A stretch of 64,000 nt of DNA from a virus (taxonomy: Duplodnaviria; Caudoviricetes). The notes below the pieces were generated by a model, which saw only the letters and a list, made by a program, of their open reading frames with translations, was not told the DNA's origin and ran no database searches. The translations under genes were made by a program, and so were the position numbers. How positions within the stretch are numbered: the stretch's first letter is position 1; each line of letters starts with the position of its first letter. The stretch spans positions 1,834-65,833 of the IMG/VR virus record IMGVR_UViG_3300025732_000037. One strand, 5' to 3'. This document shows positions 1 to 64,000 of this stretch, in pieces.

Positions 1-179
1 TATACTATTGGTTCAAATCCTAATTTTCTTATATTATCAATATAATTTAATTTCTTTTCATTATAGTTTGCGTATCCTTTAAGGTGTGCATTACATCTAT
101 CACCTTTTCCTTTACCAATATAAAATGGAGTTTTATTAATTGGATCAATTAAGGCATAAACATAATATTCCATTATCAT
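1..179 (-). CDS. GIY-YIG homing endonuclease, N-terminal part (runs off window)
   Basis: Hand translation from ATG 179: MIMEYYVYALIDPINKTPFYIGKGKGDRCNAHL (YVY..YIG motif). Start overlaps the g21 stop (TGATG). Confidence 0.8.
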   Translation of the reverse strand, partial: MIMEYYVYALIDPINKTPFYIGKGKGDRCNAHLKGYANYNEKKLNYIDNIRKLGFEPIV

Positions 180-829
180 CAAAGATTATTTAAAAACTCA
201 TTAAATAGACTTAATTTATACTCTTCAAGTATTTTTTGATCAACCAATCTATTAATTTCATTTTTGGTTTTATCAATTAACCAGTCATTTCTTGATGCGT
301 CATAAATCCACTCAACGCCTTCCATGATTCCCTGAACGAATGCATCAGGAGCAGAAGGATCAGCAACAATATCAGCTGCAGTTGCAAGCATAAAGTCTTC
401 ACCAACTTCCTTATAACCACCTCTGATATTTTCTCTCAGTGATCCAATACCACGAGAAGAAACGCCAAGAGTTACACCTTCTTTGAGAAGTGATTCTGCA
501 ATTTTACCCATTGGAGTAGAAAGAATCTGAGCTTTACCGATAAAATTGTTTCCTTCACGACAAAGTGAAACAATCATATGAGAAACACGATCTAGATTTA
601 CTGTAGGACCATCTGGATGACCAAGTTCTCCAAGAGCACGACCCTTATTTACATACTGTTCAGTGTACCTTTTTACTTCACGTTCCATAATAGACATAGG
701 ATACATACGTCCATTACGGTTTACACATTCTGCCTGAAGGAAAGGACCTTGAATAAAAAGTTTTTGGTTTTTACCAGTTCCTTCGGTAATAACTTCAACC
801 TTTTCGATTTCTTCTGTGATGAGTTTCAT
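179..829 (-). CDS. g21: Prohead core scaffold protease gp21
   Basis: MKLITEE start; NRNGRMYP, ALGELGHP, LGVSSRG and DIVADPSAPDAFV motifs of T4-like gp21. Confidence 0.95.
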   Translation of the reverse strand: MKLITEEIEKVEVITEGTGKNQKLFIQGPFLQAECVNRNGRMYPMSIMEREVKRYTEQYVNKGRALGELGHPDGPTVNLDRVSHMIVSLCREGNNFIGKAQILSTPMGKIAESLLKEGVTLGVSSRGIGSLRENIRGGYKEVGEDFMLATAADIVADPSAPDAFVQGIMEGVEWIYDASRNDWLIDKTKNEINRLVDQKILEEYKLSLFNEFLNNL

Positions 830-834
830 AGTTC

Positions 835-1104
835 TTAGTTGGTAAATCCTACTTTTGCTGCTTTTACTAATGATGATGATGACCAAATAACATAAGATGC
901 TGGTTTTTCTAAAAACTCAACAGTATTTTGTGGCATAGTAAATGATGCAGTATCTGCAGCACCAACAGTGCTTGAAATACTTACTGTTGCAACACCAGAG
1001 TTTCCGTTATATAATCTTACGCAAGTTGATTCACTGATACTTGATGCAGTACCTGCAGTCGTCGGTAAAGCGATTTCAGACGCAAATATTTTTGTCCTTT
1101 GCAT
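835..1104 (-). CDS. Small hypothetical head-region protein
   Basis: 89-aa ORF in the late operon with ATAAATA upstream. Confidence 0.7.
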   Translation of the reverse strand: MQRTKIFASEIALPTTAGTASSISESTCVRLYNGNSGVATVSISSTVGAADTASFTMPQNTVEFLEKPASYVIWSSSSLVKAAKVGFTN

Positions 1105-1116
1105 TTTATGAGATAT

Positions 1117-1151
1117 TATTATTAGTTATTTATTATTAGTTATTTATTATT
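1117..1151. repeat. Tandem 14-bp repeat (2.5 copies of TATTATTAGTTATT) containing two ATAAATA late-promoter-like motifs on the minus strand
   Basis: Units at 1117-1130, 1131-1144 and partial 1145-1151. Confidence 0.7.
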
Positions 1152-1154
1152 TAA

Positions 1155-2705
1155 TCAATCCTCAATAAATGTAATGCCAGCATCAACTCTGTTTATCTGT
1201 CCAGAAGAACTAATTGCTAATGCAAGTCTTGTTTTTGGTGGTAAAACTATTCTCAAATCTGAAATATCAATAGTTTCAGAAGAACCTGAGGTAATAACAA
1301 AAACTGCTAAAGGAGTTCCTGTGATTGTTGCATCTGTAGTAGAATATGCAGAAGCATTACCAACTTTTGTAAAACTTGGAGTTACTGAATAAGTCGGTTC
1401 AAGATACAAATACACCAAACAGGGAGCATCACCCGCAGTTTTAGCACCGCAAGTTAGTTTTTTAACTATAATTTCCCTAGAATTAATTTTATTATTTGAT
1501 GTAATATTTCCTTTAATTGAAAGTAAATGTGTAATAGTATCTGCTGGTATTGAAGTAGTCCTTGATGAATATGCTGCAACTGGATAATCTACTGGAGAAA
1601 TAGGACCCTCAATAGCACCTAAAATTGATGCTCCAGATATTGTTACTCCCAATCCACTATTACCTGAGAGTTCTGCAGCAACATATCCAATCTTTAATGA
1701 TGGATTATCTAAATGGACTGTAGTATTTTGATTACTATAATGCTCGTGGTGAATAAAAATCATATCACCATTAGTTGGATTTTCTATTGCATAATGCATC
1801 TCACCAGCACCCAACCAACGGAAATTGATTTGGAATACATTTAATGTTTGTGGATTAAGAGTAACCAAAGAAGGATTGGATGTCCCACCAACACCAGTTA
1901 AATTATCAAGGTTCCAATCTTCCTGATAAGTCCAGTGTTCTGTTTGATTTACTCCCGTTTGTGCAGTAGTTGATGTTGCTACAAGTGTTCCATTACTCGT
2001 CATAGAGAATGTTCCACTCTTGGGTCCAAGACTATTTGATATGAACATTATTTCATTACTTCTATAATCAACAGTCCATCCTGGAAATTTTTGTGTTCCT
2101 ATTCCAGCAGCATTATCAAAAGTAGTTGTTCCCGCACCAATACTTACAGTCGTTGCAGTTCCTGCAAGAGTAACTGTGATATTTTCTGTTCCTGATGCTT
2201 TAGTATCAATAGTAAATCTGTGAAGATGTGCTTTACCTCCATTTGCACGAACAATACCAAACTTACCATCAGTATTGTATCCAACCTGAAGTGCTTGTTC
2301 TTGTGTAAAGAATCCTGCTCTTTGTGTATAACCCGTTCTTCCAACATCAAACTTTGCAGTAAATCTTGCAAGAGCACCTTGTCCAGGACGATATCTTACT
2401 GTTTTTTTGGAACGAACAACTCCATAACCATAAGCACCAGTTCCTGTTGATGCTTCAATTAAATGATTTGAAGTTGTAATTCCTGTTCCAAATTCATATC
2501 TTTCAACTTTATTTGGGTCAAGTCCATAAATTCCATCAAATTGAATGATTGGAGTTGGAGTGACTGTGAGTAGTTCTCCAAAAGCACTTCTAGAAGTGGC
2601 ACCATCGTTTAGTATGTTTCCATATTGATCTGCACGAATATAGACTTCATGTAGGCTTCTTTCTTGATTTAAATAATCTTGTTTAGTCTTATTCCACTGT
2701 GCCAT
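1155..2705 (-). CDS. Hypothetical protein, probably virion structural (beta-rich)
   Basis: 516-aa G/T/S-rich ORF between g20 and g21. Confidence 0.6.
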   Translation of the reverse strand: MAQWNKTKQDYLNQERSLHEVYIRADQYGNILNDGATSRSAFGELLTVTPTPIIQFDGIYGLDPNKVERYEFGTGITTSNHLIEASTGTGAYGYGVVRSKKTVRYRPGQGALARFTAKFDVGRTGYTQRAGFFTQEQALQVGYNTDGKFGIVRANGGKAHLHRFTIDTKASGTENITVTLAGTATTVSIGAGTTTFDNAAGIGTQKFPGWTVDYRSNEIMFISNSLGPKSGTFSMTSNGTLVATSTTAQTGVNQTEHWTYQEDWNLDNLTGVGGTSNPSLVTLNPQTLNVFQINFRWLGAGEMHYAIENPTNGDMIFIHHEHYSNQNTTVHLDNPSLKIGYVAAELSGNSGLGVTISGASILGAIEGPISPVDYPVAAYSSRTTSIPADTITHLLSIKGNITSNNKINSREIIVKKLTCGAKTAGDAPCLVYLYLEPTYSVTPSFTKVGNASAYSTTDATITGTPLAVFVITSGSSETIDISDLRIVLPPKTRLALAISSSGQINRVDAGITFIED

Positions 2706-2708
2706 TTA

Positions 2709-3029
2709 TCAATCAATCCATTCTAATTTAGATGGGTGATATCTTTGTACGTTTTTAATATTTAAATTCTTTTCCACAACGGGATAAATTTGATGAACAA
2801 CTGCTCCAGGATAGTCGGATTGAAGTTGCTCACCAAGATCTCTAGTTGATGGAATTCCGTTTTTAGTAATAAGTTCTAAACGATATAAACTTCCCTGCCA
2901 CATTACATCGGCAACATATTCCTCACCGACTTGTTGTGGTTGTTCTGATTGTGAGTTGATATAAAGATTTCCTGTGAAATCTCCAGCAATATTAACTGAT
3001 TCTGAGATAAATTGCTTGAAAGATTTCAT
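2709..3029 (-). CDS. Hypothetical protein with capsid-targeting-like N-terminus
   Basis: Begins MKSFKQFISES, similar to the T4 internal-protein CTS MKTYQEFIAE. Confidence 0.65.
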   Translation of the reverse strand: MKSFKQFISESVNIAGDFTGNLYINSQSEQPQQVGEEYVADVMWQGSLYRLELITKNGIPSTRDLGEQLQSDYPGAVVHQIYPVVEKNLNIKNVQRYHPSKLEWID

Positions 3030-3030
3030 G

Positions 3031-3189
3031 TCATTCCTCGTTTTGATCTACATCAAACATACTCATTGCCACTGCGGGACGAATTTCATCAATCTTTTCG
3101 GATGCTTTTGCAAACAAGAGATCTTTGATTTTATCGCTGATATTAGATGGGGACTCATCCGCAACAATCATATCCAGTAAATCATCCAT
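3031..3189 (-). CDS. Small acidic prohead core protein (gp67-like by position)
   Basis: Hand translation MDDLLDMIVADESPSNISDKIKDLLFAKASEKIDEIRPAVAMSMFDVDQNEE, directly after g20. Confidence 0.7.
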   Translation of the reverse strand: MDDLLDMIVADESPSNISDKIKDLLFAKASEKIDEIRPAVAMSMFDVDQNEE

Positions 3190-3220
3190 TTTTATTAGTC
3201 CAATTAAGAGTCGTTTTTAT

Positions 3221-4912
3221 TTATATCTCACCACCCTTTGGCATTTCAATTGCTTTAGTATCAATTTGCGTCATTTTTTCATCAGAACGTAAATCTGGTT
3301 CCATAACTGGTTGACCCAAATCCATACCAGCAGACTCTGGACCTAATGGCATACCAGTAGTTGGATCTATTGTCATATTTGGATCTGGAATAATACCATC
3401 TTTAATTTCTTTTTCAATAATAGCATCTTGCTCAATAATTTCACTATCAGTTTGTCTTAGAATTTTACGTCTTACATAATCCTGAGAGAAATATTTTCCA
3501 ACATATGGTTCAGCAACTTGAACCATACTCAATCTTTCATTGAGTAGTTCTGCATCTTTAAGTTCTGCAAAATGATTATCATATAAGAAATCATACTGAA
3601 TATGCTCATCCATTATTGCCCAATCTTCTGGTGTAATAATGTTTTTAAGAATTAACTGAGTTTTCAGCATATCACTGAACATATGTGAAAATCTCTTTCT
3701 CAATCTCGAAACAAACTTACTGAACTTAACTTCATCGCGCAAAATTTCAGAAGAACGACCAAGATTAAAACCACCTTCTCCGTCCATTCTTGATGGTGGA
3801 ACATTCAACGAACGATAAAGTTTTTTCTGGAAATAATTAATATCTGTGATTTCTCCAAGATTTTGTCCTCCGGGAAGAGTTGAGATTTCTGTGCCTCTAC
3901 CACCTTCCCTTCTTGGGAGCCAAAAATCTTCAAGCATCGCCATAAACTTTTTATCATCACGAATTTCTCCCGTATTTGCATCGTAAACAAGTTTATTGCG
4001 ATACCTCATCATAACATCTCTGAGATATTGCTCTGCTTTTACTTTTGGTAAATTGCCAACATCAATATAGAAAATCCTTCTTTCTGGTGCGCGAGAAAGA
4101 CGATAAATTACTAGTGAGTCTTCAATCATTCTAAGTTGATTGAGTGACTTAATTGCTTTATGGAGATAAGAAAGAGTTGAACCTTTATTTCTATCTACCA
4201 GTCCAGATGTACAATAAGTAATGGAATCTTTTGTCATTTTGATTCCAGCATTTGACCCACCTAAAGATCCTGGAGATGGAGTTCCTGTGGGATATGACAT
4301 TTTTGGTTCATAGATAAAGTATTCTTCAATTTCAGGAAAGTCATAATCCATTGGATTATTGACTGTTCTATTTGAAAGTTTATATTTGTCGCTTTCCTTT
4401 TTTTTAGCCTGACGTACATAACGCATTTTCATTGCGTCAATATACCTCAATTCTTGTATACCCGCCTCTGGATTTTTTAAATCTATTATTTTATGGTAGT
4501 AAAGTCTACCGTCAATATACCAATTTCTGTAAATTTCATGAGATTTTTTATCAAAATCTAAAAGTTCTAAAATATATTTGAATTCTTGTCTGATTTTTTT
4601 CTTAATACCATCACTTGCATTCAGATTATCCAAATCAATTTGGACGGGACTATCATTTGTATCCGATACTATAGCTTCGTTAACAATATCTTCAATAGCA
4701 CTATCGCATTCTGGGTGAAGAGCCATTTCACGATATCTTTTAATGAGATCAAACTCTGTTCTATAAACACCCTCAATATCTACATAAGAACCAAAAAAAC
4801 CACTACTCAGATAATGGTCAACCCCGTCCTCCTTATTTGGGGGAACGGGGGAAACCGAACTTTGAGATAATGAATTGTTATCTTCAATCGAAAAACCAAA
4901 TAGTTTCGCCAT
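3221..4912 (-). CDS. g20: Portal vertex protein gp20
   Basis: YRLSRAPERRIFYIDVGNLPK and EDFWLPRREGGRGTEI motifs. Confidence 0.98.
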   Translation of the reverse strand: MAKLFGFSIEDNNSLSQSSVSPVPPNKEDGVDHYLSSGFFGSYVDIEGVYRTEFDLIKRYREMALHPECDSAIEDIVNEAIVSDTNDSPVQIDLDNLNASDGIKKKIRQEFKYILELLDFDKKSHEIYRNWYIDGRLYYHKIIDLKNPEAGIQELRYIDAMKMRYVRQAKKKESDKYKLSNRTVNNPMDYDFPEIEEYFIYEPKMSYPTGTPSPGSLGGSNAGIKMTKDSITYCTSGLVDRNKGSTLSYLHKAIKSLNQLRMIEDSLVIYRLSRAPERRIFYIDVGNLPKVKAEQYLRDVMMRYRNKLVYDANTGEIRDDKKFMAMLEDFWLPRREGGRGTEISTLPGGQNLGEITDINYFQKKLYRSLNVPPSRMDGEGGFNLGRSSEILRDEVKFSKFVSRLRKRFSHMFSDMLKTQLILKNIITPEDWAIMDEHIQYDFLYDNHFAELKDAELLNERLSMVQVAEPYVGKYFSQDYVRRKILRQTDSEIIEQDAIIEKEIKDGIIPDPNMTIDPTTGMPLGPESAGMDLGQPVMEPDLRSDEKMTQIDTKAIEMPKGGEI

Positions 4913-4948
4913 AATTTATTTTATACTTAATTGAATAATAAGTATTTA

Positions 4949-5560
4949 TTATTCTCCTATTTCTCCTTTTAGCGCAGGAGTCCAGTATTGAACTTGGAAT
5001 GAAACTGAGAACTCTTCAATAGTATTAGTTGAATCATAACTTAGATCAATTGCACTAATAGAAGTTGGGAAGATATCATGAAACTTGTAAATAGTCTCTA
5101 CAGGTGTGCCAGCATTATTAGTGCTTAATCCTTGACCAGTTCCTGCATCTCCTCCAGTTGTTCTAACATTTGCTGGCAACCTAGTCAATTGCTTAACATA
5201 AGCATCGACCATATAACTGTTGGGATCAGTTGCACCACTGGAATCTCCATATTGTCCAATAAAGTTCATCCAATCTTCAAATACTCTTCTGATACTAAAG
5301 TTTTCATCATTAATGACTGTTACTGACCATTCATCATACGTTCTATCTCCAGCTACTTTAAAATTTCTTCCTCTAAATGGAACATCAATCATACCGATGC
5401 TTGATGCAGGAAGAGTTGAAGCCTTGCATAAAATAGAAAACGTGTCATCAAGTGTTCCACCTCCTGGAATTGCTCCAGGAATGCGAACTTCAAATAGATT
5501 GGGGCGGGCCCCGCCGCCAATCAATGTAGACTTAAATTTTTGAATAGTGGATTCTGCCAT
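4949..5560 (-). CDS. g19: Tail tube protein gp19
   Basis: GGARPNLFEV, FRGRNFKVAGDRT, FPTSISAIDLSYD motifs; follows sheath gene. Confidence 0.95.
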   Translation of the reverse strand: MAESTIQKFKSTLIGGGARPNLFEVRIPGAIPGGGTLDDTFSILCKASTLPASSIGMIDVPFRGRNFKVAGDRTYDEWSVTVINDENFSIRRVFEDWMNFIGQYGDSSGATDPNSYMVDAYVKQLTRLPANVRTTGGDAGTGQGLSTNNAGTPVETIYKFHDIFPTSISAIDLSYDSTNTIEEFSVSFQVQYWTPALKGEIGE

Positions 5561-5593
5561 TTTTAGTTCCTCCTTTTAAGTGTCTAATTAAAA

Positions 5594-7798
5594 TCAAACA
5601 GTACCAGCAACTTCTTCAAAACTTACACCCGTTCTGGTAGCAACGAATGTTAGTGTTACATAGTTAATTGACTTAGCAGGTTTCAGATAAATGTCGGCTC
5701 TAAACTCATTGTTATCAATAACATCTGGAGTGTTATTTGTTGTATCACAAACAACTAAGAATCCATAAAGACCACGTTTTGCTTGAACATCGCGGAGGTA
5801 TGGTTCAACGATGTTTCTAAAGTTTGCTCTTGTGATCTCATCATTGAGTTCAAAAAGTTGTGCTTGAGCACTCTTTTGAAGTGCTTGCTCAACAGTGAGG
5901 AACAGGCGACGAACGTTGATTCTATCAAATGCAGATGCATATCCAAGAGCAGTCTTATCGCCAAATAGAAGAATACCAATGCCGGGTTGATTAACGATTG
6001 AGTTAATTCTCTGTGGATAGAGTTGATCTCTTTGTGCTTTGCTTGGATTAAATGCAAGTTTAATTGCATTATTCAAAATTCCTCTTTGCTGTCCTGCAGG
6101 CGAGAACCAAGGATAAGCGGTAATGGAAGTTCTGACCATTAATCCAGCAACATCTGGGTTGCAAGGAACCCAACGGAACTTATTATTAAATCTATCGTAG
6201 GTGTACTTATATCCACTATCAAATACTGCGTAAGATGAAGAAGAAAGTGGTGAGAAGAACTCTAAGATATTATCGGTTTGCGTATCAGTATTTGTAAGAT
6301 CTACTACATCTGCACGATGTGGAGAAATTACCGCAACGCAATCCTTTCTTCCATTAGCAATAGAAATCAAATGATTTGCTTTTGCCTGAGATTCAAATTT
6401 ATTTCCTAAACCAGGACCCATGATCAAATAATCAACTGCAATTTCATCTGCATTTGAGAAGAGGTTATATGCAGTAAAGAGATCTCCTAAGGTCGCAACC
6501 ATTCCTCCACCATTACCATAATCTTTACCGCCGGATAATGTATAAGTTACGTTTCCTAAGGCACTAAAAGTTCTATCTTGAGCCTGTAAGTTCCAAAGAC
6601 CTTCTGCTGTTGTAAAACCTACGAATCCAGTACTAAATCCAGTTTGAACAACTGTTTCATTTGGAACTAAGTTATCCGAAGGATTATCTCCAGCATAAAC
6701 ATAGTTTGAATATATTGCAAGATAATTTTTCCACCAATTTTTTTGTGGAGAATTGACTGCAGAAACAGAATCAGATGCTTTAGAAATGCCAATATGTTTT
6801 TCAAGTAGGTTGCCTTGAATACCAGTTACTGTTCCGGTATCATCTACAACTACAACGTGAATCTCATCACTCCTACCATTTCTTTGTGCAGAATACTGAC
6901 TTGTTCCTGGTTTTGGTGCAATTGAACTCCAGTAAATCGAAGTATTCGTAAGTTGTAGTACTTGCTGGTTGTACCAATCTAAAATTGGTGACGCTCCAGT
7001 GTCAATTGTTGCAGAAGTTGTTGCAACACCAGCACTTGTGATAAAGTCAACTGTTAAGTTTCCAGTCCCACTTGAAGTTCTAAATGATCTTAGTTGTGAC
7101 TTTTGTGCATATGTTACTAATGTTTCGACGTTGTTTGTGTCTACAGCGGAAACAATTTTTACTTCAACCGTGCTTGCCCCAATTCCTGTCACAATACCCT
7201 TTAAGTATCCATTAAATAGTGAAGTTGTTCCAATTCCAGCAGATGGTACATTTGTTAAAGTAGTTGTAATGCCCATTCCAACAGTAACATTTGTAGTTAC
7301 TGCAGATCCTACTTTAAGGATTTGATCTGCCTTATCATCAATTACACATACTTTAAGATTGTTTGACCAAGACCCTGGATTTTTAGCAGCAAAAATGTAA
7401 TTAAGTCCAGTATCTTCATCAAATGGACCTGCTTCATAAGCATCAAAATTCTTAATTTTGAGTGTAGGAACTCCTGCGGTAGAGATACCTGCTGAGTTTC
7501 TGATAGCATTAGCATTTACTAGGTTGTCTCCATCTACACGAGCAACCTTAAGAACACCACCATATGAAAGGAATGAAGATGCACTCATCCAATATTCATA
7601 TTGTCCGTCAGTTGACAGTGGTTTTCCGAATACATTGATAAGTTCTCTTTCGTTAGTAATATCAATTGGTTCTTCAACTGGACCAAGTGCAAAAGGACCT
7701 GCAATTGCTCCAATGTTATCTAAAACATTATCAGCTCTTCCTACTGTTAAATCAACCTCTCTGACGAGTACGCCTGGAGATAATTGAGGAGTCGCCAT
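5594..7798 (-). CDS. g18: Tail sheath protein gp18
   Basis: SPGVLVREVDLT, PWFSPAG, FDRINVRRLF motifs. Confidence 0.97.
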   Translation of the reverse strand: MATPQLSPGVLVREVDLTVGRADNVLDNIGAIAGPFALGPVEEPIDITNERELINVFGKPLSTDGQYEYWMSASSFLSYGGVLKVARVDGDNLVNANAIRNSAGISTAGVPTLKIKNFDAYEAGPFDEDTGLNYIFAAKNPGSWSNNLKVCVIDDKADQILKVGSAVTTNVTVGMGITTTLTNVPSAGIGTTSLFNGYLKGIVTGIGASTVEVKIVSAVDTNNVETLVTYAQKSQLRSFRTSSGTGNLTVDFITSAGVATTSATIDTGASPILDWYNQQVLQLTNTSIYWSSIAPKPGTSQYSAQRNGRSDEIHVVVVDDTGTVTGIQGNLLEKHIGISKASDSVSAVNSPQKNWWKNYLAIYSNYVYAGDNPSDNLVPNETVVQTGFSTGFVGFTTAEGLWNLQAQDRTFSALGNVTYTLSGGKDYGNGGGMVATLGDLFTAYNLFSNADEIAVDYLIMGPGLGNKFESQAKANHLISIANGRKDCVAVISPHRADVVDLTNTDTQTDNILEFFSPLSSSSYAVFDSGYKYTYDRFNNKFRWVPCNPDVAGLMVRTSITAYPWFSPAGQQRGILNNAIKLAFNPSKAQRDQLYPQRINSIVNQPGIGILLFGDKTALGYASAFDRINVRRLFLTVEQALQKSAQAQLFELNDEITRANFRNIVEPYLRDVQAKRGLYGFLVVCDTTNNTPDVIDNNEFRADIYLKPAKSINYVTLTFVATRTGVSFEEVAGTV

Positions 7799-7879
7799 GT
7801 TTTTCTCCGTAAATCTCAGTTTAACTAAAAAATATTTATTAAAAAGTTACTTTTCATGGGGGAAATCTGACGTGAATAT

Positions 7880-8110
7880 CTACCAATCGGGATATTCCCA
7901 TCTATCGAGAACTCTTGATACTGTTCTACTTGTGACTATTCTTTTTATTGTACACTCTTTACATTCATAAGAATATGATGAAGCTACTGGTCCCCTATCC
8001 TTTCTGGTTCTATAAAAACTTTCTATTAAATTCTTTTCCTCACCGCATATTCTACATATTCTATCCGTAAGTAGTAAATGTCCTAATTTAATTTGCCGAT
8101 CTAAATCCAT
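7880..8110 (-). CDS. Small zinc-finger protein (CxxC..CxxC)
   Basis: CRICGEEK...YECKEC; ATG 8110 overlaps the g17 stop (TAATG). Confidence 0.7.
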   Translation of the reverse strand: MDLDRQIKLGHLLLTDRICRICGEEKNLIESFYRTRKDRGPVASSYSYECKECTIKRIVTSRTVSRVLDRWEYPDW

Positions 8111-9756
8111 TACATATACTCCCACATATACGCTCTATCTCCATATTCGTCTACATACCACCTGTCTCCGTCATTATCAACAAAACTACTTTCATCTAAA
8201 CCATCAGAAATAAATCCAAAAGGTGACATATCTTGCTCAATTTGATTTTTTTGTTCTTCATATAATCTTTTCCTTACATCTTGATCAGTAAGTTCTTTAA
8301 AATAATCTTGTGCAACTAACCATGCATAAATTACCAAGCACATTGCAAGGTCATCATTACAACCTTCTTCAGCCTCAAATGAATTATGCTTTTGAATAAA
8401 TGTTGTTAGTTCACTGATGATTTCATAATCATTCAAAAAAAGTTTATTCTCTTCAATCATCGTCTTAAGATTAAGACATCCGACTTTTTTAACTGTCTTA
8501 GACATCTTAACGCCAAGTTGAGTTTTCTTTCCAGAAAACCCTTGACCAACAATTTGCCCAGCTCTACCTCTCATAGAGCACATGAGAAGATTATTATATT
8601 CTAAATCATATTGAAGGATACTTGCTACTTGATCTCCAACATCATTTACCTCACATAATATATAAGCATTGTTATATGCTGTTGCAGCCTCATTAATGAT
8701 ACTTGGAAATAGCATAGGTTTAATCTCATTATTCCTATACTTTGCAACTACCTTATGTGGAAACTGAGTAATATCAATTACAGTAAAGGCAGAATAATCG
8801 TTTCCTACGCCTCTAGCAACGTCTACAGTGATGAGATAGTCATGATTCTCTTCGGGATCCGTATAAACATCTAAACCTGCGCTACGAGTCTTGGGAGCGT
8901 CATACACAAGCGTTCTGAGTTTAGATGGAGCAATCAATGTATCTACAGATCCTAAAAATTCACATTCAAATTCAACTTTGAATTGAGATTCTGAAGTGTT
9001 GGCGATTGTTTGCTTTTTCCATTCTTCATCTCTTCCTGGAACTTCACTCCAATGAACATCAGTATAAACATACTCATTTTTACCTTTCTCTGCATCGTGC
9101 CACATACGGTAGAAGTGATTCATACCGTGTGGTGTAGAAACAATAATTACTTTAGTTTGTTTACCTGAAGTAATCGTAGGATAAACCGATGCAAAGAATG
9201 AATCTGCAATGTGATTTGGGACGAACGCAAATTCGTCCAAAAATAGAATGTTGAATGACATACCACGAACTGCAGAAGCAGAAGTAGAAGCAGCCAAGAT
9301 TTTACTTCCATTTTCAAGTTCAAGAGAACCTTTGTTCCAAGAGATGATTCCTTGTTGCATCCATTTGGGGAGATTTTCATATGCGGTTTGCAATCTGTCT
9401 AGAAGTTCTCTGGCAGTTGCTGCTTTGTTTGCAAGAATACCAATATTTACATTGTCGTTAAAAACAGCATAATGCAAAAGAAAAGATACCACTGTCGTAG
9501 ACTTACCAGTCTGACGAGGCATCTTACATATATTAAATCTATGTTTATGAAAATTATTAATTAATTTTTCTTGAAAATGATATGGTTTAAATGTCTGTAA
9601 TCCATGATCAAGAGTTACAATTTTTACATAATTTTTAGAAAAATAAACAGGATCATTCATGCATTTAGCAATCTCAAGAACTTGCTCTTCTGTAAATTCG
9701 TGAGTTGTATTTGCCTTTTTTAATAAGGGATTGCCTAAGTAAACATCATTTGACAT
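8110..9756 (-). CDS. g17: Terminase large subunit gp17
   Basis: YLGNPLLKK, Walker A PRQTGKS, Walker B LFLDEFAF, nuclease motifs DVARG and DDLAM. Confidence 0.97.
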   Translation of the reverse strand: MSNDVYLGNPLLKKANTTHEFTEEQVLEIAKCMNDPVYFSKNYVKIVTLDHGLQTFKPYHFQEKLINNFHKHRFNICKMPRQTGKSTTVVSFLLHYAVFNDNVNIGILANKAATARELLDRLQTAYENLPKWMQQGIISWNKGSLELENGSKILAASTSASAVRGMSFNILFLDEFAFVPNHIADSFFASVYPTITSGKQTKVIIVSTPHGMNHFYRMWHDAEKGKNEYVYTDVHWSEVPGRDEEWKKQTIANTSESQFKVEFECEFLGSVDTLIAPSKLRTLVYDAPKTRSAGLDVYTDPEENHDYLITVDVARGVGNDYSAFTVIDITQFPHKVVAKYRNNEIKPMLFPSIINEAATAYNNAYILCEVNDVGDQVASILQYDLEYNNLLMCSMRGRAGQIVGQGFSGKKTQLGVKMSKTVKKVGCLNLKTMIEENKLFLNDYEIISELTTFIQKHNSFEAEEGCNDDLAMCLVIYAWLVAQDYFKELTDQDVRKRLYEEQKNQIEQDMSPFGFISDGLDESSFVDNDGDRWYVDEYGDRAYMWEYM

Positions 9757-9772
9757 AACAAAAACCTACCTC

Positions 9773-11110
9773 TCAATTACAATTCCAACGACGAAGTGCT
9801 TTATTAATCCTACTATCCGGATCTCTTGCAGTTTTTGCTGAAGTCAATTTGGATTTCATTCCGGACATACGACGACAAAATGACTTACGACGTTCTGCTC
9901 TTTTTCCTGTGGGATTTTTTTCAGTTACAGCAGTTTTAAGTTTTGAACCTGGATTTTCTCTACGATAAACATTTACTGCTTTTTGACTGAGACCATCGGT
10001 TTTATCTTGACGATTAACTTTTTGCCAATCTTCATCAACTTCAACTTCCTCTCCCATAGGTTTTACATAATTTCTATTTGGTCCTGGTTTTGGTGTACTT
10101 CCACCTTGAGTCCCGCAGGGTTGAATTAAAGGTTGTCCTGGTTGAAATTCAGAAACTGAATGATAAACTACTTTAGAACCTGGATAAACTTTTTGAAGTT
10201 CATCATTTATTTCTTTACGAGATGGAAGTTTTACTTGAGGGAAGAACATTTTTAGTGCATAATATTTACCTCTCCAAGAAACAGTAACTAAAATTATATT
10301 TCCTGTTTGTGACTTCAATTGAGTTGCTTCATCAACTTGAGATTTAAATCCTTTAATTGGTTCTGGTTTGATAATATCAACTACTTCCGCAAATGTATTT
10401 CCATCTGCATCTTCAATAGTAATATCTTCTTTCTTATATCCCTTTGCTTTTGGAACTCCTTTTGATGGAACACAATTTGGAACTTTTCTACCATTTTTCT
10501 TTTTCATTCCAACCTGAGTATAACCTTTCCAACAAGGATCTTCTTCTTTAAGGTCTTTGAGAATTTTATTTACCATTTTTTGTTCTTCCATTGGTTTAGA
10601 TGTAAGGTAATCTGCTGCTGTATCAATATAATCTGCTGCTTTTGTAATTTTTGATTGAACCCATGCCTCTAAATTCCCTTCACCTTTACCAACCGTCATT
10701 TTAAGTCTTTTAACAGCATCTGAAATAGTATTTAATTCAGATCTTGCCATCGAATACTCTTCATCTTTAATGGAAACTTTATCCCATGCTTTTTCTCCAT
10801 AAGAGCATTCAGATCTTTTTTCTCTTTTATCGCAAAGAGGACAATACCTTTCCTCTTCATGAGATTCTTTTACATCTTTAAATTTTTTATGCTCTTTTTT
10901 TGCAGATGTTTCCATTTTTTTAAGTCTTGTATAGTAATCTGGAATCTCATCGATATGTTGTAACGCAATATTCATTGCAAGATCATGATCCTTGGTATGT
11001 TCGTGTTCAATAGGTTCTCCCATATCAAGTTGCTTCTGAATAAAAGCAACATCAAGTCTATGCTTTTTTGCAATTTGCTCAACTGTTTTATGTGGTTTAA
11101 TTTTATACAT
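9773..11110 (-). CDS. Multi-module hypothetical protein between g16 and g17
   Basis: Modules EHEHTKD..HIDEIPDYYTRL, LEAWVQSKIT, DPCWKGY..VPNCVP and RRKSFCRRM..ALRRWNC joined by Glu-rich linkers. Confidence 0.75.
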   Translation of the reverse strand: MYKIKPHKTVEQIAKKHRLDVAFIQKQLDMGEPIEHEHTKDHDLAMNIALQHIDEIPDYYTRLKKMETSAKKEHKKFKDVKESHEEERYCPLCDKREKRSECSYGEKAWDKVSIKDEEYSMARSELNTISDAVKRLKMTVGKGEGNLEAWVQSKITKAADYIDTAADYLTSKPMEEQKMVNKILKDLKEEDPCWKGYTQVGMKKKNGRKVPNCVPSKGVPKAKGYKKEDITIEDADGNTFAEVVDIIKPEPIKGFKSQVDEATQLKSQTGNIILVTVSWRGKYYALKMFFPQVKLPSRKEINDELQKVYPGSKVVYHSVSEFQPGQPLIQPCGTQGGSTPKPGPNRNYVKPMGEEVEVDEDWQKVNRQDKTDGLSQKAVNVYRRENPGSKLKTAVTEKNPTGKRAERRKSFCRRMSGMKSKLTSAKTARDPDSRINKALRRWNCN

Positions 11111-11134
11111 CAGTATACGAGAACCTTTATTTAT

Positions 11135-11569
11135 TTATTTTTCTTCTTGTTCTTGAGAATGTTGTTTTAATAATTTTGCTAATTCTGCAGTTGATCCAAC
11201 AAAAAGTGCATTATTTACAGTAGTAGGACTTTTTTGTTTTTCTTCTTCAACATCTTTCTTTATCTTATGAAGTGCCATAAGTTTTTCAGCAATCTCACTT
11301 GTATTTTTGATAAGTTGACCTGCAACTTCATATGCTCTAGGCATTTCACTTTCTTGTGCTAGTTCAAGAATTCCATTAATTGCTTCTTGTCCTTTTTCTA
11401 CTAATGAATATAAGTTACCTCTTGCGTATTCGTAATCTTTTTTGATATCATCAGCAGTTGAAGCATACTTTTCGATTTCACCAGAAACTTCCTCAACTTT
11501 AATCGGAACAATATCTCCTTCAACATTGAAAGTTTCATTCAGTTTGTCAAACTTTTTTGTCATTTTCAT
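11135..11569 (-). CDS. g16: Terminase small subunit gp16
   Basis: DYEYARGNLY, PRAYEVAGQLIK, NNALFVGSTAEL motifs. Confidence 0.92.
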   Translation of the reverse strand: MKMTKKFDKLNETFNVEGDIVPIKVEEVSGEIEKYASTADDIKKDYEYARGNLYSLVEKGQEAINGILELAQESEMPRAYEVAGQLIKNTSEIAEKLMALHKIKKDVEEEKQKSPTTVNNALFVGSTAELAKLLKQHSQEQEEK

Positions 11570-11575
11570 AACCTA

Positions 11576-12577
11576 TCAAGAAATACTTCCACTAAAACCA
11601 AAGTCATCACCTTGTTCAATCAATGCATTATCTGCGGCAGTGATTGATTTAACTGGAGCACCTCCTAAGTGTGATGTTACTGTTGTATTGTCTTTACCTC
11701 TTTCTACAGTAAGAACATTTGCGGATTTTCCTACAACAAAAATTTCTTCTCCTTCCAAATCCAAATATGTATTTACTAATATAGAACTTGCATCATTAAC
11801 TGTAATAATAGTGTCAGTTGTTGTTATATCACTCGTTAAATTGGTTAAAACAATACCAGTGTAATTTTTAATTGCTCTTGGTTCAACCGAATACGCAATT
11901 TCTCTTGATGGATTTGAAGTAACATCTCCTGCAATATAACTGACAGTGGTTTTCTTGATAACATCTTTTGTGACAGAAGATACTGGGCCAAAGAGGTAAG
12001 TTTTTGCAGTAAATCTTAAAGTATAAATTAAAACTCTTCTTGTTGTGAAATCACCTTCATAATCATCCTGCATAGTAATATTTTCAAGAATAACGGGTAT
12101 ATCTCTTTTTTCTGCTATCGAATCTACCATTTCAACCGTCATTGTGTAAGCTGGTTGAAAATATGGTAAAATTTGCTCCACAATTTGAAGTGCGTCATCA
12201 TTTATTTTTGACATTATACTTAATTCAAATTGCATATTATATGGAACAGGCAAATACGCTTTTTTTGTTTCAGTTCCGTCTTCTACAGATTTGGCAGTAA
12301 AATATTGTGTAGTTGTTGATTTTCTTGTTGCATCATAAGTTAATCCTGTAAATTCAAATGACATTCTTGGTAATGTTATTTGAACTGGTTTATTTAAATT
12401 TGGAGATTGATTTAATCTAGCAAGAAATTTTTGAGTAGGTCCATATGCAAGTGGAACTTTAATAACGCTTACTACCTGATCCGAATTATTCGTATGTTCG
12501 ATAGAAATATTATTAAATAATGAACCAAATGAAATTACGGTTCTTCTTAAAATTTCGTGATAAAAATATTCAAACAT
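11576..12577 (-). CDS. g15: Tail sheath stabilizer/terminator gp15
   Basis: YFYHEILRR, VPLAYGP, LPRMSFE, QIVEQILPYFQP motifs. Confidence 0.93.
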   Translation of the reverse strand: MFEYFYHEILRRTVISFGSLFNNISIEHTNNSDQVVSVIKVPLAYGPTQKFLARLNQSPNLNKPVQITLPRMSFEFTGLTYDATRKSTTTQYFTAKSVEDGTETKKAYLPVPYNMQFELSIMSKINDDALQIVEQILPYFQPAYTMTVEMVDSIAEKRDIPVILENITMQDDYEGDFTTRRVLIYTLRFTAKTYLFGPVSSVTKDVIKKTTVSYIAGDVTSNPSREIAYSVEPRAIKNYTGIVLTNLTSDITTTDTIITVNDASSILVNTYLDLEGEEIFVVGKSANVLTVERGKDNTTVTSHLGGAPVKSITAADNALIEQGDDFGFSGSIS

Positions 12578-12625
12578 ATGGATTAACTTATAATAGGTTC
12601 AATTATTAATTAATATTTATCATTA

Positions 12626-14044
12626 TTAGGGCATTCCAAATGGATTGGTTTCATTAAAATCTATAATTTTATCTGCTTCTTCTTCAATTTCATCATTTGC
12701 AGAAAAACCATCTTTAAAAATAGATGGTATAGCATTAATAGAACGTAAATAATGAGATGCACTAGATGCAGAACCAACAATGTTCTCTCCTGGAATAAAT
12801 TCTCCAGTAAGATTAGATACCTGAAGAACCTTAGTAGTAGAATTCCAAGATTTAACTCTTGCAGTAACTCCACTTTGGGAACCTGTTACTAGTTCGTTGA
12901 AAGTAAAGTTACCAACTGAAGACAATAATGGATTTCCAATTGTAATTGTAGGAGATGAAACATAACCTAAACCTGCATCTATAATATTGATAGCAGTAAT
13001 TGATCCAGCAGCGGAAACTACTGCTGCAGCAACAGCAGGGGCAGAGGAAATACCAGTAAATGTAACTGAAGGACTATATACATAACCAGAACCTCCATTA
13101 GTAATAGTAATTATTCCAACAATTCCATCACCAATAGTTGCTGTAGCCGCAGCTCCACTACCTCCACCTCCAATAAATTTAACAGTAGGTGGAGTTGTAT
13201 ATCCAAAACCCGCATTTGTAACTGAAACACTTTGAACCGATTTTGCTTTGGGATTTAAGTTATCATTGCAAACTACAATTCCTCCTATCATTTCTGCGAC
13301 AGCACTTGCAGTAGTACCGCCACTAGGAGCAGAAGTAAATCCAACTATAGGTGTACTCGTATATCCTCCTCCGCGATTGGTAACTGTAACAAATCTTACT
13401 CCACCATTTACAATCTGACAGGTTGCAGTAGCCGTAATGCCAATTCCGGACATAACCAGATTGACGATATTTCCAATGGGATTTTTTTCTGGATCAGTCG
13501 AATCTCCCCCAGAAATAAGACCATCAATTTCATCAATTCCAGTATCAATCAACTCATCTTCATATCTAAAGAGTTCACATCTTAATTCATACGTATAATT
13601 TCCTTGTAATTGATAGAAAGGTTTTTCGTGCTCAACATATTTTATTTCAAATAAACGATCACCTAAAGGAAAATATATTAAATCACCTTCTTTTGGTCTT
13701 TTTGATAATTTTATATTTGATTGATTTTCAATTAATGGAGAAATGTAATTTTCATACCTTTCTCTAGAAATTGTCAATGTAATCTCATTCAGAGCTTGAA
13801 TTCCGAATTTTGATAAAATGGTTGGATTGTCCGAATAACCTTCATAAGTATTAATATATGCCTCAATAGGATAAGCATTATTAAATTCAGATTCTATTAC
13901 TTCCCTTATAACTGTTTTTTCTGTAATATATCTTCGAGGAAGATAATAAACATCAATGCCATACATTCTCAACTGCTCGTTGATTAAGTCTTGTATAAGA
14001 CCTCTTTCCGTATTAGATCCTTGCAGGAAGAATGGATTTAGCAT
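12626..14044 (-). CDS. g14: Neck protein gp14 with a Gly/Thr-rich repeat insertion
   Basis: RPKEGDLIYFP, EHEKPFYQL, C-terminal FNETNPFG; internal GxGY repeats. Confidence 0.9.
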   Translation of the reverse strand: MLNPFFLQGSNTERGLIQDLINEQLRMYGIDVYYLPRRYITEKTVIREVIESEFNNAYPIEAYINTYEGYSDNPTILSKFGIQALNEITLTISRERYENYISPLIENQSNIKLSKRPKEGDLIYFPLGDRLFEIKYVEHEKPFYQLQGNYTYELRCELFRYEDELIDTGIDEIDGLISGGDSTDPEKNPIGNIVNLVMSGIGITATATCQIVNGGVRFVTVTNRGGGYTSTPIVGFTSAPSGGTTASAVAEMIGGIVVCNDNLNPKAKSVQSVSVTNAGFGYTTPPTVKFIGGGGSGAAATATIGDGIVGIITITNGGSGYVYSPSVTFTGISSAPAVAAAVVSAAGSITAINIIDAGLGYVSSPTITIGNPLLSSVGNFTFNELVTGSQSGVTARVKSWNSTTKVLQVSNLTGEFIPGENIVGSASSASHYLRSINAIPSIFKDGFSANDEIEEEADKIIDFNETNPFGMP

Positions 14045-14049
14045 TTTTT

Positions 14050-14895
14050 CTAACCTATCATATCTAGTGGTGGAAGTTCATAAGTATTTGACATTTTTTC
14101 CATCAACAAGTCAATTTCTCTTTGCGCATCGTCATACATTTGCCTTCCATTCAATTCAACTCCACCTGGAAGTTTTACTCCAGTAAATTTCATCATATTT
14201 TGTCCCCATTGTCGTTTAATTAATGAAGTCAAATATGGTTTTATAAATGAGTCATTCCACACTCTAGAATAATCATTTGGATCTAATGTTGAATAGCAAT
14301 CAATTATTAAATATTGACCTTCTCTTACCGATGCCCAATCAATATCCAAGTAAAGACGATCTTGTCTTTTATTAAAACGAATTTGTTTTTGCGTGTTAAG
14401 TAAAAAATCTAAATCTTCCAAATAAGTTTTAACCATAGCATAACTAAGAAGTTCAATAGATCCCCAATAATAAATATCATTTAAAAATAATTGATATTTA
14501 ACACTAAACATATTGTGAGTAATTGTATTAGCCCCATCAAAAGTAAAAATTTTATTTACACCTATAACATTTGGTGGAACTTGTAAGTAATTACTATTTT
14601 CTTCATACGTAAAAGTAGTAGCAGTTCCTACAATATTTGCAGTAACTGATGTTGATGCAATTCCAACCGGTGAGGTTGGTCCGCGTGCTCTTCCTCTATC
14701 AATATCATCTTTTGTTATTTTATACTTATAAAAAGCTGGATAAACGCCATCGAAATGCCTTTCTTGGAAAAATTGAATAGCATCATCCACCAGATCATCA
14801 ATCTGTTCATCTGCAACATTAATTTCTAATACTGGTGCCCCCAATTTTCTTTTGCAATAATCTATTAATTCTTGCCTGGTGGATGGTTGTGCCAT
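14050..14895 (-). CDS. g13: Neck protein gp13
   Basis: YCKRKLGAPVLEINV and KLPGGVELNG motifs. Confidence 0.93.
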   Translation of the reverse strand: MAQPSTRQELIDYCKRKLGAPVLEINVADEQIDDLVDDAIQFFQERHFDGVYPAFYKYKITKDDIDRGRARGPTSPVGIASTSVTANIVGTATTFTYEENSNYLQVPPNVIGVNKIFTFDGANTITHNMFSVKYQLFLNDIYYWGSIELLSYAMVKTYLEDLDFLLNTQKQIRFNKRQDRLYLDIDWASVREGQYLIIDCYSTLDPNDYSRVWNDSFIKPYLTSLIKRQWGQNMMKFTGVKLPGGVELNGRQMYDDAQREIDLLMEKMSNTYELPPLDMIG

Positions 14896-15059
14896 TAGAG
14901 TTTAGATATTACTTCTTGTTGTTTAAAGTAAAGTTTAACATAAGACTTTGCAAAAATTCTTAAAGTCTCAATATCATCTATACTATCTATGTCTCTTGAA
15001 ATTTTCTCATATTCAAATAATTTACTAAAGTTTTCGAGAGATATTTTGTCAGGATCCAT
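14895..15059 (-). CDS. 54-aa two-helix protein, NblA-like pattern
   Basis: Hand translation MDPDKISLENFSKLFEYEKISRDIDSIDDIETLRIFAKSYVKLYFKQQEVISKL; stop overlaps the g13 ATG. Confidence 0.6.
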   Translation of the reverse strand: MDPDKISLENFSKLFEYEKISRDIDSIDDIETLRIFAKSYVKLYFKQQEVISKL

Positions 15060-15279
15060 TTTTTAAATTCCTCAATAAGTTTTTAATTTCATTAATATCG
15101 TCTTTAATACTATTTAAGTCATCTTCAAGGTTTTTAATTTTTTGTGACTCATTATATACTCTTCTATAATTGTCAACATAATTTTGGTAAGCATCAGTAT
15201 CAATATTCACTATTCCATTTGAGGTAACATCCCTTACCAAACTATTTTTATCTTTTACTTTTATTAGATAATCGCTCAT
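15049..15279 (-). CDS. Small coiled-coil hypothetical protein
   Basis: 76 aa, heptad-rich C-terminus (LEDDLNSIKDDINEIKNLL). Confidence 0.7.
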   Translation of the reverse strand: MSDYLIKVKDKNSLVRDVTSNGIVNIDTDAYQNYVDNYRRVYNESQKIKNLEDDLNSIKDDINEIKNLLRNLKNGS

Positions 15280-15281
15280 AA

Positions 15282-18200
15282 TTAATTAGTAGGTCTAATA
15301 GTAGCAATTGCTCTTAACTCTTTCACCATAGGAGGAGTTGCTTGATTTTCAGAAGACATCACAATTTTAATAGAAAATGCATCAAACTCTGGCAAATCAT
15401 CTGCAGTGTATTCATAGTCTTTAAATGATCTATCAGAATTTTGAATTACATTTCTGTCAGATGTTCCATCATTTCTTGATTTATCAATTACTCTTCTAAT
15501 GCCCTGGCCATCTATTTGGTAATTTAAATAACCTGGGAAAAGTTCATAATTTTGAGAAATTTCTGGAGAATCTGTTCTAAACAATCTATAAAATACTCTA
15601 ATATCATTTTGAGTATTTCTGCTAGCACTTAGAAGAACCTTTAACGAATTAGCAGGTATTTTTAATTTAACTGGTTTTGAAATGTAAATTGAAGAATGAG
15701 TATCTTCATAAAGACTTCTAACTTTATCATCATCCGCATAAGTTGCACTTTCACCAATTCCATTTGGATTATTGACTAAATTGCTGGTTAAAATTAGAGA
15801 TGTTTTGATTGTATCAATTACTGGGGAAACTCTAGGATCATTAGATCTCATTAAGAATTCCATTGTCAATGACTTAGAACCCGGACTATTTGTAATATGT
15901 CTGAGTTCATTTTCTTTTGAACAAATTACTCTCGGTGTTGATAAGTAATTTATTTCATTAATTTGTATATCTTCATATCCATTATCAACAAATGAATTTT
16001 CATTTCCTCCAACACTAGTTCCAGTAAATGTCCTTATCTTTGAGGACATCGATGTTCCTGCGGGAATAATATTTGCAATATTTGGCGTAACTACCTCAAA
16101 TTGAATATTATTGGTTATGTTTGTACCTGCTTTTCCAGTCTGTATGGTCTTTAAGAAATATCTATCAGAAGATCTATCAATTCCTATTGAATTACCTTCA
16201 AAGTCAGTAGATCCCATTTCAAGTTTAATATAATAACTATTCAAATCTACTGGATGAATATCTTTATCCACTAAGGTTAAATTATGAACTTTGTTAAGTC
16301 TTCTTAAAGAAATTCCATTAAATTCATACTTTTCAACAATACTTCCTACTGGATAAACTAATTGAGAAACAATAGTTCCATCTACACCTCTTTCAGATAT
16401 ATTCAAAGTATTTCCAGAAACTGATGTATATTCAAATACTTCATATCCAATTATTGCATATCCTGGATTTGATGGACTTACCGCATATCCTTCAAAAGTT
16501 TCAAATCCCGAAGAACTTTCTAATGTAATTGATGATGAAGATTGATTAAAATCTGTTGTACTATCTGAAGAAGGTTCATTTGAAGTAGGTCTCAACTTAG
16601 AAATCCTTACATAATTTTCGGAAGAATGCATTCCATGGTTTGCATGATATATCTTCATATGAATTCCAGTATTGTATTGATCAAGAAAAATACTTGAAAT
16701 CGTCACACCAGCCCCAACAAGAGTCGTTGCACCAGATGAATTTTTATATGATAGTGCTGTAGATCCGGTGTTAAATTGTCCTTGTACTTGATCTAAAACA
16801 AATGTATTATTGGATGATATTGTAGAAACGGAGAATTTAGCACCAAAACCAACATTCAATTGAGATTCAGATTCTGGTATTACTAAAATATCTCCAACTT
16901 GATATCCATTTCCGCCATTTGCAATTGAAATAGTAGATATTTTATTAGAAGAAACTGTAATTGTTGCAGTCGCTCCTCTACCAAAACCCGTCTCTGATTC
17001 TAAAGAAACATTGGAATAAATTCCATCACTATATCCAGTACCTACGTTAATAACAGTACATCCAGTTCCAACAGTTATACTTCCAGCAATTCCATTTAGA
17101 ATAGCAGTAGAACTTCCCTGAAGAATAGTAACTCCAGGTACAACATTAGCTAAATCGAATCCAGTAGATCCCAAACCAACTACAATTTTCTTCGACAATG
17201 GAACCAATTGATTTGTTCCAGTAACTGTAATTTTTTGATTTGACAGTGATAGATTTGGATTAAAGAATCTAACAAGTCCTTCATTTACAAAGTTTGCTCT
17301 ATAAATTCTATACTTCAAGTCTTCTAATTGAGCAGGAGACCAAGTTGTGCCATTTTGAGATTTGAACAGACTCCCCAATGTGTATTGCTGAGAAACTTTT
17401 ACTCCAGTTTGGATATCATTTTGTCCTAATTCCGAGCAAAATACTCTATAATTTGGACTTGCTGATAAAAGAACGATTGCATATTCAGATGCCTGTTGAG
17501 TTCCGACTGGTGATGATCTTGTTGGTATTTCTTTAGGACCATTTAAGTAGACAGGAGATGGGAATCTAATATTTGTAGCAATAGAACCATCAGTAGATAC
17601 ATTGATTTGATCTGGTTCTAAAGTAACTGAAGAGAAAGGAACTATCATATTGCTAGGAACACCAGCAACCATAGGTCTTATTTGTAAGGTTACTGGTAAG
17701 TTATCATCTTTAGTTTCAAAGAAAATATCACATGATGTCAAGAAAATTCCTGATTCATCTCTAACGTAGAAAGATTGTGCAAGTGGATCCCATACTTCCC
17801 ACTGAGTTGGTGTTGAGTCGGATAGACCCGGAGTTACATTAACATCATTAGTTAATGTAGTTGTATTTGTAATTGTAGTTATATTTCTAGTTCTTGCAGG
17901 AATGATTGTAATATTTCTTGTAGTAGTAATCTTAAGTTCTTCTACGTTTATAATTCCTGAAGAAGTAAATTCTTCCTCTGCAGAACTTTCAGTAACTCTA
18001 GTATTTGCAATAAATTCATTATAAACTTTGTTCAAATCACTAAGATTTGGAGTGTCAATTACAGTAAATGTATTTTGTCCATTTGTCCATTTTGGATTTC
18101 CTATAATTTTTGGATTAGGAATAAAAATAGAACCTAATAATCTTCCACTACTATCAGAAACTAAACGGACATCAGTTACCCTAGCAACTGCTCCAGAAGA

Positions 18201-21200
18201 TGCTCCAATTAAAACCATATCAGGTTTTGCTAAACCAAAATATTCAGTTTCTGATGGAAGTTGTAATGATAAAGTATCAACATTTAAGAAAATTGACGCT
18301 TCGGAATAATCATCAGGAATTGCTTGTTGCGTATATGGATTTAATTTAAATACATCAGGTTTAAATTGAGAAATTGGAGGTACTGGTAAAAATTGACCAG
18401 TAGTAAAATCAATAACTGGAATTGGATTGGATATTAATGGAGGATTTGAACCATCAAAAGGACCGGTTTTATGATTTGGTTTGCACAACCTAAATGATAT
18501 ACTAGAACTAGTAAACAGTGGACTGCTTGTTACTTTTTCTCCGATTTGGAATTTTCCAGAAATCATTTCAATTTCTAATAATTTAGGAGTTATATAGTTG
18601 GAAACATCTATTCCTTCAAAGAATGGATAGAATCTAGTTCTAGGACGAAGACCTTTAATATCAAATTCAATATTTCTACTTCTTAAGTATCTTACTGGTT
18701 CAGTATAATGTGATATTGATTCGGATATAGTTTCTTGTGTTATTATTTCTGGAGGTATTATTATGCTTTGTGTTGCACTTTCTGTGACAAGATTACTATT
18801 CTCTATAACTTCTATAGATCCACCTCCACCTGAAGCCATATCAATTTCAATAACACCAAACCCAAGACCTCCTCCCGCATCAATTCTATTGAAAAATGCC
18901 GTTGCTGCATCTGGGGGAAGTAATTTGGAAATTATATCTCTATCTTCAGCAGTAACATCTGCAAAGTTAACTTCAAGGTGTAAGGTACTTGATCCTTTTA
19001 TAAATCCAGTCTCATTATTTCTCCATCCCCCACTCCATCTTCCTTGTCCACCTGAACTGTCAACTGCAACAGGAACTCCTCCAATAGAAGTAACACCACT
19101 AAGAATATTTCTAGCATTTTGAATCCAGGTATTGTTTTCAATACCATTCATTACATTTATATCATCTACATTTACTCTATTGTCAACTACGACATTATTG
19201 ATTAATGTTATATTTTCATCAGGAAGTGCAGCAGCAGTTTTGGTATTTTCAACTAAATTAGTTACTGTTCTAAAATCCTCCTCTATCCAAGAATCCATTG
19301 GCGGATTTAATGTAATTAACCCTTGCCAATATCTTACGAGGAATGGAGTTACGCTTTCAGTCTTAGTTGCATAAGGTTGTTCATAATATAAAGTTTCACT
19401 ATAATCTAGTGTAATTAAATCTCCAGTCTTTCTGACGCCAGGAGAACCTAAATCAGCAACATAACTTTTGTCTACATTTGGATTAAATGTCTGACCAACA
19501 CCTGATATAGATTCTGAACCCAATTCTAAATCTATACTAGTTGTATAGTGTCTAGGTCTTAATGCATTCTTACTTGTATCAATCGCACTTCTATATGAAG
19601 GATTTGATGTATCATGATACATTTGAGTAGAAAAGTTGTCTACAAAAAATCCACACTTAAACCTATCAAGTCCAGTTTCTGCATCCTTTATCGTAAGATT
19701 TTCGGTTTTAGACTCTAACATTGTCAGAGTTGTATACTTTTCCAATCTTTGAATTCTATCTTCCAATAGAGAAATATCCGACATTCGATATCTCTTATGT
19801 ACCGACATATCAACTGCTACATTATTAGTGTTAAAAGTATATGGTGGAACATATATTGTTGCTATATCTAATGTGTTATCCTTAATTTGTGCTGGCAAAG
19901 GAACATTTTTTGGCTGACCGCTAATAACTTCAAAAAGTCCATCTGGTTTTAGAATAACGCGATCAACTCTACCGACATAATAATCATAATTTAACAGAAT
20001 ATTTTCACCAGATGCTAAAATATATTGAGAATATTGTCCATCCGACGCAAAATTTCTTGAATTAAATTCAAAAGGAGATCTTGTAGAAAGAATGTATGGT
20101 GCAACTCTGGGTCTTATATCAATGCAATCAGTTAATCTTGAATTTTGATAATAAGGAACATTGTGCTTAAAGTTTTCAACAGAATAACTATTTGCAGTTA
20201 TAAATTCTCCAGTATCAGAAGAATCGATAGTATAATTTTGGAATATAACTCTTAATTTTCCTTTAGGTTCTTCAACATTTCTTTTTCTAATAATTCTGGA
20301 ATAATCATAGAATGTTGATCTCTGACCATCATCGAGATAGTAATTATTTGATACGTTTTTACTTCCAGTTACTTTTGCTGATACTGTAGATTCTACAGAA
20401 GAATCTTTACCAACAATAACTTCACCAATACTAAAATTAAATGTGTTTAAGAATACATATTCAAGTTTATCAGAATCTTTTTTATTTACAATTAATCCAA
20501 CAGCACCAGATGATTTTCCAGTAATTATCTCACCAATAACATAATCAGAATTATTATTTGAAGGTCCTGTAAATCCTGTCAGTGCTAAGTTAGGTAAAAT
20601 AGGATCATTTTTATCTTCAGATTCATAAATTGCTAAAAATCTGACTACATCTGGAACATTTAAAGATATTTCTCTGTCTTGAACTCTTGTTCCATAGACA
20701 TTGCTATAGGTAAGACCATCATTGAGTGTTGTAGTTCCAATTCCAGAAAGAGTTAGTTTTGAATTTGAGACTATAATTGAAGAAGTTTTATTTAACTTTT
20801 TATTTTTGGAACTTGCGCTTATATTTTTAACAGTTGCAGTAACAATAGCGTTTCCACTACTAACACTAAGTCCAGAAAATGTTACTGTTTTTCCTGTACC
20901 ACCTAGCAAGAATTGATCTCTTCTTAGTGGTTCATATGATCCATCAGCATATGAAATAACATATCTATCTTCATCAAATGATTCAAAGAAAATATCAGTA
21001 TCTTCAGTTGGAATAGTAATGACTAAAGTATTCAATGAAACTACTTCTTCAAATACTCTTCTTTGAAGAATTTCATTTTCAGAAAAATTAATTGAAGATA
21101 TATTTTTATTTCCTAATCTCGTTAATAATGAATTATCTCTCGAATTTACATTTGAAGTAATTTTGAGAATATTTTGTACTGTTATATTTGAGGAAGGTAA

Positions 21201-23135
21201 TTCCCCATTACATATTCCAGAAACAGTAGTAATTCCAGATACTTCAAAATAAGTTCCTCCGGCACTAACTGAAGAAACTTTATTATAAACAGGATCACTA
21301 TTATTTAAAGAATATGAAACAATATCACCGACATTAAGTAAGTTATTGAAATTATATTGTAATCCTGCAGATACTGTGCTTATTCCAGAAGTTCCATTTG
21401 TTATTGTGAAAGTAGTTCCTGGATTTAAAATATATATTTTTTTATTTAAATATAAATCTGCGTTAAAGGTAGATACTCCAACTTTTCCATATACTGACTT
21501 AATATCTGAAGTATTATAGTCTTTTACATAATTTATGAATCTGGTGTTTTCAATCCCATTAATAGATAATGGTTCATTTTCAATAAATGTTCCGGAAACT
21601 TGATATAGATTTAAAATTCTCTGTCCTGATGAAACATTTTCAACCAAATATCCAGATGCTTTACTTCTCTTACCTTCAATGTAAGCAGGAACATTTAAAT
21701 TTTCAGTGAGTGAAGTAGTTAATCCTATTTGAGTAAATGTTTGAATGTCATAAAGCCTAAGTTCAAATAAACTAGTATCATCAATATAACTTGATTGTGG
21801 AATAAATTCATAGACTCTGGCATAACCAATTGTAGAACCAGAAGCCACATGATTAAGAGACCCAATTCTAGAATCCATAAGACTTACAATGGACTCTGTT
21901 CCAAAACCACTTACTACTGAACCATAAACTCTATTTACGCCAACTAATGACCCAGAATTATAAGTAATAGATTTTGAAGTTACTGATTCAGTTGTTCTTG
22001 CCTTTGGGACATCTAATAATGTCGCTGATATTGTTTCAACATCATATCCACTTACATAAGCTTTTCCTGGACCAATTTCATAAATCATTAAGTCTTCAGA
22101 TGGATTTTTTCCTTGAGGTGTTTTTTGACCTTCTAGAAACATTCCATCCGAAAGAGTTCTATCATTAAGAGAATCCCTTACAAATAATGAAAATGGTTTT
22201 ACAAAATAATTTCCAGATTCATCATAAGTTCTTCTTGCTAATTCATCTCTAATTAAATTATATTGTGCATTCTTATTAAAGAATGTTGGAATTCCTCTTT
22301 CAACTCTTAAAATTTCAACGAAGTTATCTGTTTCTAAATCATCAAGATTTTTTTTTGCTAACTCTAATGTTATTTTTAATCTATCTGCTCCAGGCGCAGC
22401 ATAATTTGAAAATCCTTGCGCATTGTCAAATAGTGAATCATCTTCATATGCAGTTACTATTTCTTCAATAATATTAAATCCAACCTTATATGATGGTGTT
22501 ATTGAATATTGATCTAATAATATAAATTGTGATGAAACTCTTGCAAATATTCCTCTTACAAAGTAAACACCACTTGCAACTGAAACTCCAGATCCTTCAG
22601 AAATGGCATTTGAAGTAATTGTATTACATACTCCTTGACCTGTTTGAATTGTAAAGTTTCCATAGGTCAAAGGAGATTCTAATAATAAATTTTCTCCATC
22701 TTGAAATACTTTATTTGTTAAGTCTTCTCCACCACTTTGAAGATATTTTAAATATAGTGTATAATTTCCTCTTTCCGACTCTGAATTTTTAAGAAGGTAA
22801 ACCACCTCTGCAGTAACACCACTCAATAATCCTCTAAGTTTTTTCCCCAATAATTGATCAAAATATAAAGATATGGGAATACCATTAAAGGTGGATTCAA
22901 TCTCTACAGCATACAGAGGATTCTCATATCTTAGTTGCCCAGGTATAACTACAGACCCTTCTTTAAAGATATGTTTTCCATATTGCTCTACTTGATTTTG
23001 GAGAATTGATTGTAAAGACGTTAATTCTCTTGCTTGAATTGGATAACCAGGTTTAAATAGGACCTTATAATAATCCTTGTTAGCGTCAAAATCATCAAAA
23101 TATGGAGAGACGTTGAGGTTAGTTTCCTGTGGCAT
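15282..23135 (-). CDS. Large virion structural protein (VrlC/DUF4815-like)
   Basis: 2617 aa; NLNVSPYFDDF, ARRTYDESG, DRFKCGFFVDNF and DPLAQSF motifs typical of this cyanomyovirus protein. Confidence 0.85.
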   Translation of the reverse strand: MPQETNLNVSPYFDDFDANKDYYKVLFKPGYPIQARELTSLQSILQNQVEQYGKHIFKEGSVVIPGQLRYENPLYAVEIESTFNGIPISLYFDQLLGKKLRGLLSGVTAEVVYLLKNSESERGNYTLYLKYLQSGGEDLTNKVFQDGENLLLESPLTYGNFTIQTGQGVCNTITSNAISEGSGVSVASGVYFVRGIFARVSSQFILLDQYSITPSYKVGFNIIEEIVTAYEDDSLFDNAQGFSNYAAPGADRLKITLELAKKNLDDLETDNFVEILRVERGIPTFFNKNAQYNLIRDELARRTYDESGNYFVKPFSLFVRDSLNDRTLSDGMFLEGQKTPQGKNPSEDLMIYEIGPGKAYVSGYDVETISATLLDVPKARTTESVTSKSITYNSGSLVGVNRVYGSVVSGFGTESIVSLMDSRIGSLNHVASGSTIGYARVYEFIPQSSYIDDTSLFELRLYDIQTFTQIGLTTSLTENLNVPAYIEGKRSKASGYLVENVSSGQRILNLYQVSGTFIENEPLSINGIENTRFINYVKDYNTSDIKSVYGKVGVSTFNADLYLNKKIYILNPGTTFTITNGTSGISTVSAGLQYNFNNLLNVGDIVSYSLNNSDPVYNKVSSVSAGGTYFEVSGITTVSGICNGELPSSNITVQNILKITSNVNSRDNSLLTRLGNKNISSINFSENEILQRRVFEEVVSLNTLVITIPTEDTDIFFESFDEDRYVISYADGSYEPLRRDQFLLGGTGKTVTFSGLSVSSGNAIVTATVKNISASSKNKKLNKTSSIIVSNSKLTLSGIGTTTLNDGLTYSNVYGTRVQDREISLNVPDVVRFLAIYESEDKNDPILPNLALTGFTGPSNNNSDYVIGEIITGKSSGAVGLIVNKKDSDKLEYVFLNTFNFSIGEVIVGKDSSVESTVSAKVTGSKNVSNNYYLDDGQRSTFYDYSRIIRKRNVEEPKGKLRVIFQNYTIDSSDTGEFITANSYSVENFKHNVPYYQNSRLTDCIDIRPRVAPYILSTRSPFEFNSRNFASDGQYSQYILASGENILLNYDYYVGRVDRVILKPDGLFEVISGQPKNVPLPAQIKDNTLDIATIYVPPYTFNTNNVAVDMSVHKRYRMSDISLLEDRIQRLEKYTTLTMLESKTENLTIKDAETGLDRFKCGFFVDNFSTQMYHDTSNPSYRSAIDTSKNALRPRHYTTSIDLELGSESISGVGQTFNPNVDKSYVADLGSPGVRKTGDLITLDYSETLYYEQPYATKTESVTPFLVRYWQGLITLNPPMDSWIEEDFRTVTNLVENTKTAAALPDENITLINNVVVDNRVNVDDINVMNGIENNTWIQNARNILSGVTSIGGVPVAVDSSGGQGRWSGGWRNNETGFIKGSSTLHLEVNFADVTAEDRDIISKLLPPDAATAFFNRIDAGGGLGFGVIEIDMASGGGGSIEVIENSNLVTESATQSIIIPPEIITQETISESISHYTEPVRYLRSRNIEFDIKGLRPRTRFYPFFEGIDVSNYITPKLLEIEMISGKFQIGEKVTSSPLFTSSSISFRLCKPNHKTGPFDGSNPPLISNPIPVIDFTTGQFLPVPPISQFKPDVFKLNPYTQQAIPDDYSEASIFLNVDTLSLQLPSETEYFGLAKPDMVLIGASSGAVARVTDVRLVSDSSGRLLGSIFIPNPKIIGNPKWTNGQNTFTVIDTPNLSDLNKVYNEFIANTRVTESSAEEEFTSSGIINVEELKITTTRNITIIPARTRNITTITNTTTLTNDVNVTPGLSDSTPTQWEVWDPLAQSFYVRDESGIFLTSCDIFFETKDDNLPVTLQIRPMVAGVPSNMIVPFSSVTLEPDQINVSTDGSIATNIRFPSPVYLNGPKEIPTRSSPVGTQQASEYAIVLLSASPNYRVFCSELGQNDIQTGVKVSQQYTLGSLFKSQNGTTWSPAQLEDLKYRIYRANFVNEGLVRFFNPNLSLSNQKITVTGTNQLVPLSKKIVVGLGSTGFDLANVVPGVTILQGSSTAILNGIAGSITVGTGCTVINVGTGYSDGIYSNVSLESETGFGRGATATITVSSNKISTISIANGGNGYQVGDILVIPESESQLNVGFGAKFSVSTISSNNTFVLDQVQGQFNTGSTALSYKNSSGATTLVGAGVTISSIFLDQYNTGIHMKIYHANHGMHSSENYVRISKLRPTSNEPSSDSTTDFNQSSSSITLESSSGFETFEGYAVSPSNPGYAIIGYEVFEYTSVSGNTLNISERGVDGTIVSQLVYPVGSIVEKYEFNGISLRRLNKVHNLTLVDKDIHPVDLNSYYIKLEMGSTDFEGNSIGIDRSSDRYFLKTIQTGKAGTNITNNIQFEVVTPNIANIIPAGTSMSSKIRTFTGTSVGGNENSFVDNGYEDIQINEINYLSTPRVICSKENELRHITNSPGSKSLTMEFLMRSNDPRVSPVIDTIKTSLILTSNLVNNPNGIGESATYADDDKVRSLYEDTHSSIYISKPVKLKIPANSLKVLLSASRNTQNDIRVFYRLFRTDSPEISQNYELFPGYLNYQIDGQGIRRVIDKSRNDGTSDRNVIQNSDRSFKDYEYTADDLPEFDAFSIKIVMSSENQATPPMVKELRAIATIRPTN

Positions 23136-23141
23136 AATTCT

Positions 23142-24692
23142 TTAGAATTGTAAAATAACTTTAATATCTTCTTTTTGGTTTTGAGACCTAGTTATAGAAG
23201 GTCTATTATCAACATAAATGATGTTACCAGAGTATTTTTTAACCTCCGGATTTGCTACTCCATTAATAAATGATTGTCCTAAACTGTAGGTTCTATTATT
23301 TATTGTGGTAGAGATGCCCGTAAATGTAGTATCGATATACAAAGATGTTCCATTTATTAAGGTAGTGCCACCAGTACCAACAGAACTTGTAAATCTATTT
23401 AAATTGAGACCATAAATTGGTGAAGTATTTTGTGATCCATCGGTGTTAAAACCTGCAAGAGTTTTATCTTGCCAATACTTCAAAACACCTACATTCTTAT
23501 CATAAGAAATTACTCTACCTATAGCCGTAGTTCCTGTACTTATAGTTTGAGTAAATTTTGAATTTGGTGCAAAAGTTGCAGTACTATATCCAGTTCCAAC
23601 AAGTTTTAAAGCATATACTGAACTTGCTTTTTCTATAGATAATAAAGAAGATGAATCGTATGCTTGCGGATTTTCAACTATTCCAATCCTGGCAATTTTA
23701 TTGCCTGTGATAAAATCTGGATTCTCTAAATCATTCTCAATTCTAGAAAATACCAATACATTAGATGCACCCAATTCTCGATAAATATCGTATCCATGAC
23801 CACCCTTTGGTGGAATAATAACATCAAATGTTGGCGTTACTGTTCCTGTTGGTACATTGCCATTTATTAGATCAACAGTACCGTATGTGTAACCAGACCC
23901 ACCGGAAGAAATAGTAATTGATTCAACCTTAGATTCATTGTTAATTACAATAGTTGCTTTAGCGCCACTTCCATCTCCTTTAATAGGAACATCGGTATAA
24001 ATTTTATTCGCAGTACCAACACCAACTCCGCGATTTGTAATCATAATTATTTTTAATTGATTATTTGGAGATGATGCATTATTTCTTATTGGTGCATGAA
24101 CAGAACTTGTCTCCCAATCTTTAGGAACGGGTACAAAATTAACAGTATCAAATTTTATAATTTCACTTGGTTTGATTGTGTAAAGATATTTCCAAATATA
24201 ACCATCGCCGCTATCTCCTGCGGACTTAGGTTCTAAATCAGTAAATGTTGGTTCATCTAAAGAAGGTCTTCCAGAAGGATTTTCTGGATCAGTTCCATTA
24301 TGTAAGCAAATATAAACTCTAAAATCACTATTAATCGCAAAGTAATTTGATGAATATAAACTAGTTGCTCCAGTTACATTTGCAGTATTGTTTCTACTTA
24401 TATCATGACGATACATATCATAAGTAGTGCCGGAAGACCAAGTAATTTTTTTCACAACCTGATTTACGTCACTTGCTTTAATTTTTTTTAAAGCAATCAT
24501 AGTATCCCAATAATCATTTTCCTGCTCAAAACTATCTCTAGGAGAAGGTGGATTGTCTTCCCAATTTGAATAATAATCTGTAGCGTTTGGAAGTCCTACA
24601 AAAGAATAATAAGAATTACTAGAAGAAGTTGCTGCAGCAACAAAATTCTTAGCATTCAATATTCTTAATTGATCAGTTATAATTGCTGCCAT
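23142..24692 (-). CDS. g8: Baseplate wedge subunit gp8
   Basis: MAAIITDQLRI, DGYIWKYLYTI and QKEDIKVILQF motifs. Confidence 0.9.
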   Translation of the reverse strand: MAAIITDQLRILNAKNFVAAATSSSNSYYSFVGLPNATDYYSNWEDNPPSPRDSFEQENDYWDTMIALKKIKASDVNQVVKKITWSSGTTYDMYRHDISRNNTANVTGATSLYSSNYFAINSDFRVYICLHNGTDPENPSGRPSLDEPTFTDLEPKSAGDSGDGYIWKYLYTIKPSEIIKFDTVNFVPVPKDWETSSVHAPIRNNASSPNNQLKIIMITNRGVGVGTANKIYTDVPIKGDGSGAKATIVINNESKVESITISSGGSGYTYGTVDLINGNVPTGTVTPTFDVIIPPKGGHGYDIYRELGASNVLVFSRIENDLENPDFITGNKIARIGIVENPQAYDSSSLLSIEKASSVYALKLVGTGYSTATFAPNSKFTQTISTGTTAIGRVISYDKNVGVLKYWQDKTLAGFNTDGSQNTSPIYGLNLNRFTSSVGTGGTTLINGTSLYIDTTFTGISTTINNRTYSLGQSFINGVANPEVKKYSGNIIYVDNRPSITRSQNQKEDIKVILQF

Positions 24693-24713
24693 TTTACAGA
24701 GTTTTTTATCTAT

Positions 24714-27700
24714 TTATGAGGTAGAATAACCAACATATTTTAGTTTATTGAATCTTTGTACAACTGATGAAGTAGAAATTCCACCAGTTATCGCATAAGA
24801 ATTAAATTCATTTGGTATTTTCCTGAATGGTGTTGTAATTTTACCCCAACTATATTCTCCATAGAAATTACTAAATCCTAAACCACTTATTCCATTGTAG
24901 TTATCCAAACTAACCACTACTTGAGAGACATAAGTAATTCCAACTCCAGAAACAGCAGTTTGTGCAATAGAAACCGAAGCGACTTGATATATATTGTCAA
25001 TAAAACTTGTACCAATTCCAACTATTGATCCAGATGTGTTTAGTGATGTTAATCCGTTACCAACATTTGACTTAGAAACTGAGAAATAGTACCCAGTTTT
25101 AATACCACTGATGCCTGTAGTGGCACTGCCCACACTCAAAATACTACTATCTCTCAATATCGAATCTGTTGGTATATAAAAATCAAATACAAGTCCAGTA
25201 GAAGCGACTCCAACTGTTGTTGTTTTAATTCCAGATATAATACCAAAATCTCCCTCATAAGATATTTTATCAATAATTTCATATGTAATATTTGGATATT
25301 CGAATAAAACAAGAGGAGGTTCGGTAGAAGTGTATCCAAATCCAGCACTACTTATTGCAACGGAGGAAACGGATCCATTACTAATAGAACAAGTTGCAAC
25401 TGCACGACCTGTTGTTCCTATTCCTATTGGATAAGCAATTGATATTGCTGGAGCAGCAGTGTATCCAAATCCAGAGTTTGTTATATTAATAGAAGATATT
25501 GTTCCTGAAGTTGAAACTTCAGCAGTACCTTCCGCAGCAACTAAAGTATCTTGAGAAACGATTATAATTTTATTTTGTGGTTTTTCTGCTATTCCATTAT
25601 GAATGTATTCTCTTTCACTATCAAAAAATGCTTTAACACTTTCAACAAAAACTTCAGTTGACGCAATACTAACATTTTGTATTATATTTGAAACTGGTTG
25701 AATGTATGGTTCATAAATTATTCTATCTTTTCCTACATAAAAACCATTTACAACCAAATCTTCAGTTTGTCTACACCAAGTTACTGGTCTCAAAAGATCT
25801 TCATCTGCAGTAACTCCAGGGCCAGGATATAGATTTGTTTCTACAATATCAGATGAAATAATATCAGTAACCAATCTCTTATTTTCGGTCAGATTTATAT
25901 CATCACTTGTTAATCTAAGAGTATCTCCAATTTTAACAGTTTCTAAAATATCTACATCCAGAGTATCAACATCAGAAGTTCCTCTATAGAAAAGAATTCT
26001 ACACCTATCACCTTCTTTGGGTGCTTCTGAAAATTTAATTCTACTACCTCCCGTGAAAGTATATCCTTTTCCAGGAACCTGAAGTACATCATTTACAAAT
26101 ACCAATAATGCAGATTGAACGTCAATATTTGATCCTGGTCTTGCTCTTATAGTAGTCTGATTTCCTCCAATAAGAATTGGGAATGTTCTTCTAATTCCAT
26201 TAAATAAACTTTCTGGAGAATCTATAATTTGGAGATCACCAACTGTCCAAGCAGAAAATTCATCATTATGAATATTATCAATCGTTAGTTGGAACTCATT
26301 AAATGATAATGAAGTATTAGTTGGAATTCCAATAGTACCTCCAACGGAAACTGTTAATTTTTCTCCCAATTCATATCCATATCCAAGATTTTTTAATTCA
26401 AAAGATATTACACTAGATCCTTGTCCAACGATTATATTTACTTCTGCACCAGTACCAACCCCAGATGCAGACACTGAACTATAAATTAGTGGAATATTTG
26501 AGTATGATAGTGGAGAATCAAAGACAACAATTGGTGGATTTGTAGAAGTATAACCACTTCCTGGATTTGTAATAGAAACTGCAGTAACATATCCATTTGA
26601 AACTGATGCTACGCCAACTAATTCAATCGGAGAATTTTGCAAGTCTTCTGTTTTGATTCCCACATTTATTGTGGTCTGTATTCCTGAACGATATCCGGAA
26701 CCACTATTACCAATACTAATAGATTGAATAGTTCCTGCAATAGAAATTATTGCTGTTCCTCCAGCAGAAACCAGAGGTTGATATCCAAATCCTTGAGTAG
26801 ATGCAACGGATAATATAACACCACCTCTAGGAACACTAGATGTGTTTACATCATAATCAGATGAAGAAGAATTTCCGGTGAAAGTTACCGTAGTAATTCC
26901 TAATTTTTCTTCCAATTTATAATCATCAATAATATTGGAGAAATTAGGACCCTGGAATATATCATTAACCAAAAGAATTGCATTAGATGTCGATATTCCA
27001 GTGACATTAGAACCATTTACTTTTAATGAGAATGTTTTATCAATTCCATTAAAGTTATGAGAAATATCATCAAAAATATAATTTGATGAGTATGCCTCAC
27101 GGTTTCCATCTTCTAGACCAGATCTTAAGAAAACTCTTCCGGAAAATGAAGAACCTGTTACTATACCAACATAGTCTAGTTCATCCCATCTATTTGTTGG
27201 ATTTAAAATTGGAACCTTTCCGTAAGGAGCTTCAGCAAAGTAAATCGTATTATTAATTATATTATAATTTCCAATAATTTTTATAACTAAATCAGAAGAA
27301 GAATGTGTACTTAATCCCGTCCCAAACCATCCTCTTAATACTTGAATAGCATTAGTGCTTCCAACACCAACAGAGGTAACTTTAAAAATTTCTTCGTTAA
27401 TTTTTAAAAAGTTTCCGGAGGATATTGATGTTATTCCAGAAACATACACTTCACTATCAAAAAAAGTTATGTCTTTTGATAATATGGAAGTTACCGCAGT
27501 AGACGTGATTGGCGATTGAATCATATTATCAATACTTATTATCACCTTTTTATTTTGATTTTTACACTTAAACCTATGAGAAGTTCCAATTCCAACAGAA
27601 GTTATATCTAAAAAGTTTGGTATGGTCCTTAATGCTTCCGAAGCTGAAGCAGCAACTCTTATATCAATTTCACTGACTTTTATTACATATAGTTTTGTTG

Positions 27701-28004
27701 GTAGTTTATCAGTAAGTCCAATTCCAGGAATAGAAGTATTTGCTATTCCTATAGACTGAGTTGTTCCTATACCTTGTGAATAATATTCAATTTCTTCTCC
27801 TGTGGAGAAGAAATGATTTGGAATTCTTATTGTATCAGATTCTGTTTTTACTATTGCTGGATTACTTGCATCGAAATATCTTTCAAATATTGGAAGGTTA
27901 CTATGTTTTAGTACAAATTCTTTTTTGATATCATTATTTGTTCCAGTATAACTTCCATAACTGTAACCAATAGATCCGTTTATCAATGAAAGTTCTGAAC
28001 TCAT
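24714..28004 (-). CDS. Baseplate wedge initiator gp7-like, C-terminal portion
   Basis: 1096 aa in frame with the upstream giant ORF; GGAGGA 5 nt before the ATG; C-terminal GEYSWGKI. Confidence 0.75.
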   Translation of the reverse strand: MSSELSLINGSIGYSYGSYTGTNNDIKKEFVLKHSNLPIFERYFDASNPAIVKTESDTIRIPNHFFSTGEEIEYYSQGIGTTQSIGIANTSIPGIGLTDKLPTKLYVIKVSEIDIRVAASASEALRTIPNFLDITSVGIGTSHRFKCKNQNKKVIISIDNMIQSPITSTAVTSILSKDITFFDSEVYVSGITSISSGNFLKINEEIFKVTSVGVGSTNAIQVLRGWFGTGLSTHSSSDLVIKIIGNYNIINNTIYFAEAPYGKVPILNPTNRWDELDYVGIVTGSSFSGRVFLRSGLEDGNREAYSSNYIFDDISHNFNGIDKTFSLKVNGSNVTGISTSNAILLVNDIFQGPNFSNIIDDYKLEEKLGITTVTFTGNSSSSDYDVNTSSVPRGGVILSVASTQGFGYQPLVSAGGTAIISIAGTIQSISIGNSGSGYRSGIQTTINVGIKTEDLQNSPIELVGVASVSNGYVTAVSITNPGSGYTSTNPPIVVFDSPLSYSNIPLIYSSVSASGVGTGAEVNIIVGQGSSVISFELKNLGYGYELGEKLTVSVGGTIGIPTNTSLSFNEFQLTIDNIHNDEFSAWTVGDLQIIDSPESLFNGIRRTFPILIGGNQTTIRARPGSNIDVQSALLVFVNDVLQVPGKGYTFTGGSRIKFSEAPKEGDRCRILFYRGTSDVDTLDVDILETVKIGDTLRLTSDDINLTENKRLVTDIISSDIVETNLYPGPGVTADEDLLRPVTWCRQTEDLVVNGFYVGKDRIIYEPYIQPVSNIIQNVSIASTEVFVESVKAFFDSEREYIHNGIAEKPQNKIIIVSQDTLVAAEGTAEVSTSGTISSINITNSGFGYTAAPAISIAYPIGIGTTGRAVATCSISNGSVSSVAISSAGFGYTSTEPPLVLFEYPNITYEIIDKISYEGDFGIISGIKTTTVGVASTGLVFDFYIPTDSILRDSSILSVGSATTGISGIKTGYYFSVSKSNVGNGLTSLNTSGSIVGIGTSFIDNIYQVASVSIAQTAVSGVGITYVSQVVVSLDNYNGISGLGFSNFYGEYSWGKITTPFRKIPNEFNSYAITGGISTSSVVQRFNKLKYVGYSTS

Positions 28005-28031
28005 GAAATCCTCCGTTACTTTATCTTTAGG

Positions 28032-31000
28032 TTATACGAGTAATCCAACATTTGTTTGGAACACTTTGATATCAACTTCAATATTTTCGTTGGGCGTAAA
28101 GTATATATTAGTAATATCACCAGATAACCCAGCACTTATAGAACCTAAAGGAGAATCTGAATATAAAGAACCAAATTCAGTTATATAACATTCATTTGTA
28201 TTTGTGTTGGATATAACCAAAAATTCAGAAACTTGATAATTTAAGGATGTTAAATCTTCAATAGAAATTATTGAATATGATATATTATATACATTATTTA
28301 AATATGATGTAATAGTTGTAATAGATGGAGAAGAAGAAGATGCAATACCCACAGAATAAGAATTTATAGAACTTCCTTCTAAAGTTTGACTTCCAGTTGA
28401 AGAAAATCCAGAAGTTGATATTGATACAATTAAAGTGTTAATAACATAATCAACCTCAGTTTCTGCATCTGGAATCAAGTCAATGATTACATTTCCGCCA
28501 GAAATATATGCATTGTAAGTTCCAATACCACTAGTAGATCTTGAATTAAAACTATTAGTAGTTATTTGGCCATAATCCATTAAGTATACATTCGTATTGT
28601 CATGAATATATGTAACTTCATCATATTCATAATATGATGAGTCTGTAGCACCTATTTGAACTAAAACCTTTGAAGACCTAACCGTAGTTGCAATACCAAC
28701 AATTGAATTTCCAATTCCTGCACTAGATCCTTGAGGAATAGTTACCGTATTTGTAAATAATGAAGAGACATCACCTAAAGAAATTGTTCCAATTCCAGTA
28801 CTTATATCTCTTAAAGAAAAATTAAATAGTTGTAAATTATAATTATTCAATTTTGATTTATTTGGATAAAATAATAAATTTCCGGTGTTTCCTGTAATAG
28901 AAAAATCAAAGGATCCAAGATCAACAAAACTATAAAGACCATATTGGTTTATGAAACCAGTTTCATTATTATGAATTAAAGAAACCATTGATAGTTGATT
29001 TTCTCCAACAAACTTTTTATCTTGAATTGATATGACGTATTTTCTAGATCTAAAATCTTCAAGTAAGAAAGAATCCACTACACTAAATTCTGTAGCTCTT
29101 GGATTACTATTGAACTGTTCGGACAAATCATCAATAACCAAAACTCTATTACTAATAGATTCAATATAATCTTGAATAAGTCTAGAATTAAAAATAATTT
29201 CGCTTGAGTATAAAGAATTATCGAGTATCAAATTATTTTCTGATGCTAAATCAAAATCAGTAACACAATTTAAATTAATCGCATTTGAAAAATCTGCAAT
29301 ACTAGTAGAGTCACCAGAATTTTGATCTGTAGAAGCAATTCCAACACTTCCTGTAGAAGATTCTATAATCAAATTACCAAATTTTTTAAATCCTGCAGTA
29401 TGATTTAAAGTACTGACTGGATTATCCCAAATACTTAAATCAACTTGAGATTTAATATCATATGAAAAATATTGATAATAATCACTATCATGAATTCTTT
29501 GAAAATCATTATTTAAAAATCCAGTATCTCTATTCCAACCTTTTTTAACTTTAGATGAAGAATTGACAATATATGTTGTGTCGTTTATTTCCAGACTTTT
29601 AACTATTGCAGTAGATGCGGATGTTTTACCTCTAATTATATCTCCAGATTCAAAATCATCTGATGTTGATACTTTTAGATATTGATTGATAGAATCCCAT
29701 CTTTCAATTTCTCCCGAAGAATTATCTGAGTATACTACCTCACCTTCATAAAAATCATTTCTCTTCAAAACTGGGACAAATGTTGGGAATTGTGATTGTG
29801 GAATTATCCTTCCCGAAGAATAGAAACTTGAAAAATTACCGGGAACTTCATCTACATCTAAGTAGGGCGATAAGTTGTAAGCAACTGTTGCTCCTATTCC
29901 TCCAATGTTTGGATCAACAGAGTTTATTGTAAAGAGTGTATAATTATATTCTGATGAATTGTATCCGCGTACTGATTCTGTCGTAGACGTAGCAACATTT
30001 ATACCTTCAATTAATACCTTTTCGCCAACAAAAAATGGAAAATCTTCTGCATCACTAAAGTTTGCGTCCAAAGTTACAACTACATCTTTATTAGATGGAT
30101 TAAATATAATATTTTGTATTTTTATTCCATTTGAGTTGTTTATTGGTATTATAGTCGGTATTGAATTTGAAAGTTCTGTTGTGTTTCTTTCAATAGTAAC
30201 ATTAGTATCACCCGGAGAATAACTTAATACAACATCTTTCAAGACTTTATTTGTAAGTCCATCAATTACGATTAGATTGGGTGGAGTGTTATAATTTTTA
30301 CCAAAAGAACTTATTCCAATATAATCAAATGTTGACAAAGATTCAAGTTGCAAAATACTTGGGAATCTAGCTGTTGGTCTAACACTGTAATCGGAAGAAT
30401 AATCAAAGCCAATGTCTTGTAAAGTCACTGATGTAACTTTACCGATATTATTTGAATCGGGTATTAAATACGCATTTTCACCACTTTCTGATATTATGGA
30501 ACTAATCCCAGGTAAAGTTGAGTATCCATTTCCTTTATTTAAAATTGTTATTTCTTTAATTGGTCCAGTAGGATTATGACTATCAGTGTAGTATTCAATA
30601 CCATTATTATATGATACAACTTCTGGATTTTTTAAAATATTATATTTAAATGTAGATGGAGAAATTTCAGAAATTGTATAAGTACCATTATATTCACTTT
30701 CATTAATTGATATCTTATTATTTGATACAACCTCAGAATCTAAAATAATATCTTTTTTGATTTGTTGATTCAGATCAAGATTAATTGGAACTAAGTTGTA
30801 ATATAATTCAGAAGGAACTTTATCGTTTAACTTTAATGTCAATTTTGCAGTTGAATCTATACCAACTAATCCTGATTTTTGAAGTTCAAAAGTAATTGTT
30901 AGTTCGGTGGTGTCAAATTCTTCAGAAAGTGTAGAATCCTTAAATAGTTTTAATTCAAAAGCCGGATATGAAACTGAGTTTCTAACAAAGGATAAAGAAG

Positions 31001-34000
31001 AATCAGAAAGATCAAAATTAACAATATAATTTCTTATCAAATTGACAGGTGGATTTATTGGCGAAATAACACCAGGAGTAGAAGAGAAAATAGTAATATT
31101 TTCTGTAGTTAGATTTGTTGAGTTGTAGTAACTATTGGCTAATTGAATTTTGTCCGGATCAATTACAATAACATAATACATTCCATTATTAACTAATCCA
31201 GAAGCCGGAGTTACTGCAGTATATAAAACTTTTTGTCCATTATAAAATCCATGTTTGTTGATAGTAATAATACTATTTGAAGTATCAATTGAACTGAATG
31301 ATCTTGGATTAATTATTATCCTGCGATTATAATCATCATACTTAACAATAATTGAGGTTTCTATACCAGATTTAACGTTTATTGTAACCGAATCAAGTAG
31401 AGATAGACCATGAGTTTGTGCAGTAGACACTGTAACTATATTTTTAGTTACCTTTGTACTTAAAAGATTGGAATAATTTGTTTTAAAACTATGAATTTGC
31501 CCGGTTCCTACTGAAGTAATATAAAGTATTTCTGATACAGTAGAACCAATACCAACAAATGTTCCAGTTGATCCAATACCAACTTTAGATGTTGATATTC
31601 CAATTAAATCATTTGAAATTTTTGCAACATAAACTATAGAATTATTTGAAAGTTGGAAACTATTAATGCCATCTGTGGAGACAGAAATAGGAGTTCCGCC
31701 ATTTGAAAAATATGTTAAAGAATCTCCAGTATTTAAATCGTGATTTTCAAAATATATTGATCTAGTTGGAATTACTAATTCAGTAATTCCTGCACCTGGA
31801 TTTGAAAAATAAAGCGTACTTCCAATTCCAATTCCCGATAGTGTACCCAATCCTACTGATTCAGTTGGGTTAAAATAAATTTCTCTGTTAATATTAAAGT
31901 TATATGATGTCGATATTCCAAAATTTAAAGTAATTTTTCTTGGTTTTTCTGTTATTATAGTTCCAGATGAATATGATGTTAATCCTATGGTTCCATTAAA
32001 ATTACGTAAAACTCTTATTCTTGATGATTTTGAATCTACATTTAATACTTTAACCTGTTCTTGTCCAAATTGATAAATGTCATTTTCTCTAATTTCTGGG
32101 TGATTTAGATTACCAGAAACATTAAAATAGGTTACAATTCCTGTATACTGCGCAGACCCAACTCCACTAGTTAAAGTTAAGAAATTTTGTAATACCTTTA
32201 TATTCCCAGATTTTCTATAATCATATTTACCGGTGATGTTTACAAGATCATTATTTGATAATCCATGAGGAGTTGTTGTAAATCCAATAAATTCTTGATT
32301 ATATGGATAGAAAATTACATCATTATAAGAAGAAGATGCGACACTAATTTGAGTTACTTCTTTGCCTTTTATTTTTGTGACTTTTGCCTTTGTATTAGAA
32401 TACGAAAAATCATCAGTAAATTTTAAAACATCATTAACTTTATAATCATTTCCTCCAGTTATTATTCCTACATTGTACACGTTACCAGAGGTAACACTAT
32501 TAACGATAGATTTTTGTTGTTTGATTGTATTCGGATTGACTAAGTAATCGTAATCTTTTAGATTATAAGGAGTGATATTTCTCCTCCAGTCAGTCTGATT
32601 TATATCAATAAAATCTTGGTTTGATGAAGGTTTAAAATTAAACTCTATTAATTTAAACTTATATGTTGGTCCTACAGCGTATGGGAAAACTGGATTTTTG
32701 AATCTAACTTCACTATTATCAATAGTAGTAAAGTAAGCATATACTCCATATGGATATTCTGGAGTTATACAAAATCTTCCATTATGCTCATCTAGATCTC
32801 CGTCTGCATTGTATACATAATCTTCAATGAAAAATCCTTGAGGATACAGAGAAAGAGATGGTCTATCGATTCTTGAATTAAGTTCTGGATCAATTTTGTA
32901 ACTAGATGATAATAATTTTACAGAACCACCAGTTTTTGAAGAATATCCATAAGGACCATATATTGGACTACCATCATAAGCCCAACCTAAAATTGGAGAA
33001 TGTGCAGTTGATGTCAGTTCATTATTGTTGATAAATTGTAAATCTGAGGTATAATTAATTTCACCATCTACAAAACTAGTTGCTTGAGCAAGTTTTCGTA
33101 ACTGCTTAGGAGCATATGCGTGTGTGTATTGTAATCCAAATGACGGATTTAATCCCGTTGTTAGTACGCCATCATCATTCGGTAGTTGTGAGTTTAATCT
33201 CAACCTCTCAACCAAATTTATTTTCCAAGGTTTAATCTGAGCCTCAAATTTTGCCCCGCTTCCACCAGAAGTTATATTGATGAAAGTATTTGAATTATCA
33301 TAACCAGCTCCACCATAAATTACATCTACTTTTATTAATGTTCCATTCGAAAAAACAGGAGCTAATACTGCGCCAGATCCAGAACCAATGATCTCAATAT
33401 TTGGTGCTGAAATATATCCACTTCCTGAACTTTGTACCAAGACTTCTACAATCTTTCCATCAAAAATAACAGGTTTAACTTGAATTCCTGATCCAGAATT
33501 TAACTGAAATAGAGGTTGCCTATTATAGTTAAGAATATCTTCAGAACCATAGTTATTTCCACCAGATTCTATACATACTGACTGAATTTTACCTCTGAAT
33601 ACTGGTCTAATTGCGGCATTAAAATTTTGTCCAGTTAAAGTAGATATTCCAATTCTTCCATTTATAATAACTTCAATTTCCGGATAATTAAACTTATGGA
33701 GACCTGATCCAGTTGATGTTAAGTTTATATATTGATTTGTATCATAATAGAAAGAAGTTGTAATTCCTAGAGAAGAAATACCAATCTGAGACAATCTAAA
33801 TTGATTGTCATTTATTTTTGTTATATAATAAGAAGACTCCGAAGTTAAACCGCTAATTGGAGTTTCTGTTGGATGATACGTTACAATTTCTCCACTCAAA
33901 TATCCATGATTTTCGATACTAATAATATTAGAAGAAGTATTAATTCCAGTTGGATTTGCAATTGATAATTTATTTTGATAATTTTCTCCAGAATTTTCAA

Positions 34001-36752
34001 TACTAATAGAACTTATTTTTTTCTTTTTATTCCTCGATTTGAATAAATGATTTCCCACACCAAATGATGTTAGGTTTATGGTATTAATACCAATGACTGC
34101 ATCATCAAAAGACGGATATAATTTTATTGTTTTTCCATCCTGAACGGAAATAAAATATGAAGAATTTGAAACCAATCCTCCGATTGGTGTTTGTTCTTCC
34201 GATGAATAGATAACTTCTTCAATATCTCTAAACTTATGATAAGTTGAAAAACCAATAGTATTAATTGGACTGAGATTTACGAAACCAGTAGAACCTTGAG
34301 AATTAAAATTAACTTGATGATCAAAACTTACTAGATTTGCTCTTGCTTTTGCTTGAGATCCATTTCCACCTTTGATTACTATCAAAGGATCCTCCAAATA
34401 ATCAAATCCAGGGTCTAGAATGTCTATTCGTTCAAGACTACCAATTACTGAACAATATGCAGTTACACCAGAACCAATTGGATCAATGACAGTTAACTCT
34501 GGTGGATTAATAATATCATAACCAGATCCAGAAGAAGTTGGGATGATCTTTTGGATTGGGCCATAATAAACATTATCTTTAGACTTGTAATTTAAGAGTT
34601 CAACTCCATTAATAAAAATTCCAATTAATCCGGGTTCAGTTTCATATACATTTCCATCATTCTCTGGAACTGAAATTCTTCTAATTAACTTTTGAGATTC
34701 TAAAGTTTGACTTGTTAGATCTGTGTAAGTAAATTCTGAGAGTTCAAATTTAACATTTGTTACTGTGGTTGATGCTATCGAAACAAAATTATCAGTAAAA
34801 ATATTGTTTCTACTTCTTGATAGTTTTACTTCAGTGTCACTAATCTTTTTGATGAAGTATATTCCAGTAGAAATTCCCAAATTATTATTTGGAGTTGGTC
34901 GATAAACAATAGAATCTCCGGTATATAAACCATGATTACCTATTTGTAAAATAGTTCCTTTTGTTGCATCAGTTTCATCTTCTGGAGTAAATGTACCACT
35001 AAAAGTTATTGAACGATCTCTTATATCTAATGGACTATCTTGATATGAAGGTAGCGATGGAGAAGCTACATATAAACTAGAATCTTCTTTAGAATAATAA
35101 ATATTTTGAATATTCGATGTATATTTGTTTACTTCTGGGTAGTTTGGAGAATTAACCTTTAATAAATTTTTTCTTACAGTATAAGAAAGACTTTCATTTA
35201 ATAAAGATTGCTCTGAACCAAACTGAACAATGAATGATCTTGAATTTTCAAATGAAGTAACTGATCCAGTTTGTTCGACTCCGCTTGAAGGAATAAGAGT
35301 TACCGAATCTCCAACTTTTATTAGATGATCATCAACTGTGTTAATTGCATAAGAACCATCTGAAGTATCTAAAAGTTCAACAGATTTGACTTCGTATTTT
35401 GTTGAAAGATTGAAAAACCAATCATTTGATTTATAATCCTTTAAATCTATTCCTAATGTTTTAATTTTTATAGTATCTCCTTTAGAATAGAATCTTGTAT
35501 TATTTGGTATATTCAATTCGGAGAGAACACCAAGAATTCTTACTTTTATTCTTTCTGTTGTATCAGCATTTTGATCTCTGTAATCACCATATGCAAAAGC
35601 ATTATATTTCATTTCCGTTTTTAATGGAATATCCTGATCGATTCCAGAACAATTTAAAAACTGATTTAGTGTCTTAGATCTATAATTAATCTTTAAAGTT
35701 GTTCCATTTTCCAAATTAACAACTAAATTTCCACTACTAGGAAATGAAACTGTAGAATCAACATCGAGAGTATTTGATCCAGATATTGCAGAAGTAACTA
35801 ATCTAGTCTTTGGATGAATAGAAAATTTACCATAAACAGTACCACTGGGTAAAATATCTTTATTATAATCAGCATCTAAACTTATTACATAATAATCTTT
35901 TTGATTTCTTCTGATTTTTTCTATTTTTGTTATGGTTCCTTGTGCACTATTTAAAAATCCATCTCCATCTTGTTTAAAAGTTAAATTAACAAGATTTTCT
36001 GGATTTCCCTCTATTTTTTCTACAACTAGATCAGAAGTAATTCTATATTGTGCATTGGATGGTTCTATTAAGTAATCTCTTGGTCTAATTATTTCCACAT
36101 TTTTCCCATACAAGGCACCAAAAAGAATCTTAAAAGAATTATCAGTTCCTTTTGATGAATAAAAATCAATAGTTTGTTTAATAAAAAGTCTTTGGTTCAA
36201 ATCCGAATATAACTTTCTATCTTCAAAACCAGGAGTTACTTGTTTCTTTACTTTATATAAAAATTGCTTGAGAAAAAGAATACTTAAATTTATAACTTTT
36301 GTTGGATTCCCATCTGAATCTAATGCATAGTGCTGCTGAGACTCAGAATCAACAAATGAAAGTTCATCATTGGAATAATATGTAGTAATTCCACTAAAAC
36401 CACGAACACATCCCTCAAATGAAGTAGATGTTTTTGAAGTATATGTTATGATTTCAGAATCAATTAGAAGAAGACCATATGATTCTGGAAATCCCGCAGT
36501 GGATTTTACTGAAATGCTAGAATCAAAAAAAGTTATATCCGAAGTCAGTGTAGTAGAATCTATTAAGTTTGTTAGGTTATCAACGTTGATATATTGATCA
36601 ATATTCTGAAGTATATCACTTACTCCACCTTGACTTTCCAGTGAAGTGTAATATTGTGTTAAAAATTCAGAAGCGAGAGGAAACTCTTCTATTACATATT
36701 GAGGGAATTGATTTTCAACAATTGAACTAACTTTGATTCTGGTTTCTTTCAT
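28032..36752 (-). CDS. g7: Baseplate wedge initiator gp7-like, N-terminal portion
   Basis: 2906 aa after g6; FYSSKGT, HSPILGWAYDG, DLDEHNGRF, DSDYYQYFSY and HTAGFKKF motifs. Confidence 0.8.
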   Translation of the reverse strand: MKETRIKVSSIVENQFPQYVIEEFPLASEFLTQYYTSLESQGGVSDILQNIDQYINVDNLTNLIDSTTLTSDITFFDSSISVKSTAGFPESYGLLLIDSEIITYTSKTSTSFEGCVRGFSGITTYYSNDELSFVDSESQQHYALDSDGNPTKVINLSILFLKQFLYKVKKQVTPGFEDRKLYSDLNQRLFIKQTIDFYSSKGTDNSFKILFGALYGKNVEIIRPRDYLIEPSNAQYRITSDLVVEKIEGNPENLVNLTFKQDGDGFLNSAQGTITKIEKIRRNQKDYYVISLDADYNKDILPSGTVYGKFSIHPKTRLVTSAISGSNTLDVDSTVSFPSSGNLVVNLENGTTLKINYRSKTLNQFLNCSGIDQDIPLKTEMKYNAFAYGDYRDQNADTTERIKVRILGVLSELNIPNNTRFYSKGDTIKIKTLGIDLKDYKSNDWFFNLSTKYEVKSVELLDTSDGSYAINTVDDHLIKVGDSVTLIPSSGVEQTGSVTSFENSRSFIVQFGSEQSLLNESLSYTVRKNLLKVNSPNYPEVNKYTSNIQNIYYSKEDSSLYVASPSLPSYQDSPLDIRDRSITFSGTFTPEDETDATKGTILQIGNHGLYTGDSIVYRPTPNNNLGISTGIYFIKKISDTEVKLSRSRNNIFTDNFVSIASTTVTNVKFELSEFTYTDLTSQTLESQKLIRRISVPENDGNVYETEPGLIGIFINGVELLNYKSKDNVYYGPIQKIIPTSSGSGYDIINPPELTVIDPIGSGVTAYCSVIGSLERIDILDPGFDYLEDPLIVIKGGNGSQAKARANLVSFDHQVNFNSQGSTGFVNLSPINTIGFSTYHKFRDIEEVIYSSEEQTPIGGLVSNSSYFISVQDGKTIKLYPSFDDAVIGINTINLTSFGVGNHLFKSRNKKKKISSISIENSGENYQNKLSIANPTGINTSSNIISIENHGYLSGEIVTYHPTETPISGLTSESSYYITKINDNQFRLSQIGISSLGITTSFYYDTNQYINLTSTGSGLHKFNYPEIEVIINGRIGISTLTGQNFNAAIRPVFRGKIQSVCIESGGNNYGSEDILNYNRQPLFQLNSGSGIQVKPVIFDGKIVEVLVQSSGSGYISAPNIEIIGSGSGAVLAPVFSNGTLIKVDVIYGGAGYDNSNTFINITSGGSGAKFEAQIKPWKINLVERLRLNSQLPNDDGVLTTGLNPSFGLQYTHAYAPKQLRKLAQATSFVDGEINYTSDLQFINNNELTSTAHSPILGWAYDGSPIYGPYGYSSKTGGSVKLLSSSYKIDPELNSRIDRPSLSLYPQGFFIEDYVYNADGDLDEHNGRFCITPEYPYGVYAYFTTIDNSEVRFKNPVFPYAVGPTYKFKLIEFNFKPSSNQDFIDINQTDWRRNITPYNLKDYDYLVNPNTIKQQKSIVNSVTSGNVYNVGIITGGNDYKVNDVLKFTDDFSYSNTKAKVTKIKGKEVTQISVASSSYNDVIFYPYNQEFIGFTTTPHGLSNNDLVNITGKYDYRKSGNIKVLQNFLTLTSGVGSAQYTGIVTYFNVSGNLNHPEIRENDIYQFGQEQVKVLNVDSKSSRIRVLRNFNGTIGLTSYSSGTIITEKPRKITLNFGISTSYNFNINREIYFNPTESVGLGTLSGIGIGSTLYFSNPGAGITELVIPTRSIYFENHDLNTGDSLTYFSNGGTPISVSTDGINSFQLSNNSIVYVAKISNDLIGISTSKVGIGSTGTFVGIGSTVSEILYITSVGTGQIHSFKTNYSNLLSTKVTKNIVTVSTAQTHGLSLLDSVTINVKSGIETSIIVKYDDYNRRIIINPRSFSSIDTSNSIITINKHGFYNGQKVLYTAVTPASGLVNNGMYYVIVIDPDKIQLANSYYNSTNLTTENITIFSSTPGVISPINPPVNLIRNYIVNFDLSDSSLSFVRNSVSYPAFELKLFKDSTLSEEFDTTELTITFELQKSGLVGIDSTAKLTLKLNDKVPSELYYNLVPINLDLNQQIKKDIILDSEVVSNNKISINESEYNGTYTISEISPSTFKYNILKNPEVVSYNNGIEYYTDSHNPTGPIKEITILNKGNGYSTLPGISSIISESGENAYLIPDSNNIGKVTSVTLQDIGFDYSSDYSVRPTARFPSILQLESLSTFDYIGISSFGKNYNTPPNLIVIDGLTNKVLKDVVLSYSPGDTNVTIERNTTELSNSIPTIIPINNSNGIKIQNIIFNPSNKDVVVTLDANFSDAEDFPFFVGEKVLIEGINVATSTTESVRGYNSSEYNYTLFTINSVDPNIGGIGATVAYNLSPYLDVDEVPGNFSSFYSSGRIIPQSQFPTFVPVLKRNDFYEGEVVYSDNSSGEIERWDSINQYLKVSTSDDFESGDIIRGKTSASTAIVKSLEINDTTYIVNSSSKVKKGWNRDTGFLNNDFQRIHDSDYYQYFSYDIKSQVDLSIWDNPVSTLNHTAGFKKFGNLIIESSTGSVGIASTDQNSGDSTSIADFSNAINLNCVTDFDLASENNLILDNSLYSSEIIFNSRLIQDYIESISNRVLVIDDLSEQFNSNPRATEFSVVDSFLLEDFRSRKYVISIQDKKFVGENQLSMVSLIHNNETGFINQYGLYSFVDLGSFDFSITGNTGNLLFYPNKSKLNNYNLQLFNFSLRDISTGIGTISLGDVSSLFTNTVTIPQGSSAGIGNSIVGIATTVRSSKVLVQIGATDSSYYEYDEVTYIHDNTNVYLMDYGQITTNSFNSRSTSGIGTYNAYISGGNVIIDLIPDAETEVDYVINTLIVSISTSGFSSTGSQTLEGSSINSYSVGIASSSSPSITTITSYLNNVYNISYSIISIEDLTSLNYQVSEFLVISNTNTNECYITEFGSLYSDSPLGSISAGLSGDITNIYFTPNENIEVDIKVFQTNVGLLV

Positions 36753-36756
36753 TTGA

Positions 36757-38667
36757 TTATATTCTTACGAGATCTCCGTTGTTATAACTTGATGTAAATT
36801 TATATGTGGAACCAGAAATATCTGCTCCAGAAGAAATTTCATCAGATAACATATTTAATGTACTATTATTAATATCTAGTTGCAAATATAAATCCTGCAA
36901 TCCGATCACATCATTTGATTTTGGAATTGCTGAAATCTGAATAATTGGTTGTGCAAATGAAGTTTTAGTTGTAGAAGTTATGTTTACCGGATATAAAATA
37001 ATCTCTCCTTTTGCGTAATTAATTTTTCCTGCATCTTTTTTAATAATTACAGGATTTGTTGGGGATTGGAGTCTAAAGAATGATATTGTTCCGGTGATGC
37101 CATCTGAATTTGGAAAATCTGCAAGATACAATGTTCCAGTTGTCCCCGCAATAGTAAATCCAGAAGATTTGATATTATATCCATTTGATTTTTGAATAAA
37201 AAATTCATTACCAAAACATATTTCATAATCAGCAAACTTACTTGTTTCTGCTCTTAAATCTCTTCTGATTTTAATTTTTGTAATGTTAGAAGTTATAGAA
37301 TTATCAGAATCGTCAATTATTTTCAAAAATTTACTATATTTAAAGCGAGCGCCATATCTATTCAATTCACTAGAGTCTGCATATCTCTGTATATTATTAA
37401 GAATAGTCGTTTTAATTTGATTTGGATCTAGAATATTATTTGAATTATAGTAGGCAACAGTATCTGATTCTACATAGAGATATTTAAGGTCAATAATTTC
37501 AGGAACTATTCCAGCGACGGAGTATCTCCTCAAAGAATTTCTAATATTATCTTTAACTTGGTTTGATACAAATGGACCATTAACTGGTTTAATACTAATA
37601 AAAACTCTTCCATATTTTGGTGGACTTAAATCTTCTCCACCAAAAACAGAAATTGATTCTGCTTCAGGATAAATTGTAGGAATAATTGTTTCGTAGTCAG
37701 TAGCCGTTACTGCACGATTTTGTGAAGAATATTTTCTGGGAGCATATTTCTTAATAGACTCTACTGATTCAATTTCTCTTCCATTTTGAGATGGAGAATT
37801 TGTTGTGATTAGTGAAATGCCAGTAGTGACAACACGATTATTATTATCTACGATTCTTCCATTAAAATTAAATGCTGATACTCCATTTGCATCCTCTCCA
37901 TTGGTTATAATGTAAGAAACTTCTATAAAGTTTTGATTGTCTAGTTTTTTTCCAAAAATACCATCACCAAAAATTAATTCATATCTTTGATCTTCTATTT
38001 CCTGAATGAAAAAGACTCTTGATTCTGAATCAATATCAAAAAGATTTTTTGATATTTTAAAAGTTTTTCTAATTGTACTTTGTTGATTATTTCTAACACT
38101 TACTTGAATTGAGTCAATATCAATATTAGTATTATCTAAAATAAAACGTTGATTTGGATTATTTGAGTCTACCGTAAATGTATTAACTACAAAAGCGCCT
38201 TCATAAACATTTATATTTTCAAATAATGCAATATTATTTACAACTGGAACAGTAATATCTTGAGGAATCGTGAAAGTATAATTTTGATTTCCAAATACTG
38301 CAGAAGTTGTGCAAATAATACCCTTTTTAAGAGTCAAAGTAATTGGATTTGTAGTAAATCCTGCAGTATCGACAAAGAATGTTATATTTGACTTTGCTGC
38401 TGAACGAGAACGTGGAACATAACCAATATTTCTTGCAAGAGAAACAACATTTTCTCTTAGTGTTGCACTATCAATAAAAACCTCATTACTCACCATATTT
38501 GCATTATATGATGAGATATAGGTATTATACGCTAAAACATCTATTATAGTAGAAAGATTCGATCCTTCAAAATCATAATCAGTAAAATTCGAATTCGCTC
38601 TAAGATAATCACGAATTGAGAATTTAATTTGATCGAAATCTAAATTAGTAAAATTTACTAGTGACAT
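36757..38667 (-). CDS. g6: Baseplate wedge subunit gp6
   Basis: FTDYDFEGS, DSATLRENVVSLARNIGY and QNRAVTATDY motifs. Confidence 0.95.
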   Translation of the reverse strand: MSLVNFTNLDFDQIKFSIRDYLRANSNFTDYDFEGSNLSTIIDVLAYNTYISSYNANMVSNEVFIDSATLRENVVSLARNIGYVPRSRSAAKSNITFFVDTAGFTTNPITLTLKKGIICTTSAVFGNQNYTFTIPQDITVPVVNNIALFENINVYEGAFVVNTFTVDSNNPNQRFILDNTNIDIDSIQVSVRNNQQSTIRKTFKISKNLFDIDSESRVFFIQEIEDQRYELIFGDGIFGKKLDNQNFIEVSYIITNGEDANGVSAFNFNGRIVDNNNRVVTTGISLITTNSPSQNGREIESVESIKKYAPRKYSSQNRAVTATDYETIIPTIYPEAESISVFGGEDLSPPKYGRVFISIKPVNGPFVSNQVKDNIRNSLRRYSVAGIVPEIIDLKYLYVESDTVAYYNSNNILDPNQIKTTILNNIQRYADSSELNRYGARFKYSKFLKIIDDSDNSITSNITKIKIRRDLRAETSKFADYEICFGNEFFIQKSNGYNIKSSGFTIAGTTGTLYLADFPNSDGITGTISFFRLQSPTNPVIIKKDAGKINYAKGEIILYPVNITSTTKTSFAQPIIQISAIPKSNDVIGLQDLYLQLDINNSTLNMLSDEISSGADISGSTYKFTSSYNNGDLVRI

Positions 38668-39069
38668 TTATCGTGTTGGATGAAGTGCAAATGATAATTG
38701 TTGTGGAAGAACGTCGATTCCAACAATACGGTAGTTAATCGTCACATAAAAATCATTATCATCAAAATTCGGTACGACAGTTACCTCAATTAATTCTACT
38801 CTAGGTTCATAATTTAAAATTGTATTTTCAATTTCATCCTTTATGATGGATGCAGAAATATCATCAATATTTTCAAAAAGAGCACGACTTATCCCTGATC
38901 CTAGATTTTCATTAAAAAATCTTTCTCCAGGATAGGTAAGTACTAAATTCCTTATAGAACGAGCAATTGCGGTTTCATTTTTAAGAACAATTAAATCATA
39001 ATTAATAGGATTTACTTGAAAAGACATACTTATATCTTTAAATCCTTTACTTACCCGTTCTACAGGCAT
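38668..39069 (-). CDS. g25: Baseplate wedge subunit gp25
   Basis: SIRNLVLT.PGERFF and YEPRV motifs. Confidence 0.93.
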   Translation of the reverse strand: MPVERVSKGFKDISMSFQVNPINYDLIVLKNETAIARSIRNLVLTYPGERFFNENLGSGISRALFENIDDISASIIKDEIENTILNYEPRVELIEVTVVPNFDDNDFYVTINYRIVGIDVLPQQLSFALHPTR

Positions 39070-39093
39070 AAAAAAATATAAAAACTGTATTAT

Positions 39094-39351
39094 TTATTCG
39101 GTTTTTTTGGATTCGTAAAGAGGTTCTGTTCCATATTCCCAATCATCATAATCCTCATCATTGCGAATTTTGGAATGAATTTCATTTTGAATTTTAAAAT
39201 CATGTTTTTTTGGTGTTAGATCATCATTTGAGATCTCACGAAGCATTTTTTGTCTCAAAATTTTCTCTTCCCAACCATATTCTGAGGACAAATATTGTGT
39301 ACCCCATTCATTTTTCATAAAATCTTCGTTTTTATCAACTTTTTTAGTCAT
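39094..39351 (-). CDS. Hypothetical protein
   Basis: 85-aa ORF in operon orientation. Confidence 0.6.
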   Translation of the reverse strand: MTKKVDKNEDFMKNEWGTQYLSSEYGWEEKILRQKMLREISNDDLTPKKHDFKIQNEIHSKIRNDEDYDDWEYGTEPLYESKKTE

Positions 39352-39394
39352 TTTTTTCTCCTGATTTATAAAATCAGAACTTTTTACGGGGTTT

Positions 39395-39853
39395 CTATCC
39401 CGTTTTGACTATATCATAGTCATTTTGAAGAATTTCTTTAAGATACTCATCATCCCATAGGTCATAATATAAAGTTTTTGCTAAATTTTCACGAAATTTA
39501 CGTAATTTTTCAGTTGGTTGCGCTAAAATTAAATTGTACTTACCATTATTTGTTTGAATTCCATTGATATAGGTATCATAAGATCCACAATCTTCAAAAA
39601 ATTTCCATTTTTCATATTTTTGATTATAAAAATCAACCCAAAATTGAACGGAACTCAAATCAAAATAGTCTTCAACTATAAAAATGATAACCTGATACCC
39701 ATCTATTGGATTAATGTCCTCAACGGAGCACTCTACAATCTTAAATTTTGCATTTGATGCAAAAGGACAGATTGCAAATCCATTCAATTCTTTTCTTAGT
39801 TTTGATACTTCCTTAATCCAATTTAAAATGTGAAGTTCTTTTTCTGAAAACAT
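39395..39853 (-). CDS. Hypothetical protein
   Basis: ORF with ICPFA motif; likely start MFSEK. Confidence 0.6.
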   Translation of the reverse strand: MFSEKELHILNWIKEVSKLRKELNGFAICPFASNAKFKIVECSVEDINPIDGYQVIIFIVEDYFDLSSVQFWVDFYNQKYEKWKFFEDCGSYDTYINGIQTNNGKYNLILAQPTEKLRKFRENLAKTLYYDLWDDEYLKEILQNDYDIVKTG

Positions 39854-39891
39854 AAAAAAAGAGTGCTTATTGTATTTAAGCACTCTGAAAA

Positions 39892-40032
39892 TTATTTACC
39901 TTGACCTCTATATTTTTTCTTACGTCCATTGCGAGAAGTTGCACTCAGTAATGTGCGAGGAGAACGTCCTTGCCGAGTCTTCTTAGGCGCTCCGGGTTCA
40001 AAGAGAGTCTTATTGCCACCACCTTTTGCCAT
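39892..40032 (-). CDS. 46-aa highly basic protein
   Basis: Hand translation MAKGGGNKTLFEPGAPKKTRQGRSPRTLLSATSRNGRKKKYRGQGK with GGAGGT SD. Confidence 0.7.
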   Translation of the reverse strand: MAKGGGNKTLFEPGAPKKTRQGRSPRTLLSATSRNGRKKKYRGQGK

Positions 40033-40044
40033 AAATTACCTCCA

Positions 40045-40812
40045 TTAAATTACGCGAGTTTTCTCATGTCCTACTCTGATACGAGGATCGCACCAGATCT
40101 CAAATCCTGCCTCTTTTGCATCAAGACAGAAAGAAACGTCTTCACCACACATATCTTGAACTGCACCAGACTCAAAGACTTGCATCTTCGGAGCAAACCA
40201 AGGGTATTCAAGATTCTCAAAGACTCCCTTCTTAATCAGAACCCAACCAAAACCAGTGTAGTCTACTGTGAAAGGCTTTCTACGCTTGGAAATTGATTCC
40301 ACGGTTTCATGATTCATCACACCACCGTTCTTGCGGAAATCATCTTCCTCCAACCAGTGTGCGACAGATGTTGTGTGACCATCTTCGGTAGCATACCATC
40401 CAGCAACAACTTCTTTTTCTTCTCCATCTTCCGAAAGAGCAACATCACAGAGTTGCCAGAATTTGTTAGAATCAAAAACAATATCACTATCAATCCAGAG
40501 TTGATAATCATATTGTAGTTTACCATCCCAAGGAACTTGTTTTGGTCCTCTAAGTACATTTGCGCCGAGAACCTTACATCTTGCAAAGTTAACCATCGAG
40601 GAGTAATCCTGAGAAATCTGAATACTCATACCGTTTTGAACCATATCAAAACAGAGTTGTACAAATGCTTTGAGGAAAATAAAAGAGCATCCACGCCCAG
40701 GAAGGCAGAAGATAATTGATTTTCCCCTCATTCTTTCTTTAATCGCATCATAGTCCCACTCAGGTCCTGAGACTTTTGGTGCTGTTGCTTTAACTGTAAA
40801 TCCTTTTGCCAT
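40045..40812 (-). CDS. Glycosyltransferase-like protein (GT-A fold)
   Basis: DxD motif WIDSDIVF, TGFGWVLIK, GEDVSFC..VGHEK. Confidence 0.75.
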   Translation of the reverse strand: MAKGFTVKATAPKVSGPEWDYDAIKERMRGKSIIFCLPGRGCSFIFLKAFVQLCFDMVQNGMSIQISQDYSSMVNFARCKVLGANVLRGPKQVPWDGKLQYDYQLWIDSDIVFDSNKFWQLCDVALSEDGEEKEVVAGWYATEDGHTTSVAHWLEEDDFRKNGGVMNHETVESISKRRKPFTVDYTGFGWVLIKKGVFENLEYPWFAPKMQVFESGAVQDMCGEDVSFCLDAKEAGFEIWCDPRIRVGHEKTRVI

Positions 40813-40860
40813 AAGTTAAAATAACCTTCAGATCAATTTTATCGTCCTATTTAGTATTTG

Positions 40861-41061
40861 TCAATATGATGCATTTTGTACTATGTGTTTATTGACAGTC
40901 ACTTCTTCATACTTCAAATCTTCTTTTGAAATATTCGCACCTAACAAATCAACCATTCTGTGTAACATCTCCCAGATTTCAGAGAATTTACTCTCTGGGA
41001 GACTGTGATAGATGCACCGATCCTTTGCGTATATGTGATATAATTTTTCGTAATTTTCCAT
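40861..41061 (-). CDS. Hypothetical protein
   Basis: 66-aa ORF. Confidence 0.6.
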   Translation of the reverse strand: MENYEKLYHIYAKDRCIYHSLPESKFSEIWEMLHRMVDLLGANISKEDLKYEEVTVNKHIVQNASY

Positions 41062-41321
41062 AAAATTTTTCCGGATTTTTTATCTGGTCACCGCATTATA
41101 TATCATCACTAGCTGCGTTTATCTGGGCGCGACTTACCGTTCTTATGAATCCATCTTGTGAACGTTTTTTACCTCCGGAAATTTTTTATGAGATTGATAT
41201 TTATCGGTCGATTTGTCACCTCTGTAGGTTAGGGTAGTGATCGATTTTTATATATCGGGACAACGCCGCGCGACGCTATAACAAATCGGCGCGATTTAAC
41301 TGCTCTACGACTGTCCTCACG

Positions 41322-41350
41322 ATCATAACATAAGGGCGCTCCAGTGTCAA
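41322..41350 (-). promoter_or_regulatory. Sigma70-type early promoter
   Basis: TTGACA-17-TATGAT. Confidence 0.75.
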
Positions 41351-41371
41351 CCAGAGCACCCACAGTTAGTA

Positions 41372-41512
41372 TCAGAAATCAATCACATCTGCAGTGGGTT
41401 CGCTACCATAACCCTCCGAAACATCGTCAGAGGTGAGTGCATCAAGAATGGAAAGAATCTCAGTGCCAGTGTTACCTTGTGCCAGCAGGGAAACAAGAAC
41501 TTGCTTGGTCAT
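41372..41512 (-). CDS. 46-aa hypothetical protein
   Basis: Hand translation MTKQVLVSLLAQGNTGTEILSILDALTSDD... Confidence 0.55.
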   Translation of the reverse strand: MTKQVLVSLLAQGNTGTEILSILDALTSDDVSEGYGSEPTADVIDF

Positions 41513-41615
41513 AATGAAGAAGAAAAGTGTAAGAAACAGTGTGTGTTGTGAGTGTCTTTAACGGTCGGAGATTTCCAACCCTTTATAGTGGCGCACTCAT
41601 TCCACTTGCTATAAC

Positions 41616-41867
41616 TTAGAAGTCGTCGAACACATCGCTATTCAGTTGGATCGCATTTACAGCAGGATCATCAAACCTTACACCGTCAAGAGTTTGTGTC
41701 ATAAAATCACGGATAGATTCAACGAAGTCTTGATACGAACCGCACTCACGAGCGATATCATAAAGACCCTCATCATTGAGGATCCAGAGTGCAACATTCC
41801 AGGTCTCATAATTCTCCCAACCGTTATAGGAAACGTCAAGAGCATTGCGTTGGAAAGTGGTAGTCAT
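41616..41867 (-). CDS. Phage hypothetical protein (YNGWxNYETW family)
   Basis: YNGWENYETWNVALW motif. Confidence 0.7.
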   Translation of the reverse strand: MTTTFQRNALDVSYNGWENYETWNVALWILNDEGLYDIARECGSYQDFVESIRDFMTQTLDGVRFDDPAVNAIQLNSDVFDDF

Positions 41868-41898
41868 TTGGAGAAGAATTTAAGTAGGTTGGTCTTAT

Positions 41899-41933
41899 AC
41901 TACTAGGACACTTTAGAGATGAGTAACTTTAAT
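41899..41933 (-). repeat. 35-bp cassette-boundary element, copy 1 (type A)
   Basis: Plus-strand text actactaggacactttagagatgagtaactttaat. Confidence 0.9.
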
Positions 41934-41947
41934 CACTCACACATCGA

Positions 41948-42136
41948 TCAGACTTGGGTAACGAAGTTGGTACCACTGGAGCGATTTGTGCGGCAACGAT
42001 TTCCCTTCGTTTGTGTCATCACCAGATCAGACTTACGGGGTTTCGCAGATGCTAACCGTGTGACCTTAACCTTACCCTGAACCTCAGCAATCATCAGATC
42101 CAGAGTAGACATTGAAGCGAACTCAGTGAGTGTCAT
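41948..42136 (-). CDS. Hypothetical protein
   Basis: 62-aa ORF ending just before repeat copy 1. Confidence 0.55.
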   Translation of the reverse strand: MTLTEFASMSTLDLMIAEVQGKVKVTRLASAKPRKSDLVMTQTKGNRCRTNRSSGTNFVTQV

Positions 42137-42170
42137 TTTGAGAAGGATTGAAGGGAGTTTGTGTTACTTA

Positions 42171-42419
42171 TCAGTCGCGGGGAGATGTAGACCAAGGAGC
42201 ATAAAATCCTTCAATCTCACCAAACGTTTGCTCCAGATACTTCTCTTCATTTGAGAGAGTTTTGGTCACAAATTCGTCGTTCAAATAGTATTGAAACTCA
42301 GTGTACCATGACTTGATACGATTACCCTGAGCGTCCCACGATTGACGCCACAGAGTGTTAGGAAAGCACTGATAGACGTTACCAGTGAAGGGGGAAGTGT
42401 AGGAGGAGGTGTTTCTCAT
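42171..42419 (-). CDS. Hypothetical protein
   Basis: 82-aa ORF whose ATG directly follows repeat copy 2. Confidence 0.65.
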   Translation of the reverse strand: MRNTSSYTSPFTGNVYQCFPNTLWRQSWDAQGNRIKSWYTEFQYYLNDEFVTKTLSNEEKYLEQTFGEIEGFYAPWSTSPRD

Positions 42420-42454
42420 ACTACTAGGACACTTTCAAGGTGAGTAACGTTAAT
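42420..42454 (-). repeat. 35-bp element, copy 2 (type A)
   Basis: actactaggacactttcaaggtgagtaacgttaat. Confidence 0.9.
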
Positions 42455-42469
42455 TGTCGAACACTAGTG

Positions 42470-42883
42470 CTACTCTACTGTCTGCAGACGTTCTATAAAC
42501 TCATCCAGATAGTCTGTCGGATCGTGACCTAACTCTGCGATACGATTTAACTCATTTAAGATAGCACTCATTTGCTTCACATAAGGTACGCGCATTCTCT
42601 CTGTCGTACCCAGAAAAGTGTAATTCTTCGGTCTCCCGCCAGCACAATTCTTGGGACGAAACCTAGCATCTTTCCTACTCTTTTCGATGTGGCATTTGTT
42701 ACATAAAAGTTGGCACTTTGATAACTCTTCCTCCAAAACTTCCTTGGGTTTGTGATACCCTGCGGAAATGTTGAATGACTTTGTGGAGGGGTCAATATGG
42801 TCGAACTCTAATGTTTCAGTGCAACCGCATTCTACACACTTTCCACCCAGTTTTTCGATGAGGATTTCTCTAAAATAGTTCAT
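42470..42883 (-). CDS. HNH endonuclease
   Basis: CVECG..LEFDHIDP..CQLLCNKCH. Confidence 0.85.
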   Translation of the reverse strand: MNYFREILIEKLGGKCVECGCTETLEFDHIDPSTKSFNISAGYHKPKEVLEEELSKCQLLCNKCHIEKSRKDARFRPKNCAGGRPKNYTFLGTTERMRVPYVKQMSAILNELNRIAELGHDPTDYLDEFIERLQTVE

Positions 42884-42888
42884 AGGTA

Positions 42889-42944
42889 TTTTGTCCTTTA
42901 ATACCTTTTTATTTATAGTGTTTTTGATGTATTAAGGGACAAAA
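42889..42944 (-). promoter_or_regulatory. Leader-sequestering inverted repeat flanking a TATAAATA late promoter
   Basis: TTTTGTCCCTTAATAC..TATAAATA..GTATTAAAGGACAAAA just before the HNH ATG. Confidence 0.75.
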
Positions 42945-42959
42945 CTAAAAGTGCGTTTC

Positions 42960-43133
42960 TTACCACTTAGAGGGACAATCGAGGTCCTCAACGTATGCTT
43001 CACACTTCTCAGATGGCTCAAGTTCGAATAACTTCTCCCAGTCTATTTGGTGTGGATCGAAGTCTGCTAGAACGTTCATTTCCAGAGTGATCCTATAACG
43101 CTGCTTCTGTGCTTGATGATACGCAACCGACAT
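42960..43133 (-). CDS. 57-aa hypothetical protein
   Basis: Hand translation MSVAYHQAQKQRYRITLEM...; AAAGGAG SD and its own promoter. Confidence 0.65.
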   Translation of the reverse strand: MSVAYHQAQKQRYRITLEMNVLADFDPHQIDWEKLFELEPSEKCEAYVEDLDCPSKW

Positions 43134-43160
43134 AAGTACGCTCCTTTGAGTTATGGAATC

Positions 43161-43189
43161 ATTCTATAATGTCTTGGAGTAGGTGTCAA
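43161..43189 (-). promoter_or_regulatory. Sigma70-type promoter
   Basis: TTGACA-17-TAGAAT. Confidence 0.7.
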
Positions 43190-43262
43190 GTACCTGGGGA
43201 GTATTTATGTGGGTTCCGGGGGACTCTGGGAGGGTCTTGTGAGGATTTTGTGACCTTGGGGG

Positions 43263-43291
43263 TTGACGGATTGCGTTCCTTATGTTATGCT
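43263..43291 (+). promoter_or_regulatory. Divergent sigma70-type promoter
   Basis: TTGACG-17-TATGCT, upstream of the plus-strand GIY-YIG gene. Confidence 0.6.
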
Positions 43292-43452
43292 GTCTTAGAT
43301 GACTACAAGATCACACATTTATTAAAGATACCACGATCAATATAACAATCTCATACACCTTTTATTTTACATTATTTTTTCCATCAGTTAGTATAGCAAA
43401 CCATCATCAAAAAGGTGCTATTTATACATATTATTAGAACGTCTTATCAGTA

Positions 43453-44205
43453 ATGAACCAAGGAATAATCTATGCCATTTTCAATAAAGAAACTGGCAAA
43501 TATTACATAGGTCAAACTATACACGAACTGAACAAAAAGTGGAAGGAACATCTATATGAAGCGCGGAGAATGAATGATGCTCCACTATACAGATCTCTAC
43601 GCAAATATGGAGAAGATAAGTTTAAGATTAGGGTGATAGAAGAGTGCTCTGCGGATATACTTGACGACAGAGAAACTTACTGGATAAATGAATACAACTC
43701 TTACATCAATGGATATAATCAAACTTCAGGATCTGGCGGTCAGTATAGAGTAAGCATTACAATGAGTGGGGTTGAGAAGACACCAGAACACATTGAAAAT
43801 ATAAGAAAATCAATAAAAAGAAACGGCGTTGGTTTTAAGATAAGAGGTGACGGTAAGCATAGTTGTGTCAAAGTAAAAACGATAAATGTTGATACTCTGG
43901 AAGAAAAGTTTTACGATAGTTTAACTGAATGTGCGAAAGCATTAAATATCACAAATGGAAACCTTTGTCGTTATATCAAACACGGATGGAAAGTTAAAGG
44001 TCACAGAATAATCAAGTTAGAGAATAAAAAGAAAAGTCACGCAATCTATGGCGTAGATAAGATTACAAATCAAGTCAAATATACGTTCTCAAGTGTAAGA
44101 GAAGCAGGGAGAGTTTTAGGAACTGGTGGAGCAAGTGGATGTGATAAATCACTCAAACATCCACACAAATACACTTGGAAAGGTTGTTATTGGTTCTATC
44201 AATAA
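43453..44205 (+). CDS. GIY-YIG homing endonuclease with C-terminal NUMOD1-like HTH repeats
   Basis: GIIYAI..YYIGQT, E..WI..YNS..NGYN; YDSLTECAKAL and FSSVREAGRVL repeats. Confidence 0.88.
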   Translation: MNQGIIYAIFNKETGKYYIGQTIHELNKKWKEHLYEARRMNDAPLYRSLRKYGEDKFKIRVIEECSADILDDRETYWINEYNSYINGYNQTSGSGGQYRVSITMSGVEKTPEHIENIRKSIKRNGVGFKIRGDGKHSCVKVKTINVDTLEEKFYDSLTECAKALNITNGNLCRYIKHGWKVKGHRIIKLENKKKSHAIYGVDKITNQVKYTFSSVREAGRVLGTGGASGCDKSLKHPHKYTWKGCYWFYQ

Positions 44206-44209
44206 ACAT

Positions 44210-44239
44210 AAAAAAAGAGCGCGGTTACCAATCGCGCTC
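44210..44239 (-). terminator. Rho-independent terminator
   Basis: GAGCGCGATTGGTAACCGCGCTC followed by T7 on the minus strand. Confidence 0.75.
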
Positions 44240-44453
44240 GTGTTCACCCAACCACCTTTTTATTGGAATTATCTATACTCTACGGAAGTCACTTTTGATT
44301 GTAGATGAGGCAAACTCCCTTCCTCTTTGTATGAAATTAGTTAAACCAGTATGCTAAATCTGCGAGTTCTGATGCAATCTCTTCTAGATTATCTTCGGTG
44401 AGTTTGCTGATGAGTTGTTGTTTGAGATTAGCGTCCATGATTATCATTTAAGT

Positions 44454-44765
44454 TCAGTTGAGTTTGATACCATTGTTGAAAGGAACATCACCGTTGGATG
44501 TTGATACAAACCACTGAAAGTTCTTTTGATAAACAGACTCACCAGTTCCGTGCTCTGAGAGAATAGCATTAAGACGCGATTTGGTGGTATTTGATTTTAC
44601 TCCACCATCAAAGATTTCCAACCAAGTATCACCTACCATTGCAATCAGATTGCTATACAGATAGACGAAACTTACACCTTCAATGTTAATGACTTGAGTG
44701 TTTGCGGATTTCCAATCAGTTTCGGTGCTGATTGCGCGGTTCATTTGTGCTTCGATCTTACGCAT
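44454..44765 (-). CDS. Phage hypothetical protein
   Basis: 103 aa, TTKSRLNAIL motif. Confidence 0.7.
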   Translation of the reverse strand: MRKIEAQMNRAISTETDWKSANTQVINIEGVSFVYLYSNLIAMVGDTWLEIFDGGVKSNTTKSRLNAILSEHGTGESVYQKNFQWFVSTSNGDVPFNNGIKLN

Positions 44766-44788
44766 TGTGGTTTGGGGTAAGTGGTGAT

Positions 44789-44823
44789 ACTACTAGGACA
44801 CTTTGAAGGTGAGTAACTTTAAT
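44789..44823 (-). repeat. 35-bp element, copy 3 (type A)
   Basis: actactaggacactttgaaggtgagtaactttaat. Confidence 0.9.
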
Positions 44824-44831
44824 CAGGCAGG

Positions 44832-45035
44832 TCAGAGATTGGATTCCATGATCACATCACGAACTTCCATCTTGAAGTAATCATAACCCAGCTTCTCCAG
44901 CAGATAGATCGTGTAAGCATCTGCAGTGGATTTACAATCAAACAGTTTCAGGGAGTTGAAGTCTTCACCTTCATACTTATATCCACCAATTACAGCATAG
45001 ACTTTCATATTGATTTGATCGGGAGTGAGAGTCAT
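44832..45035 (-). CDS. Hypothetical protein
   Basis: 67-aa ORF. Confidence 0.6.
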   Translation of the reverse strand: MTLTPDQINMKVYAVIGGYKYEGEDFNSLKLFDCKSTADAYTIYLLEKLGYDYFKMEVRDVIMESNL

Positions 45036-45041
45036 TTCAGT

Positions 45042-45302
45042 TCAGAAATTAAGTGATTTAATGTTGAGAAAAACCATCTGAAGAGGTTCACCGTTCACAT
45101 GAAAGAACACATAGTTAGGGTGAACTTCAATGTCACCATCTACAGTGGAGAGGTCAACATAATCATGCCCATCATTGTCTGAAATGTAGGGATTGTCGTC
45201 TGTATCATACCCTACAAAATAGAGGATATCATTGACACTTACAGCATAGGAATCTGCCAGAAGATTGTGAAATTGATTGAGAGTGATAGTAGTGTGAGTC
45301 AT
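45042..45302 (-). CDS. Hypothetical protein
   Basis: 86-aa ORF. Confidence 0.6.
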   Translation of the reverse strand: MTHTTITLNQFHNLLADSYAVSVNDILYFVGYDTDDNPYISDNDGHDYVDLSTVDGDIEVHPNYVFFHVNGEPLQMVFLNIKSLNF

Positions 45303-45326
45303 TTGTGTTACAGTTTGTGAGGGAAA

Positions 45327-45614
45327 TCAGATACGAAATGCACCGAGAGAGTTAAACTTAGTCCAGATGTTTTTCTCTGCGATACGCTTACCGTCAATCT
45401 GGAAAGTATAACGGAGTTGTCCTTTTACAGTCTTGGAAACTTTACACGTGAGGCAAATCTCACCGTCACGCTTACCATTCCAATCATACTTTGGAAAGTA
45501 GTGATTACAAACTCCATCGAAACGGCAATCAACAACACTGTTACGTTGTTGATAGTTTTCAAGTGCAAGTTGCTCAGTGAGAGCAATGCTGTCGAAGAGG
45601 TCGTGTGTGTTCAT
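45327..45614 (-). CDS. Hypothetical protein
   Basis: 95-aa ORF whose ATG abuts repeat copy 4. Confidence 0.65.
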   Translation of the reverse strand: MNTHDLFDSIALTEQLALENYQQRNSVVDCRFDGVCNHYFPKYDWNGKRDGEICLTCKVSKTVKGQLRYTFQIDGKRIAEKNIWTKFNSLGAFRI

Positions 45615-45649
45615 ACTACTAGAACACTTTGAAGGTGAGTAACTTTAAT
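45615..45649 (-). repeat. 35-bp element, copy 4 (type A)
   Basis: actactagaacactttgaaggtgagtaactttaat; forms the entire intergenic space. Confidence 0.9.
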
Positions 45650-46062
45650 CAGTAGTAAGTTCGAAACACATAACCATTCACAAATGTGAAATCATAGCGT
45701 AGATTTTGCTCAAAAGTTTCTTGCCAATCAATCACAACAAATGAAGGAATATCGTACTGTTCAGATGTATATTCCTCTGCAAACTCTGCTTCTGAACGAT
45801 ACTCTCCAACGTATGCGTTCTCTGCGTTCTCTACATCAGAAAGACCAAACTCTTCAACGAACGCATCAACAACATCATAACCAAGATTCTCACCTTGCGT
45901 CACATATTCTTCGTAATAGTTAAGAAAATCCTCTTCAGAGTTTGCATCAATGAACTCTAGAATATCCTCCAGAGCATAGTTATCCTCCACGAACTCATCA
46001 ATCTTATTGACAATTTCTTCGTTGAAGATTTCTTTATAGTTGTTAGTGAGAGTGACAGGCAT
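45649..46062 (-). CDS. ArdA-like acidic antirestriction (DNA-mimic) protein
   Basis: Very D/E-rich; YVGEYRSEAEFAEE..IDWQ..D.TFVNGYVFR resembles the ArdA C-terminus. Confidence 0.65.
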   Translation of the reverse strand: MPVTLTNNYKEIFNEEIVNKIDEFVEDNYALEDILEFIDANSEEDFLNYYEEYVTQGENLGYDVVDAFVEEFGLSDVENAENAYVGEYRSEAEFAEEYTSEQYDIPSFVVIDWQETFEQNLRYDFTFVNGYVFRTYY

Positions 46063-46111
46063 TTGTGTTAAGAATTGTGGTTTGAGTTTGTGACTTTAAT
46101 ATCTTGGAAAA

Positions 46112-46294
46112 TCACATTCCGTTGATAAAGTCAGCGAGTGCTTTTTTGTATTCAGTTTCGGTAGCAAATGTGCGACCGTGAATGGTACGCGGATAGGTTA
46201 CGTTTGTTTCACCAACTGCAGCAACATTGCGGCAGTCTTGCTCATCGTAACCCATTTCAATGAGGTTTTGAACGTAGGGATTGTAATGTGTCAT
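46112..46294 (-). CDS. Hypothetical protein
   Basis: 60-aa ORF whose ATG abuts repeat copy 5. Confidence 0.65.
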   Translation of the reverse strand: MTHYNPYVQNLIEMGYDEQDCRNVAAVGETNVTYPRTIHGRTFATETEYKKALADFINGM

Positions 46295-46329
46295 ACTACT
46301 AGGACACTTTGAAGGTGAGTAACTTTAAT
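46295..46329 (-). repeat. 35-bp element, copy 5 (type A)
   Basis: actactaggacactttgaaggtgagtaactttaat. Confidence 0.9.
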
Positions 46330-46353
46330 TCATTGAAACTTTCTCTCTTAAAC

Positions 46354-46533
46354 TTACATCAATGCCTCTTCTTCATCTATATTTTTCTTGAGGAAAATGA
46401 TACGTTTTCTATCTTTTGGAACAGGACAACTCCTGTTCTGTTTGCAATATGCTCTCCTACCTTCTCCCTTTCCAATGTAATAGGGAGTTCCATCTTCACG
46501 CAGATATGCGTAAGTGTAAAACTTGTTATTCAT
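46354..46533 (-). pseudogene. Truncated GIY-YIG endonuclease (59 aa)
   Basis: [29 protein letters not shown]...EEEALM*, paralogous to the N-terminus of 60315-60998. Confidence 0.85.
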
Positions 46534-46630
46534 TCTACTTTATGTGCCGCATCAGTATTTATGCAAGAAAGGGGGCATTTCTGCCCCCAATCTCTTTGCT
46601 TAGTTGCGACACATAAGCACTATTATTTAT
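46534..46630 (-). ncRNA. Putative antisense-loop RNA cassette A
   Basis: ATAAATA; stem TGCTTA/TAAGCA carrying CTTATGTGTCGCA; hairpin GGGGGCAGAAATGCCCCC+TTTCTT; CATAAATA; leader TGCGGCACATAAAG. Confidence 0.7.
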
Positions 46631-46795
46631 TCAATCAACCTCAACCCATTCTTCTCCATTATACACAACATCTGTACCAAAAACATCTGTGAACTCCAGC
46701 AAATAGTAATCTACAGATACACCTTTGATTGCAGCATCTTGAAGAGTTTGGTGATACTGTTCAGAGGTGAGAATGAAGAAATCAGTTTCAATCAT
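46631..46795 (-). CDS. 54-aa hypothetical protein
   Basis: Hand translation MIETDFFILTSEQY..SVDYYLLEF. Confidence 0.5.
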   Translation of the reverse strand: MIETDFFILTSEQYHQTLQDAAIKGVSVDYYLLEFTDVFGTDVVYNGEEWVEVD

Positions 46796-47068
46796 TGAGG
46801 TGAAATAATATCAGCAGCAGTGTGCAATGTGTTGGATGTTACGTTGCGAACTGCTGGTGAAAGTAGAAACGCAACGGTGAAAATCAGGAGAATTGTTTTC
46901 ACTTTACACGGTGATTTGAGTGTTAAACTTCTGCGGATCATTTGCAGAAATTAGGATCAATGTTACAGAATTGTTCTGCGCGTTGTTCTTGATACTCATT
47001 CACGGTTGCGATAGCATTAGCACCGAACTGAATACCAACGAAAAGTGTAGCGAAGAGAAGAACAATTC

Positions 47069-47275
47069 TCATTTCAGAATGTAACGATAATCAATGGATT
47101 TGATGCACCAACCTGTTGCACAGGTAATCTCTTCAACTAGATCATCCTCATCATCTGCTTCCCAGATTTGACCAATGGTTTCATCAATGATTTGTTCTTG
47201 TTTGGATGGTTGAAGTTCATACTCACCATCATCAGTGGTGAAATCAAACTTGATTTCAGTAACTTGGAACAGCAT
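47069..47275 (-). CDS. Hypothetical acidic protein
   Basis: 68 aa, ADDEDDLVEEITCATGWCIKSIDY. Confidence 0.65.
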   Translation of the reverse strand: MLFQVTEIKFDFTTDDGEYELQPSKQEQIIDETIGQIWEADDEDDLVEEITCATGWCIKSIDYRYILK

Positions 47276-47277
47276 AA

Positions 47278-47448
47278 TCAGTCAACGATAGAGTAGTTTG
47301 CAACCCAGGAAGGAATACCGCTCAGTGATAAAGAACTGTTGCGGGCATCGCAATAATCTTGGGCATCATCTTCAGAGTAAAAAGGTCCAATGTATTCTGG
47401 AGAATCAAGAGATTCAGACCAGAAACGAACGGTGAAAGTGTTAGTCAT
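47278..47448 (-). CDS. 56-aa hypothetical protein
   Basis: MTNTFTVRFW..YIGPFYSEDDAQ; ATG abuts repeat copy 6. Confidence 0.6.
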   Translation of the reverse strand: MTNTFTVRFWSESLDSPEYIGPFYSEDDAQDYCDARNSSLSLSGIPSWVANYSIVD

Positions 47449-47483
47449 ACTACTAGAACACTTTGGAGGTGAGTAACTTTAAT
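47449..47483 (-). repeat. 35-bp element, copy 6 (type A)
   Basis: actactagaacactttggaggtgagtaactttaat. Confidence 0.9.
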
Positions 47484-48069
47484 TAGTTGAACTTTGCGTT
47501 CACTCCAACTACCTTACAAGTTGGGTTCCTTACGAGTGCAGTTTCACGCGCATCTTTGGGTGAGTTAGCATACACTTCCTCAGTGAAGACTTTGCCGCCT
47601 TGATAGAGTTTAACTTCGAATTTCATACAGAAGGAATAACAGAGATTTCTTTAATGTTGAGACCGCAGAGTTGATTATAGACGCGATTGAGTATCAGTTT
47701 GTCCGCAGTCTTTGCATCGGATTTCTCATACCAAACGGTCACACATCCATCGTTAGTTTCAACCATCACGCGATAGTTTTTCATCAGTCAAGACACACAA
47801 AGTTGTAATCAATAATGTCTTCACCTTCATCAAGATTTAGACATTCAGCAATAGCATCAGGGATAAACTTGCGAGGATGACTATTCTCATCAATCACAAT
47901 CTCAAGTTTAACAACCCAAGTTTTGGTAGTCATAATCAATAAGTTTCTTTCTGGTTTTGTCGGCGTTGAGAGTCTTCATCCTCCTTAAATGGTTTATACT
48001 CAGGATGAGCATTTTCCCATTTAATCAGTTCATCAATCCAGGAAGAGTTGGAGTTGGTTTTTTTCATAA

Positions 48070-48309
48070 TCAGGCAGGAAGTGTGCAGAAAGTTCCACAC
48101 CAACCGCGAACCCATTGTAGAGTTTCAGCGTAGGAAGTGCGAGGGTTGGACATCTCCATCGTCTTACCATTGCGGGGATTGTGTGCAACGGCGACGTAGG
48201 AATAACCTTTGTACTCATCACCAGACTGCTCAATCCACATCTGGTTGACTTTGCCTTCCTTCCAATCGGTGTGGTAGGAGTAGATTTCGGAAACGATTGT
48301 TTTGCTCAT
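48070..48309 (-). CDS. Hypothetical protein
   Basis: 79-aa ORF whose ATG abuts repeat copy 7. Confidence 0.65.
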   Translation of the reverse strand: MSKTIVSEIYSYHTDWKEGKVNQMWIEQSGDEYKGYSYVAVAHNPRNGKTMEMSNPRTSYAETLQWVRGWCGTFCTLPA

Positions 48310-48344
48310 ACTACTAGGACACTTTGGAGGTGAGTAACTTTAAT
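48310..48344 (-). repeat. 35-bp element, copy 7 (type A)
   Basis: actactaggacactttggaggtgagtaactttaat. Confidence 0.9.
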
Positions 48345-48350
48345 TGCTTG

Positions 48351-48614
48351 TCACCAAGTTCCTCTTTGGACGTGGATTTTGCGAATCTCCGAATAAATGA
48401 AGCGACGCAGTTTATCATCTGTGCTATTGTCAAAAGCAAAGTACAGACGATTAAGATACTCATCTTGTGTAGCACATTTGATACTCTCTTTGGTGCTCAT
48501 TCCAATGTCGTTGAGTGTAGAACCTACAGAAACTTTGTTGCGGCCGAAGTTGCCCGAAACCCTACCTTGTGTGCGAAGTTTAGGTTTAATCTTAGAGAGA
48601 TTTGAGTAGGTCAT
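48351..48614 (-). CDS. Hypothetical protein
   Basis: 87-aa ORF. Confidence 0.6.
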   Translation of the reverse strand: MTYSNLSKIKPKLRTQGRVSGNFGRNKVSVGSTLNDIGMSTKESIKCATQDEYLNRLYFAFDNSTDDKLRRFIYSEIRKIHVQRGTW

Positions 48615-48760
48615 TCTTCCTCAGTCACAGCATCAAAAAAGAACTCATAAGTTGCAGAACCATTTACACTTTGTTTTGTACTCTTGAACCATTCAACAGG
48701 ACATTCTTTCAACCATTCATTAAAATCTATGTGTTGACTTGTGAGATTTGGTACAGTCAT
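48611..48760 (-). CDS. Hypothetical protein
   Basis: MTVPNL..FNEWLKECPVEW; ATGA overlap with the next gene. Confidence 0.55.
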   Translation of the reverse strand: MTVPNLTSQHIDFNEWLKECPVEWFKSTKQSVNGSATYEFFFDAVTEEE

Positions 48761-48761
48761 T

Positions 48762-48959
48762 TCATTTGGTAGAGAGATTGTTGATAATACGACGGGCAAA
48801 CTTCATAAAATCATAGGAAGTTACACCGTCATTATCATAACCATCCAGCATATCTGTTTGGTTGTAAGTATTCACAATCAGCAAACAAGCATCATAAAGT
48901 GCTGCCTGATGTTCCTCTTCAGAGTGAAAAGAAATTGCGTTGTAGTTAGGAAGGGTCAT
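48762..48959 (-). CDS. Hypothetical protein
   Basis: 65-aa ORF. Confidence 0.6.
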   Translation of the reverse strand: MTLPNYNAISFHSEEEHQAALYDACLLIVNTYNQTDMLDGYDNDGVTSYDFMKFARRIINNLSTK

Positions 48960-49075
48960 TTCAGTTTCAGTTTGAGTGATTGAAGAGATTGCTTGCGGGA
49001 TTTGATTTTACCCTTACACATACCCTTGGTTCGTTTACACTTACCAGAGTTGTGTTTCCAGTTTGGAGTGTTCAT
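48956..49075 (-). CDS. 39-aa basic protein
   Basis: MNTPNWKHNSGKCKRTKG...; ATG abuts repeat copy 8; ATGA overlap downstream. Confidence 0.55.
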   Translation of the reverse strand: MNTPNWKHNSGKCKRTKGMCKGKIKSRKQSLQSLKLKLK

Positions 49076-49110
49076 ACTATAGGGACACTTTCAGCGTCCC
49101 CCCTTTCAAT
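49076..49110 (-). repeat. 35-bp element, copy 8 (type B, hairpin-forming variant)
   Basis: Coding strand ATTGAAAGGGGGGACGCTGAAAGTGTCCCTATAGT. Confidence 0.8.
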
Positions 49111-49568
49111 CAACGAGCGTACAAATAACCACCAGACCAGTCAGCATTTGCCAGCAACCATTCACGATCTTTAATCAATCGCAGGTCATAACGAACACCT
49201 TTCGCAGGTGCTTTCCATGATGCAGACTTATACACTTCACCAGTCTTTTTGTCAATGAAGCAATGCACACTCCGCGATCCATTAGCGTTCATAATAACTT
49301 TGTGATACTTTCTACCAGTCTCAGGGTAGAACTCATAATCACAAATACCCTTGCGAAGTTTATCAATGCAAGCGATGTGATAGTGAGCATTATCACCTTT
49401 CTCAACAGAATGTTTGTGAGAACGGATAGAATAATCAATAAAGTTCTGTCGAAGTGCCTCACACAGAGCGTAAGTGTGACCCAGAACTGCAGTTGCAATA
49501 TCTTGCCGTGCTTCAGCAGCGGCAGAGTATTCAACGAAGGTAGTTGTAGTCATTTCAGTTGTGCTCAT
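49110..49568 (-). CDS. Phage hypothetical protein
   Basis: 152 aa, SVHCFIDKKTGEVYKSASWKAPAKGVRY; exactly bounded by repeats 8 and 9. Confidence 0.75.
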   Translation of the reverse strand: MSTTEMTTTTFVEYSAAAEARQDIATAVLGHTYALCEALRQNFIDYSIRSHKHSVEKGDNAHYHIACIDKLRKGICDYEFYPETGRKYHKVIMNANGSRSVHCFIDKKTGEVYKSASWKAPAKGVRYDLRLIKDREWLLANADWSGGYLYAR

Positions 49569-49603
49569 ACTACTAGGACACTTTGGAGGTGAGTAACTTT
49601 AAT
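49569..49603 (-). repeat. 35-bp element, copy 9 (type A)
   Basis: actactaggacactttggaggtgagtaactttaat. Confidence 0.9.
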
Positions 49604-49621
49604 TCACCAAGTTTTGGCAAG

Positions 49622-49715
49622 ATAAATACTTTGCCTGGTTTGTGTGGTAACTTCTCAGGTAGGGGAGATTTTAGGATTTCCCCTCATAAATAATAAAACC
49701 ACACAAACAGAGCAG
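49622..49715 (+). ncRNA. Putative antisense-loop RNA cassette B
   Basis: ATAAATA; stem GCCTG/CAGGT with loop GTTTGTGTGGT; hairpin AGGGGAGAT/ATTTCCCCT; CATAAATA; leader ACCACACAAAC. Confidence 0.7.
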
Positions 49716-50096
49716 ATGAAAGAACATCCTACCCATAAGGGTTACTTTATCACGAAAGATGGTAAGATTTTTAGTGCCTGGCAAAGAAAAGCAAATCCAG
49801 GATTTGGTAATAGTTTTTACTATGTAATAGATACAAATAAGATGAGAGAACTGAAATCTTGGGACAATAAAAAGGGGTACTTAATCCTTAACTTAAAAGG
49901 TTCTAAAAAGAACTGGAAAGTCCATAGATTAGTTGCAGAAACTTATTTGCCTAATCCATATAATCTACCACAAATCAATCATAAAAATAAAAATACAAAA
50001 GATAATAGTATTTCCAATCTAGAATGGTGTACGGCATCATATAACGCAATACATAGAGATTACTTTTCTATACTTTCTGAAAGCGTCCAGAGTTAA
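49716..50096 (+). CDS. HNH homing endonuclease (NUMOD4/HNH_3-type)
   Basis: Y.ITKDGKI, VHRLVAETYL, INHKNKNTKDNSISNLEW; likely start MKEHP. Confidence 0.88.
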   Translation: MKEHPTHKGYFITKDGKIFSAWQRKANPGFGNSFYYVIDTNKMRELKSWDNKKGYLILNLKGSKKNWKVHRLVAETYLPNPYNLPQINHKNKNTKDNSISNLEWCTASYNAIHRDYFSILSESVQS

Positions 50097-50970
50097 AGTT
50101 AGCGTGGGAAAAAACTTCTCTATTCACCAACTTATAGCAACCAAACTTGTTAGATAAGCAGTAACCTTCTGCATCAATACGATTGTATCCGATATAAGCA
50201 GCAGGACCATCATTACGACAAAGAAACAGGCAATCGTCTTTGATAGACTTCACAAGAGACCACAAACGAATGAGGTTAGGGTCACAATCAAAGTCATTCA
50301 CATTATCTACAGTAATCTGCTCACCTGCACGAATAAAATCATTCAGTTTCTTGGTAATCTTTGCTGCTTCTTTGTTAGAAACAAACTCACACATCGTAGA
50401 CATTTGACGCGCAAATGCACAAACTTCTTTTACATCAGCGAAGTATTCTTGCTGATGGACGATATAAGCATCAGGTTTCACAAACTTGCAGTAAGGTGTA
50501 TCGGTGATACTAAACTTCATCGGATACGCTACTGCATCACGCAAATCATTCTCTGCGATGTAGACAGTATGAGGAGCAAGAATAATCTCCTCAGTAACTA
50601 CATCAGGAAACTTGTAAGTGATAGTATTTGGTTTGTACTCATCACTACCACCAAACCCGATAAAGTCTGCTTGAATGATAGCATTTACACGCGGCAGATA
50701 GTCAAAGCAAGCGTGAAGAATGTTTGCTACATTACCTTCGTGATTTGCGTCAATATCCTGATGCGATTCGTTGATTTTGATTTTAACTTTATTGAAGACA
50801 CTTTTGGTCCCCACGAAGAAGTTACCAGTCGCAGGATTAATACCAAAAACTACTGCAGGAGCACCATCAATCTTGACAGACAGATTGCCAGGAGTTACAA
50901 ACCAATCCAGCACAGACAAATCGCCCGTGAGAATAGAATCTTCAGGATGTTGCAGGTGAGTGTTCTTCAT
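50068..50970 (-). CDS. Conserved phage protein with ligase/nucleotidyltransferase-like KxDG motif (DUF6267-like)
   Basis: KNTHLQHPED, SVKIDGAPA, EGY..KLVNREVFS. Confidence 0.7.
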   Translation of the reverse strand: MKNTHLQHPEDSILTGDLSVLDWFVTPGNLSVKIDGAPAVVFGINPATGNFFVGTKSVFNKVKIKINESHQDIDANHEGNVANILHACFDYLPRVNAIIQADFIGFGGSDEYKPNTITYKFPDVVTEEIILAPHTVYIAENDLRDAVAYPMKFSITDTPYCKFVKPDAYIVHQQEYFADVKEVCAFARQMSTMCEFVSNKEAAKITKKLNDFIRAGEQITVDNVNDFDCDPNLIRLWSLVKSIKDDCLFLCRNDGPAAYIGYNRIDAEGYCLSNKFGCYKLVNREVFSHANFNSGRFQKV

Positions 50971-51005
50971 ACTACTAGGACACTTTGAAGGTGAGTAACT
51001 TTAAC
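50971..51005 (-). repeat. 35-bp element, copy 10 (type A)
   Basis: actactaggacactttgaaggtgagtaactttaac; contains the upstream gene's TAA. Confidence 0.9.
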
Positions 51006-51729
51006 TCATTGCAGAAATGAGAGGATTGTTGATACGATCTTGTGCAATCTTAAAATACTCCTCATCCATTTCAATACCCACAAAGTTTCTATTAGTGTTC
51101 ACACACGCTACACCAGTTGTGCCTGATCCCATCGTATTGTCTAGTACAGTATCACCTTCGTTAGTGTATGTTTTAATTAGATACTCCATCAAATCAACAG
51201 GTTTTTGTGTAGGATGCAGACCCTTTTCTTGCTTGAATCGCAATACTGTCTTAGGGTATCTTGATCCATCAGGATTATCCCGATGCTTGCTCTTTGCACT
51301 ACCATAAACCTCACCAATCTTACTGGTTTCGGATGAGAAACCACTGTAAGGTGTAGAGTACCACATTTGAGGATTGTATGTAGGTTTCTTTCTATAAAAG
51401 ACCAGTATGTTTTCGTGTGACTTGAGAGGCATTACTTTTGAGTTCATAGGATTAGTCCCCTGAGGTTTTTCCCAGATCCATTCATAACGAAAGTTCTCAA
51501 GATTTGATGCTGCAAGTATAGTTGTGAATGGTTGTGCTGCAGTGAATACCATTGCACCATCTTCTTTACAGATTCTATTGTATTGCTCCCACAGTTTATC
51601 CAGAGGAATGATAGAATCCCATTTACACGCTGTTGTACCGTATGGCAAATCTACCAACACCAGATCCACAGAATCATCTGCAAGTGTTGGTAGAATGTCT
51701 AAACAATCGCCGTGAAATAGATTCACCAT
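51001..51729 (-). CDS. DNA amino-methyltransferase (N4C/N6A, beta class)
   Basis: GDCL, DLPY catalytic motif, HPTQKP, DNTMGSGTTG SAM-binding motif. Confidence 0.92.
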   Translation of the reverse strand: MVNLFHGDCLDILPTLADDSVDLVLVDLPYGTTACKWDSIIPLDKLWEQYNRICKEDGAMVFTAAQPFTTILAASNLENFRYEWIWEKPQGTNPMNSKVMPLKSHENILVFYRKKPTYNPQMWYSTPYSGFSSETSKIGEVYGSAKSKHRDNPDGSRYPKTVLRFKQEKGLHPTQKPVDLMEYLIKTYTNEGDTVLDNTMGSGTTGVACVNTNRNFVGIEMDEEYFKIAQDRINNPLISAMS

Positions 51730-52262
51730 TCGGTTATGTTCTTTACAAAGGAACATTCTACCAGACGATCAACTTTTGTGCAAATGTAATCATCATTGCC
51801 GATAGATTTGCCACCTTGTTGTGGTGCAAACAGACAATCTTCCGTCTCAAGATGATTGAGAAAATCGTCCTTACTAAACCAAAACAGACGACAATCTTTC
51901 TCATCCTGATTGATGCCAAAAAACACAAGACGTTCCCAATCTTTATCTTTAGAAACGTGATTGATGATAAACTGATCTTTCTTTGTGCCACCTTTTTTGT
52001 CACGGGTAGCAAGAGAGAACTTAATTTCGGTGCGAATGTTATCAATCACACGATCGTGCCCTGCTGTAGATGTTTTGGCACGTTTTACATCACACAGCAA
52101 CACATTCTCAAAGAACTTAGAGACGAAACGCTCACCAAACTCACCTTTCTGTTTGGGAGACATAAACACATAACCTTGGAAAGGTGTACCAATCCAAGGA
52201 TCTTGTGCATTTTGATTGATGTAATCTTGGAGAGATCCATCCTCAAAAATAGAAACAAACAC
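51723..52262 (-). CDS. Putative type II restriction endonuclease (PD-(D/E)xK)
   Basis: KQKGEFGE..GHD..TEIKFS; overlaps the MTase start; probable GTG start at 52262. Confidence 0.6.
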   Translation of the reverse strand: MFVSIFEDGSLQDYINQNAQDPWIGTPFQGYVFMSPKQKGEFGERFVSKFFENVLLCDVKRAKTSTAGHDRVIDNIRTEIKFSLATRDKKGGTKKDQFIINHVSKDKDWERLVFFGINQDEKDCRLFWFSKDDFLNHLETEDCLFAPQQGGKSIGNDDYICTKVDRLVECSFVKNITEW

Positions 52263-52281
52263 GTTGAATACCTTTCTATAC

Positions 52282-52316
52282 ACTATAGGGACACTTTCGG
52301 CGTCCCCCCTTCCATA
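52282..52316 (-). repeat. 35-bp element, copy 11 (type B)
   Basis: Coding strand TATGGAAGGGGGGACGCCGAAAGTGTCCCTATAGT. Confidence 0.8.
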
Positions 52317-52320
52317 AAAC

Positions 52321-52345
52321 AAAAAAAGGGAACTTGTAAAGTCCC
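52321..52345 (-). terminator. Rho-independent terminator
   Basis: GGGACTTTACAAGTTCCC followed by T7. Confidence 0.6.
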
Positions 52346-52348
52346 CAG

Positions 52349-52370
52349 GTGCCACTTCAGTTAGTGGCAT
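52349..52370. promoter_or_regulatory. Palindromic operator-like box
   Basis: GTGCCACT-N6-AGTGGCAT; related boxes at 53950, 59124 and 60329. Confidence 0.6.
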
Positions 52371-52372
52371 AC

Positions 52373-52618
52373 TTAGCGCGGATTTGCTGATACTCGAGTA
52401 TCAAGATAATCCAGCACGTTCTTCACATAGGGAGCAACAGTTTGAGTAACTTTGCTCAGATCATCACGAAGTTTGTTAACTTCATATTGATGGATTGCCC
52501 AGCGAACCTTAATGTCTTCGATGTATTGCTGGCGAGTGATGAGAACCTCAGGAACTTTCACTTCAGGAGCAGCAACAACAGCAGGAACATTTGCGGTTTG
52601 CTTGCGAGCGCGAGGCAT
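52373..52618 (-). CDS. Hypothetical protein
   Basis: 81-aa ORF. Confidence 0.65.
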   Translation of the reverse strand: MPRARKQTANVPAVVAAPEVKVPEVLITRQQYIEDIKVRWAIHQYEVNKLRDDLSKVTQTVAPYVKNVLDYLDTRVSANPR

Positions 52619-52636
52619 AGATTAGATGCGTCTTAC

Positions 52637-52671
52637 ACTACTAGAACACTTTGGAGGTGAGTAACTTTAAT
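52637..52671 (-). repeat. 35-bp element, copy 12 (type A)
   Basis: actactagaacactttggaggtgagtaactttaat. Confidence 0.9.
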
Positions 52672-52846
52672 CCACAGGAAGTTGTGCTACACTTTTACCC
52701 TTTTTGTGATCTGTGATGTACTTTCGTGCTGATGCTTCGGTCTTACAAAGTTTCTCAAGTTGCTGACCTTTGTGAATGATGAGATACTGTTTTCCATAAG
52801 GAATAACAGCATATTCATCCCTAAACATTGTGAATCCTTCGATCAT
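52667..52846 (-). CDS. 59-aa hypothetical protein
   Basis: MIEGFTMFRDEYAVIPYGKQYLIIHKGQQL...; stop lies inside repeat 12. Confidence 0.55.
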   Translation of the reverse strand: MIEGFTMFRDEYAVIPYGKQYLIIHKGQQLEKLCKTEASARKYITDHKKGKSVAQLPVD

Positions 52847-53844
52847 TTGATTTCAACAAGAGATTGAGGATCTTCAACACCAATCAGTTGAGGAAGGGCA
52901 CCAGCAATAGAGTAAGAGGAAGAACAAGTTTCCATACGCTTAGAGACATACTTACGAACAAGTTTATCAAGTTCCTCAAGATATTGAATGGCATACTGAC
53001 GTTGTGCGGCAACTTCTTCTGCAGTTTCACACCCTTTGGTGTAGGTAACTACATCAGTAACGTCAATGTCACGCTCAACAAAGTTCTTCATAATCTGAAG
53101 AAAACCACGCTCAATGTAAGTCCTATCTTTTGCACAAATTACAACAGGATTAGTAGAAGAACTGGTATCAACAATCTCACTAACTTTTGATTGTGCGTTC
53201 TTGGGATGAACAAAAGGAAGAATGTTGACTGCGATTGTTGTCTGCTGATAGATCTTATTCGTGATGTCTTCTACTTGCTTGGGAGTGAATGAATGGTTGA
53301 TACTACCCACCCAATTTTCAATTTCTTTCTTAGACAGAGAGTTACCATTTCGCTTGCAATACTGCACACCGCGAAGGACAAAATCGTTGAGAGTGTGTCG
53401 CTTTGCTACAGTGTGATTGTTTGCACCCAGAGAGACAACATCATAGGCATCTTCCAAACGATTTGCCCAACTTTCTTTCAGTCGGTAAACAAGAAAAGGA
53501 TAATCTTTGATACCAAGTTCATAGGCAGCATTACTACGATTATATCCATCCCACATTTCCTTCTCACCGTTAGGAAGGATCATCACAACTGGGGGGAGTT
53601 CGGTTACACGATAACCTTTCTGAAACTCTGCAATCAGTCCGTTAATGTTGTTGGTATCGACACCACCAGCGCGAGCAGCATTTGCTTGCTGTTGAATGTT
53701 AAGGTTATTCCATTGGAGGATCTCAATGCTTTCAAACTCAGCACATTCAAACTGCGGAATGTCAAGAGATTTGAACGTAGGATTACTCAACAGAGCATCC
53801 CAAGAAGTCACATTAGACTGGAAAAAAGGAACAATTTGAGTCAT
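52843..53844 (-). CDS. Protein with ParB/Srx-like N-terminal domain
   Basis: PPVVM..EMWDGYNRSNA resembles the ParB-N DGxxR motif. Confidence 0.6.
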   Translation of the reverse strand: MTQIVPFFQSNVTSWDALLSNPTFKSLDIPQFECAEFESIEILQWNNLNIQQQANAARAGGVDTNNINGLIAEFQKGYRVTELPPVVMILPNGEKEMWDGYNRSNAAYELGIKDYPFLVYRLKESWANRLEDAYDVVSLGANNHTVAKRHTLNDFVLRGVQYCKRNGNSLSKKEIENWVGSINHSFTPKQVEDITNKIYQQTTIAVNILPFVHPKNAQSKVSEIVDTSSSTNPVVICAKDRTYIERGFLQIMKNFVERDIDVTDVVTYTKGCETAEEVAAQRQYAIQYLEELDKLVRKYVSKRMETCSSSYSIAGALPQLIGVEDPQSLVEIK

Positions 53845-53912
53845 TATTAAGAAAATAGCAAGGTTTGCTTTTTGTCAGTCCGTTTGAACAAGAGTTCCGA
53901 ACTGATGAGTGT

Positions 53913-53959
53913 AGTTTAACAACTTTGGGTGGGGATGTCAATCCCCTGTGTGACACTTT
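53913..53959 (-). promoter_or_regulatory. Early promoter with upstream AAAGTGTCAC box
   Basis: AAAGTGTCAC-N8-TTGACA-17-TAAACT. Confidence 0.7.
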
Positions 53960-54068
53960 TGAAAAAATCGTTGATTTGATTGCGGAGGATGACCTATGAC
54001 ACCCTTGCAGTAGAATTGCAGAAAAATCAGGTTTTGACCCCTGATGGATACAGGGGTCTCAGTGAGAC

Positions 54069-55310
54069 TCACCTGCGAACCACGCTGATTGCAGGTTCTC
54101 CCTTCTGGAAAATCGTATCAACAACCGACTGCACAGCGCGAGCGGTGCTGATACCAACCTTGTTATAGACAGGTACACAAACCAGACCGAACGATTTGCT
54201 ATACTGAGTGAGGTTGCCAGGTTCAATACGTCCATCGCGCATACCTTTCGCATCATCGTGATGCAGACGGATGCAACGTCCGATGGTCTGAGAGATACCA
54301 ATGAAGTCCATATTGCGAAGGAAAAGTACCGCTTCCAGACCGCTGACGTTGATACCCTCAGCAAGGATGCTATGGTGCAGAACAACGAACTTCTTATCGT
54401 TATCCTTACCCCAGGCAGATAGGGTGTCAAAGAATACCTCACGGTTCACTTTGCGACCATCAATCACAGCACCAGTCTTGGCAGTGATATACATCCAAGA
54501 GTAACCGCGATTCTCTAGTTGATAGCAGAAATCAGTTTCAGACACCAGAGCAACAATTTGCTTGGTTGCCTTAGAGCAGATCAGAATCTTACCGACGCTG
54601 TTCTCATCAATCGTTTCCAGCAGATTCTCAGCGTCCCGATCATAGTTGGTTTGCTTACCAGTTACCATAGGCAGTTGCTTGACGATAACTTTAGGGGGCA
54701 CAATGTATCCACCTTCAACTAGCTCAGGAGCAGGAACTTTGCAGATCACTTGACCGTAGACTGCAGAATCATTCATTCCTGGTTTACCCACAGCAAGCGA
54801 ATGTTTCGGAGTTGCAGTGAAGAAATAACAGCGTCGTGCGTTAGCGGAGAAGTGCTCTGTAGCAGGGAAAAAGTGACGCTGAACGCTGTTATGTGCTTCG
54901 TCAAAGTAGATCGTATCCACATCAATCTCTGCGACTTGAAGACGCGACAGAGAGTTGTAGGTGGTTACAATCAGTTTGTGATTATCGGCATTAGCATTAA
55001 CCCAGTTGTAAATCTCACGCGGACGAGTAGAACTTTGGTGATGCGTCTCCCCCGAATGTATGTGGAAAACCTCAGCGTTAGTGATAAACTCCAGAAACTC
55101 AGCAGAGAGTTGCTCTGCAAGCAGAATAAGCGGAGCGACTACAACAATGGTCTGCGGAGTTTCTGATTGCAACTCGCGCAGAGCATCAAAAATAGCAATG
55201 TTAGTTTTTCCACCCCCAGTCGGGATAATCACTTGACCTTTATTGTGCTGCTGCAGCGCAACAATGCCACGCTCCTGATGAGGACGAAGTTGAATGTTCA
55301 TAGGTTGCAT
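54069..55310 (-). CDS. Superfamily 2 DExH helicase (ResIII-like)
   Basis: LRPHQ, PTGGGKT, DEAH, TAT, EGI and QTIGRCIR motifs. Confidence 0.92.
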   Translation of the reverse strand: MQPMNIQLRPHQERGIVALQQHNKGQVIIPTGGGKTNIAIFDALRELQSETPQTIVVVAPLILLAEQLSAEFLEFITNAEVFHIHSGETHHQSSTRPREIYNWVNANADNHKLIVTTYNSLSRLQVAEIDVDTIYFDEAHNSVQRHFFPATEHFSANARRCYFFTATPKHSLAVGKPGMNDSAVYGQVICKVPAPELVEGGYIVPPKVIVKQLPMVTGKQTNYDRDAENLLETIDENSVGKILICSKATKQIVALVSETDFCYQLENRGYSWMYITAKTGAVIDGRKVNREVFFDTLSAWGKDNDKKFVVLHHSILAEGINVSGLEAVLFLRNMDFIGISQTIGRCIRLHHDDAKGMRDGRIEPGNLTQYSKSFGLVCVPVYNKVGISTARAVQSVVDTIFQKGEPAISVVRR

Positions 55311-55315
55311 TATCT

Positions 55316-55350
55316 AGTATTAGAACAGTTTAGAGGTGAGTAACTTTAAT
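55316..55350 (-). repeat. 35-bp element, copy 13 (type A, diverged)
   Basis: agtattagaacagtttagaggtgagtaactttaat. Confidence 0.85.
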
Positions 55351-55660
55351 CCTCTTTCATTCCCATAAAAACAAGAATACCAATGACAATGATGGCAGGA
55401 ATAGCAATATACCAGTAAGTTGTCAATAAGTAAAGAACAAATCCAATCCCAAGTAACCAAACAAGTCCAGAAGAATCTCCAGAACTGAATGAAGAACCTC
55501 CACCATTGGAGCGAACTTCTCTTAGATTTGTGATCTGCTGAACATTACCGTGTTTAGCGTAAATCTGCTGTTTTGCTCCACTAATAGTTGCTGCTTCTAC
55601 TTCAGTTGTAATCCTGCCAACTTGTGAGTTGACAAATACCTCTGCTCTCCAAGTTGCCAT
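55346..55660 (-). CDS. Small membrane protein
   Basis: C-terminal hydrophobic segments LVWLLGIGFVLYLL and IAIPAIIVIGILVF. Confidence 0.7.
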   Translation of the reverse strand: MATWRAEVFVNSQVGRITTEVEAATISGAKQQIYAKHGNVQQITNLREVRSNGGGSSFSSGDSSGLVWLLGIGFVLYLLTTYWYIAIPAIIVIGILVFMGMKED

Positions 55661-55662
55661 AA

Positions 55663-55860
55663 TCAACCTCCGTAAACTTCTTCAGCGATAGGAGTATCAC
55701 CGAACATTTCATTATACAACCAATCAGTGGGTTTGTCCAGATTATCTTCACACTCTTTCAGAAAGGCAATCTCACGAGTCCAAAACTCAACAGATTTCTT
55801 TGCTTTCAGATACTCATTGCGAGCATCATAAAGTTTGCGTTGGATTTCAACTCGGTCCAT
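55663..55860 (-). CDS. Hypothetical protein
   Basis: 65-aa ORF. Confidence 0.6.
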   Translation of the reverse strand: MDRVEIQRKLYDARNEYLKAKKSVEFWTREIAFLKECEDNLDKPTDWLYNEMFGDTPIAEEVYGG

Positions 55861-55877
55861 AATGTGGGTGTGCTTAT

Positions 55878-55912
55878 ACTACTAAAACACTTTAGAGGTG
55901 AGTAACTTTAAT
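55878..55912 (-). repeat. 35-bp element, copy 14 (type A)
   Basis: actactaaaacactttagaggtgagtaactttaat. Confidence 0.9.
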
Positions 55913-55917
55913 AGGTC

Positions 55918-56595
55918 TCAACTTTCAGATGCTTGTGCTGCTGCTTTTGCTTTTGCTCTCATCTGAACAGCAACTTTACTATTCCACTTTCCACCATCCG
56001 CTTCATATTCTTTACGCATTTGTGCAAGGATTTCCGTGGCAGATTTCTTAGTCTTTTGTGCTGTTGCTGTTTTCTCTTTATTTCTAGCAGCATCTCTCTC
56101 CTGACGTGTCATAGGAGTACCATCAGGATGCGTCCACTTTCTGCGGGATTTTGCTTCTGGTTTTTCTGATGTTGGTTTTGCTTGAGAGATTGCTTGTGAT
56201 GCGGTCTTGGGTTGTTCCTTACCACTTTCTCTTGCTTTACGCTCAAGATATGCTTTACGTTGCAGTTCTTTTCTAGACATTGCAGCACTACCTTGAGTTC
56301 CAGCAGTTCCTGCTTTTAACTCAGTTGAACCTTGACCTCTTCCTGGTGCTGGTGCTGAAGATCCTCTCTGCTGACCAACATCTTTACGTTCTTTGTAAGG
56401 TGCGATTGGTTCTGTTTTACCACCACCAACTGCTCTTGTTCTTCTAACTTCAGGAGCAGTCTTTTTGCGCTCTTTTCCTATTCTACCACCATCACCTGTG
56501 CGGGTGATAGACGCACCACCACCCCATCCAAGTTGTTTGGCAGCATCAGCATCAGATGCTTCGCAAATAGACATAAACTCCCGAAACGTCTTCAT
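55918..56595 (-). CDS. Basic low-complexity protein, probable internal head protein
   Basis: MKTFREFMSICEA CTS-like start; CTAAATA late promoter upstream; K/A/R-rich. Confidence 0.7.
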   Translation of the reverse strand: MKTFREFMSICEASDADAAKQLGWGGGASITRTGDGGRIGKERKKTAPEVRRTRAVGGGKTEPIAPYKERKDVGQQRGSSAPAPGRGQGSTELKAGTAGTQGSAAMSRKELQRKAYLERKARESGKEQPKTASQAISQAKPTSEKPEAKSRRKWTHPDGTPMTRQERDAARNKEKTATAQKTKKSATEILAQMRKEYEADGGKWNSKVAVQMRAKAKAAAQASES

Positions 56596-56621
56596 TGTTA
56601 TCTAAACACTCTTTTTAGTAT

Positions 56622-56834
56622 TTAGTTATCTGCAGCATCACGCAGTTTATCCTGAGCAGATTTGCTAATCTTACAAACCATATCGTTGTCGTAAAAGTAT
56701 TTCACACGTTCACGACGGGCAGCAAGCAAAAGATCATATTCCTCCTGTTGCTGTTTCGTAAAGGTAAAATCTTGCTTCCTCCAAATCTCTTTGAGTTCGT
56801 TCAGATGAGGCAGCACGTTCACAGTTTCAGTCAT
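56622..56834 (-). CDS. Hypothetical protein
   Basis: 70-aa ORF. Confidence 0.6.
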   Translation of the reverse strand: MTETVNVLPHLNELKEIWRKQDFTFTKQQQEEYDLLLAARRERVKYFYDNDMVCKISKSAQDKLRDAADN

Positions 56835-56838
56835 TTAT

Positions 56839-57027
56839 TCAGGATACAGGAGTTTCGGTTTCAGTGGTAGATTCGGTGGACACTTGTTTAGGTGTCACAC
56901 GAACATTGTAAGGACTATTGAAGAACCTGCGGAAAGCAGTAACAACAATAAGAAGCGTTGAAGCAACACCAACCAAACCAAGGAAGGTAACAGCATCACC
57001 ACTGAAAGTGTATTGATCGGGAGTCAT
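56839..57027 (-). CDS. Small single-pass membrane protein
   Basis: AVTFLGLVGVASTLLIVVTAF transmembrane segment. Confidence 0.6.
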   Translation of the reverse strand: MTPDQYTFSGDAVTFLGLVGVASTLLIVVTAFRRFFNSPYNVRVTPKQVSTESTTETETPVS

Positions 57028-57186
57028 AATTAGAAATCGTGCGTAGAGTTCAGGTATTCATTAAAGGATTGATCGTCAAACTCATCATCAATAAAGATGT
57101 TATCTTCATCGACAAAGTTGAAGTAACTTTCCTCTTCGATTTGATAGTTGTCGTTGAAAGGATCCATCTGTTTAATGGGTGCTTAC

Positions 57187-57221
57187 AATATTAGAACACT
57201 TTGGAGGTGAGTTATTTTATT
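57187..57221 (-). repeat. 35-bp element, copy 15 (degenerate type A)
   Basis: aatattagaacactttggaggtgagttattttatt. Confidence 0.75.
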
Positions 57222-57913
57222 TACTTGCCTCCAAAAGATTTATATCTTGAACCTTCAGGTTGTGACCAACCTCTCTGTGAAAACTTACCAGTTGTCTTAT
57301 CCAACTCTCCAGTTTTTCCTTTTAATTTTGCAAGAACTCTAGTGGGTGATGGAGTATCTAATGATCCTTGAGTTCCTGTTTTTGGTGCTGGTTTTGCAGC
57401 AACTGTAGCGGCGCCAGCAGCAGCACCAGATCCATATTTTCTTGCAATACTTGATACCTTAGTCACATAATCAGGGTCAGTTGCATATGCTCCGTGACTT
57501 CTTTCCTTTGATCCAGGTATTTTTGCTCCTCCAGGTAACTGAAGTCTTCTTGTAGCATCTTCTACATCTTTAGCACCTCTAGTTTTATAACTCCACTTAT
57601 TCATTCTGTCCTTGATACTGGAATCAAGACTGTCATAGTCTTTAAATCTTGCAGAGGTTGTTACACTTCTTCCACCTTGAACTTCCCAAGTTCCTTTGGT
57701 TGATCCTGCTTCTTTACTACTTGCTTTTTGACCAAAATAGTTATTTTTTCCACTAGGAGACTTACCCCATCCAGTTTCTAATGCTGCTTGTGATGCTCCC
57801 AAATCTGCCTCAACATCACTTGCACCTGCTTTTTTGAATCTTGCTTTTACATCATTATAAAATGCTTGTTGAGCAGACGTTGCTTCACCTAAAAACTGAT
57901 TAAAGGTTTTCAT
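57221..57913 (-). CDS. GH73 (FlgJ-type) peptidoglycan hydrolase with CTS-like N-terminus
   Basis: QAALETGWG, NNYFGQK, FKDYDS and YATDPDY motifs; begins MKTFNQFLGEA; CATAAATA upstream. Confidence 0.85.
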   Translation of the reverse strand: MKTFNQFLGEATSAQQAFYNDVKARFKKAGASDVEADLGASQAALETGWGKSPSGKNNYFGQKASSKEAGSTKGTWEVQGGRSVTTSARFKDYDSLDSSIKDRMNKWSYKTRGAKDVEDATRRLQLPGGAKIPGSKERSHGAYATDPDYVTKVSSIARKYGSGAAAGAATVAAKPAPKTGTQGSLDTPSPTRVLAKLKGKTGELDKTTGKFSQRGWSQPEGSRYKSFGGK

Positions 57914-57938
57914 TTCTTATTGTTTTTAGGTATTTATG

Positions 57939-58196
57939 TTATTCAAACTCACCAGTGCGATTATATTTTGTCCTACTAATTACTGGTTTAGGATTATCCA
58001 TTATAACTTCAACATTTACATTAGTTTTATCATCCCAATGACGTACTACACCAGCAATAATGAATCCATTAGTAATCAAATAGGTCGCAAAGATAAAAGT
58101 TCGGATAAGAGCAATCTTATCAGATTCTTTATCACATTTACTTGCTTTTTCCCCGATTGCTTTTGCCCACCACCGCCACATCGTTTTCTTTTTCAT
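57939..58196 (-). CDS. Small membrane protein
   Basis: WAKAIGEKA..D.IALIRT plus a hydrophobic helix. Confidence 0.65.
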   Translation of the reverse strand: MKKKTMWRWWAKAIGEKASKCDKESDKIALIRTFIFATYLITNGFIIAGVVRHWDDKTNVNVEVIMDNPKPVISRTKYNRTGEFE

Positions 58197-58368
58197 TTTG
58201 TTGATTCTTTTTGAATTGAAATTTGTTTATAGTTTTCTCTGAAAACTAGAAGTCTTGGAGAGTTACGATTAGGATGTGCTGGAAGTTGTATAACAACATA
58301 CTGGTCACATACAAAATCAATCACACCATACATTCCTTTATAATAGACTACTGTTCCTTCAGAGAAAA

Positions 58369-58668
58369 TCATAAAAATGCTGCTTCTAGAGGGTTGAGAT
58401 TAAGTGACATTGCTGTATAGTTCCTGGTATTCTTGAAATCTACAACTTTACCGACTGTAGAACTATTTACAGGACTATAAAACTTACATTTTTTATAATC
58501 ATAAAAACCCCACACACATTTTACTGGTTTACCTAAATTGTAATCAAACTCCCGTTCATAGCAAATCAAGATTCTAAAAACATTACGTTTGAACTCTTCA
58601 ACTTCATAATACATTCCATCTGGTGCTTTGTGTTTGAACTGTGGAATGAGTTTAGTGGAGAGTTTCAT
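58369..58668 (-). CDS. Phage hypothetical protein
   Basis: FKRNV, VWGFY, SPVNSSTVGK, LNPLEAAF. Confidence 0.7.
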   Translation of the reverse strand: MKLSTKLIPQFKHKAPDGMYYEVEEFKRNVFRILICYEREFDYNLGKPVKCVWGFYDYKKCKFYSPVNSSTVGKVVDFKNTRNYTAMSLNLNPLEAAFL

Positions 58669-58828
58669 CAACAATCGTAGTATTTGTCGTATGAGAGTAG
58701 TTTAATCTGTTCTTGGAGTTTCAGGATCTCCTTCTGCTGTTCTGTAATCTTTTGTTGTAGTTGTCCGATGCGGTCTTGATACTGTTGCTTCAGATCAAAA
58801 GCAAGTCGGTTCATTTCAGATCCAATCA

Positions 58829-59068
58829 TCAGGTTGTGAAACTTTCAACAATACGGGATTGTTCTTCATCTACAAGAGCAAACTTCTGCGCGTCTACTAC
58901 AGATTGCATAATCAAACTATCATAATTATCAAGGTAATCCTCCCTCCACTCCAAAAGAATGTCGTGAACCTCATTATCATCTTTACCAACAACTGCAAGA
59001 AGTCCACCATATTCACTGGTTGGAAACTTCGGCCAGAAATTCACCAAATAGAGAAATTTGTTAGTCAT
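58829..59068 (-). CDS. Hypothetical protein
   Basis: 79 aa, FPTSEYGG motif; own promoter. Confidence 0.7.
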   Translation of the reverse strand: MTNKFLYLVNFWPKFPTSEYGGLLAVVGKDDNEVHDILLEWREDYLDNYDSLIMQSVVDAQKFALVDEEQSRIVESFTT

Positions 59069-59092
59069 TCACTTTATCTGTTTAACAAATAC

Positions 59093-59143
59093 ATCATAAG
59101 AACTTTTCTTCCAAAAGTCAAGTGTGCAGTTCTCAAACTGTCC
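59093..59143 (-). promoter_or_regulatory. Early promoter with upstream inverted-repeat box
   Basis: GGACAGTT-N4-AACTGCAC then TTGACT-17-TATGAT. Confidence 0.7.
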
Positions 59144-59177
59144 AGTGAGCACAATAAATCTTGCCTTGATTAGACAT
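59133..59177 (-). pseudogene. 14-codon relic of a GIY-YIG gene
   Basis: MSNQGKIYCAHWTV* (GxIY start) directly after cassette C, running into a promoter box. Confidence 0.55.
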
Positions 59178-59282
59178 AACTGCTCTTTAGTTGACTGACT
59201 TAAGTATTTATACAAGAAAAGGAGCATTTCTGCCCCTTCTCCACCTGTAGAGATGTCAGTCAACTCAGGCATTAGTATTTAG
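59178..59282 (-). ncRNA. Putative antisense-loop RNA cassette C
   Basis: CTAAATA; stem GCCTG/CAGGT with loop AGTTGACTGAC; hairpin AAGGGGCAGAAATGCTCCTT+TTCTT; TATAAATA; leader GTCAGTCAACT. Confidence 0.7.
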
Positions 59283-59845
59283 TTATTATTTTTTAATCTA
59301 GAAGAAACTCCTCAAGAATATAATCACAGGTCACTTCATATTTGGAAGCAAGTTCTTCAATATAAGAACAGAAGTCCTCCGCTTCCCTATCAATCTGAAG
59401 GTCTTTGCGGTCTTTGTTATAGTCAATCAAGTTGCTTGCTCCTTTTGTTGAGTATAGACATCATCAAACCAGTGATTGAGAATATTATCACAGATTTGAT
59501 ATTCTTTACCATTGAGTGAAGTTCGGTGCATTTGCCAATACCTTACGGCATTAAAAATGACTTTCTTCTCCTCTATACTTAATTCGTTCTTCATCTTTAG
59601 GTCTCATCACCTTGAAATAGTATAGCATAATACTGGACACGGTAGCAACCAAAGCAAGATAGATTGCGATTGCAAGTGATAAACTCATCGTATCTGACTG
59701 CTAACTGGTTTCTTAATGTTCTCCATTGCTTGACGACGATAGTATTCTTTATACATTGCATCATCACGCTGGACTAGAAATACATTCCATCCAATCACAG
59801 CAGAGAAAGCAATCAGTCCAGCAGCAAGATACTTTGGTTTCATAA

Positions 59846-60265
59846 TCAAACGTGAAGAGCAGCAGAGGGGATTTCAACGATTTCGGGGAGTTTGGAATCA
59901 TCAAACTGATTCATATTGTAGCACACCCACTCACCGTTGCGGAAGAGATAGGCATACTCTTCCCCATCACAAAGGTATTCACCAATGTTTTTATCAAGGC
60001 GAGGAGGACAATCTTCGCCCCTTTCTCTATAATGAAGCGGACCATAATAACCACGTTGAGTTTTACCTTCTGAAGTGTAAAATCCATCATCAGTCCAGAG
60101 GCAACTTACATCCCCACCATCCACAAGTGCCTCAACTTTCTCACGGGTGTTGTAGTGAGTGCGAAGAATACGACCTGCCCACTCAGGATAGTTATCGTAA
60201 TGGCTATAAATGCTGAGGATACTTCCATCAGAAAGTTCCAAACCCACTCGGCCTCTTGTAGACAT
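59846..60265 (-). CDS. Conserved phage hypothetical protein
   Basis: MSTRGRVG..SIYSHYDNYPEWAG..EEYAYLF. Confidence 0.75.
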   Translation of the reverse strand: MSTRGRVGLELSDGSILSIYSHYDNYPEWAGRILRTHYNTREKVEALVDGGDVSCLWTDDGFYTSEGKTQRGYYGPLHYRERGEDCPPRLDKNIGEYLCDGEEYAYLFRNGEWVCYNMNQFDDSKLPEIVEIPSAALHV

Positions 60266-60292
60266 TTAAGGTGTTTTGTTGAATACCTTGTT

Positions 60293-60350
60293 ATTATACG
60301 GCATCCAGGGCGTCCTACAAGGTCTCCTGTGCCACTTCTTCAACTGCCAC
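60293..60350 (-). promoter_or_regulatory. Early promoter with GTGGCAGTT..AAGTGGCAC box, overlapping the endonuclease 3' end
   Basis: Box, then TTGTAG-16-TATAAT. Confidence 0.6.
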
Positions 60351-60998
60351 AAGGTCTTTATATCTTTTCCATTCTTTGAGTTGAAGTTTTCTCAATCCAA
60401 GTTTATTATATCCATTTTTTATTCTCCAAGGTTGAAGTGCTTTTACAATTTCAACTCTACCATTTTCATAAGTTATTTTCCAAGTTTTTGCTCTTGGATT
60501 ATTAGCACCACTTACATCTAATCCATTTTTATATCTTTCTTTCATCATTTGACGATTTATTTCTTTTTGATGTTCTGGTATAGTTCCACCTTTATTCCAA
60601 CCAATATGCCCTTTATTTGCCTTCCCAATTTTTCTTTTATGATCTTCACTCTTTTTTCTTCCTTTACCAGCAGCAGATAACTTTTCACAATGTTTTTTTG
60701 AAAGTTTTTTCCCAGTATTCCAAGGAATAACACCAGATGCTCCATCGCCACCATTTGTAAGATTTCTTAAAACCCCAGTTCCTAAATCTTTTCTACCAAA
60801 AACAGTAATCATATAGATTTCGTGTTTAAATGCTTCTTCTTCGGTTAGGTTTTGTTTTAGTATGAGTATTCTTTCTTTTGGAGGAACACTAAGATTTTTC
60901 TTTCTTCGGTGTTTAGCATATGCCCTATTACCTTTCCCCTTACCAATATAATAAGGTGTTCCATCTTCACGCAAATATGCGTAAGTGTAGTATTCCAT
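60315..60998 (-). CDS. GIY-YIG homing endonuclease with NUMOD3 repeats
   Basis: [37 protein letters not shown]. Confidence 0.9.
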
Positions 60999-61091
60999 CT
61001 GCTTTAATCGTGGTTATATTTATTTATACAAGAAAGAGGTCATAAAGACCCCTTTCCGCTTAAACAACCACGATTAAGCATCATTATTTAT
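60999..61091 (-). ncRNA. Putative antisense-loop RNA cassette D
   Basis: ATAAATA; stem GCTTAA/TTAAGC carrying GCTTAATCGTGGTT; hairpin GAAAGGGGTC/GACCTCTTTC; TATAAATA; leader AACCACGATTAAAGC. Confidence 0.7.
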
Positions 61092-61092
61092 C

Positions 61093-61929
61093 TCAATACA
61101 ATAAACTCTCCAGAGCATTTACATTAGATTCAACCTTGACTTCTGGATACTTAATAATAATCAGTTCTGTCTTTTTACCTCTACGACTTACATCACCCGC
61201 CATCTGATAATCAAACTCCAAATATCTAAACTCCGTCCAATCTTTATAAAGTTCTTTGAGATAATCAGTATTGTCATAAGACATCACAAATCCACCTTTA
61301 TGTTGTTTCAATACTTCGGCAAGTTTATCGTGATTAAATCCTTCGTGAGTGCTTCCATCAATACCATAATAATATGATGTCGTTTTATAATATGGTGGAT
61401 CCAAATAGATAAAGTCATTCTTATGTTTGGGAATTGTCTCAAAACAATCTCCAAAAGAAAATGAGAGATTTGGATTATAAAATCCAATCAATCTATGAAT
61501 ACCAGCAAGATTTAGGTTTTTTCTTGATGCTTCAGAAGTATGTCCTAGGTCTCCACTAAAAGCACCTTTAATACAAATATAAAATGCCCACGCTCTAGTA
61601 AACTTATCATCACTCTCTAGAAGAGGAAGAAATGATTTGTAGTGTTCTCTATCTTTCAAAGGATAATGCTTTGCTACCTCTTCACCAATCCTTTTACCAC
61701 CTTCAGTTGTTAAGGTTTCCCAGAAATCAGCAAGTGGTTGAAACAAATCATATGCTTGAACTTTCACACCCTGAGATGCTAAGAAGATTTCAATACATCC
61801 ACCACCCATAAATGGAGACATCATATGAGTTAAGTTTGGGCAAACTTCTCTTATGATCTTTACAATCTCATCTTTCATTTTGTTTTTACCGCCAGCATAG
61901 CGATATAAACTTGTGGAAGTATATCTCAT
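61093..61929 (-). CDS. DNA adenine methyltransferase (Dam/D12 class)
   Basis: YAGGK, SPFMGGG, YLDPPYY and FNHDKLA motifs. Confidence 0.9.
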   Translation of the reverse strand: MRYTSTSLYRYAGGKNKMKDEIVKIIREVCPNLTHMMSPFMGGGCIEIFLASQGVKVQAYDLFQPLADFWETLTTEGGKRIGEEVAKHYPLKDREHYKSFLPLLESDDKFTRAWAFYICIKGAFSGDLGHTSEASRKNLNLAGIHRLIGFYNPNLSFSFGDCFETIPKHKNDFIYLDPPYYKTTSYYYGIDGSTHEGFNHDKLAEVLKQHKGGFVMSYDNTDYLKELYKDWTEFRYLEFDYQMAGDVSRRGKKTELIIIKYPEVKVESNVNALESLLY

Positions 61930-61960
61930 AAACTATAGTTTTCTAATCATATTATACATT

Positions 61961-62018
61961 AAAAAAGGTGCTTTATCCCAACCTGAAAAGAACCACCAAC
62001 TCAGGCATTTTTATTTAG
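61961..62018 (-). ncRNA. Orphan antisense-loop RNA cassette E
   Basis: CTAAATA; stem GCCTGA/TCAGGT with loop GTTGGTGGTTCTTT; second hairpin broken; no cognate target downstream. Confidence 0.55.
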
Positions 62019-62185
62019 GTATTGCTTCCAACATAAGATAGAGACCTAACAAACAATTCAGTAAACCTCTCTTGCTTTTCTGGATGAACTGATGCTGGAC
62101 TATCGTTAATTGCCTTTCGAAGAGCATCAAGTTCTCGCCACTCCTCGTCAGTAAGTTCTTGTCGCTCTCTTGCTGAATAAGTCAT
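62015..62185 (-). CDS. 56-aa hypothetical protein
   Basis: MTYSARERQELTDEEW.EL.ALRKAINDSPASVHP. Confidence 0.55.
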   Translation of the reverse strand: MTYSARERQELTDEEWRELDALRKAINDSPASVHPEKQERFTELFVRSLSYVGSNT

Positions 62186-62275
62186 CATTTTGCTCCCATA
62201 TATCTTTAAATCCTAACATTATTTAAGAGAGAAGTGCTGTTCCTTAAGAATGTCTTCAGGGTGTTGTAACAAAAC

Positions 62276-62503
62276 TTAATCTACATCAAAAGACCAACCA
62301 AAGTTACCTTTGCTTCCTGGTTTACGGCTGTCCAGCATATCCATAATCTCCTCAATCTTCTTGCATTGTTCCATATCAAGCAGAAGTTGTGAGAGTTGTT
62401 TAACAACCAAAGGTTTTTCATTCACAGATGCAGACTTGATTGCTGCTCGCAGATGACTTTCTGCCTCAAGTAGGTGCTCTAATGTTTGATGCGAAAGTGC
62501 CAT
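62276..62503 (-). CDS. Hypothetical protein
   Basis: 75-aa helical ORF. Confidence 0.65.
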   Translation of the reverse strand: MALSHQTLEHLLEAESHLRAAIKSASVNEKPLVVKQLSQLLLDMEQCKKIEEIMDMLDSRKPGSKGNFGWSFDVD

Positions 62504-62530
62504 TAAGATTTATTTTTCCTTTTATTTTAC

Positions 62531-63202
62531 TTATTCTATCCTAACTCTCTGCAAGTTGTCAATACCTTTACTCTTTTGATACCTAGACAACCCTCCAGGA
62601 TTTGATATATGTCCAGTAACTAAACATTTCCATTTTTGTGAGCAGGTTTTTGTTCCACCTTTAGAACCACATTTAGACAATTCTTCACTCATCATTTTAA
62701 ATATACCTATATTATTTTCTTTATTTTTTAGTGCATTTTTTCTACCAAGTTTACTTCTTTTTTCTGCAGTCATTCCACAAAATCCAGTTTTGTTCTTTTT
62801 ATTTTTTAATCCATTTTTTCTACCAATTTCAATTCTTTTTTCCTTTGATAATCCACAAAAACCTCTTTTTAATTTTGCATTATCATTTCCTATTTTTTTA
62901 GAATGTTCTTTACAACCATAATAAAATTTTACAGAAGTTTGTTTTGATTTATTTGCAAAATGTGGATTTATATCAACTTCAAAATAATTATGAAGTATGA
63001 TTTCATCTATTACCGATTCCTTTCTTGTAGCATAATCACTTTTCAAAATTATCTTCTTCGTTGGTTTGAAACTTTTATCACTAAAAGAACCAAAATACTT
63101 TACATCTTCTTCCGGAAGACATTTACAGGTTCTACTACCGAAATATCCTCTACCATATTCCTCATAGGAATAATAGACATAATAATACTCTTTAAGTTCC
63201 AT
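62531..63202 (-). CDS. Seg-like GIY-YIG homing endonuclease
   Basis: YYVYYSYEEYGRGYFGSR, D.KYFGS, NPHFAN; basic repeats. Confidence 0.85.
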   Translation of the reverse strand: MELKEYYYVYYSYEEYGRGYFGSRTCKCLPEEDVKYFGSFSDKSFKPTKKIILKSDYATRKESVIDEIILHNYFEVDINPHFANKSKQTSVKFYYGCKEHSKKIGNDNAKLKRGFCGLSKEKRIEIGRKNGLKNKKNKTGFCGMTAEKRSKLGRKNALKNKENNIGIFKMMSEELSKCGSKGGTKTCSQKWKCLVTGHISNPGGLSRYQKSKGIDNLQRVRIE

Positions 63203-63305
63203 AGTTCTACTCTAACTTGTTAGCAATACTATTTATATAAGAAAAGGTGCCCGAAGACACCTTTTCCACCTGATAAGTGCTAACAAGTCAGGTATCTTTA
63301 TTTAT
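63203..63305 (-). ncRNA. Putative antisense-loop RNA cassette F
   Basis: ATAAATA; stem ACCTGA/TCAGGT carrying CTGACTTGTTAGCA; hairpin GAAAAGGTGTC-TTCG-GGCACCTTTTC; TATAAATA; leader TGCTAACAAGTTAG. Confidence 0.72.
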
Positions 63306-63806
63306 TACTTTACGCAAAATGTAACTATTATCCGCTTGAGAAATCCACTCTACCATATCTCCTTCTTTAAGATTTGCTGCTTCTAACAAATCATCGGGAA
63401 AGTTGACATAACACTCTCCAGACAGTCCATCAACCTCTACAGGAAGTTGCCACTTTACTACTTTATCAGTTTCAGCCCACTTATTTACATCTTCCCAAAA
63501 ATCATTCCAAGCACCTTGACATTCTGGTGATGGGTCATCTTTATCACAAACCTTTACTTGATTTCCTTTAGGGTCGGTAACATAATCATCATATGCTTGA
63601 ATGTGACCGATACCATTACCATTCAGCAATGCAAGAAGTTCATAACACTTTTCAGTTTCATTCTTGTAAGTGTAGTAGTTCTCACTTACTACATCTTTAA
63701 TAACATCATAAATCTCCTGTGGTGTTGCTTCACTACAGGAGAGTGCATCGTGCATCCATTCATTTAATTTTGATAATGAGTATTGACGATAATCAAAATC
63801 TTTCAT
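63288..63806 (-). CDS. Protein with C-terminal AbrB/SpoVT-like domain
   Basis: YVNFPDDLLEAANLKEGDMVEW. Confidence 0.65.
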   Translation of the reverse strand: MKDFDYRQYSLSKLNEWMHDALSCSEATPQEIYDVIKDVVSENYYTYKNETEKCYELLALLNGNGIGHIQAYDDYVTDPKGNQVKVCDKDDPSPECQGAWNDFWEDVNKWAETDKVVKWQLPVEVDGLSGECYVNFPDDLLEAANLKEGDMVEWISQADNSYILRKVINKDT

Positions 63807-63830
63807 TTTAATAATGGTGTTTACTTACAT

Positions 63831-63859
63831 ATCATAGTACCACAAAAAGAAAAAGTCAA
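63831..63859 (-). promoter_or_regulatory. Sigma70-type early promoter
   Basis: TTGACT-17-TATGAT. Confidence 0.7.
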
Positions 63860-64000
63860 GTTTTCCTTTTTTTATTTTGATTTCCTTTCATTGCTTCACT
63901 CATTTTCTTTTTAGACTCTTCACTATGTTTTTTGCCTAAATTTGATTCCCTTAATTTCTGCTTATGTTCTTCCGATTTTGGTTTTCCTTTATGCGTTTCA
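63856..64000 (-). CDS. C-terminus of a NUMOD3-containing homing endonuclease (partial)
   Basis: Hand translation HKGKPKSEEHKQKLRESNLGKKHSEESKKKMSEAMKG..KT*. Confidence 0.75.
   Translation of the reverse strand, partial: ETHKGKPKSEEHKQKLRESNLGKKHSEESKKKMSEAMKGNQNKKRKT

Follow-up and report, generated by a model that had tools for sequence, protein, structure and literature searches.

The window (the whole 64,000-nt stretch of DNA analyzed here) derives from a T4-like cyanomyovirus and is part of a record that represents a 31% fragment of the virus genome. Within it we identified 15 small gene groups, each headed by a 35-base element. The element is probably the form taken in this genome by a family of two-part, phage-specific promoters, which heads small genes of early type in a lineage of T4-like cyanomyoviruses and whose copies double as recombination seams.

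T4-like cyanophages are responsible for the death of a large share of the picocyanobacteria of oceans and lakes. How their early genes are started is unsettled, because MotA and AsiA are lacking and the early signals are not host-like. The family supplies a sharply defined signal of approximately 40 bp with hundreds of natural variants, and predicts leaderless early messages; one and the same signal could serve expression and also allow early genes to be exchanged freely.

The element array and the movement of its cassettes

The array consists of 13 near-identical 35-bp copies and two variants, all on the minus strand of the window and all oriented as their genes (15/15). The earlier note had placed the 15 copies in a single orientation, and consensus, repeat and arm scans re-found every one of them at the same positions. 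The consensus scan (up to three mismatches) gave 12 matches, on the minus strand only, and none in 100 shuffles. A repeat-family search recovered the 13th copy, that at 57187, within a family of 13 (D1), and assigned the variants at 49076 and 52282 to a separate family (D20). The right arm alone matched 17 times where 1.9 matches were expected; 15 of these lie in the array and two weak ones outside it. For the left arm, 14 matches were found where 1.1 were expected, and all but one of them (13) belong to the array. The whole 65.8-kb record carries 13 copies on its reverse strand and none on the forward strand.

An ATG abuts the element in eight of the 15 copies: 42420..42454 (82-aa ORF), 45615..45649 (95-aa ORF; the copy overlaps the stop codon of an anti-restriction-like gene), 46295..46329 (60-aa ORF), 47449..47483 (56-aa ORF), 48310..48344 (79-aa ORF), 49569..49603 (DUF7717 gene), 50971..51005 (DUF6267 gene; the copy contains the methylase stop codon) and the variant 49076..49110, which has a G-rich left box, the shared right half and a hairpin fold. 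The copy at 41899..41933 is followed by ATA and a 31-nt leader, that at 44789..44823 by a 23-nt leader to a Kyano_Gp96 gene, and those at 52637..52671 and 55878..55912 by leaders of 16 and 15 nt, respectively. The second variant (52282..52316) also has a G-rich left box, and a terminator-like hairpin (52328-52346) precedes it. Two copies are diverged: the one at 55316..55350 precedes the helicase, and the one at 57187..57221 lies farthest upstream. In all 15 copies the next base after the element is a purine, and the stop codon of the upstream ORF overlaps seven of them (45615, 47449, 50971, 52637, 55316, 57187 and 49076); these three counts, taken over from the earlier note, held on recount, the last of them from the ORF ends. 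The copies are followed by early-type genes, namely an anti-restriction-like gene, a methylase, a helicase and ORFans. The array also contains three homing endonuclease genes; a GIY-YIG enzyme is encoded on the plus strand at 43453..44205, and an HNH insertion (49644..50096, plus strand), which is missing from SynMITS9220M01 and some contigs, is located directly upstream of the copy at 49569.

The element belongs to a large family, present in IMG/VR and in the cultured phages SynMITS9220M01, S-SM2 and P-TIM68. All members have a common right half (AAAGTG, 5-7 nt, TAGT, then a purine). The left 9-mer, located approximately 20-28 nt upstream of the proposed mRNA 5′ end, is the same throughout one genome and different between genomes. 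Among 271 unique copies, conservation begins 7 nt before the TTACTCACC left box and continues through the element to 4-7 nt past its 3′ end, and a purine follows TAGT in 269 (A in 183, G in 86), including copies with no ATG next to them. None of 118 loci has copies on both strands. The complete genome of SynMITS9220M01 (190 kb) has eight exact right halves, all between 38.9 and 50.0 kb and on one strand; its gene order differs from that of the window, yet four orthologous genes retain their copy. The Syn9 genome has no match to the element and carries a different word, in three exact copies and one near copy, at 46-53 kb.

In relatives of the virus, cassettes have changed place, disappeared or been exchanged for others, and the junctions lie within copies. 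The cassette formed by the phrog_6927 gene and the N6/N4 DNA methylase gene (51001..52370, minus strand) occupies another slot of the array, that of the copy at 48310, in two IMG/VR contigs (L132 and L028), and both of its junctions are inside copies. In one further contig, position 55323 is joined to 55886, in register between two copies. Among the joints listed, each of them a single metagenome contig of a relative with 88% likeness, four of 15 end inside a copy or within 5 nt of one (chance, approximately 1.2 of 15), as do eight of the 12 listed as replacements. The junctions found inside copies by this comparison with related genomes support the suggestion, made in the earlier note, of a recombination-spread module like the PeSL elements, and with it the interpretation of the element as a PeSL-like recombination seam. 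Since each gene group carries the same 35-40 bp, the copies could also provide the homology through which cassettes are removed, relocated or exchanged. The other model offered in that note, an integron-like array, is not supported: hairpins are absent from the 13 main copies, a scan of approximately 45 window ORFs revealed no integrase, and the cassettes consist of phage early genes in co-linear order.

Proposed mRNA 5′ ends and competing readings

The distance from the element to the start codon of the next ORF (at least 35 codons), determined for 582 unique copies, is 0 nt in 288 cases, 1-13 nt in only nine and 14-24 nt in 168, a spacing that places the mRNA 5′ end at the edge of the element. 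Abutting ATGs open long ORFs in 123 of 132 cases, as against 10 of 264 in control frames, and the Pfam model of DUF6267 aligns from residue 3 onward in the ORF that abuts its copy. In the family copies, 30-37 nt (interquartile range) separate the end of the upstream stop codon from the purine; thus, the element fills the intergenic gap. Because of the terminator-like hairpin in front of the variant at 52282, a new transcript must start there. As the earlier note had stated, the element does not resemble a sigma70 promoter: a consensus scan of the window returned 55 sigma70-like sites (45.9 expected), with none of the 15 copies among them. A strong site of this type (11/12; 43161..43189, minus strand) offers a contrast, since it serves a gene led by a Shine-Dalgarno sequence.

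Taken together, these sequence data support the view that the element is a non-canonical, phage-specific promoter, with its last base immediately next to the 5′ end of the mRNA. The 3′ edge of the right half would then be the 5′ end of the message; about half of the messages would be leaderless, starting at their own AUG or at most 2 nt from it, and the others would have a short, G-poor leader of 14-24 nt. A non-canonical promoter making leaderless mRNAs had been proposed in the earlier note, and it gains from the spacing in the 582 copies, the abutting ATGs and the lack of sigma70 matches. We infer the promoter role, the exact start site, the early timing (from gene content and a reported cyanophage early element) and the polymerase or factor that would read the element; searches for a polymerase or extra sigma factor that might do so found none.

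The start would shift if the host sigma factor read the element in a geometry like that of T4 middle promoters. Between positions −12 and −7 relative to the proposed start there is no sigma70-type −10 box, and the best −10-like hexamers coincide with the 3′ end of the element, approximately 13 nt downstream of the left box, so that transcription would begin approximately 6 nt inside the abutting ORFs instead. In this reading TATAGT, TAGTAG or TAGTRT would serve as the −10 box and the left 9-mer, in place of a −35 box, as an activator site; the abutting ORFs would be translated from read-through RNA only. The 85-98% conservation of T, A, G, T, R and T at the 3′ end, the A (77%) after C (63%) located 6 nt beyond, the 13-nt interval between left box and TATAGT, and the TTGACA...TATAGT sigma70-like promoters of Syn9, with similar bases after them, are all consistent with this. 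Contigs from one RNA run (contigs only) likewise cross the element, which indicates that read-through RNA or DNA carry-over exists and shows no start; they end where a 31-mer repeat would break any assembly. However, such a promoter leaves unexplained why start codons lie at 0 nt or at least 14 nt and scarcely at 1-13 nt, half of the promoters would yield messages devoid of the first gene's AUG, the Shine-Dalgarno-like AAGGA of P-TIM68 would stand at the very 5′ end of its messages, and no copy passes the sigma70 scan. We therefore consider host-sigma initiation unlikely.

The same contigs spanning the element would suit a signal acting at the RNA level in one long early transcript, either an endonuclease processing site, with leaderless ends made by cleavage, or a ribosome landing pad free of a Shine-Dalgarno sequence. 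The spacing statistics require no more than an RNA 5′ end, which need not be a start site, and a co-oriented ORF precedes nearly every copy. This explanation is still less probable, given that the 13 main copies have no hairpin and the three that were folded did no better than shuffles (z +1.06, +1.23 and −0.27; the G-rich variant, by contrast, folds at −14 kcal/mol, z −2.6), that the left box switches wholesale between genomes with no compensating change, that one copy is directly 3′ of a terminator-like hairpin, and that the end base is G in 32% of copies. A purely recombinational site that plays no part in expression, whether integron attC-like or a homing target, would account for the junctions within copies and for the three homing endonuclease genes. 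It would leave the start-codon register and constant orientation unexplained, and the absence of an integrase among the ORFs scanned and the lack of inverted repeats or hairpins in the main copies also make it very improbable. Finally, the right half of the commonest variant agrees with the T7 promoter phi1.1B in 10 of 14 bases up to +1, including CTATAG, and conservation reaches the start itself, which would fit a promoter for a T7-type single-subunit RNA polymerase. This possibility is close to refuted: a search with T7 RNA polymerase (E ≤ 1) gave no match in the window record or in the complete genomes of SynMITS9220M01, P-TIM68 and S-SM2, although the T7 control was found (a search with Pfam PF00940 gave no match either, nor did its control).

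A candidate reader of the left box

Variation in the left box follows a single array gene, which encodes a very basic protein of 225 aa (55918..56595, minus strand) with a T4-type capsid-targeting N-terminus. Over the same 78 loci, the box class requires 18 changes when placed on the tree of this protein and 33 when placed on that of the helicase (minimum 11, shuffled 40); the exact 9-mers require 23 changes (minimum 22; n = 61). In pairs of loci whose helicases are at least 90% identical, the protein is 67% identical if the boxes agree and 43% if they differ. A profile of the protein finds one copy in each of four element-bearing genomes and none in Syn9, and 75 of 80 loci chosen by this protein alone contain elements.

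Members of the protein family start with MKTF in 51 of 81 cases and have the word [LIVMC]xE[AVEK] within the first 20 residues in 68 of 81; the tag of the window protein is identical to that of T4 IPIII at 9 of 14 positions. A late-promoter-like box (56619..56625, minus strand) is located approximately 31 nt before its start codon. The glucosaminidase-domain protein (57221..57913, minus strand) has a similarly capsid-targeting-like N-terminus, and the head maturation protease (gp21-like; phrog_207, E 7.7e-80) that the capsid-targeting reading presupposes is encoded in the window (179..886, minus strand).

We tentatively propose, as a possibility that we rate below an even chance, that the left box is the recognition site of this array-encoded, virion-packaged basic protein (approximately 200-225 aa). 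The protein would be taken up into the head, enter the cell by injection together with the DNA and, at time zero, bring the host RNA polymerase to the right half that the family shares; crossovers in that half would give incoming cassettes the resident left box. Searches for a DNA-binding fold found none: the protein has no Pfam or PHROG family, the AlphaFold2 model (mean pLDDT 68.6) has a C-terminal three-helix part, the best Foldseek hit has E = 4, and VIA gave only helical-hairpin matches (Z ≤ 6.4). Against a reader role, one box class pairs with three C-terminal types, and the true partner of the left box may be encoded by upstream neighbour genes. We know of no T4 internal protein that directs transcription. 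If the proposal is true, each phage lineage would have a private early-promoter code. Through the link of the signal's private half with a capsid-targeted basic protein, the matter of who reads early promoters becomes a bench question in the cultured phages SynMITS9220M01, S-SM2 and P-TIM68.

Comparison with known systems

The kind of system described here is already known, from the PeSL cassettes and from a reported early element of cyanophages. Doron et al. (2016) reportedly described, for Syn9 and P-TIM40, an abundant non-sigma70 element upstream of early genes that is conserved in T4-like cyanophages, and are said to have assigned middle genes to host-like promoters. The window resembles this arrangement in that strong sigma70-like sites occur in it alongside the element and apart from it, but Syn9 lacks the present element and has a different word, so that the element may not be identical with the published one. 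With a non-sigma70 early element of T4-like cyanophages in print, the promoter class is probably not new, a proviso that the earlier note had made.

PeSL (promoter-early stem-loop) cassettes are described for the T4-type phages RB49/phi1, T4/PST and KVP40/nt-1 (Arbiol 2010, PMC2839356; Comeau 2014, PMC4122927). The likeness lies in short, co-oriented regulatory repeats between small genes of hyperplastic regions (PMC4122927), and in indels and replacements between related phages whose junctions fall in the repeats, as they do in L132, L028 and the contig joints. A PeSL combines a terminator stem-loop with a sigma70-type early promoter, whereas the 13 main copies have neither, and only the variant at 52282 follows a terminator-like hairpin. 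Unlike a PeSL, the unit often includes the start codon and has a genome-private half.

With T4 middle promoters (a MotA box plus a −10 box, used through sigma appropriation) the element shares a factor-specific box in place of the −35 box and a common core, but its downstream half does not provide a clear −10 box with the spacing that the proposed 5′ end would demand. T4-like cyanophages are reported to be without motA and asiA (PMC5780444).

The T4 internal proteins IPII and IPIII bear a capsid-targeting sequence (PMC3012670). The 225-aa protein is similar to them in its N-terminal tag followed by the [LIVMC]xE word, its very basic character and its late-promoter-like box, and differs from IPIII in having no similarity beyond the tag. 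Its gene lies shortly after a lysozyme-like gene, as T4 ipIII does after e.

The repeat array and its genomic setting

The 35-bp consensus matched the window 12 times at no more than 3 mismatches, on the minus strand only, with no match in 100 shuffles. A repeat search added a diverged 13th copy (57187) and two variants (49076 and 52282) in which, when the arms were also searched separately, only the right half (AAAGTG, 5–7 nt, TAGT and a purine) proved to be retained. An ATG abuts 8 of the 15 copies, every copy has a purine as its next base, and comparison with ORF ends placed the stop codon of the upstream ORF within the element in 7 copies. These counts confirm, as written, the repeat array described in the earlier note.

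The IMG/VR record is 65.8 kb long and rated 31% complete; the window covers 64 kb of it. It encodes a T4-type portal, sheath, terminase, baseplate wedge and head protease, and the portal shows 80% identity to those of the Synechococcus phages S-SM2, SynMITS9220M01 and Bellamy. The four DNA samples best matching the stretch (72–85% of words) are labelled as freshwater metagenomes. The array lies at 41.9–57.2 kb, upstream of the baseplate genes, and the genes behind its copies encode a helicase, DUF6267, DUF7717, an N6/N4 methylase, an anti-restriction-like protein, Kyano_Gp96 and many ORFans. Homing endonuclease genes of the GIY-YIG (43453–44205, plus strand) and HNH (42470–42883, minus strand) types are inserted in the array. 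Another HNH gene (49644–50096, plus strand) forms an AT-rich insertion of approx. 465 bp directly upstream of copy 49569, which is missing from SynMITS9220M01 and is skipped in contigs of relatives.

The G+C content is 0.39–0.45 in the array (window 40000–58000) versus 0.29–0.37 in the structural part (1–40000). The array DNA is 86–92% identical to that of L132, an IMG/VR contig of a relative, yet the gp6 baseplate protein of L132 is just 61% identical; the nearest gp6 (80%) comes from a contig with another left box (the 9-mer opening the element). These contrasts suggest a mosaic genome whose modules have had different histories.

Other repeats, outside the element family, were also observed: a terminator-like hairpin preceded by a conserved word (family D10; 46554–46587, 59203–59236 and 61019–61052) and an 80-nt repeat (family D8; 46439 and 60910). 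Between the tail and baseplate genes lie two giant minus-strand ORFs with internal repeats (15282–23135 and 28032–36752; 2617 and 2906 aa).

Putative start position and kind of signal

The element belongs to a large family found in other phages. In cultured SynMITS9220M01 the syntenic region carries 11 related copies, and the complete genome contains the exact right half 8 times, on one strand and only at 38.9–50.0 kb. A copy is retained before four orthologous genes in the window and SynMITS9220M01 alike; the gene order of the two arrays differs. S-SM2 has 10 copies, whose left box is G-rich, P-TIM68 has 12 copies of an AT-rich version, and two pattern scans of IMG/VR returned at least 117 and at least 120 stretches. 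Syn9 contains no copy of the element, and a loose Syn9 pattern was not more frequent than its control. Syn9 (L119) has a short repeat of its own (46339, 48608, 51050 and 53046) that precedes small genes near the helicase, with a terminal word like the non-ATG starts of the element family, followed by an AAGGA-bearing leader as in P-TIM68.

Among the matches listed (271 unique copies), conservation begins 7 nt ahead of the TTACTCACC left box and continues through the element to 4–7 nt past its 3′ end. In 269 of these copies TAGT is directly followed by a purine, and the next positions are T (95%), then G or A, then A (86%), with or without an ATG. Among the 582 unique copies of all classes in the matches listed, an ORF of 35 codons or more begins at distance 0 in 288, at 1–13 nt in 9 and at 14–24 nt in 168. 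Abutting ATGs opened long ORFs in 123 of 132 cases in the first set of matches listed, compared with 10 of 264 control frames. The Pfam model of DUF6267 aligns from residue 3 of its abutting ORF onward, so these ATGs are real starts.

The gap in start codons between 0 and 14 nt is expected if the 5′ end of the RNA lies at the edge of the element: an AUG would be usable either at the extreme 5′ end (leaderless) or after a leader long enough for the ribosome. The upstream stop codon ends 30–37 nt before this putative 5′ end (interquartile range), so the element makes up the whole intergenic space. Since the P-TIM68 version is 2 nt shorter at its 3′ edge, transcription might instead begin 2 nt upstream of that point, on the G of GT. 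Contigs of X24, the only RNA run matching the stretch (7% of words), terminate inside the element; a repeated 31-mer would break them there anyway, so these ends say nothing of starts, and no meaning is to be drawn from stretches without X24 cover. We found no printed report of leaderless early mRNAs in cyanophages, which does not prove their absence; in the accessible parts of PMC12695635, PMC12801897 and PMC9004378 the word "leaderless" occurs only within a reference title.

These data fit best with a DNA-level promoter, given the fixed orientation of the copies, the conservation up to the start, the location of one copy (a variant) directly after a terminator-like hairpin, and, in a complete genome, the restriction of copies to a single region. 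No copy (0 of 15) scored as a sigma70 promoter; five strong sigma70-like sites lie elsewhere in the region, on the same strand as the copies. The main rival is a layout like that of T4 middle promoters, in which the TATAGT-type word would be a −10 box and transcription would start approx. 6 nt inside the ORFs; this agrees with the geometry and disagrees with the spacing statistics. The right half resembles T7 promoters and agrees with phi1.1B at 10 of 14 bases, but neither the record of the window nor three complete genomes encode a T7-type polymerase, in a search that detected the T7 control. SynMITS9220M01 and Syn9 each have just one sigma-like gene, a short one that we take to be gp55. The second rival of the DNA-level promoter is an RNA-processing site. 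In the three main copies tested, folding was no better than in shuffled sequence.

A hairpin is formed by the G-rich variant (49076–49110 and 52282–52316), in which the left box pairs with complementary bases of the shared core (9 pairs, −14 kcal/mol, z −2.6); the S-SM2 version of it has changes in both arms that are in step only partly. The NtcA and Pho boxes, as given in the accessible part of PMC3037559, did not fit the element by eye.

Left-box classes and recombination seams

A search with the right half yielded, among the matches listed, 662 unique copies with many left 9-mers, including TTACTCACC, TAGCTCACC, GGGGGGACG, ACTGGGCCC, TCTGGGGCC, TTAGTAACC and CTTGGATCG. Of the listed loci with at least 4 copies, 67 of 81 have a single box class and 14 include a minority class; the window is itself a mixed locus (13 + 2 copies). 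On a helicase tree of 106 loci (among the matches listed) there were 39 box-class changes, with a minimum of 7 and a shuffled mean of 59, and well-supported sister phages bear entirely different boxes. These changes indicate that array genes have been swapped across box classes; despite this exchange, the box stays uniform within each genome. When gene presence or absence was compared with box class, no family was prominent (best p = 1.7e-4, 5/9).

The early arrays of L132 and L028, IMG/VR contigs of relatives, are 86–92% identical to that of the window. A cassette of phrog_6927 plus a methylase gene, located between copies 52282 and 50971 in the window, occupies the slot of copy 48310 in L132 and L028. 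Both of its junctions there lie within element copies, and it is headed by the left box of its own phage, not by the G-rich box of the window.

Metagenome contigs of relatives, aligned to 41–58 kb (one contig per joint, at least 88% likeness), provided further joints. In one, copies 55316 and 55878 are fused in register, with 562 nt skipped and a shorter side of 224 nt; in another, copy 49076 is fused to 52637. One contig has the G-rich box substituted for the left box of copy 48310, and several replacements end at the edges of copies. Four of the 15 listed joints (of 146) end in a copy or no more than 5 nt from one, and another lies within 8 nt; for replacements the figure is 8 of 12 listed (of 41). 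A clean deletion from 52840 to 53955 lies away from any copy. As each metagenome joint represents one contig of a relative, the IMG/VR cassette is the firmer evidence.

A candidate partner of the left box, and known systems

We hypothesize that the left box is read by a basic protein of 225 aa encoded in the array (55918–56595, minus strand). In the tree counts, identical sequences were taken once, loci with fewer than 2–3 copies or below 70–75% box purity were excluded, and so were proteins truncated at contig ends or without the N-terminal word. Among 20 array gene families, the basic-protein tree showed 8 box-class changes versus 23.7 when shuffled, while the ratios of the others were 0.67 or higher. 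With 81 rows it showed 10 changes (minimum 5, shuffled 39.3), and with exact 9-mer labels (n = 61) it showed 23, with a minimum of 22. On identical loci it required 18 changes versus 33 for the helicase (78 loci), 17 versus 27 for DUF6267 (68 loci) and 14 versus 19 for DUF7717 (46 loci). The C-terminal part tracks the box better than the N-terminal part (16 versus 22 changes), and the tails of the S-SM2 and P-TIM68 proteins, from outside the tree sample, match the clades of their box classes.

In 159 locus pairs with helicases at least 90% identical (pairs that are not independent), the median identity of the basic protein was 67% where the boxes agreed (63 pairs) and 43% where they differed by at least 3 (75 pairs); basic proteins at least 80% identical had boxes differing by at least 3 in 3 of 115 pairs. 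A profile search found the protein once in each of four element-bearing genomes and not in Syn9. Its counterparts in cultured phages are SynMITS9220M01_053, SSM2_065 in S-SM2 and AIR93418 in P-TIM68. Relatives are encoded in 517 IMG/VR stretches, and of the best 80 of these, 75 have elements, exclusively on the same strand.

Other results concern the specificity of this pairing. One box class pairs with three different tail types, and Cluster22 (136 aa) tracks the box about as well as the basic protein, neither being far from shuffles over the 23–26 shared loci. The gp6 baseplate gene, a backbone control, gave 4 changes versus 3 for the basic protein on just 14 contigs, too few to decide, and clear box tracking was absent from the trees of gp25, gp6 and phrog_1574 (12–22 loci). 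The true partner of the box could instead be one of two upstream neighbour gene families.

The basic protein has no Pfam or PHROG family. Lys and Arg make up 26% of its residues, and the median net charge is +29. Its N-terminus matches the tag of T4 IPII/IPIII in the T4 record (9 of 14 identical), with the word [LIVMC]xE after the tag in 68 of 81 members; according to the accessible part of a review (PMC3012670), the capsid-targeting sequence is the sole feature common to T4 internal proteins. The same tag is found at the N-termini of a glucosaminidase-domain protein encoded just upstream (57221–57913, minus strand) and of a 106-aa protein adjoining the portal (2709–3029, minus strand), both of which may be packaged cargo; the head protease is encoded in the window. 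A (C/T/A)TAAATA box at −35 to −29 was found 98 times in 105 unique upstream regions of the basic-protein gene; structural genes of the window, those for portal and sheath among them, have it at the identical distance. We read the protein as one predicted to be made late, packaged in the head and injected. Its structure model is half disordered with a three-helix C-terminal part; fold searches gave no DNA-binding match and none that was informative, and the ESM Atlas search returned unnamed viral clusters only.

Doron 2016 is said to describe an early-gene element in Syn9 and P-TIM40, with which the present element probably belongs. The motif is not quoted in the accessible parts of PMC5780444, PMC11726456, PMC6359870, PMC10452541 and PMC5312081. 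The array works like the PeSL (promoter-early stem-loop) cassettes of T4-type phages, although the element lacks two of their defining features, a sigma70 promoter and a stem-loop; PeSLs were judged unlikely for S-PM2 in the accessible part of PMC4503421. To these systems the present analysis adds a family-wide spacing argument, an example of a cassette move at the level of its junctions, the finding that box class is decoupled from array genes, and the lead to a capsid-targeted partner.

Follow-up and report, generated by a model that had tools for sequence, protein, structure and literature searches.

In phages T4 and Aeh1, translation of several homing-endonuclease genes is masked by a hairpin that holds a late promoter. 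Such masks have been described for I-TevI, I-TevII, I-TevIII, segB and Aeh1 mobE, and the stem alone is an experimentally established mechanism in both phages (PMC2988022, PMC3014915). In marine metagenomes, Dassa et al. 2009 (PMC2677866) reported free-standing endonuclease genes preceded by hairpins that bear TATAAATA and contain two conserved motifs complementary to each other. The late-promoter consensus of Aeh1 is an (a/g)C variant, with the box at −13 to −6 (PMC2988020). How does the locus analyzed here compare? The window, a 64,000-nt stretch of DNA from a T4-like cyanophage, contains five copies of a portable control unit of ~100 bases, each at a homing-nuclease gene or its remnant. An earlier note on this DNA took the unit to be of an undescribed kind. 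For the core this does not hold: the core mechanism is already known, since the cassette shares with I-TevI and Aeh1 mobE an arm:leader stem that encloses a late promoter (PMC2988022, PMC3014915), and such hairpins at metagenomic endonuclease genes appear in Dassa et al. 2009 (PMC2677866). What the cassette adds to the T4-type mask is an upstream late-type promoter box (P1), a selected 5′ hairpin (H1) that competes with the leader, and a terminator-like hairpin. We consider it likely that the cassette acts as a portable mask on translation and moves together with free-standing homing-endonuclease genes, and that the added elements provide a second layer.

All five cassettes were confirmed, and each reads in the order described earlier: P1, H1, a GC-rich hairpin, a second late promoter (P2), the leader and an ATG. 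P1 is (A/C)TAAATA, followed by a 5-nt spacer and then by H1; the variable arm consists of the 5′ strand and loop of H1. The GC-rich hairpin, said to be “usually” followed by a U tract, carries a T tract in four copies and lacks one in c2. P2 is TATAAATA in c3, c4 and c5, and CATAAATA in c1 and c2. Downstream of P2, a gap of 4–5 nt leads to the complementary leader arm, then to A(A/G)AG(C/T)AG and the ATG. A covariance-model scan of the window returned exactly these five copies plus one truncated orphan.

Cassette c1 (46531..46631, minus strand; 80.2 bits with the covariance model, fold z-score −6.2) has P1 (ATAAATA) at 46624–46630 with a predicted +1 at 46618, and P2 at 46556–46563 with a predicted +1 at 46550. 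H1 spans 46598–46618, the GC-rich hairpin 46565–46594, the 5′ arm 46603–46618 and the leader arm 46537–46553; the ATG is at 46531–46533. Downstream lies the remnant of a GIY-YIG-type endonuclease gene (46354..46533, minus strand), 59 aa long and of the same kind as the c4 protein, in which only the N-terminal motif region is left (phrog_15526, E = 3e-11, with the match limited to the first third of the profile). Cassette c2 (49621..49718, plus strand; 59.3 bits, z-score −4.4) is oriented opposite to the adjoining genes. Its P1 (ATAAATA) is at 49622–49628 (predicted +1 at 49634), H1 at 49634–49659, the 5′ arm at 49635–49648, the GC-rich hairpin at 49661–49684, P2 at 49685–49692 (predicted +1 at 49698), the leader arm at 49698–49715 and the ATG at 49716–49718. 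It precedes a 126-aa HNH endonuclease gene (49716..50096, plus strand; HNH_3, E = 2.6e-9; phrog_959, E = 2e-30).

The other three copies are on the minus strand. In c3 (59175..59283; 79.1 bits, z-score −4.6), P1 (CTAAATA) is at 59276–59282 (predicted +1 at 59270), H1 at 59243–59270, the 5′ arm at 59255–59270, the GC-rich hairpin at 59215–59242, P2 at 59205–59212 (predicted +1 at 59199) and the leader arm at 59182–59199. The ATG (59175–59177) starts a relic ORF of 14 codons, the N-terminus of which matches a GIY-YIG + NUMOD family that is intact in other contigs. In c4 (60996..61092; 74.3 bits, z-score −8.4), P1 (ATAAATA) is at 61085–61091 (predicted +1 at 61079), H1 at 61058–61079, the 5′ arm at 61064–61079, the GC-rich hairpin at 61031–61057, P2 at 61021–61028 (predicted +1 at 61015), the leader arm at 61001–61017 and the ATG at 60996–60998. 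The gene downstream (60315..60998, minus strand) encodes a 227-aa free-standing endonuclease of GIY-YIG/NUMOD3 type (NUMOD3 at 20.3 bits, just below the cut-off of 20.4; phrog_15526, E = 1.6e-30; phrog_314 “homing endonuclease,” E = 7e-15). In c5 (63200..63306; 86.5 bits, z-score −6.2), P1 (ATAAATA) is at 63299–63305 (predicted +1 at 63293), H1 at 63268–63293, the 5′ arm at 63276–63293, the GC-rich hairpin at 63240–63267, P2 at 63230–63237 (predicted +1 at 63224), the leader arm at 63209–63229 and the ATG at 63200–63202. H1 of c5 also contains the stop codon of the ORF upstream (63288–63806).

The c5 partner, a 223-aa ORF (62531..63202, minus strand), has no match among Pfam or NCBIfam families. 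In a predicted model (17-sequence alignment, pLDDT 79), its N-terminal domain weakly resembles GIY-YIG catalytic domains, including that of I-TevI (1ln0_A; Z 5.8, rmsd 2.8 Å over 76 residues) and the chains 1ycz, 2wsh and 7wme (Z 3.5–4.3), and its C-terminal portion resembles a small zinc finger. The label “Seg-like GIY-YIG,” used earlier for one of the partner families, is therefore no more than plausible for c5. The truncated orphan (61950–62019, minus strand; 20 bits, E = 0.62) retains P1 (CTAAATA), H1 and the 5′ half of the GC-rich hairpin and lacks P2, the leader arm and an endonuclease gene; a search for a partner, both adjacent and remote, found none. It lies upstream of a Dam-type methylase gene (61093–61929).

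Each variable arm is complementary to its own leader, and the segment pairs listed in the earlier note are correct. Cognate arm/leader duplexes have energies of −19.9 to −23.1 kcal/mol, as against −6.3 to −15.5 kcal/mol for the 20 non-cognate combinations, and 0–2 of 1,000 leader shuffles attain the cognate energy. The c1 duplex includes G·U pairs. A cofold gain, of −9.9 to −13.7 kcal/mol, is confined to cognate pairs. When the RNA from the predicted +1 of P1 to the ATG is folded, the minimum-free-energy structure contains the arm:leader stem in all five copies, with z-scores of −4.4 to −8.4 and 0–1 of 200 dinucleotide shuffles per copy folding as well.

What would such a stem do? RNA that carries the upstream arm, whether read through from an upstream gene or started at P1 and extended past the inner hairpin, would fold into a 14–17-bp stem with the leader, ending 1–11 nt ahead of the AUG and enclosing the inner hairpin and P2. 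With the stem so close to the AUG, the translation start would be hidden, as the folds and the co-variation suggest. The exact target of this occlusion is a matter of inference, because A(A/G)AG(C/T)AG is conserved before the ATG and is not a Shine–Dalgarno sequence at canonical spacing. P2, a consensus late promoter, lies inside the loop and is predicted to start transcription exactly where the leader arm begins; its transcripts would therefore be free of the upstream arm, and would be the sole translatable form. By analogy with I-TevI and mobE, this would limit nuclease synthesis to late infection. The inner GC-rich hairpin and T tract probably also halt much of the incoming transcription.

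The cassette forms a large family in IMG/VR cyanophage contigs, where it precedes several nuclease kinds. Its modularity over unrelated nuclease genes, as claimed earlier, extends to more than 100 other copies, and an Rfam search matched no family to it. The c4 protein has 385 relatives in IMG/VR; 80 loci encoding such relatives gave 58 distinct full cassettes, with TATAAATA as P2 in 55. A scan made without reference to proteins, using a 17-mer (T tract plus P2), gave 85 matches in the 80 loci examined; 72 of them have a leader:upstream duplex at least as strong as −19 kcal/mol, and every one of these 72 carries (A/C)TAAATA upstream. A model built from 30 copies (R1) found 113 further copies in 100 loci outside its building set. 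In these, 90.2% of cells are paired, compared with 73.2% in shuffles and 38–58% with slid partners, and 21 of 25 pairs have changed on both sides; none of 500 shuffles reaches any of these measures. Loop–leader co-variation, which the earlier note had proposed as a check, is thus present in homologous cassettes. The middle of the stem is only 59% paired in the R1 model alignment, which is tentatively attributed to length differences between arm types. In a set of 177 copies, the distance from stem to ATG is mostly 1–5 nt; outer-stem figures of “177 of 177” are circular, because this set was chosen by duplex energy, and the unbiased figures are those from the 17-mer scan, from P1-blind anchoring of 174 copies and from the R1 scan of unused loci. 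Simpler masks without P1 or terminator precede related genes in other contigs, and c2 is joined by a few relatives in lacking the T tract. Taken with the folds of the five copies, the co-variation leaves the cis switch, one of two alternatives offered earlier, well supported in silico, and the cis mask very probably operates.

Taken together, P1, H1 and the terminator-like hairpin resemble an RNA gene, and would probably give a product of ~51–58 nt. With copies anchored independently of P1, information content is ~0 upstream and rises exactly at (A/C)TAAATA; TAAATA lies 6–16 nt before the first paired base in 156 of 174 copies and at −10 in 121. The predicted +1 of P1 is the first base of H1. 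The P1 8-mers are of the same types as the phage's own virion-gene promoters: (A/G/C)ATAAATA precedes its gp20, gp18, gp15, gp8 and gp25 genes, and ACTAAATA precedes two other ORFs. In all 177 copies, the putative RNA forms two hairpins. H1 averages −6.25 kcal/mol (−2.75 for shuffled tails), and 75 of 115 distinct copies rank within the top 5% when compared with shuffles of themselves. Its 5′ strands comprise 64 different strings, each matched by its own H1 3′ strand and by the leader. The H1 loop would display a seed, with H1 and the leader competing for the same 5–9 bases, and the short RNA could mask P2 mRNA in trans through a toehold interaction at the 5′ end of that mRNA. A separately promoted small RNA is thus supported by sequence features only, namely the position of P1, the selected H1 and the terminator-like hairpin, and a functional trans-acting RNA is conceivable, if somewhat short of an even bet. 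The label “antitoxin-like” fits it only loosely, the RNA not being encoded antisense to its target.

Could this RNA be the main function? In that case P1, H1 and the terminator would make up a genuine sRNA gene, its product would repress or titrate P2 mRNA, and the intramolecular stem of read-through RNA would be secondary. There is a likeness to IS10, in which RNA-OUT acts on the 5′ end of RNA-IN. Several features fit: the unit's first element, P1, is conserved, has ordinary late-promoter 8-mers and has its predicted +1 at the first base of H1; H1 is selected and co-varies three ways with the leader; most copies have a hairpin and T tract; and the cofold gain is restricted to cognate pairs. 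In addition, because c2 is antisense to its neighbors, P1 is the only obvious source of RNA with the c2 5′ arm. Cross-pairing is nearly absent among same-contig cassettes, at 1 of 86 ordered pairs; between contigs the rate is 8.0% of 29,670, but orthologous copies in the between-contig set confound this contrast. However, 210 of 214 P1+H1 modules lie directly beside their target, and a search for dispersed RNA/target pairs yielded none. P1 and P2 are both of the late class, so the short RNA and its target would be made together, with no obvious switch. Stems without P1 or terminator precede related genes, and the stem alone is what has been established in T4 and Aeh1 (PMC2988022, PMC3014915). 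A dedicated sRNA as the main function is therefore a tentative reading, less probable than the mask with a second layer. The cis switch and the small RNA are not mutually exclusive, and the earlier interpretation as a whole is partly supported.

Two further readings dispense with the short RNA. P1 might be an AU-rich site of RNA cleavage directly ahead of a stem, with RNase E, which processes RNA near T4 seg genes (PMC2988022), as one candidate enzyme. Or it might be a spare late promoter that only keeps the genes downstream transcribed late, by way of a leaky hairpin. H1 would then be no more than a co-transcriptional folding intermediate. c2 retains P1 despite an inner hairpin without a T tract, and termination may be weakened by partial pairing of the T tract with an A tract upstream of it. 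This is nevertheless unlikely: what is conserved is TAAATA at a fixed distance rather than general AU-richness, P2 already supplies late transcription downstream, and the excess stability of H1 over its shuffles would be needless in a mere intermediate. Alternatively, the two arms, an inverted repeat flanking P2, might work as DNA, as a cruciform, a dimeric protein site or a homing recombination signal; indeed, I-TevI binds an operator that overlaps its own late promoter (PMC2988022). On the sense strand, however, G·U pairs outnumber A·C mismatches by 143:1 in the outer stem, 218:5 in H1 and 280:0 in the GC-rich hairpin, an asymmetry expected from neither DNA nor an opposite-strand structure and one that points to sense-strand RNA. 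Arm sequences also vary among copies serving one nuclease kind, and one seed can serve different kinds, so a protein-specific site is disfavored. A DNA-level role is highly improbable.

What does the preferred reading, a cis mask with a second layer, imply for these phages? Trans masking, if it occurs, would cap the dose of nuclease. The cassette extends a known phage T4 trick and, to judge from its sequence, may also release a small antisense RNA.

Five complete copies of one cassette lie in the window, at 46531-46631 (-; c1), 49621-49718 (+; c2), 59175-59283 (-; c3), 60996-61092 (-; c4) and 63200-63306 (-; c5), and the feature is real and far beyond chance. Each copy reads, in order: an upstream late-type box, P1, of the form (A/C)TAAATA; five bases; a 5' hairpin, H1; a terminator-like hairpin, T, which is GC-rich and set between an A tract and a T tract (the T tract is present in four of the five); an inner late-type box, P2, which is TATAAATA in three copies and CATAAATA in two; 4-5 bases; a leader arm; A(A/G)AG(C/T)AG; and the ATG. 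The leader arm can base-pair with both the loop and the 5' strand of H1. When the sequence from the predicted P1 start to the ATG is folded, the minimum free energy structure of all five copies contains a 14-17-bp arm:leader stem that encloses T and P2 and ends 2-11 nt upstream of the ATG, with folding z-scores of -4.4 to -8.4. RNA from P1 is predicted to start with the first base of H1; for P2 the predicted start, the sixth nucleotide past the box, coincides with the beginning of the leader arm (its first base or bases) in 5/5 copies. The sequence agrees with the earlier note on the places of the five copies and on the order of their elements. The note had also claimed that each loop is complementary to its own leader, and this is borne out: cognate duplexes have energies of -19.9 to -23.1 kcal/mol, all stronger than the -6.3 to -15.5 kcal/mol of the 20 non-cognate ones, and 0-2 of 1000 leader shuffles match the cognate energy.

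The cassette is widespread and modular. From 80 IMG/VR loci that encode relatives of the c4 protein, 58 distinct full cassettes were recovered; about ten of these loci have no cassette, have another leader, or are cut by the contig end. A scan blind to protein, using a 17-mer that joins the T tract to P2, found at least 120 stretches, and 80 loci were examined. Among the matches listed, these 80 loci hold 85 matches to the 17-mer; 72 of them have a leader:upstream duplex of -19 kcal/mol or stronger, all 72 of which have (A/C)TAAATA upstream, and the 13 weaker ones are unrelated sequence or one decayed copy. The 72 strong-duplex matches, again among those listed, precede ORFs with four GIY-YIG-like N-terminal types in 61 cases, other ORFs in four (two HNH-like, one NUMOD3-only and one unknown) and relics in two, with five cut or lacking an ORF. 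The same seed, meaning the variable bases of the upstream arm, can stand before different kinds of nuclease, and one kind of nuclease can carry many seeds. Flanking genes vary among loci, and sequence conservation starts exactly at P1, being near zero farther upstream. Cultured carriers are S-SRM01, S-B68 (between the DNA polymerase and UvsX genes) and B3/B23; the S-B68 cassette, with CTAAATA as its P2, was found by a widened two-promoter pattern. The two-promoter pattern found no cassette in Syn9, S-PM2, P-HM2 or P-SSM2, which are cultured phages with published transcriptomes. The one match in Syn9 (119410-119476), a promoter-terminator-promoter arrangement between small genes, has neither leader arm nor endonuclease and was rejected as a cassette. 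Rfam 15 has no match in the 64-kb window at the gathering threshold, as expected under the earlier note's claim of novelty, and a search of 58900-63500 with E up to 10 returned only chance-level rows with bit scores far below gathering.

There is strong co-variation between the two arms. Alignment of 30 copies with MAFFT and RNAalifold recovered only six seed pairs because arm lengths differ, and the structure of the covariance model built from these copies, R1, was therefore supplied by hand. On the window, R1 scores the five copies at 59-87 bits, as it must by construction, and a truncated orphan at 20 bits; these six are all that it finds there. It also finds 113 copies in 100 loci that were left out of model building. 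In the alignment of these 113 copies, which is fitted to R1 and so favors the structure, standard pairs fill 90.2% of cells; the figure is 73.2% for shuffles and 38-58% when the partners are slid. The check with a covariance model that had been proposed for loop-leader co-variation supports it, with 21 of the 25 pairs changed on both sides in these outside copies. All six seed pairs show co-variation and are paired at 99.5%, and none of 500 shuffles equals any pairing measure. Three middle stem pairs are only 59% paired, which is attributed to the differences in arm length. The structure is an RNA on the sense strand because G.U pairs are far more frequent than A.C single mismatches, with ratios of 143:1 in the long stem, where the set was picked by an RNA energy rule, and 218:5 in H1 and 280:0 in T, where the sets were not.

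The genes behind the cassettes are of several kinds. The c2 gene matches HNH_3 at 37 bits (cut-off 24.8) and PHROG HNH families to E 2e-30, and by these matches it is an HNH homing endonuclease. The c4 gene encodes 227 aa, with NUMOD3 at the cut-off and matches to PHROG homing-endonuclease families; a Pfam GIY-YIG search with this protein gave no match. Two cassettes precede relics: the c1 gene is a 59-aa relic of the same kind as the c4 gene, and the c3 gene is a 14-codon relic whose N-terminal residues match a family with intact members elsewhere that have Pfam GIY-YIG and NUMOD domains (GIY-YIG 28.8 bits in an intact relative; cut-off 22.6). The c5 gene, an ORF of 223 aa, belongs to a family that has no name. 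The model of its N-terminal domain (pLDDT 79) matches the I-TevI catalytic domain with Z 5.8, below the level that the structure-comparison tool counts as safe, and an rmsd of 2.8 A over 76 residues; it weakly resembles other GIY-YIG domains too. Searches of Pfam, NCBIfam and PDB sequences with the c5 protein, as a single sequence or as a profile, gave no match, nor did a Foldseek search with the model at E <= 0.001. The fold comparison is no more than suggestive of a GIY-YIG-like protein. Of the families that the earlier note named for the partner genes, HNH stands for c2 and NUMOD3, at the cut-off, for c4; the Seg-like GIY-YIG assignment is plausible for c5, from a weak fold match.

The window is almost the entire 65.8-kb IMG/VR contig, which is estimated to be 31% complete. 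It carries T4-like cyanophage genes for the gp20 portal, the gp18 sheath, gp15, gp8 and gp25, and at the DNA level weakly resembles Synechococcus phages S-SKS1, S-SRM01 and SynMITS9220M01. These five virion genes have (A/G/C)ATAAATA upstream, as AATAAATA, GATAAATA or CATAAATA, 18-36 nt from the ATG, and ACTAAATA stands in front of two ORFs of unknown function; the genes with such boxes lie at 3221-39069, 40045-40812 and 55918-56595, all on the minus strand. A perfect TATAAATA is rare outside cassettes, and cassette P2 boxes account for three of the six minus-strand sites in the window. A 25-base core of a different repeated element occurs in 13 copies (<=3 mismatches) at 41906-57218 (-), directly before the start codons of small genes, where chance would give none. 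This element is probably an early promoter or leader box, and c1 and c2 therefore lie within an array of presumably early genes. Together with its HNH gene (49621-50096, +), c2 points against all neighboring genes, like T4 segD, and is the sole copy in the window with an inner hairpin lacking a T tract. Since no co-oriented gene lies upstream, P1 is the only obvious source of RNA containing the c2 5' arm. Upstream of c5, a 172-aa ORF (63288-63806, -) has its stop codon inside H1, so c5 supplies the last codons of its neighbor.

How might the cassette act? On long transcripts that contain the upstream arm, the stem would hide the translation start, and since P2 lies inside the structure, late transcripts from it would lack the 5' strand and be free of the stem. 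In most copies the stem ends 1-5 nt from the ATG. On the predicted folds, a translational mask acting in cis is very probably part of what the cassette does. The core of this action is most likely one already established, for T4 e, soc, 49 and I-TevI and for Aeh1 mobE. The available text of two papers describes masks with a late promoter in a hairpin for T4 e, soc, 49, I-TevI, I-TevII, I-TevIII and segB as well as Aeh1 mobE (PMC2988022, PMC3014915), and the late box is placed at -13 to -6 in the accessible part of a third (PMC2988020). As is predicted for the cassette, RNA that comes in from upstream has its translation start covered by a helix, and transcripts of a TATAAATA-type late promoter within the structure are missing the 5' strand and can be translated; the genes under control include homing endonucleases set among other genes. 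The cassette differs from these masks in four ways: its stem is long-range, with ~55 nt between the arms and a terminator-like hairpin enclosed; it has a second late-type promoter upstream, pointed at the start of the 5' arm; it pre-folds that arm into a hairpin which is under selection and rivals the leader for pairing; and it is modular, with one design serving several nuclease families. These additions are absent from the descriptions of T4 and Aeh1 masks in the available text of PMC2988022 and PMC3014915.

A closer precedent exists in marine metagenomes. According to the main text of Dassa et al. 2009 (PMC2677866), hairpins with two mutually complementary motifs lie upstream of free-standing endonuclease genes; a hairpin is present in 15 of 16 endonuclease 5' UTRs, ten of them with TATAAATA. 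The loci are described there as "fractured gene" loci in metagenomic DNA that is likely cyanophage-related, and the hairpin can outlast the loss of its endonuclease, like c1 and c3 (PMC2677866, main text). The Dassa hairpins are most probably the same element or a sister element. The claim that the family is undescribed was therefore too strong, because the text of Dassa et al. (PMC2677866) already reports such hairpins. That text mentions no upstream promoter, competing 5' hairpin, terminator or small RNA, though its figures and supplement may show more, and co-variation statistics and a family-wide survey are, relative to the same text, available only for the cassette. In the open-access main text searched, neither the arrangement of P1, competing hairpin and terminator nor a small RNA at homing-endonuclease genes was found. 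The elaboration beyond the core mask is undescribed in the published text covered, and its novelty may hinge on the supplement and figures of Dassa et al. (PMC2677866) and on the papers of Gibb and Edgell (PMC1913452, PMC2655525).

Does the upstream half of the cassette constitute a small-RNA gene? Together, P1, H1 and T have the features of one, as judged from their sequences. In the set of 58 cassettes found through their proteins, P2 is TATAAATA in 55, and P1 is N(A/C)TAAATA, with NCTAAATA in 26/58 and TATAAATA in 6/58. The forms of P1 are those that precede the phage's own gp20, gp18, gp15, gp8 and gp25 genes and the two ACTAAATA ORFs, and the (a/g)C form of the box is the Aeh1 late consensus in the accessible part of PMC2988020; P1 therefore looks like an ordinary late promoter. 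The putative RNA from P1 to T would be 51-58 nt long in the window and folds as two hairpins in 177/177 copies. There are 64 different strings for the 5' strand of H1, each matched by its own H1 3' strand and its own leader. H1 was tested by folds and shuffles of each sequence, because its 3' strand falls in unaligned insert columns: its mean energy is -6.25 kcal/mol, against -2.75 kcal/mol for shuffled-tail controls, and 75 of 115 copies are in their own top 5%. From this three-way matching and the stability of H1 over shuffles, the 5' arm has two selected partners, and 4-12 loop bases are free as a toehold for the leader; these and 5-9 stem nucleotides of H1 pair with the leader. In most copies T is a GC stem followed by a T-rich tract. 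The tract was scored by counts before P2, since the A tract pairs with the T tract; the protein-found set is unbiased for this feature and the loci fetched with the 17-mer are biased. A simple terminator scan flags only the c1 hairpin among the five window copies.

One explanation of these features is that a small RNA is made from P1 and acts in trans on the P2 mRNA, pairing, as it would, with the first 11-15 nt of that mRNA; the balance tilts somewhat against it. In its favor, the loop presents a seed that is complementary and specific to the 5' end of its target, with a cofold gain of -9.9 to -13.7 kcal/mol for cognate pairs and no stronger than -7.2 kcal/mol for non-cognate ones, both the motif and the position of P1 are conserved, and a hairpin with a T tract is present in four of five window copies and in most relatives. 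Nevertheless, 210 of the 214 P1+H1 modules adjoin their own target, and a search for dispersed pairs of small RNA and target found none. P1 and P2 are also both late promoters, and related genes can be preceded by simple masks that have neither P1 nor T. In a de-duplicated set, strong non-cognate pairing occurs in 1 of 86 ordered pairs within contigs, against 8.0% of 29,670 between contigs, a value inflated by orthologues; on average, cross-pairing is no stronger or weaker within contigs than between them (p 0.48, in a set that includes a c4 duplicate). Judged on these sequence features, a functional trans-acting RNA is a tentative proposition, and that P1, H1 and the terminator form a genuine late small-RNA gene is rather doubtful. 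The mask in cis is the preferred reading. The two arms lie on one strand, ~55 nt apart, which is not a cis-antisense arrangement.

Known regulatory RNAs offer partial parallels. In IS10/Tn10, the loop of RNA-OUT pairs with the extreme 5' end of RNA-IN and the pairing spreads over the ribosome-binding region, RNA-OUT being transcribed from the opposite strand of the same DNA. There too a selfish element limits its own enzyme. The cassette arm, however, lies upstream on the same strand, its complementarity comes from an inverted repeat, and it can also act intramolecularly; its small RNA is hypothetical. Type I toxin-antitoxin systems such as hok/sok and symE/symR are similar in that a small RNA would keep a potentially harmful nuclease from being translated, but the cassette RNA is not encoded antisense to its target, its setting is a lytic phage, and there is no sign at the cassette of differential RNA stability or post-segregational logic. 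A further comparison is CfrI of cyanophage S-PM2 (Millard et al. 2010), which the available text describes as a cis-antisense RNA of ~225 nt spanning an endonuclease gene and psbA (PMC2984593, PMC12197685). CfrI is likewise a non-coding RNA of a T4-like cyanophage tied to a homing-endonuclease gene; it has no twin-promoter cassette in the text of these sources.

Incomplete and simpler forms also occur. The orphan in the window (61950-62019, -) retains P1 (CTAAATA), an intact H1 and the 5' half of T, and is joined to the region upstream of a Dam-type methylase gene. Its seed differs from those of all five full copies, and neither adjacent to this copy nor behind any of the window's late-type boxes was a complementary leader found; the copy looks as if a deletion had left it behind. 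Another orphan, in locus L146 (-, ~4999 of the reversed locus), has P1, H1 and a complete terminator hairpin, P2 and a complementary leader being absent, and has a seed much like the one in the window orphan. A simpler class of leader, found before related GIY-YIG-type genes of other contigs (L055:1400-1510, L066, L074, L020, L090 and L107), has a 12-bp stem in which an upstream segment pairs with the bases just 5' of the ATG around a small hairpin and TATAAATA. This class has neither P1 nor a terminator-like hairpin, has a fold z of -3.7, and resembles the plain I-TevI design. In two loci (L129 ~2590-2620 and L186 ~1980-2010), P1 lies directly 3' of a tRNA-gene-like 3' end with a T-arm-like motif and CCA, a sequence context that suggests insertion of the cassette beside tRNA genes, as for T4 segB. 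In S-SRM01 (MW015081.1 51291-51992; L085), the start annotated for the CDS of the "nuclease associated modular domain 3 protein" lies within the cassette, at locus position 1126, and is probably a mis-call; the ATG behind the conserved leader is at ~1184 of the locus.

What does the cassette mean for the phages that carry it? Large phages have homing endonucleases as their commonest selfish genes, and the ways in which these are rendered harmless are known from just a handful of T4 and Aeh1 cases. In freshwater and marine T4-like cyanophages, one portable control unit of ~100 bases serves many unrelated nuclease genes, and the family offers many natural compensatory variants of one RNA switch. 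The cassettes also point to gene starts that appear mis-called among deposited genomes, that in S-SRM01 being one. The accessible text of a 2010 review lists no functionally characterized trans-acting small regulatory RNA for T4 (PMC3014915). If the trans-acting RNA is real, it would be the first such regulatory class described in T4-like phages: a toehold RNA of ~55 nt, programmable, that travels with a homing endonuclease and limits the dose of that enzyme, with a seed that is exchangeable across nuclease families and seeds that do not cross-react within a genome. If the upstream half is set free as a small RNA, this RNA would form a class of regulatory RNA new to phages and give a natural case of toehold-mediated, sequence-programmable repression.
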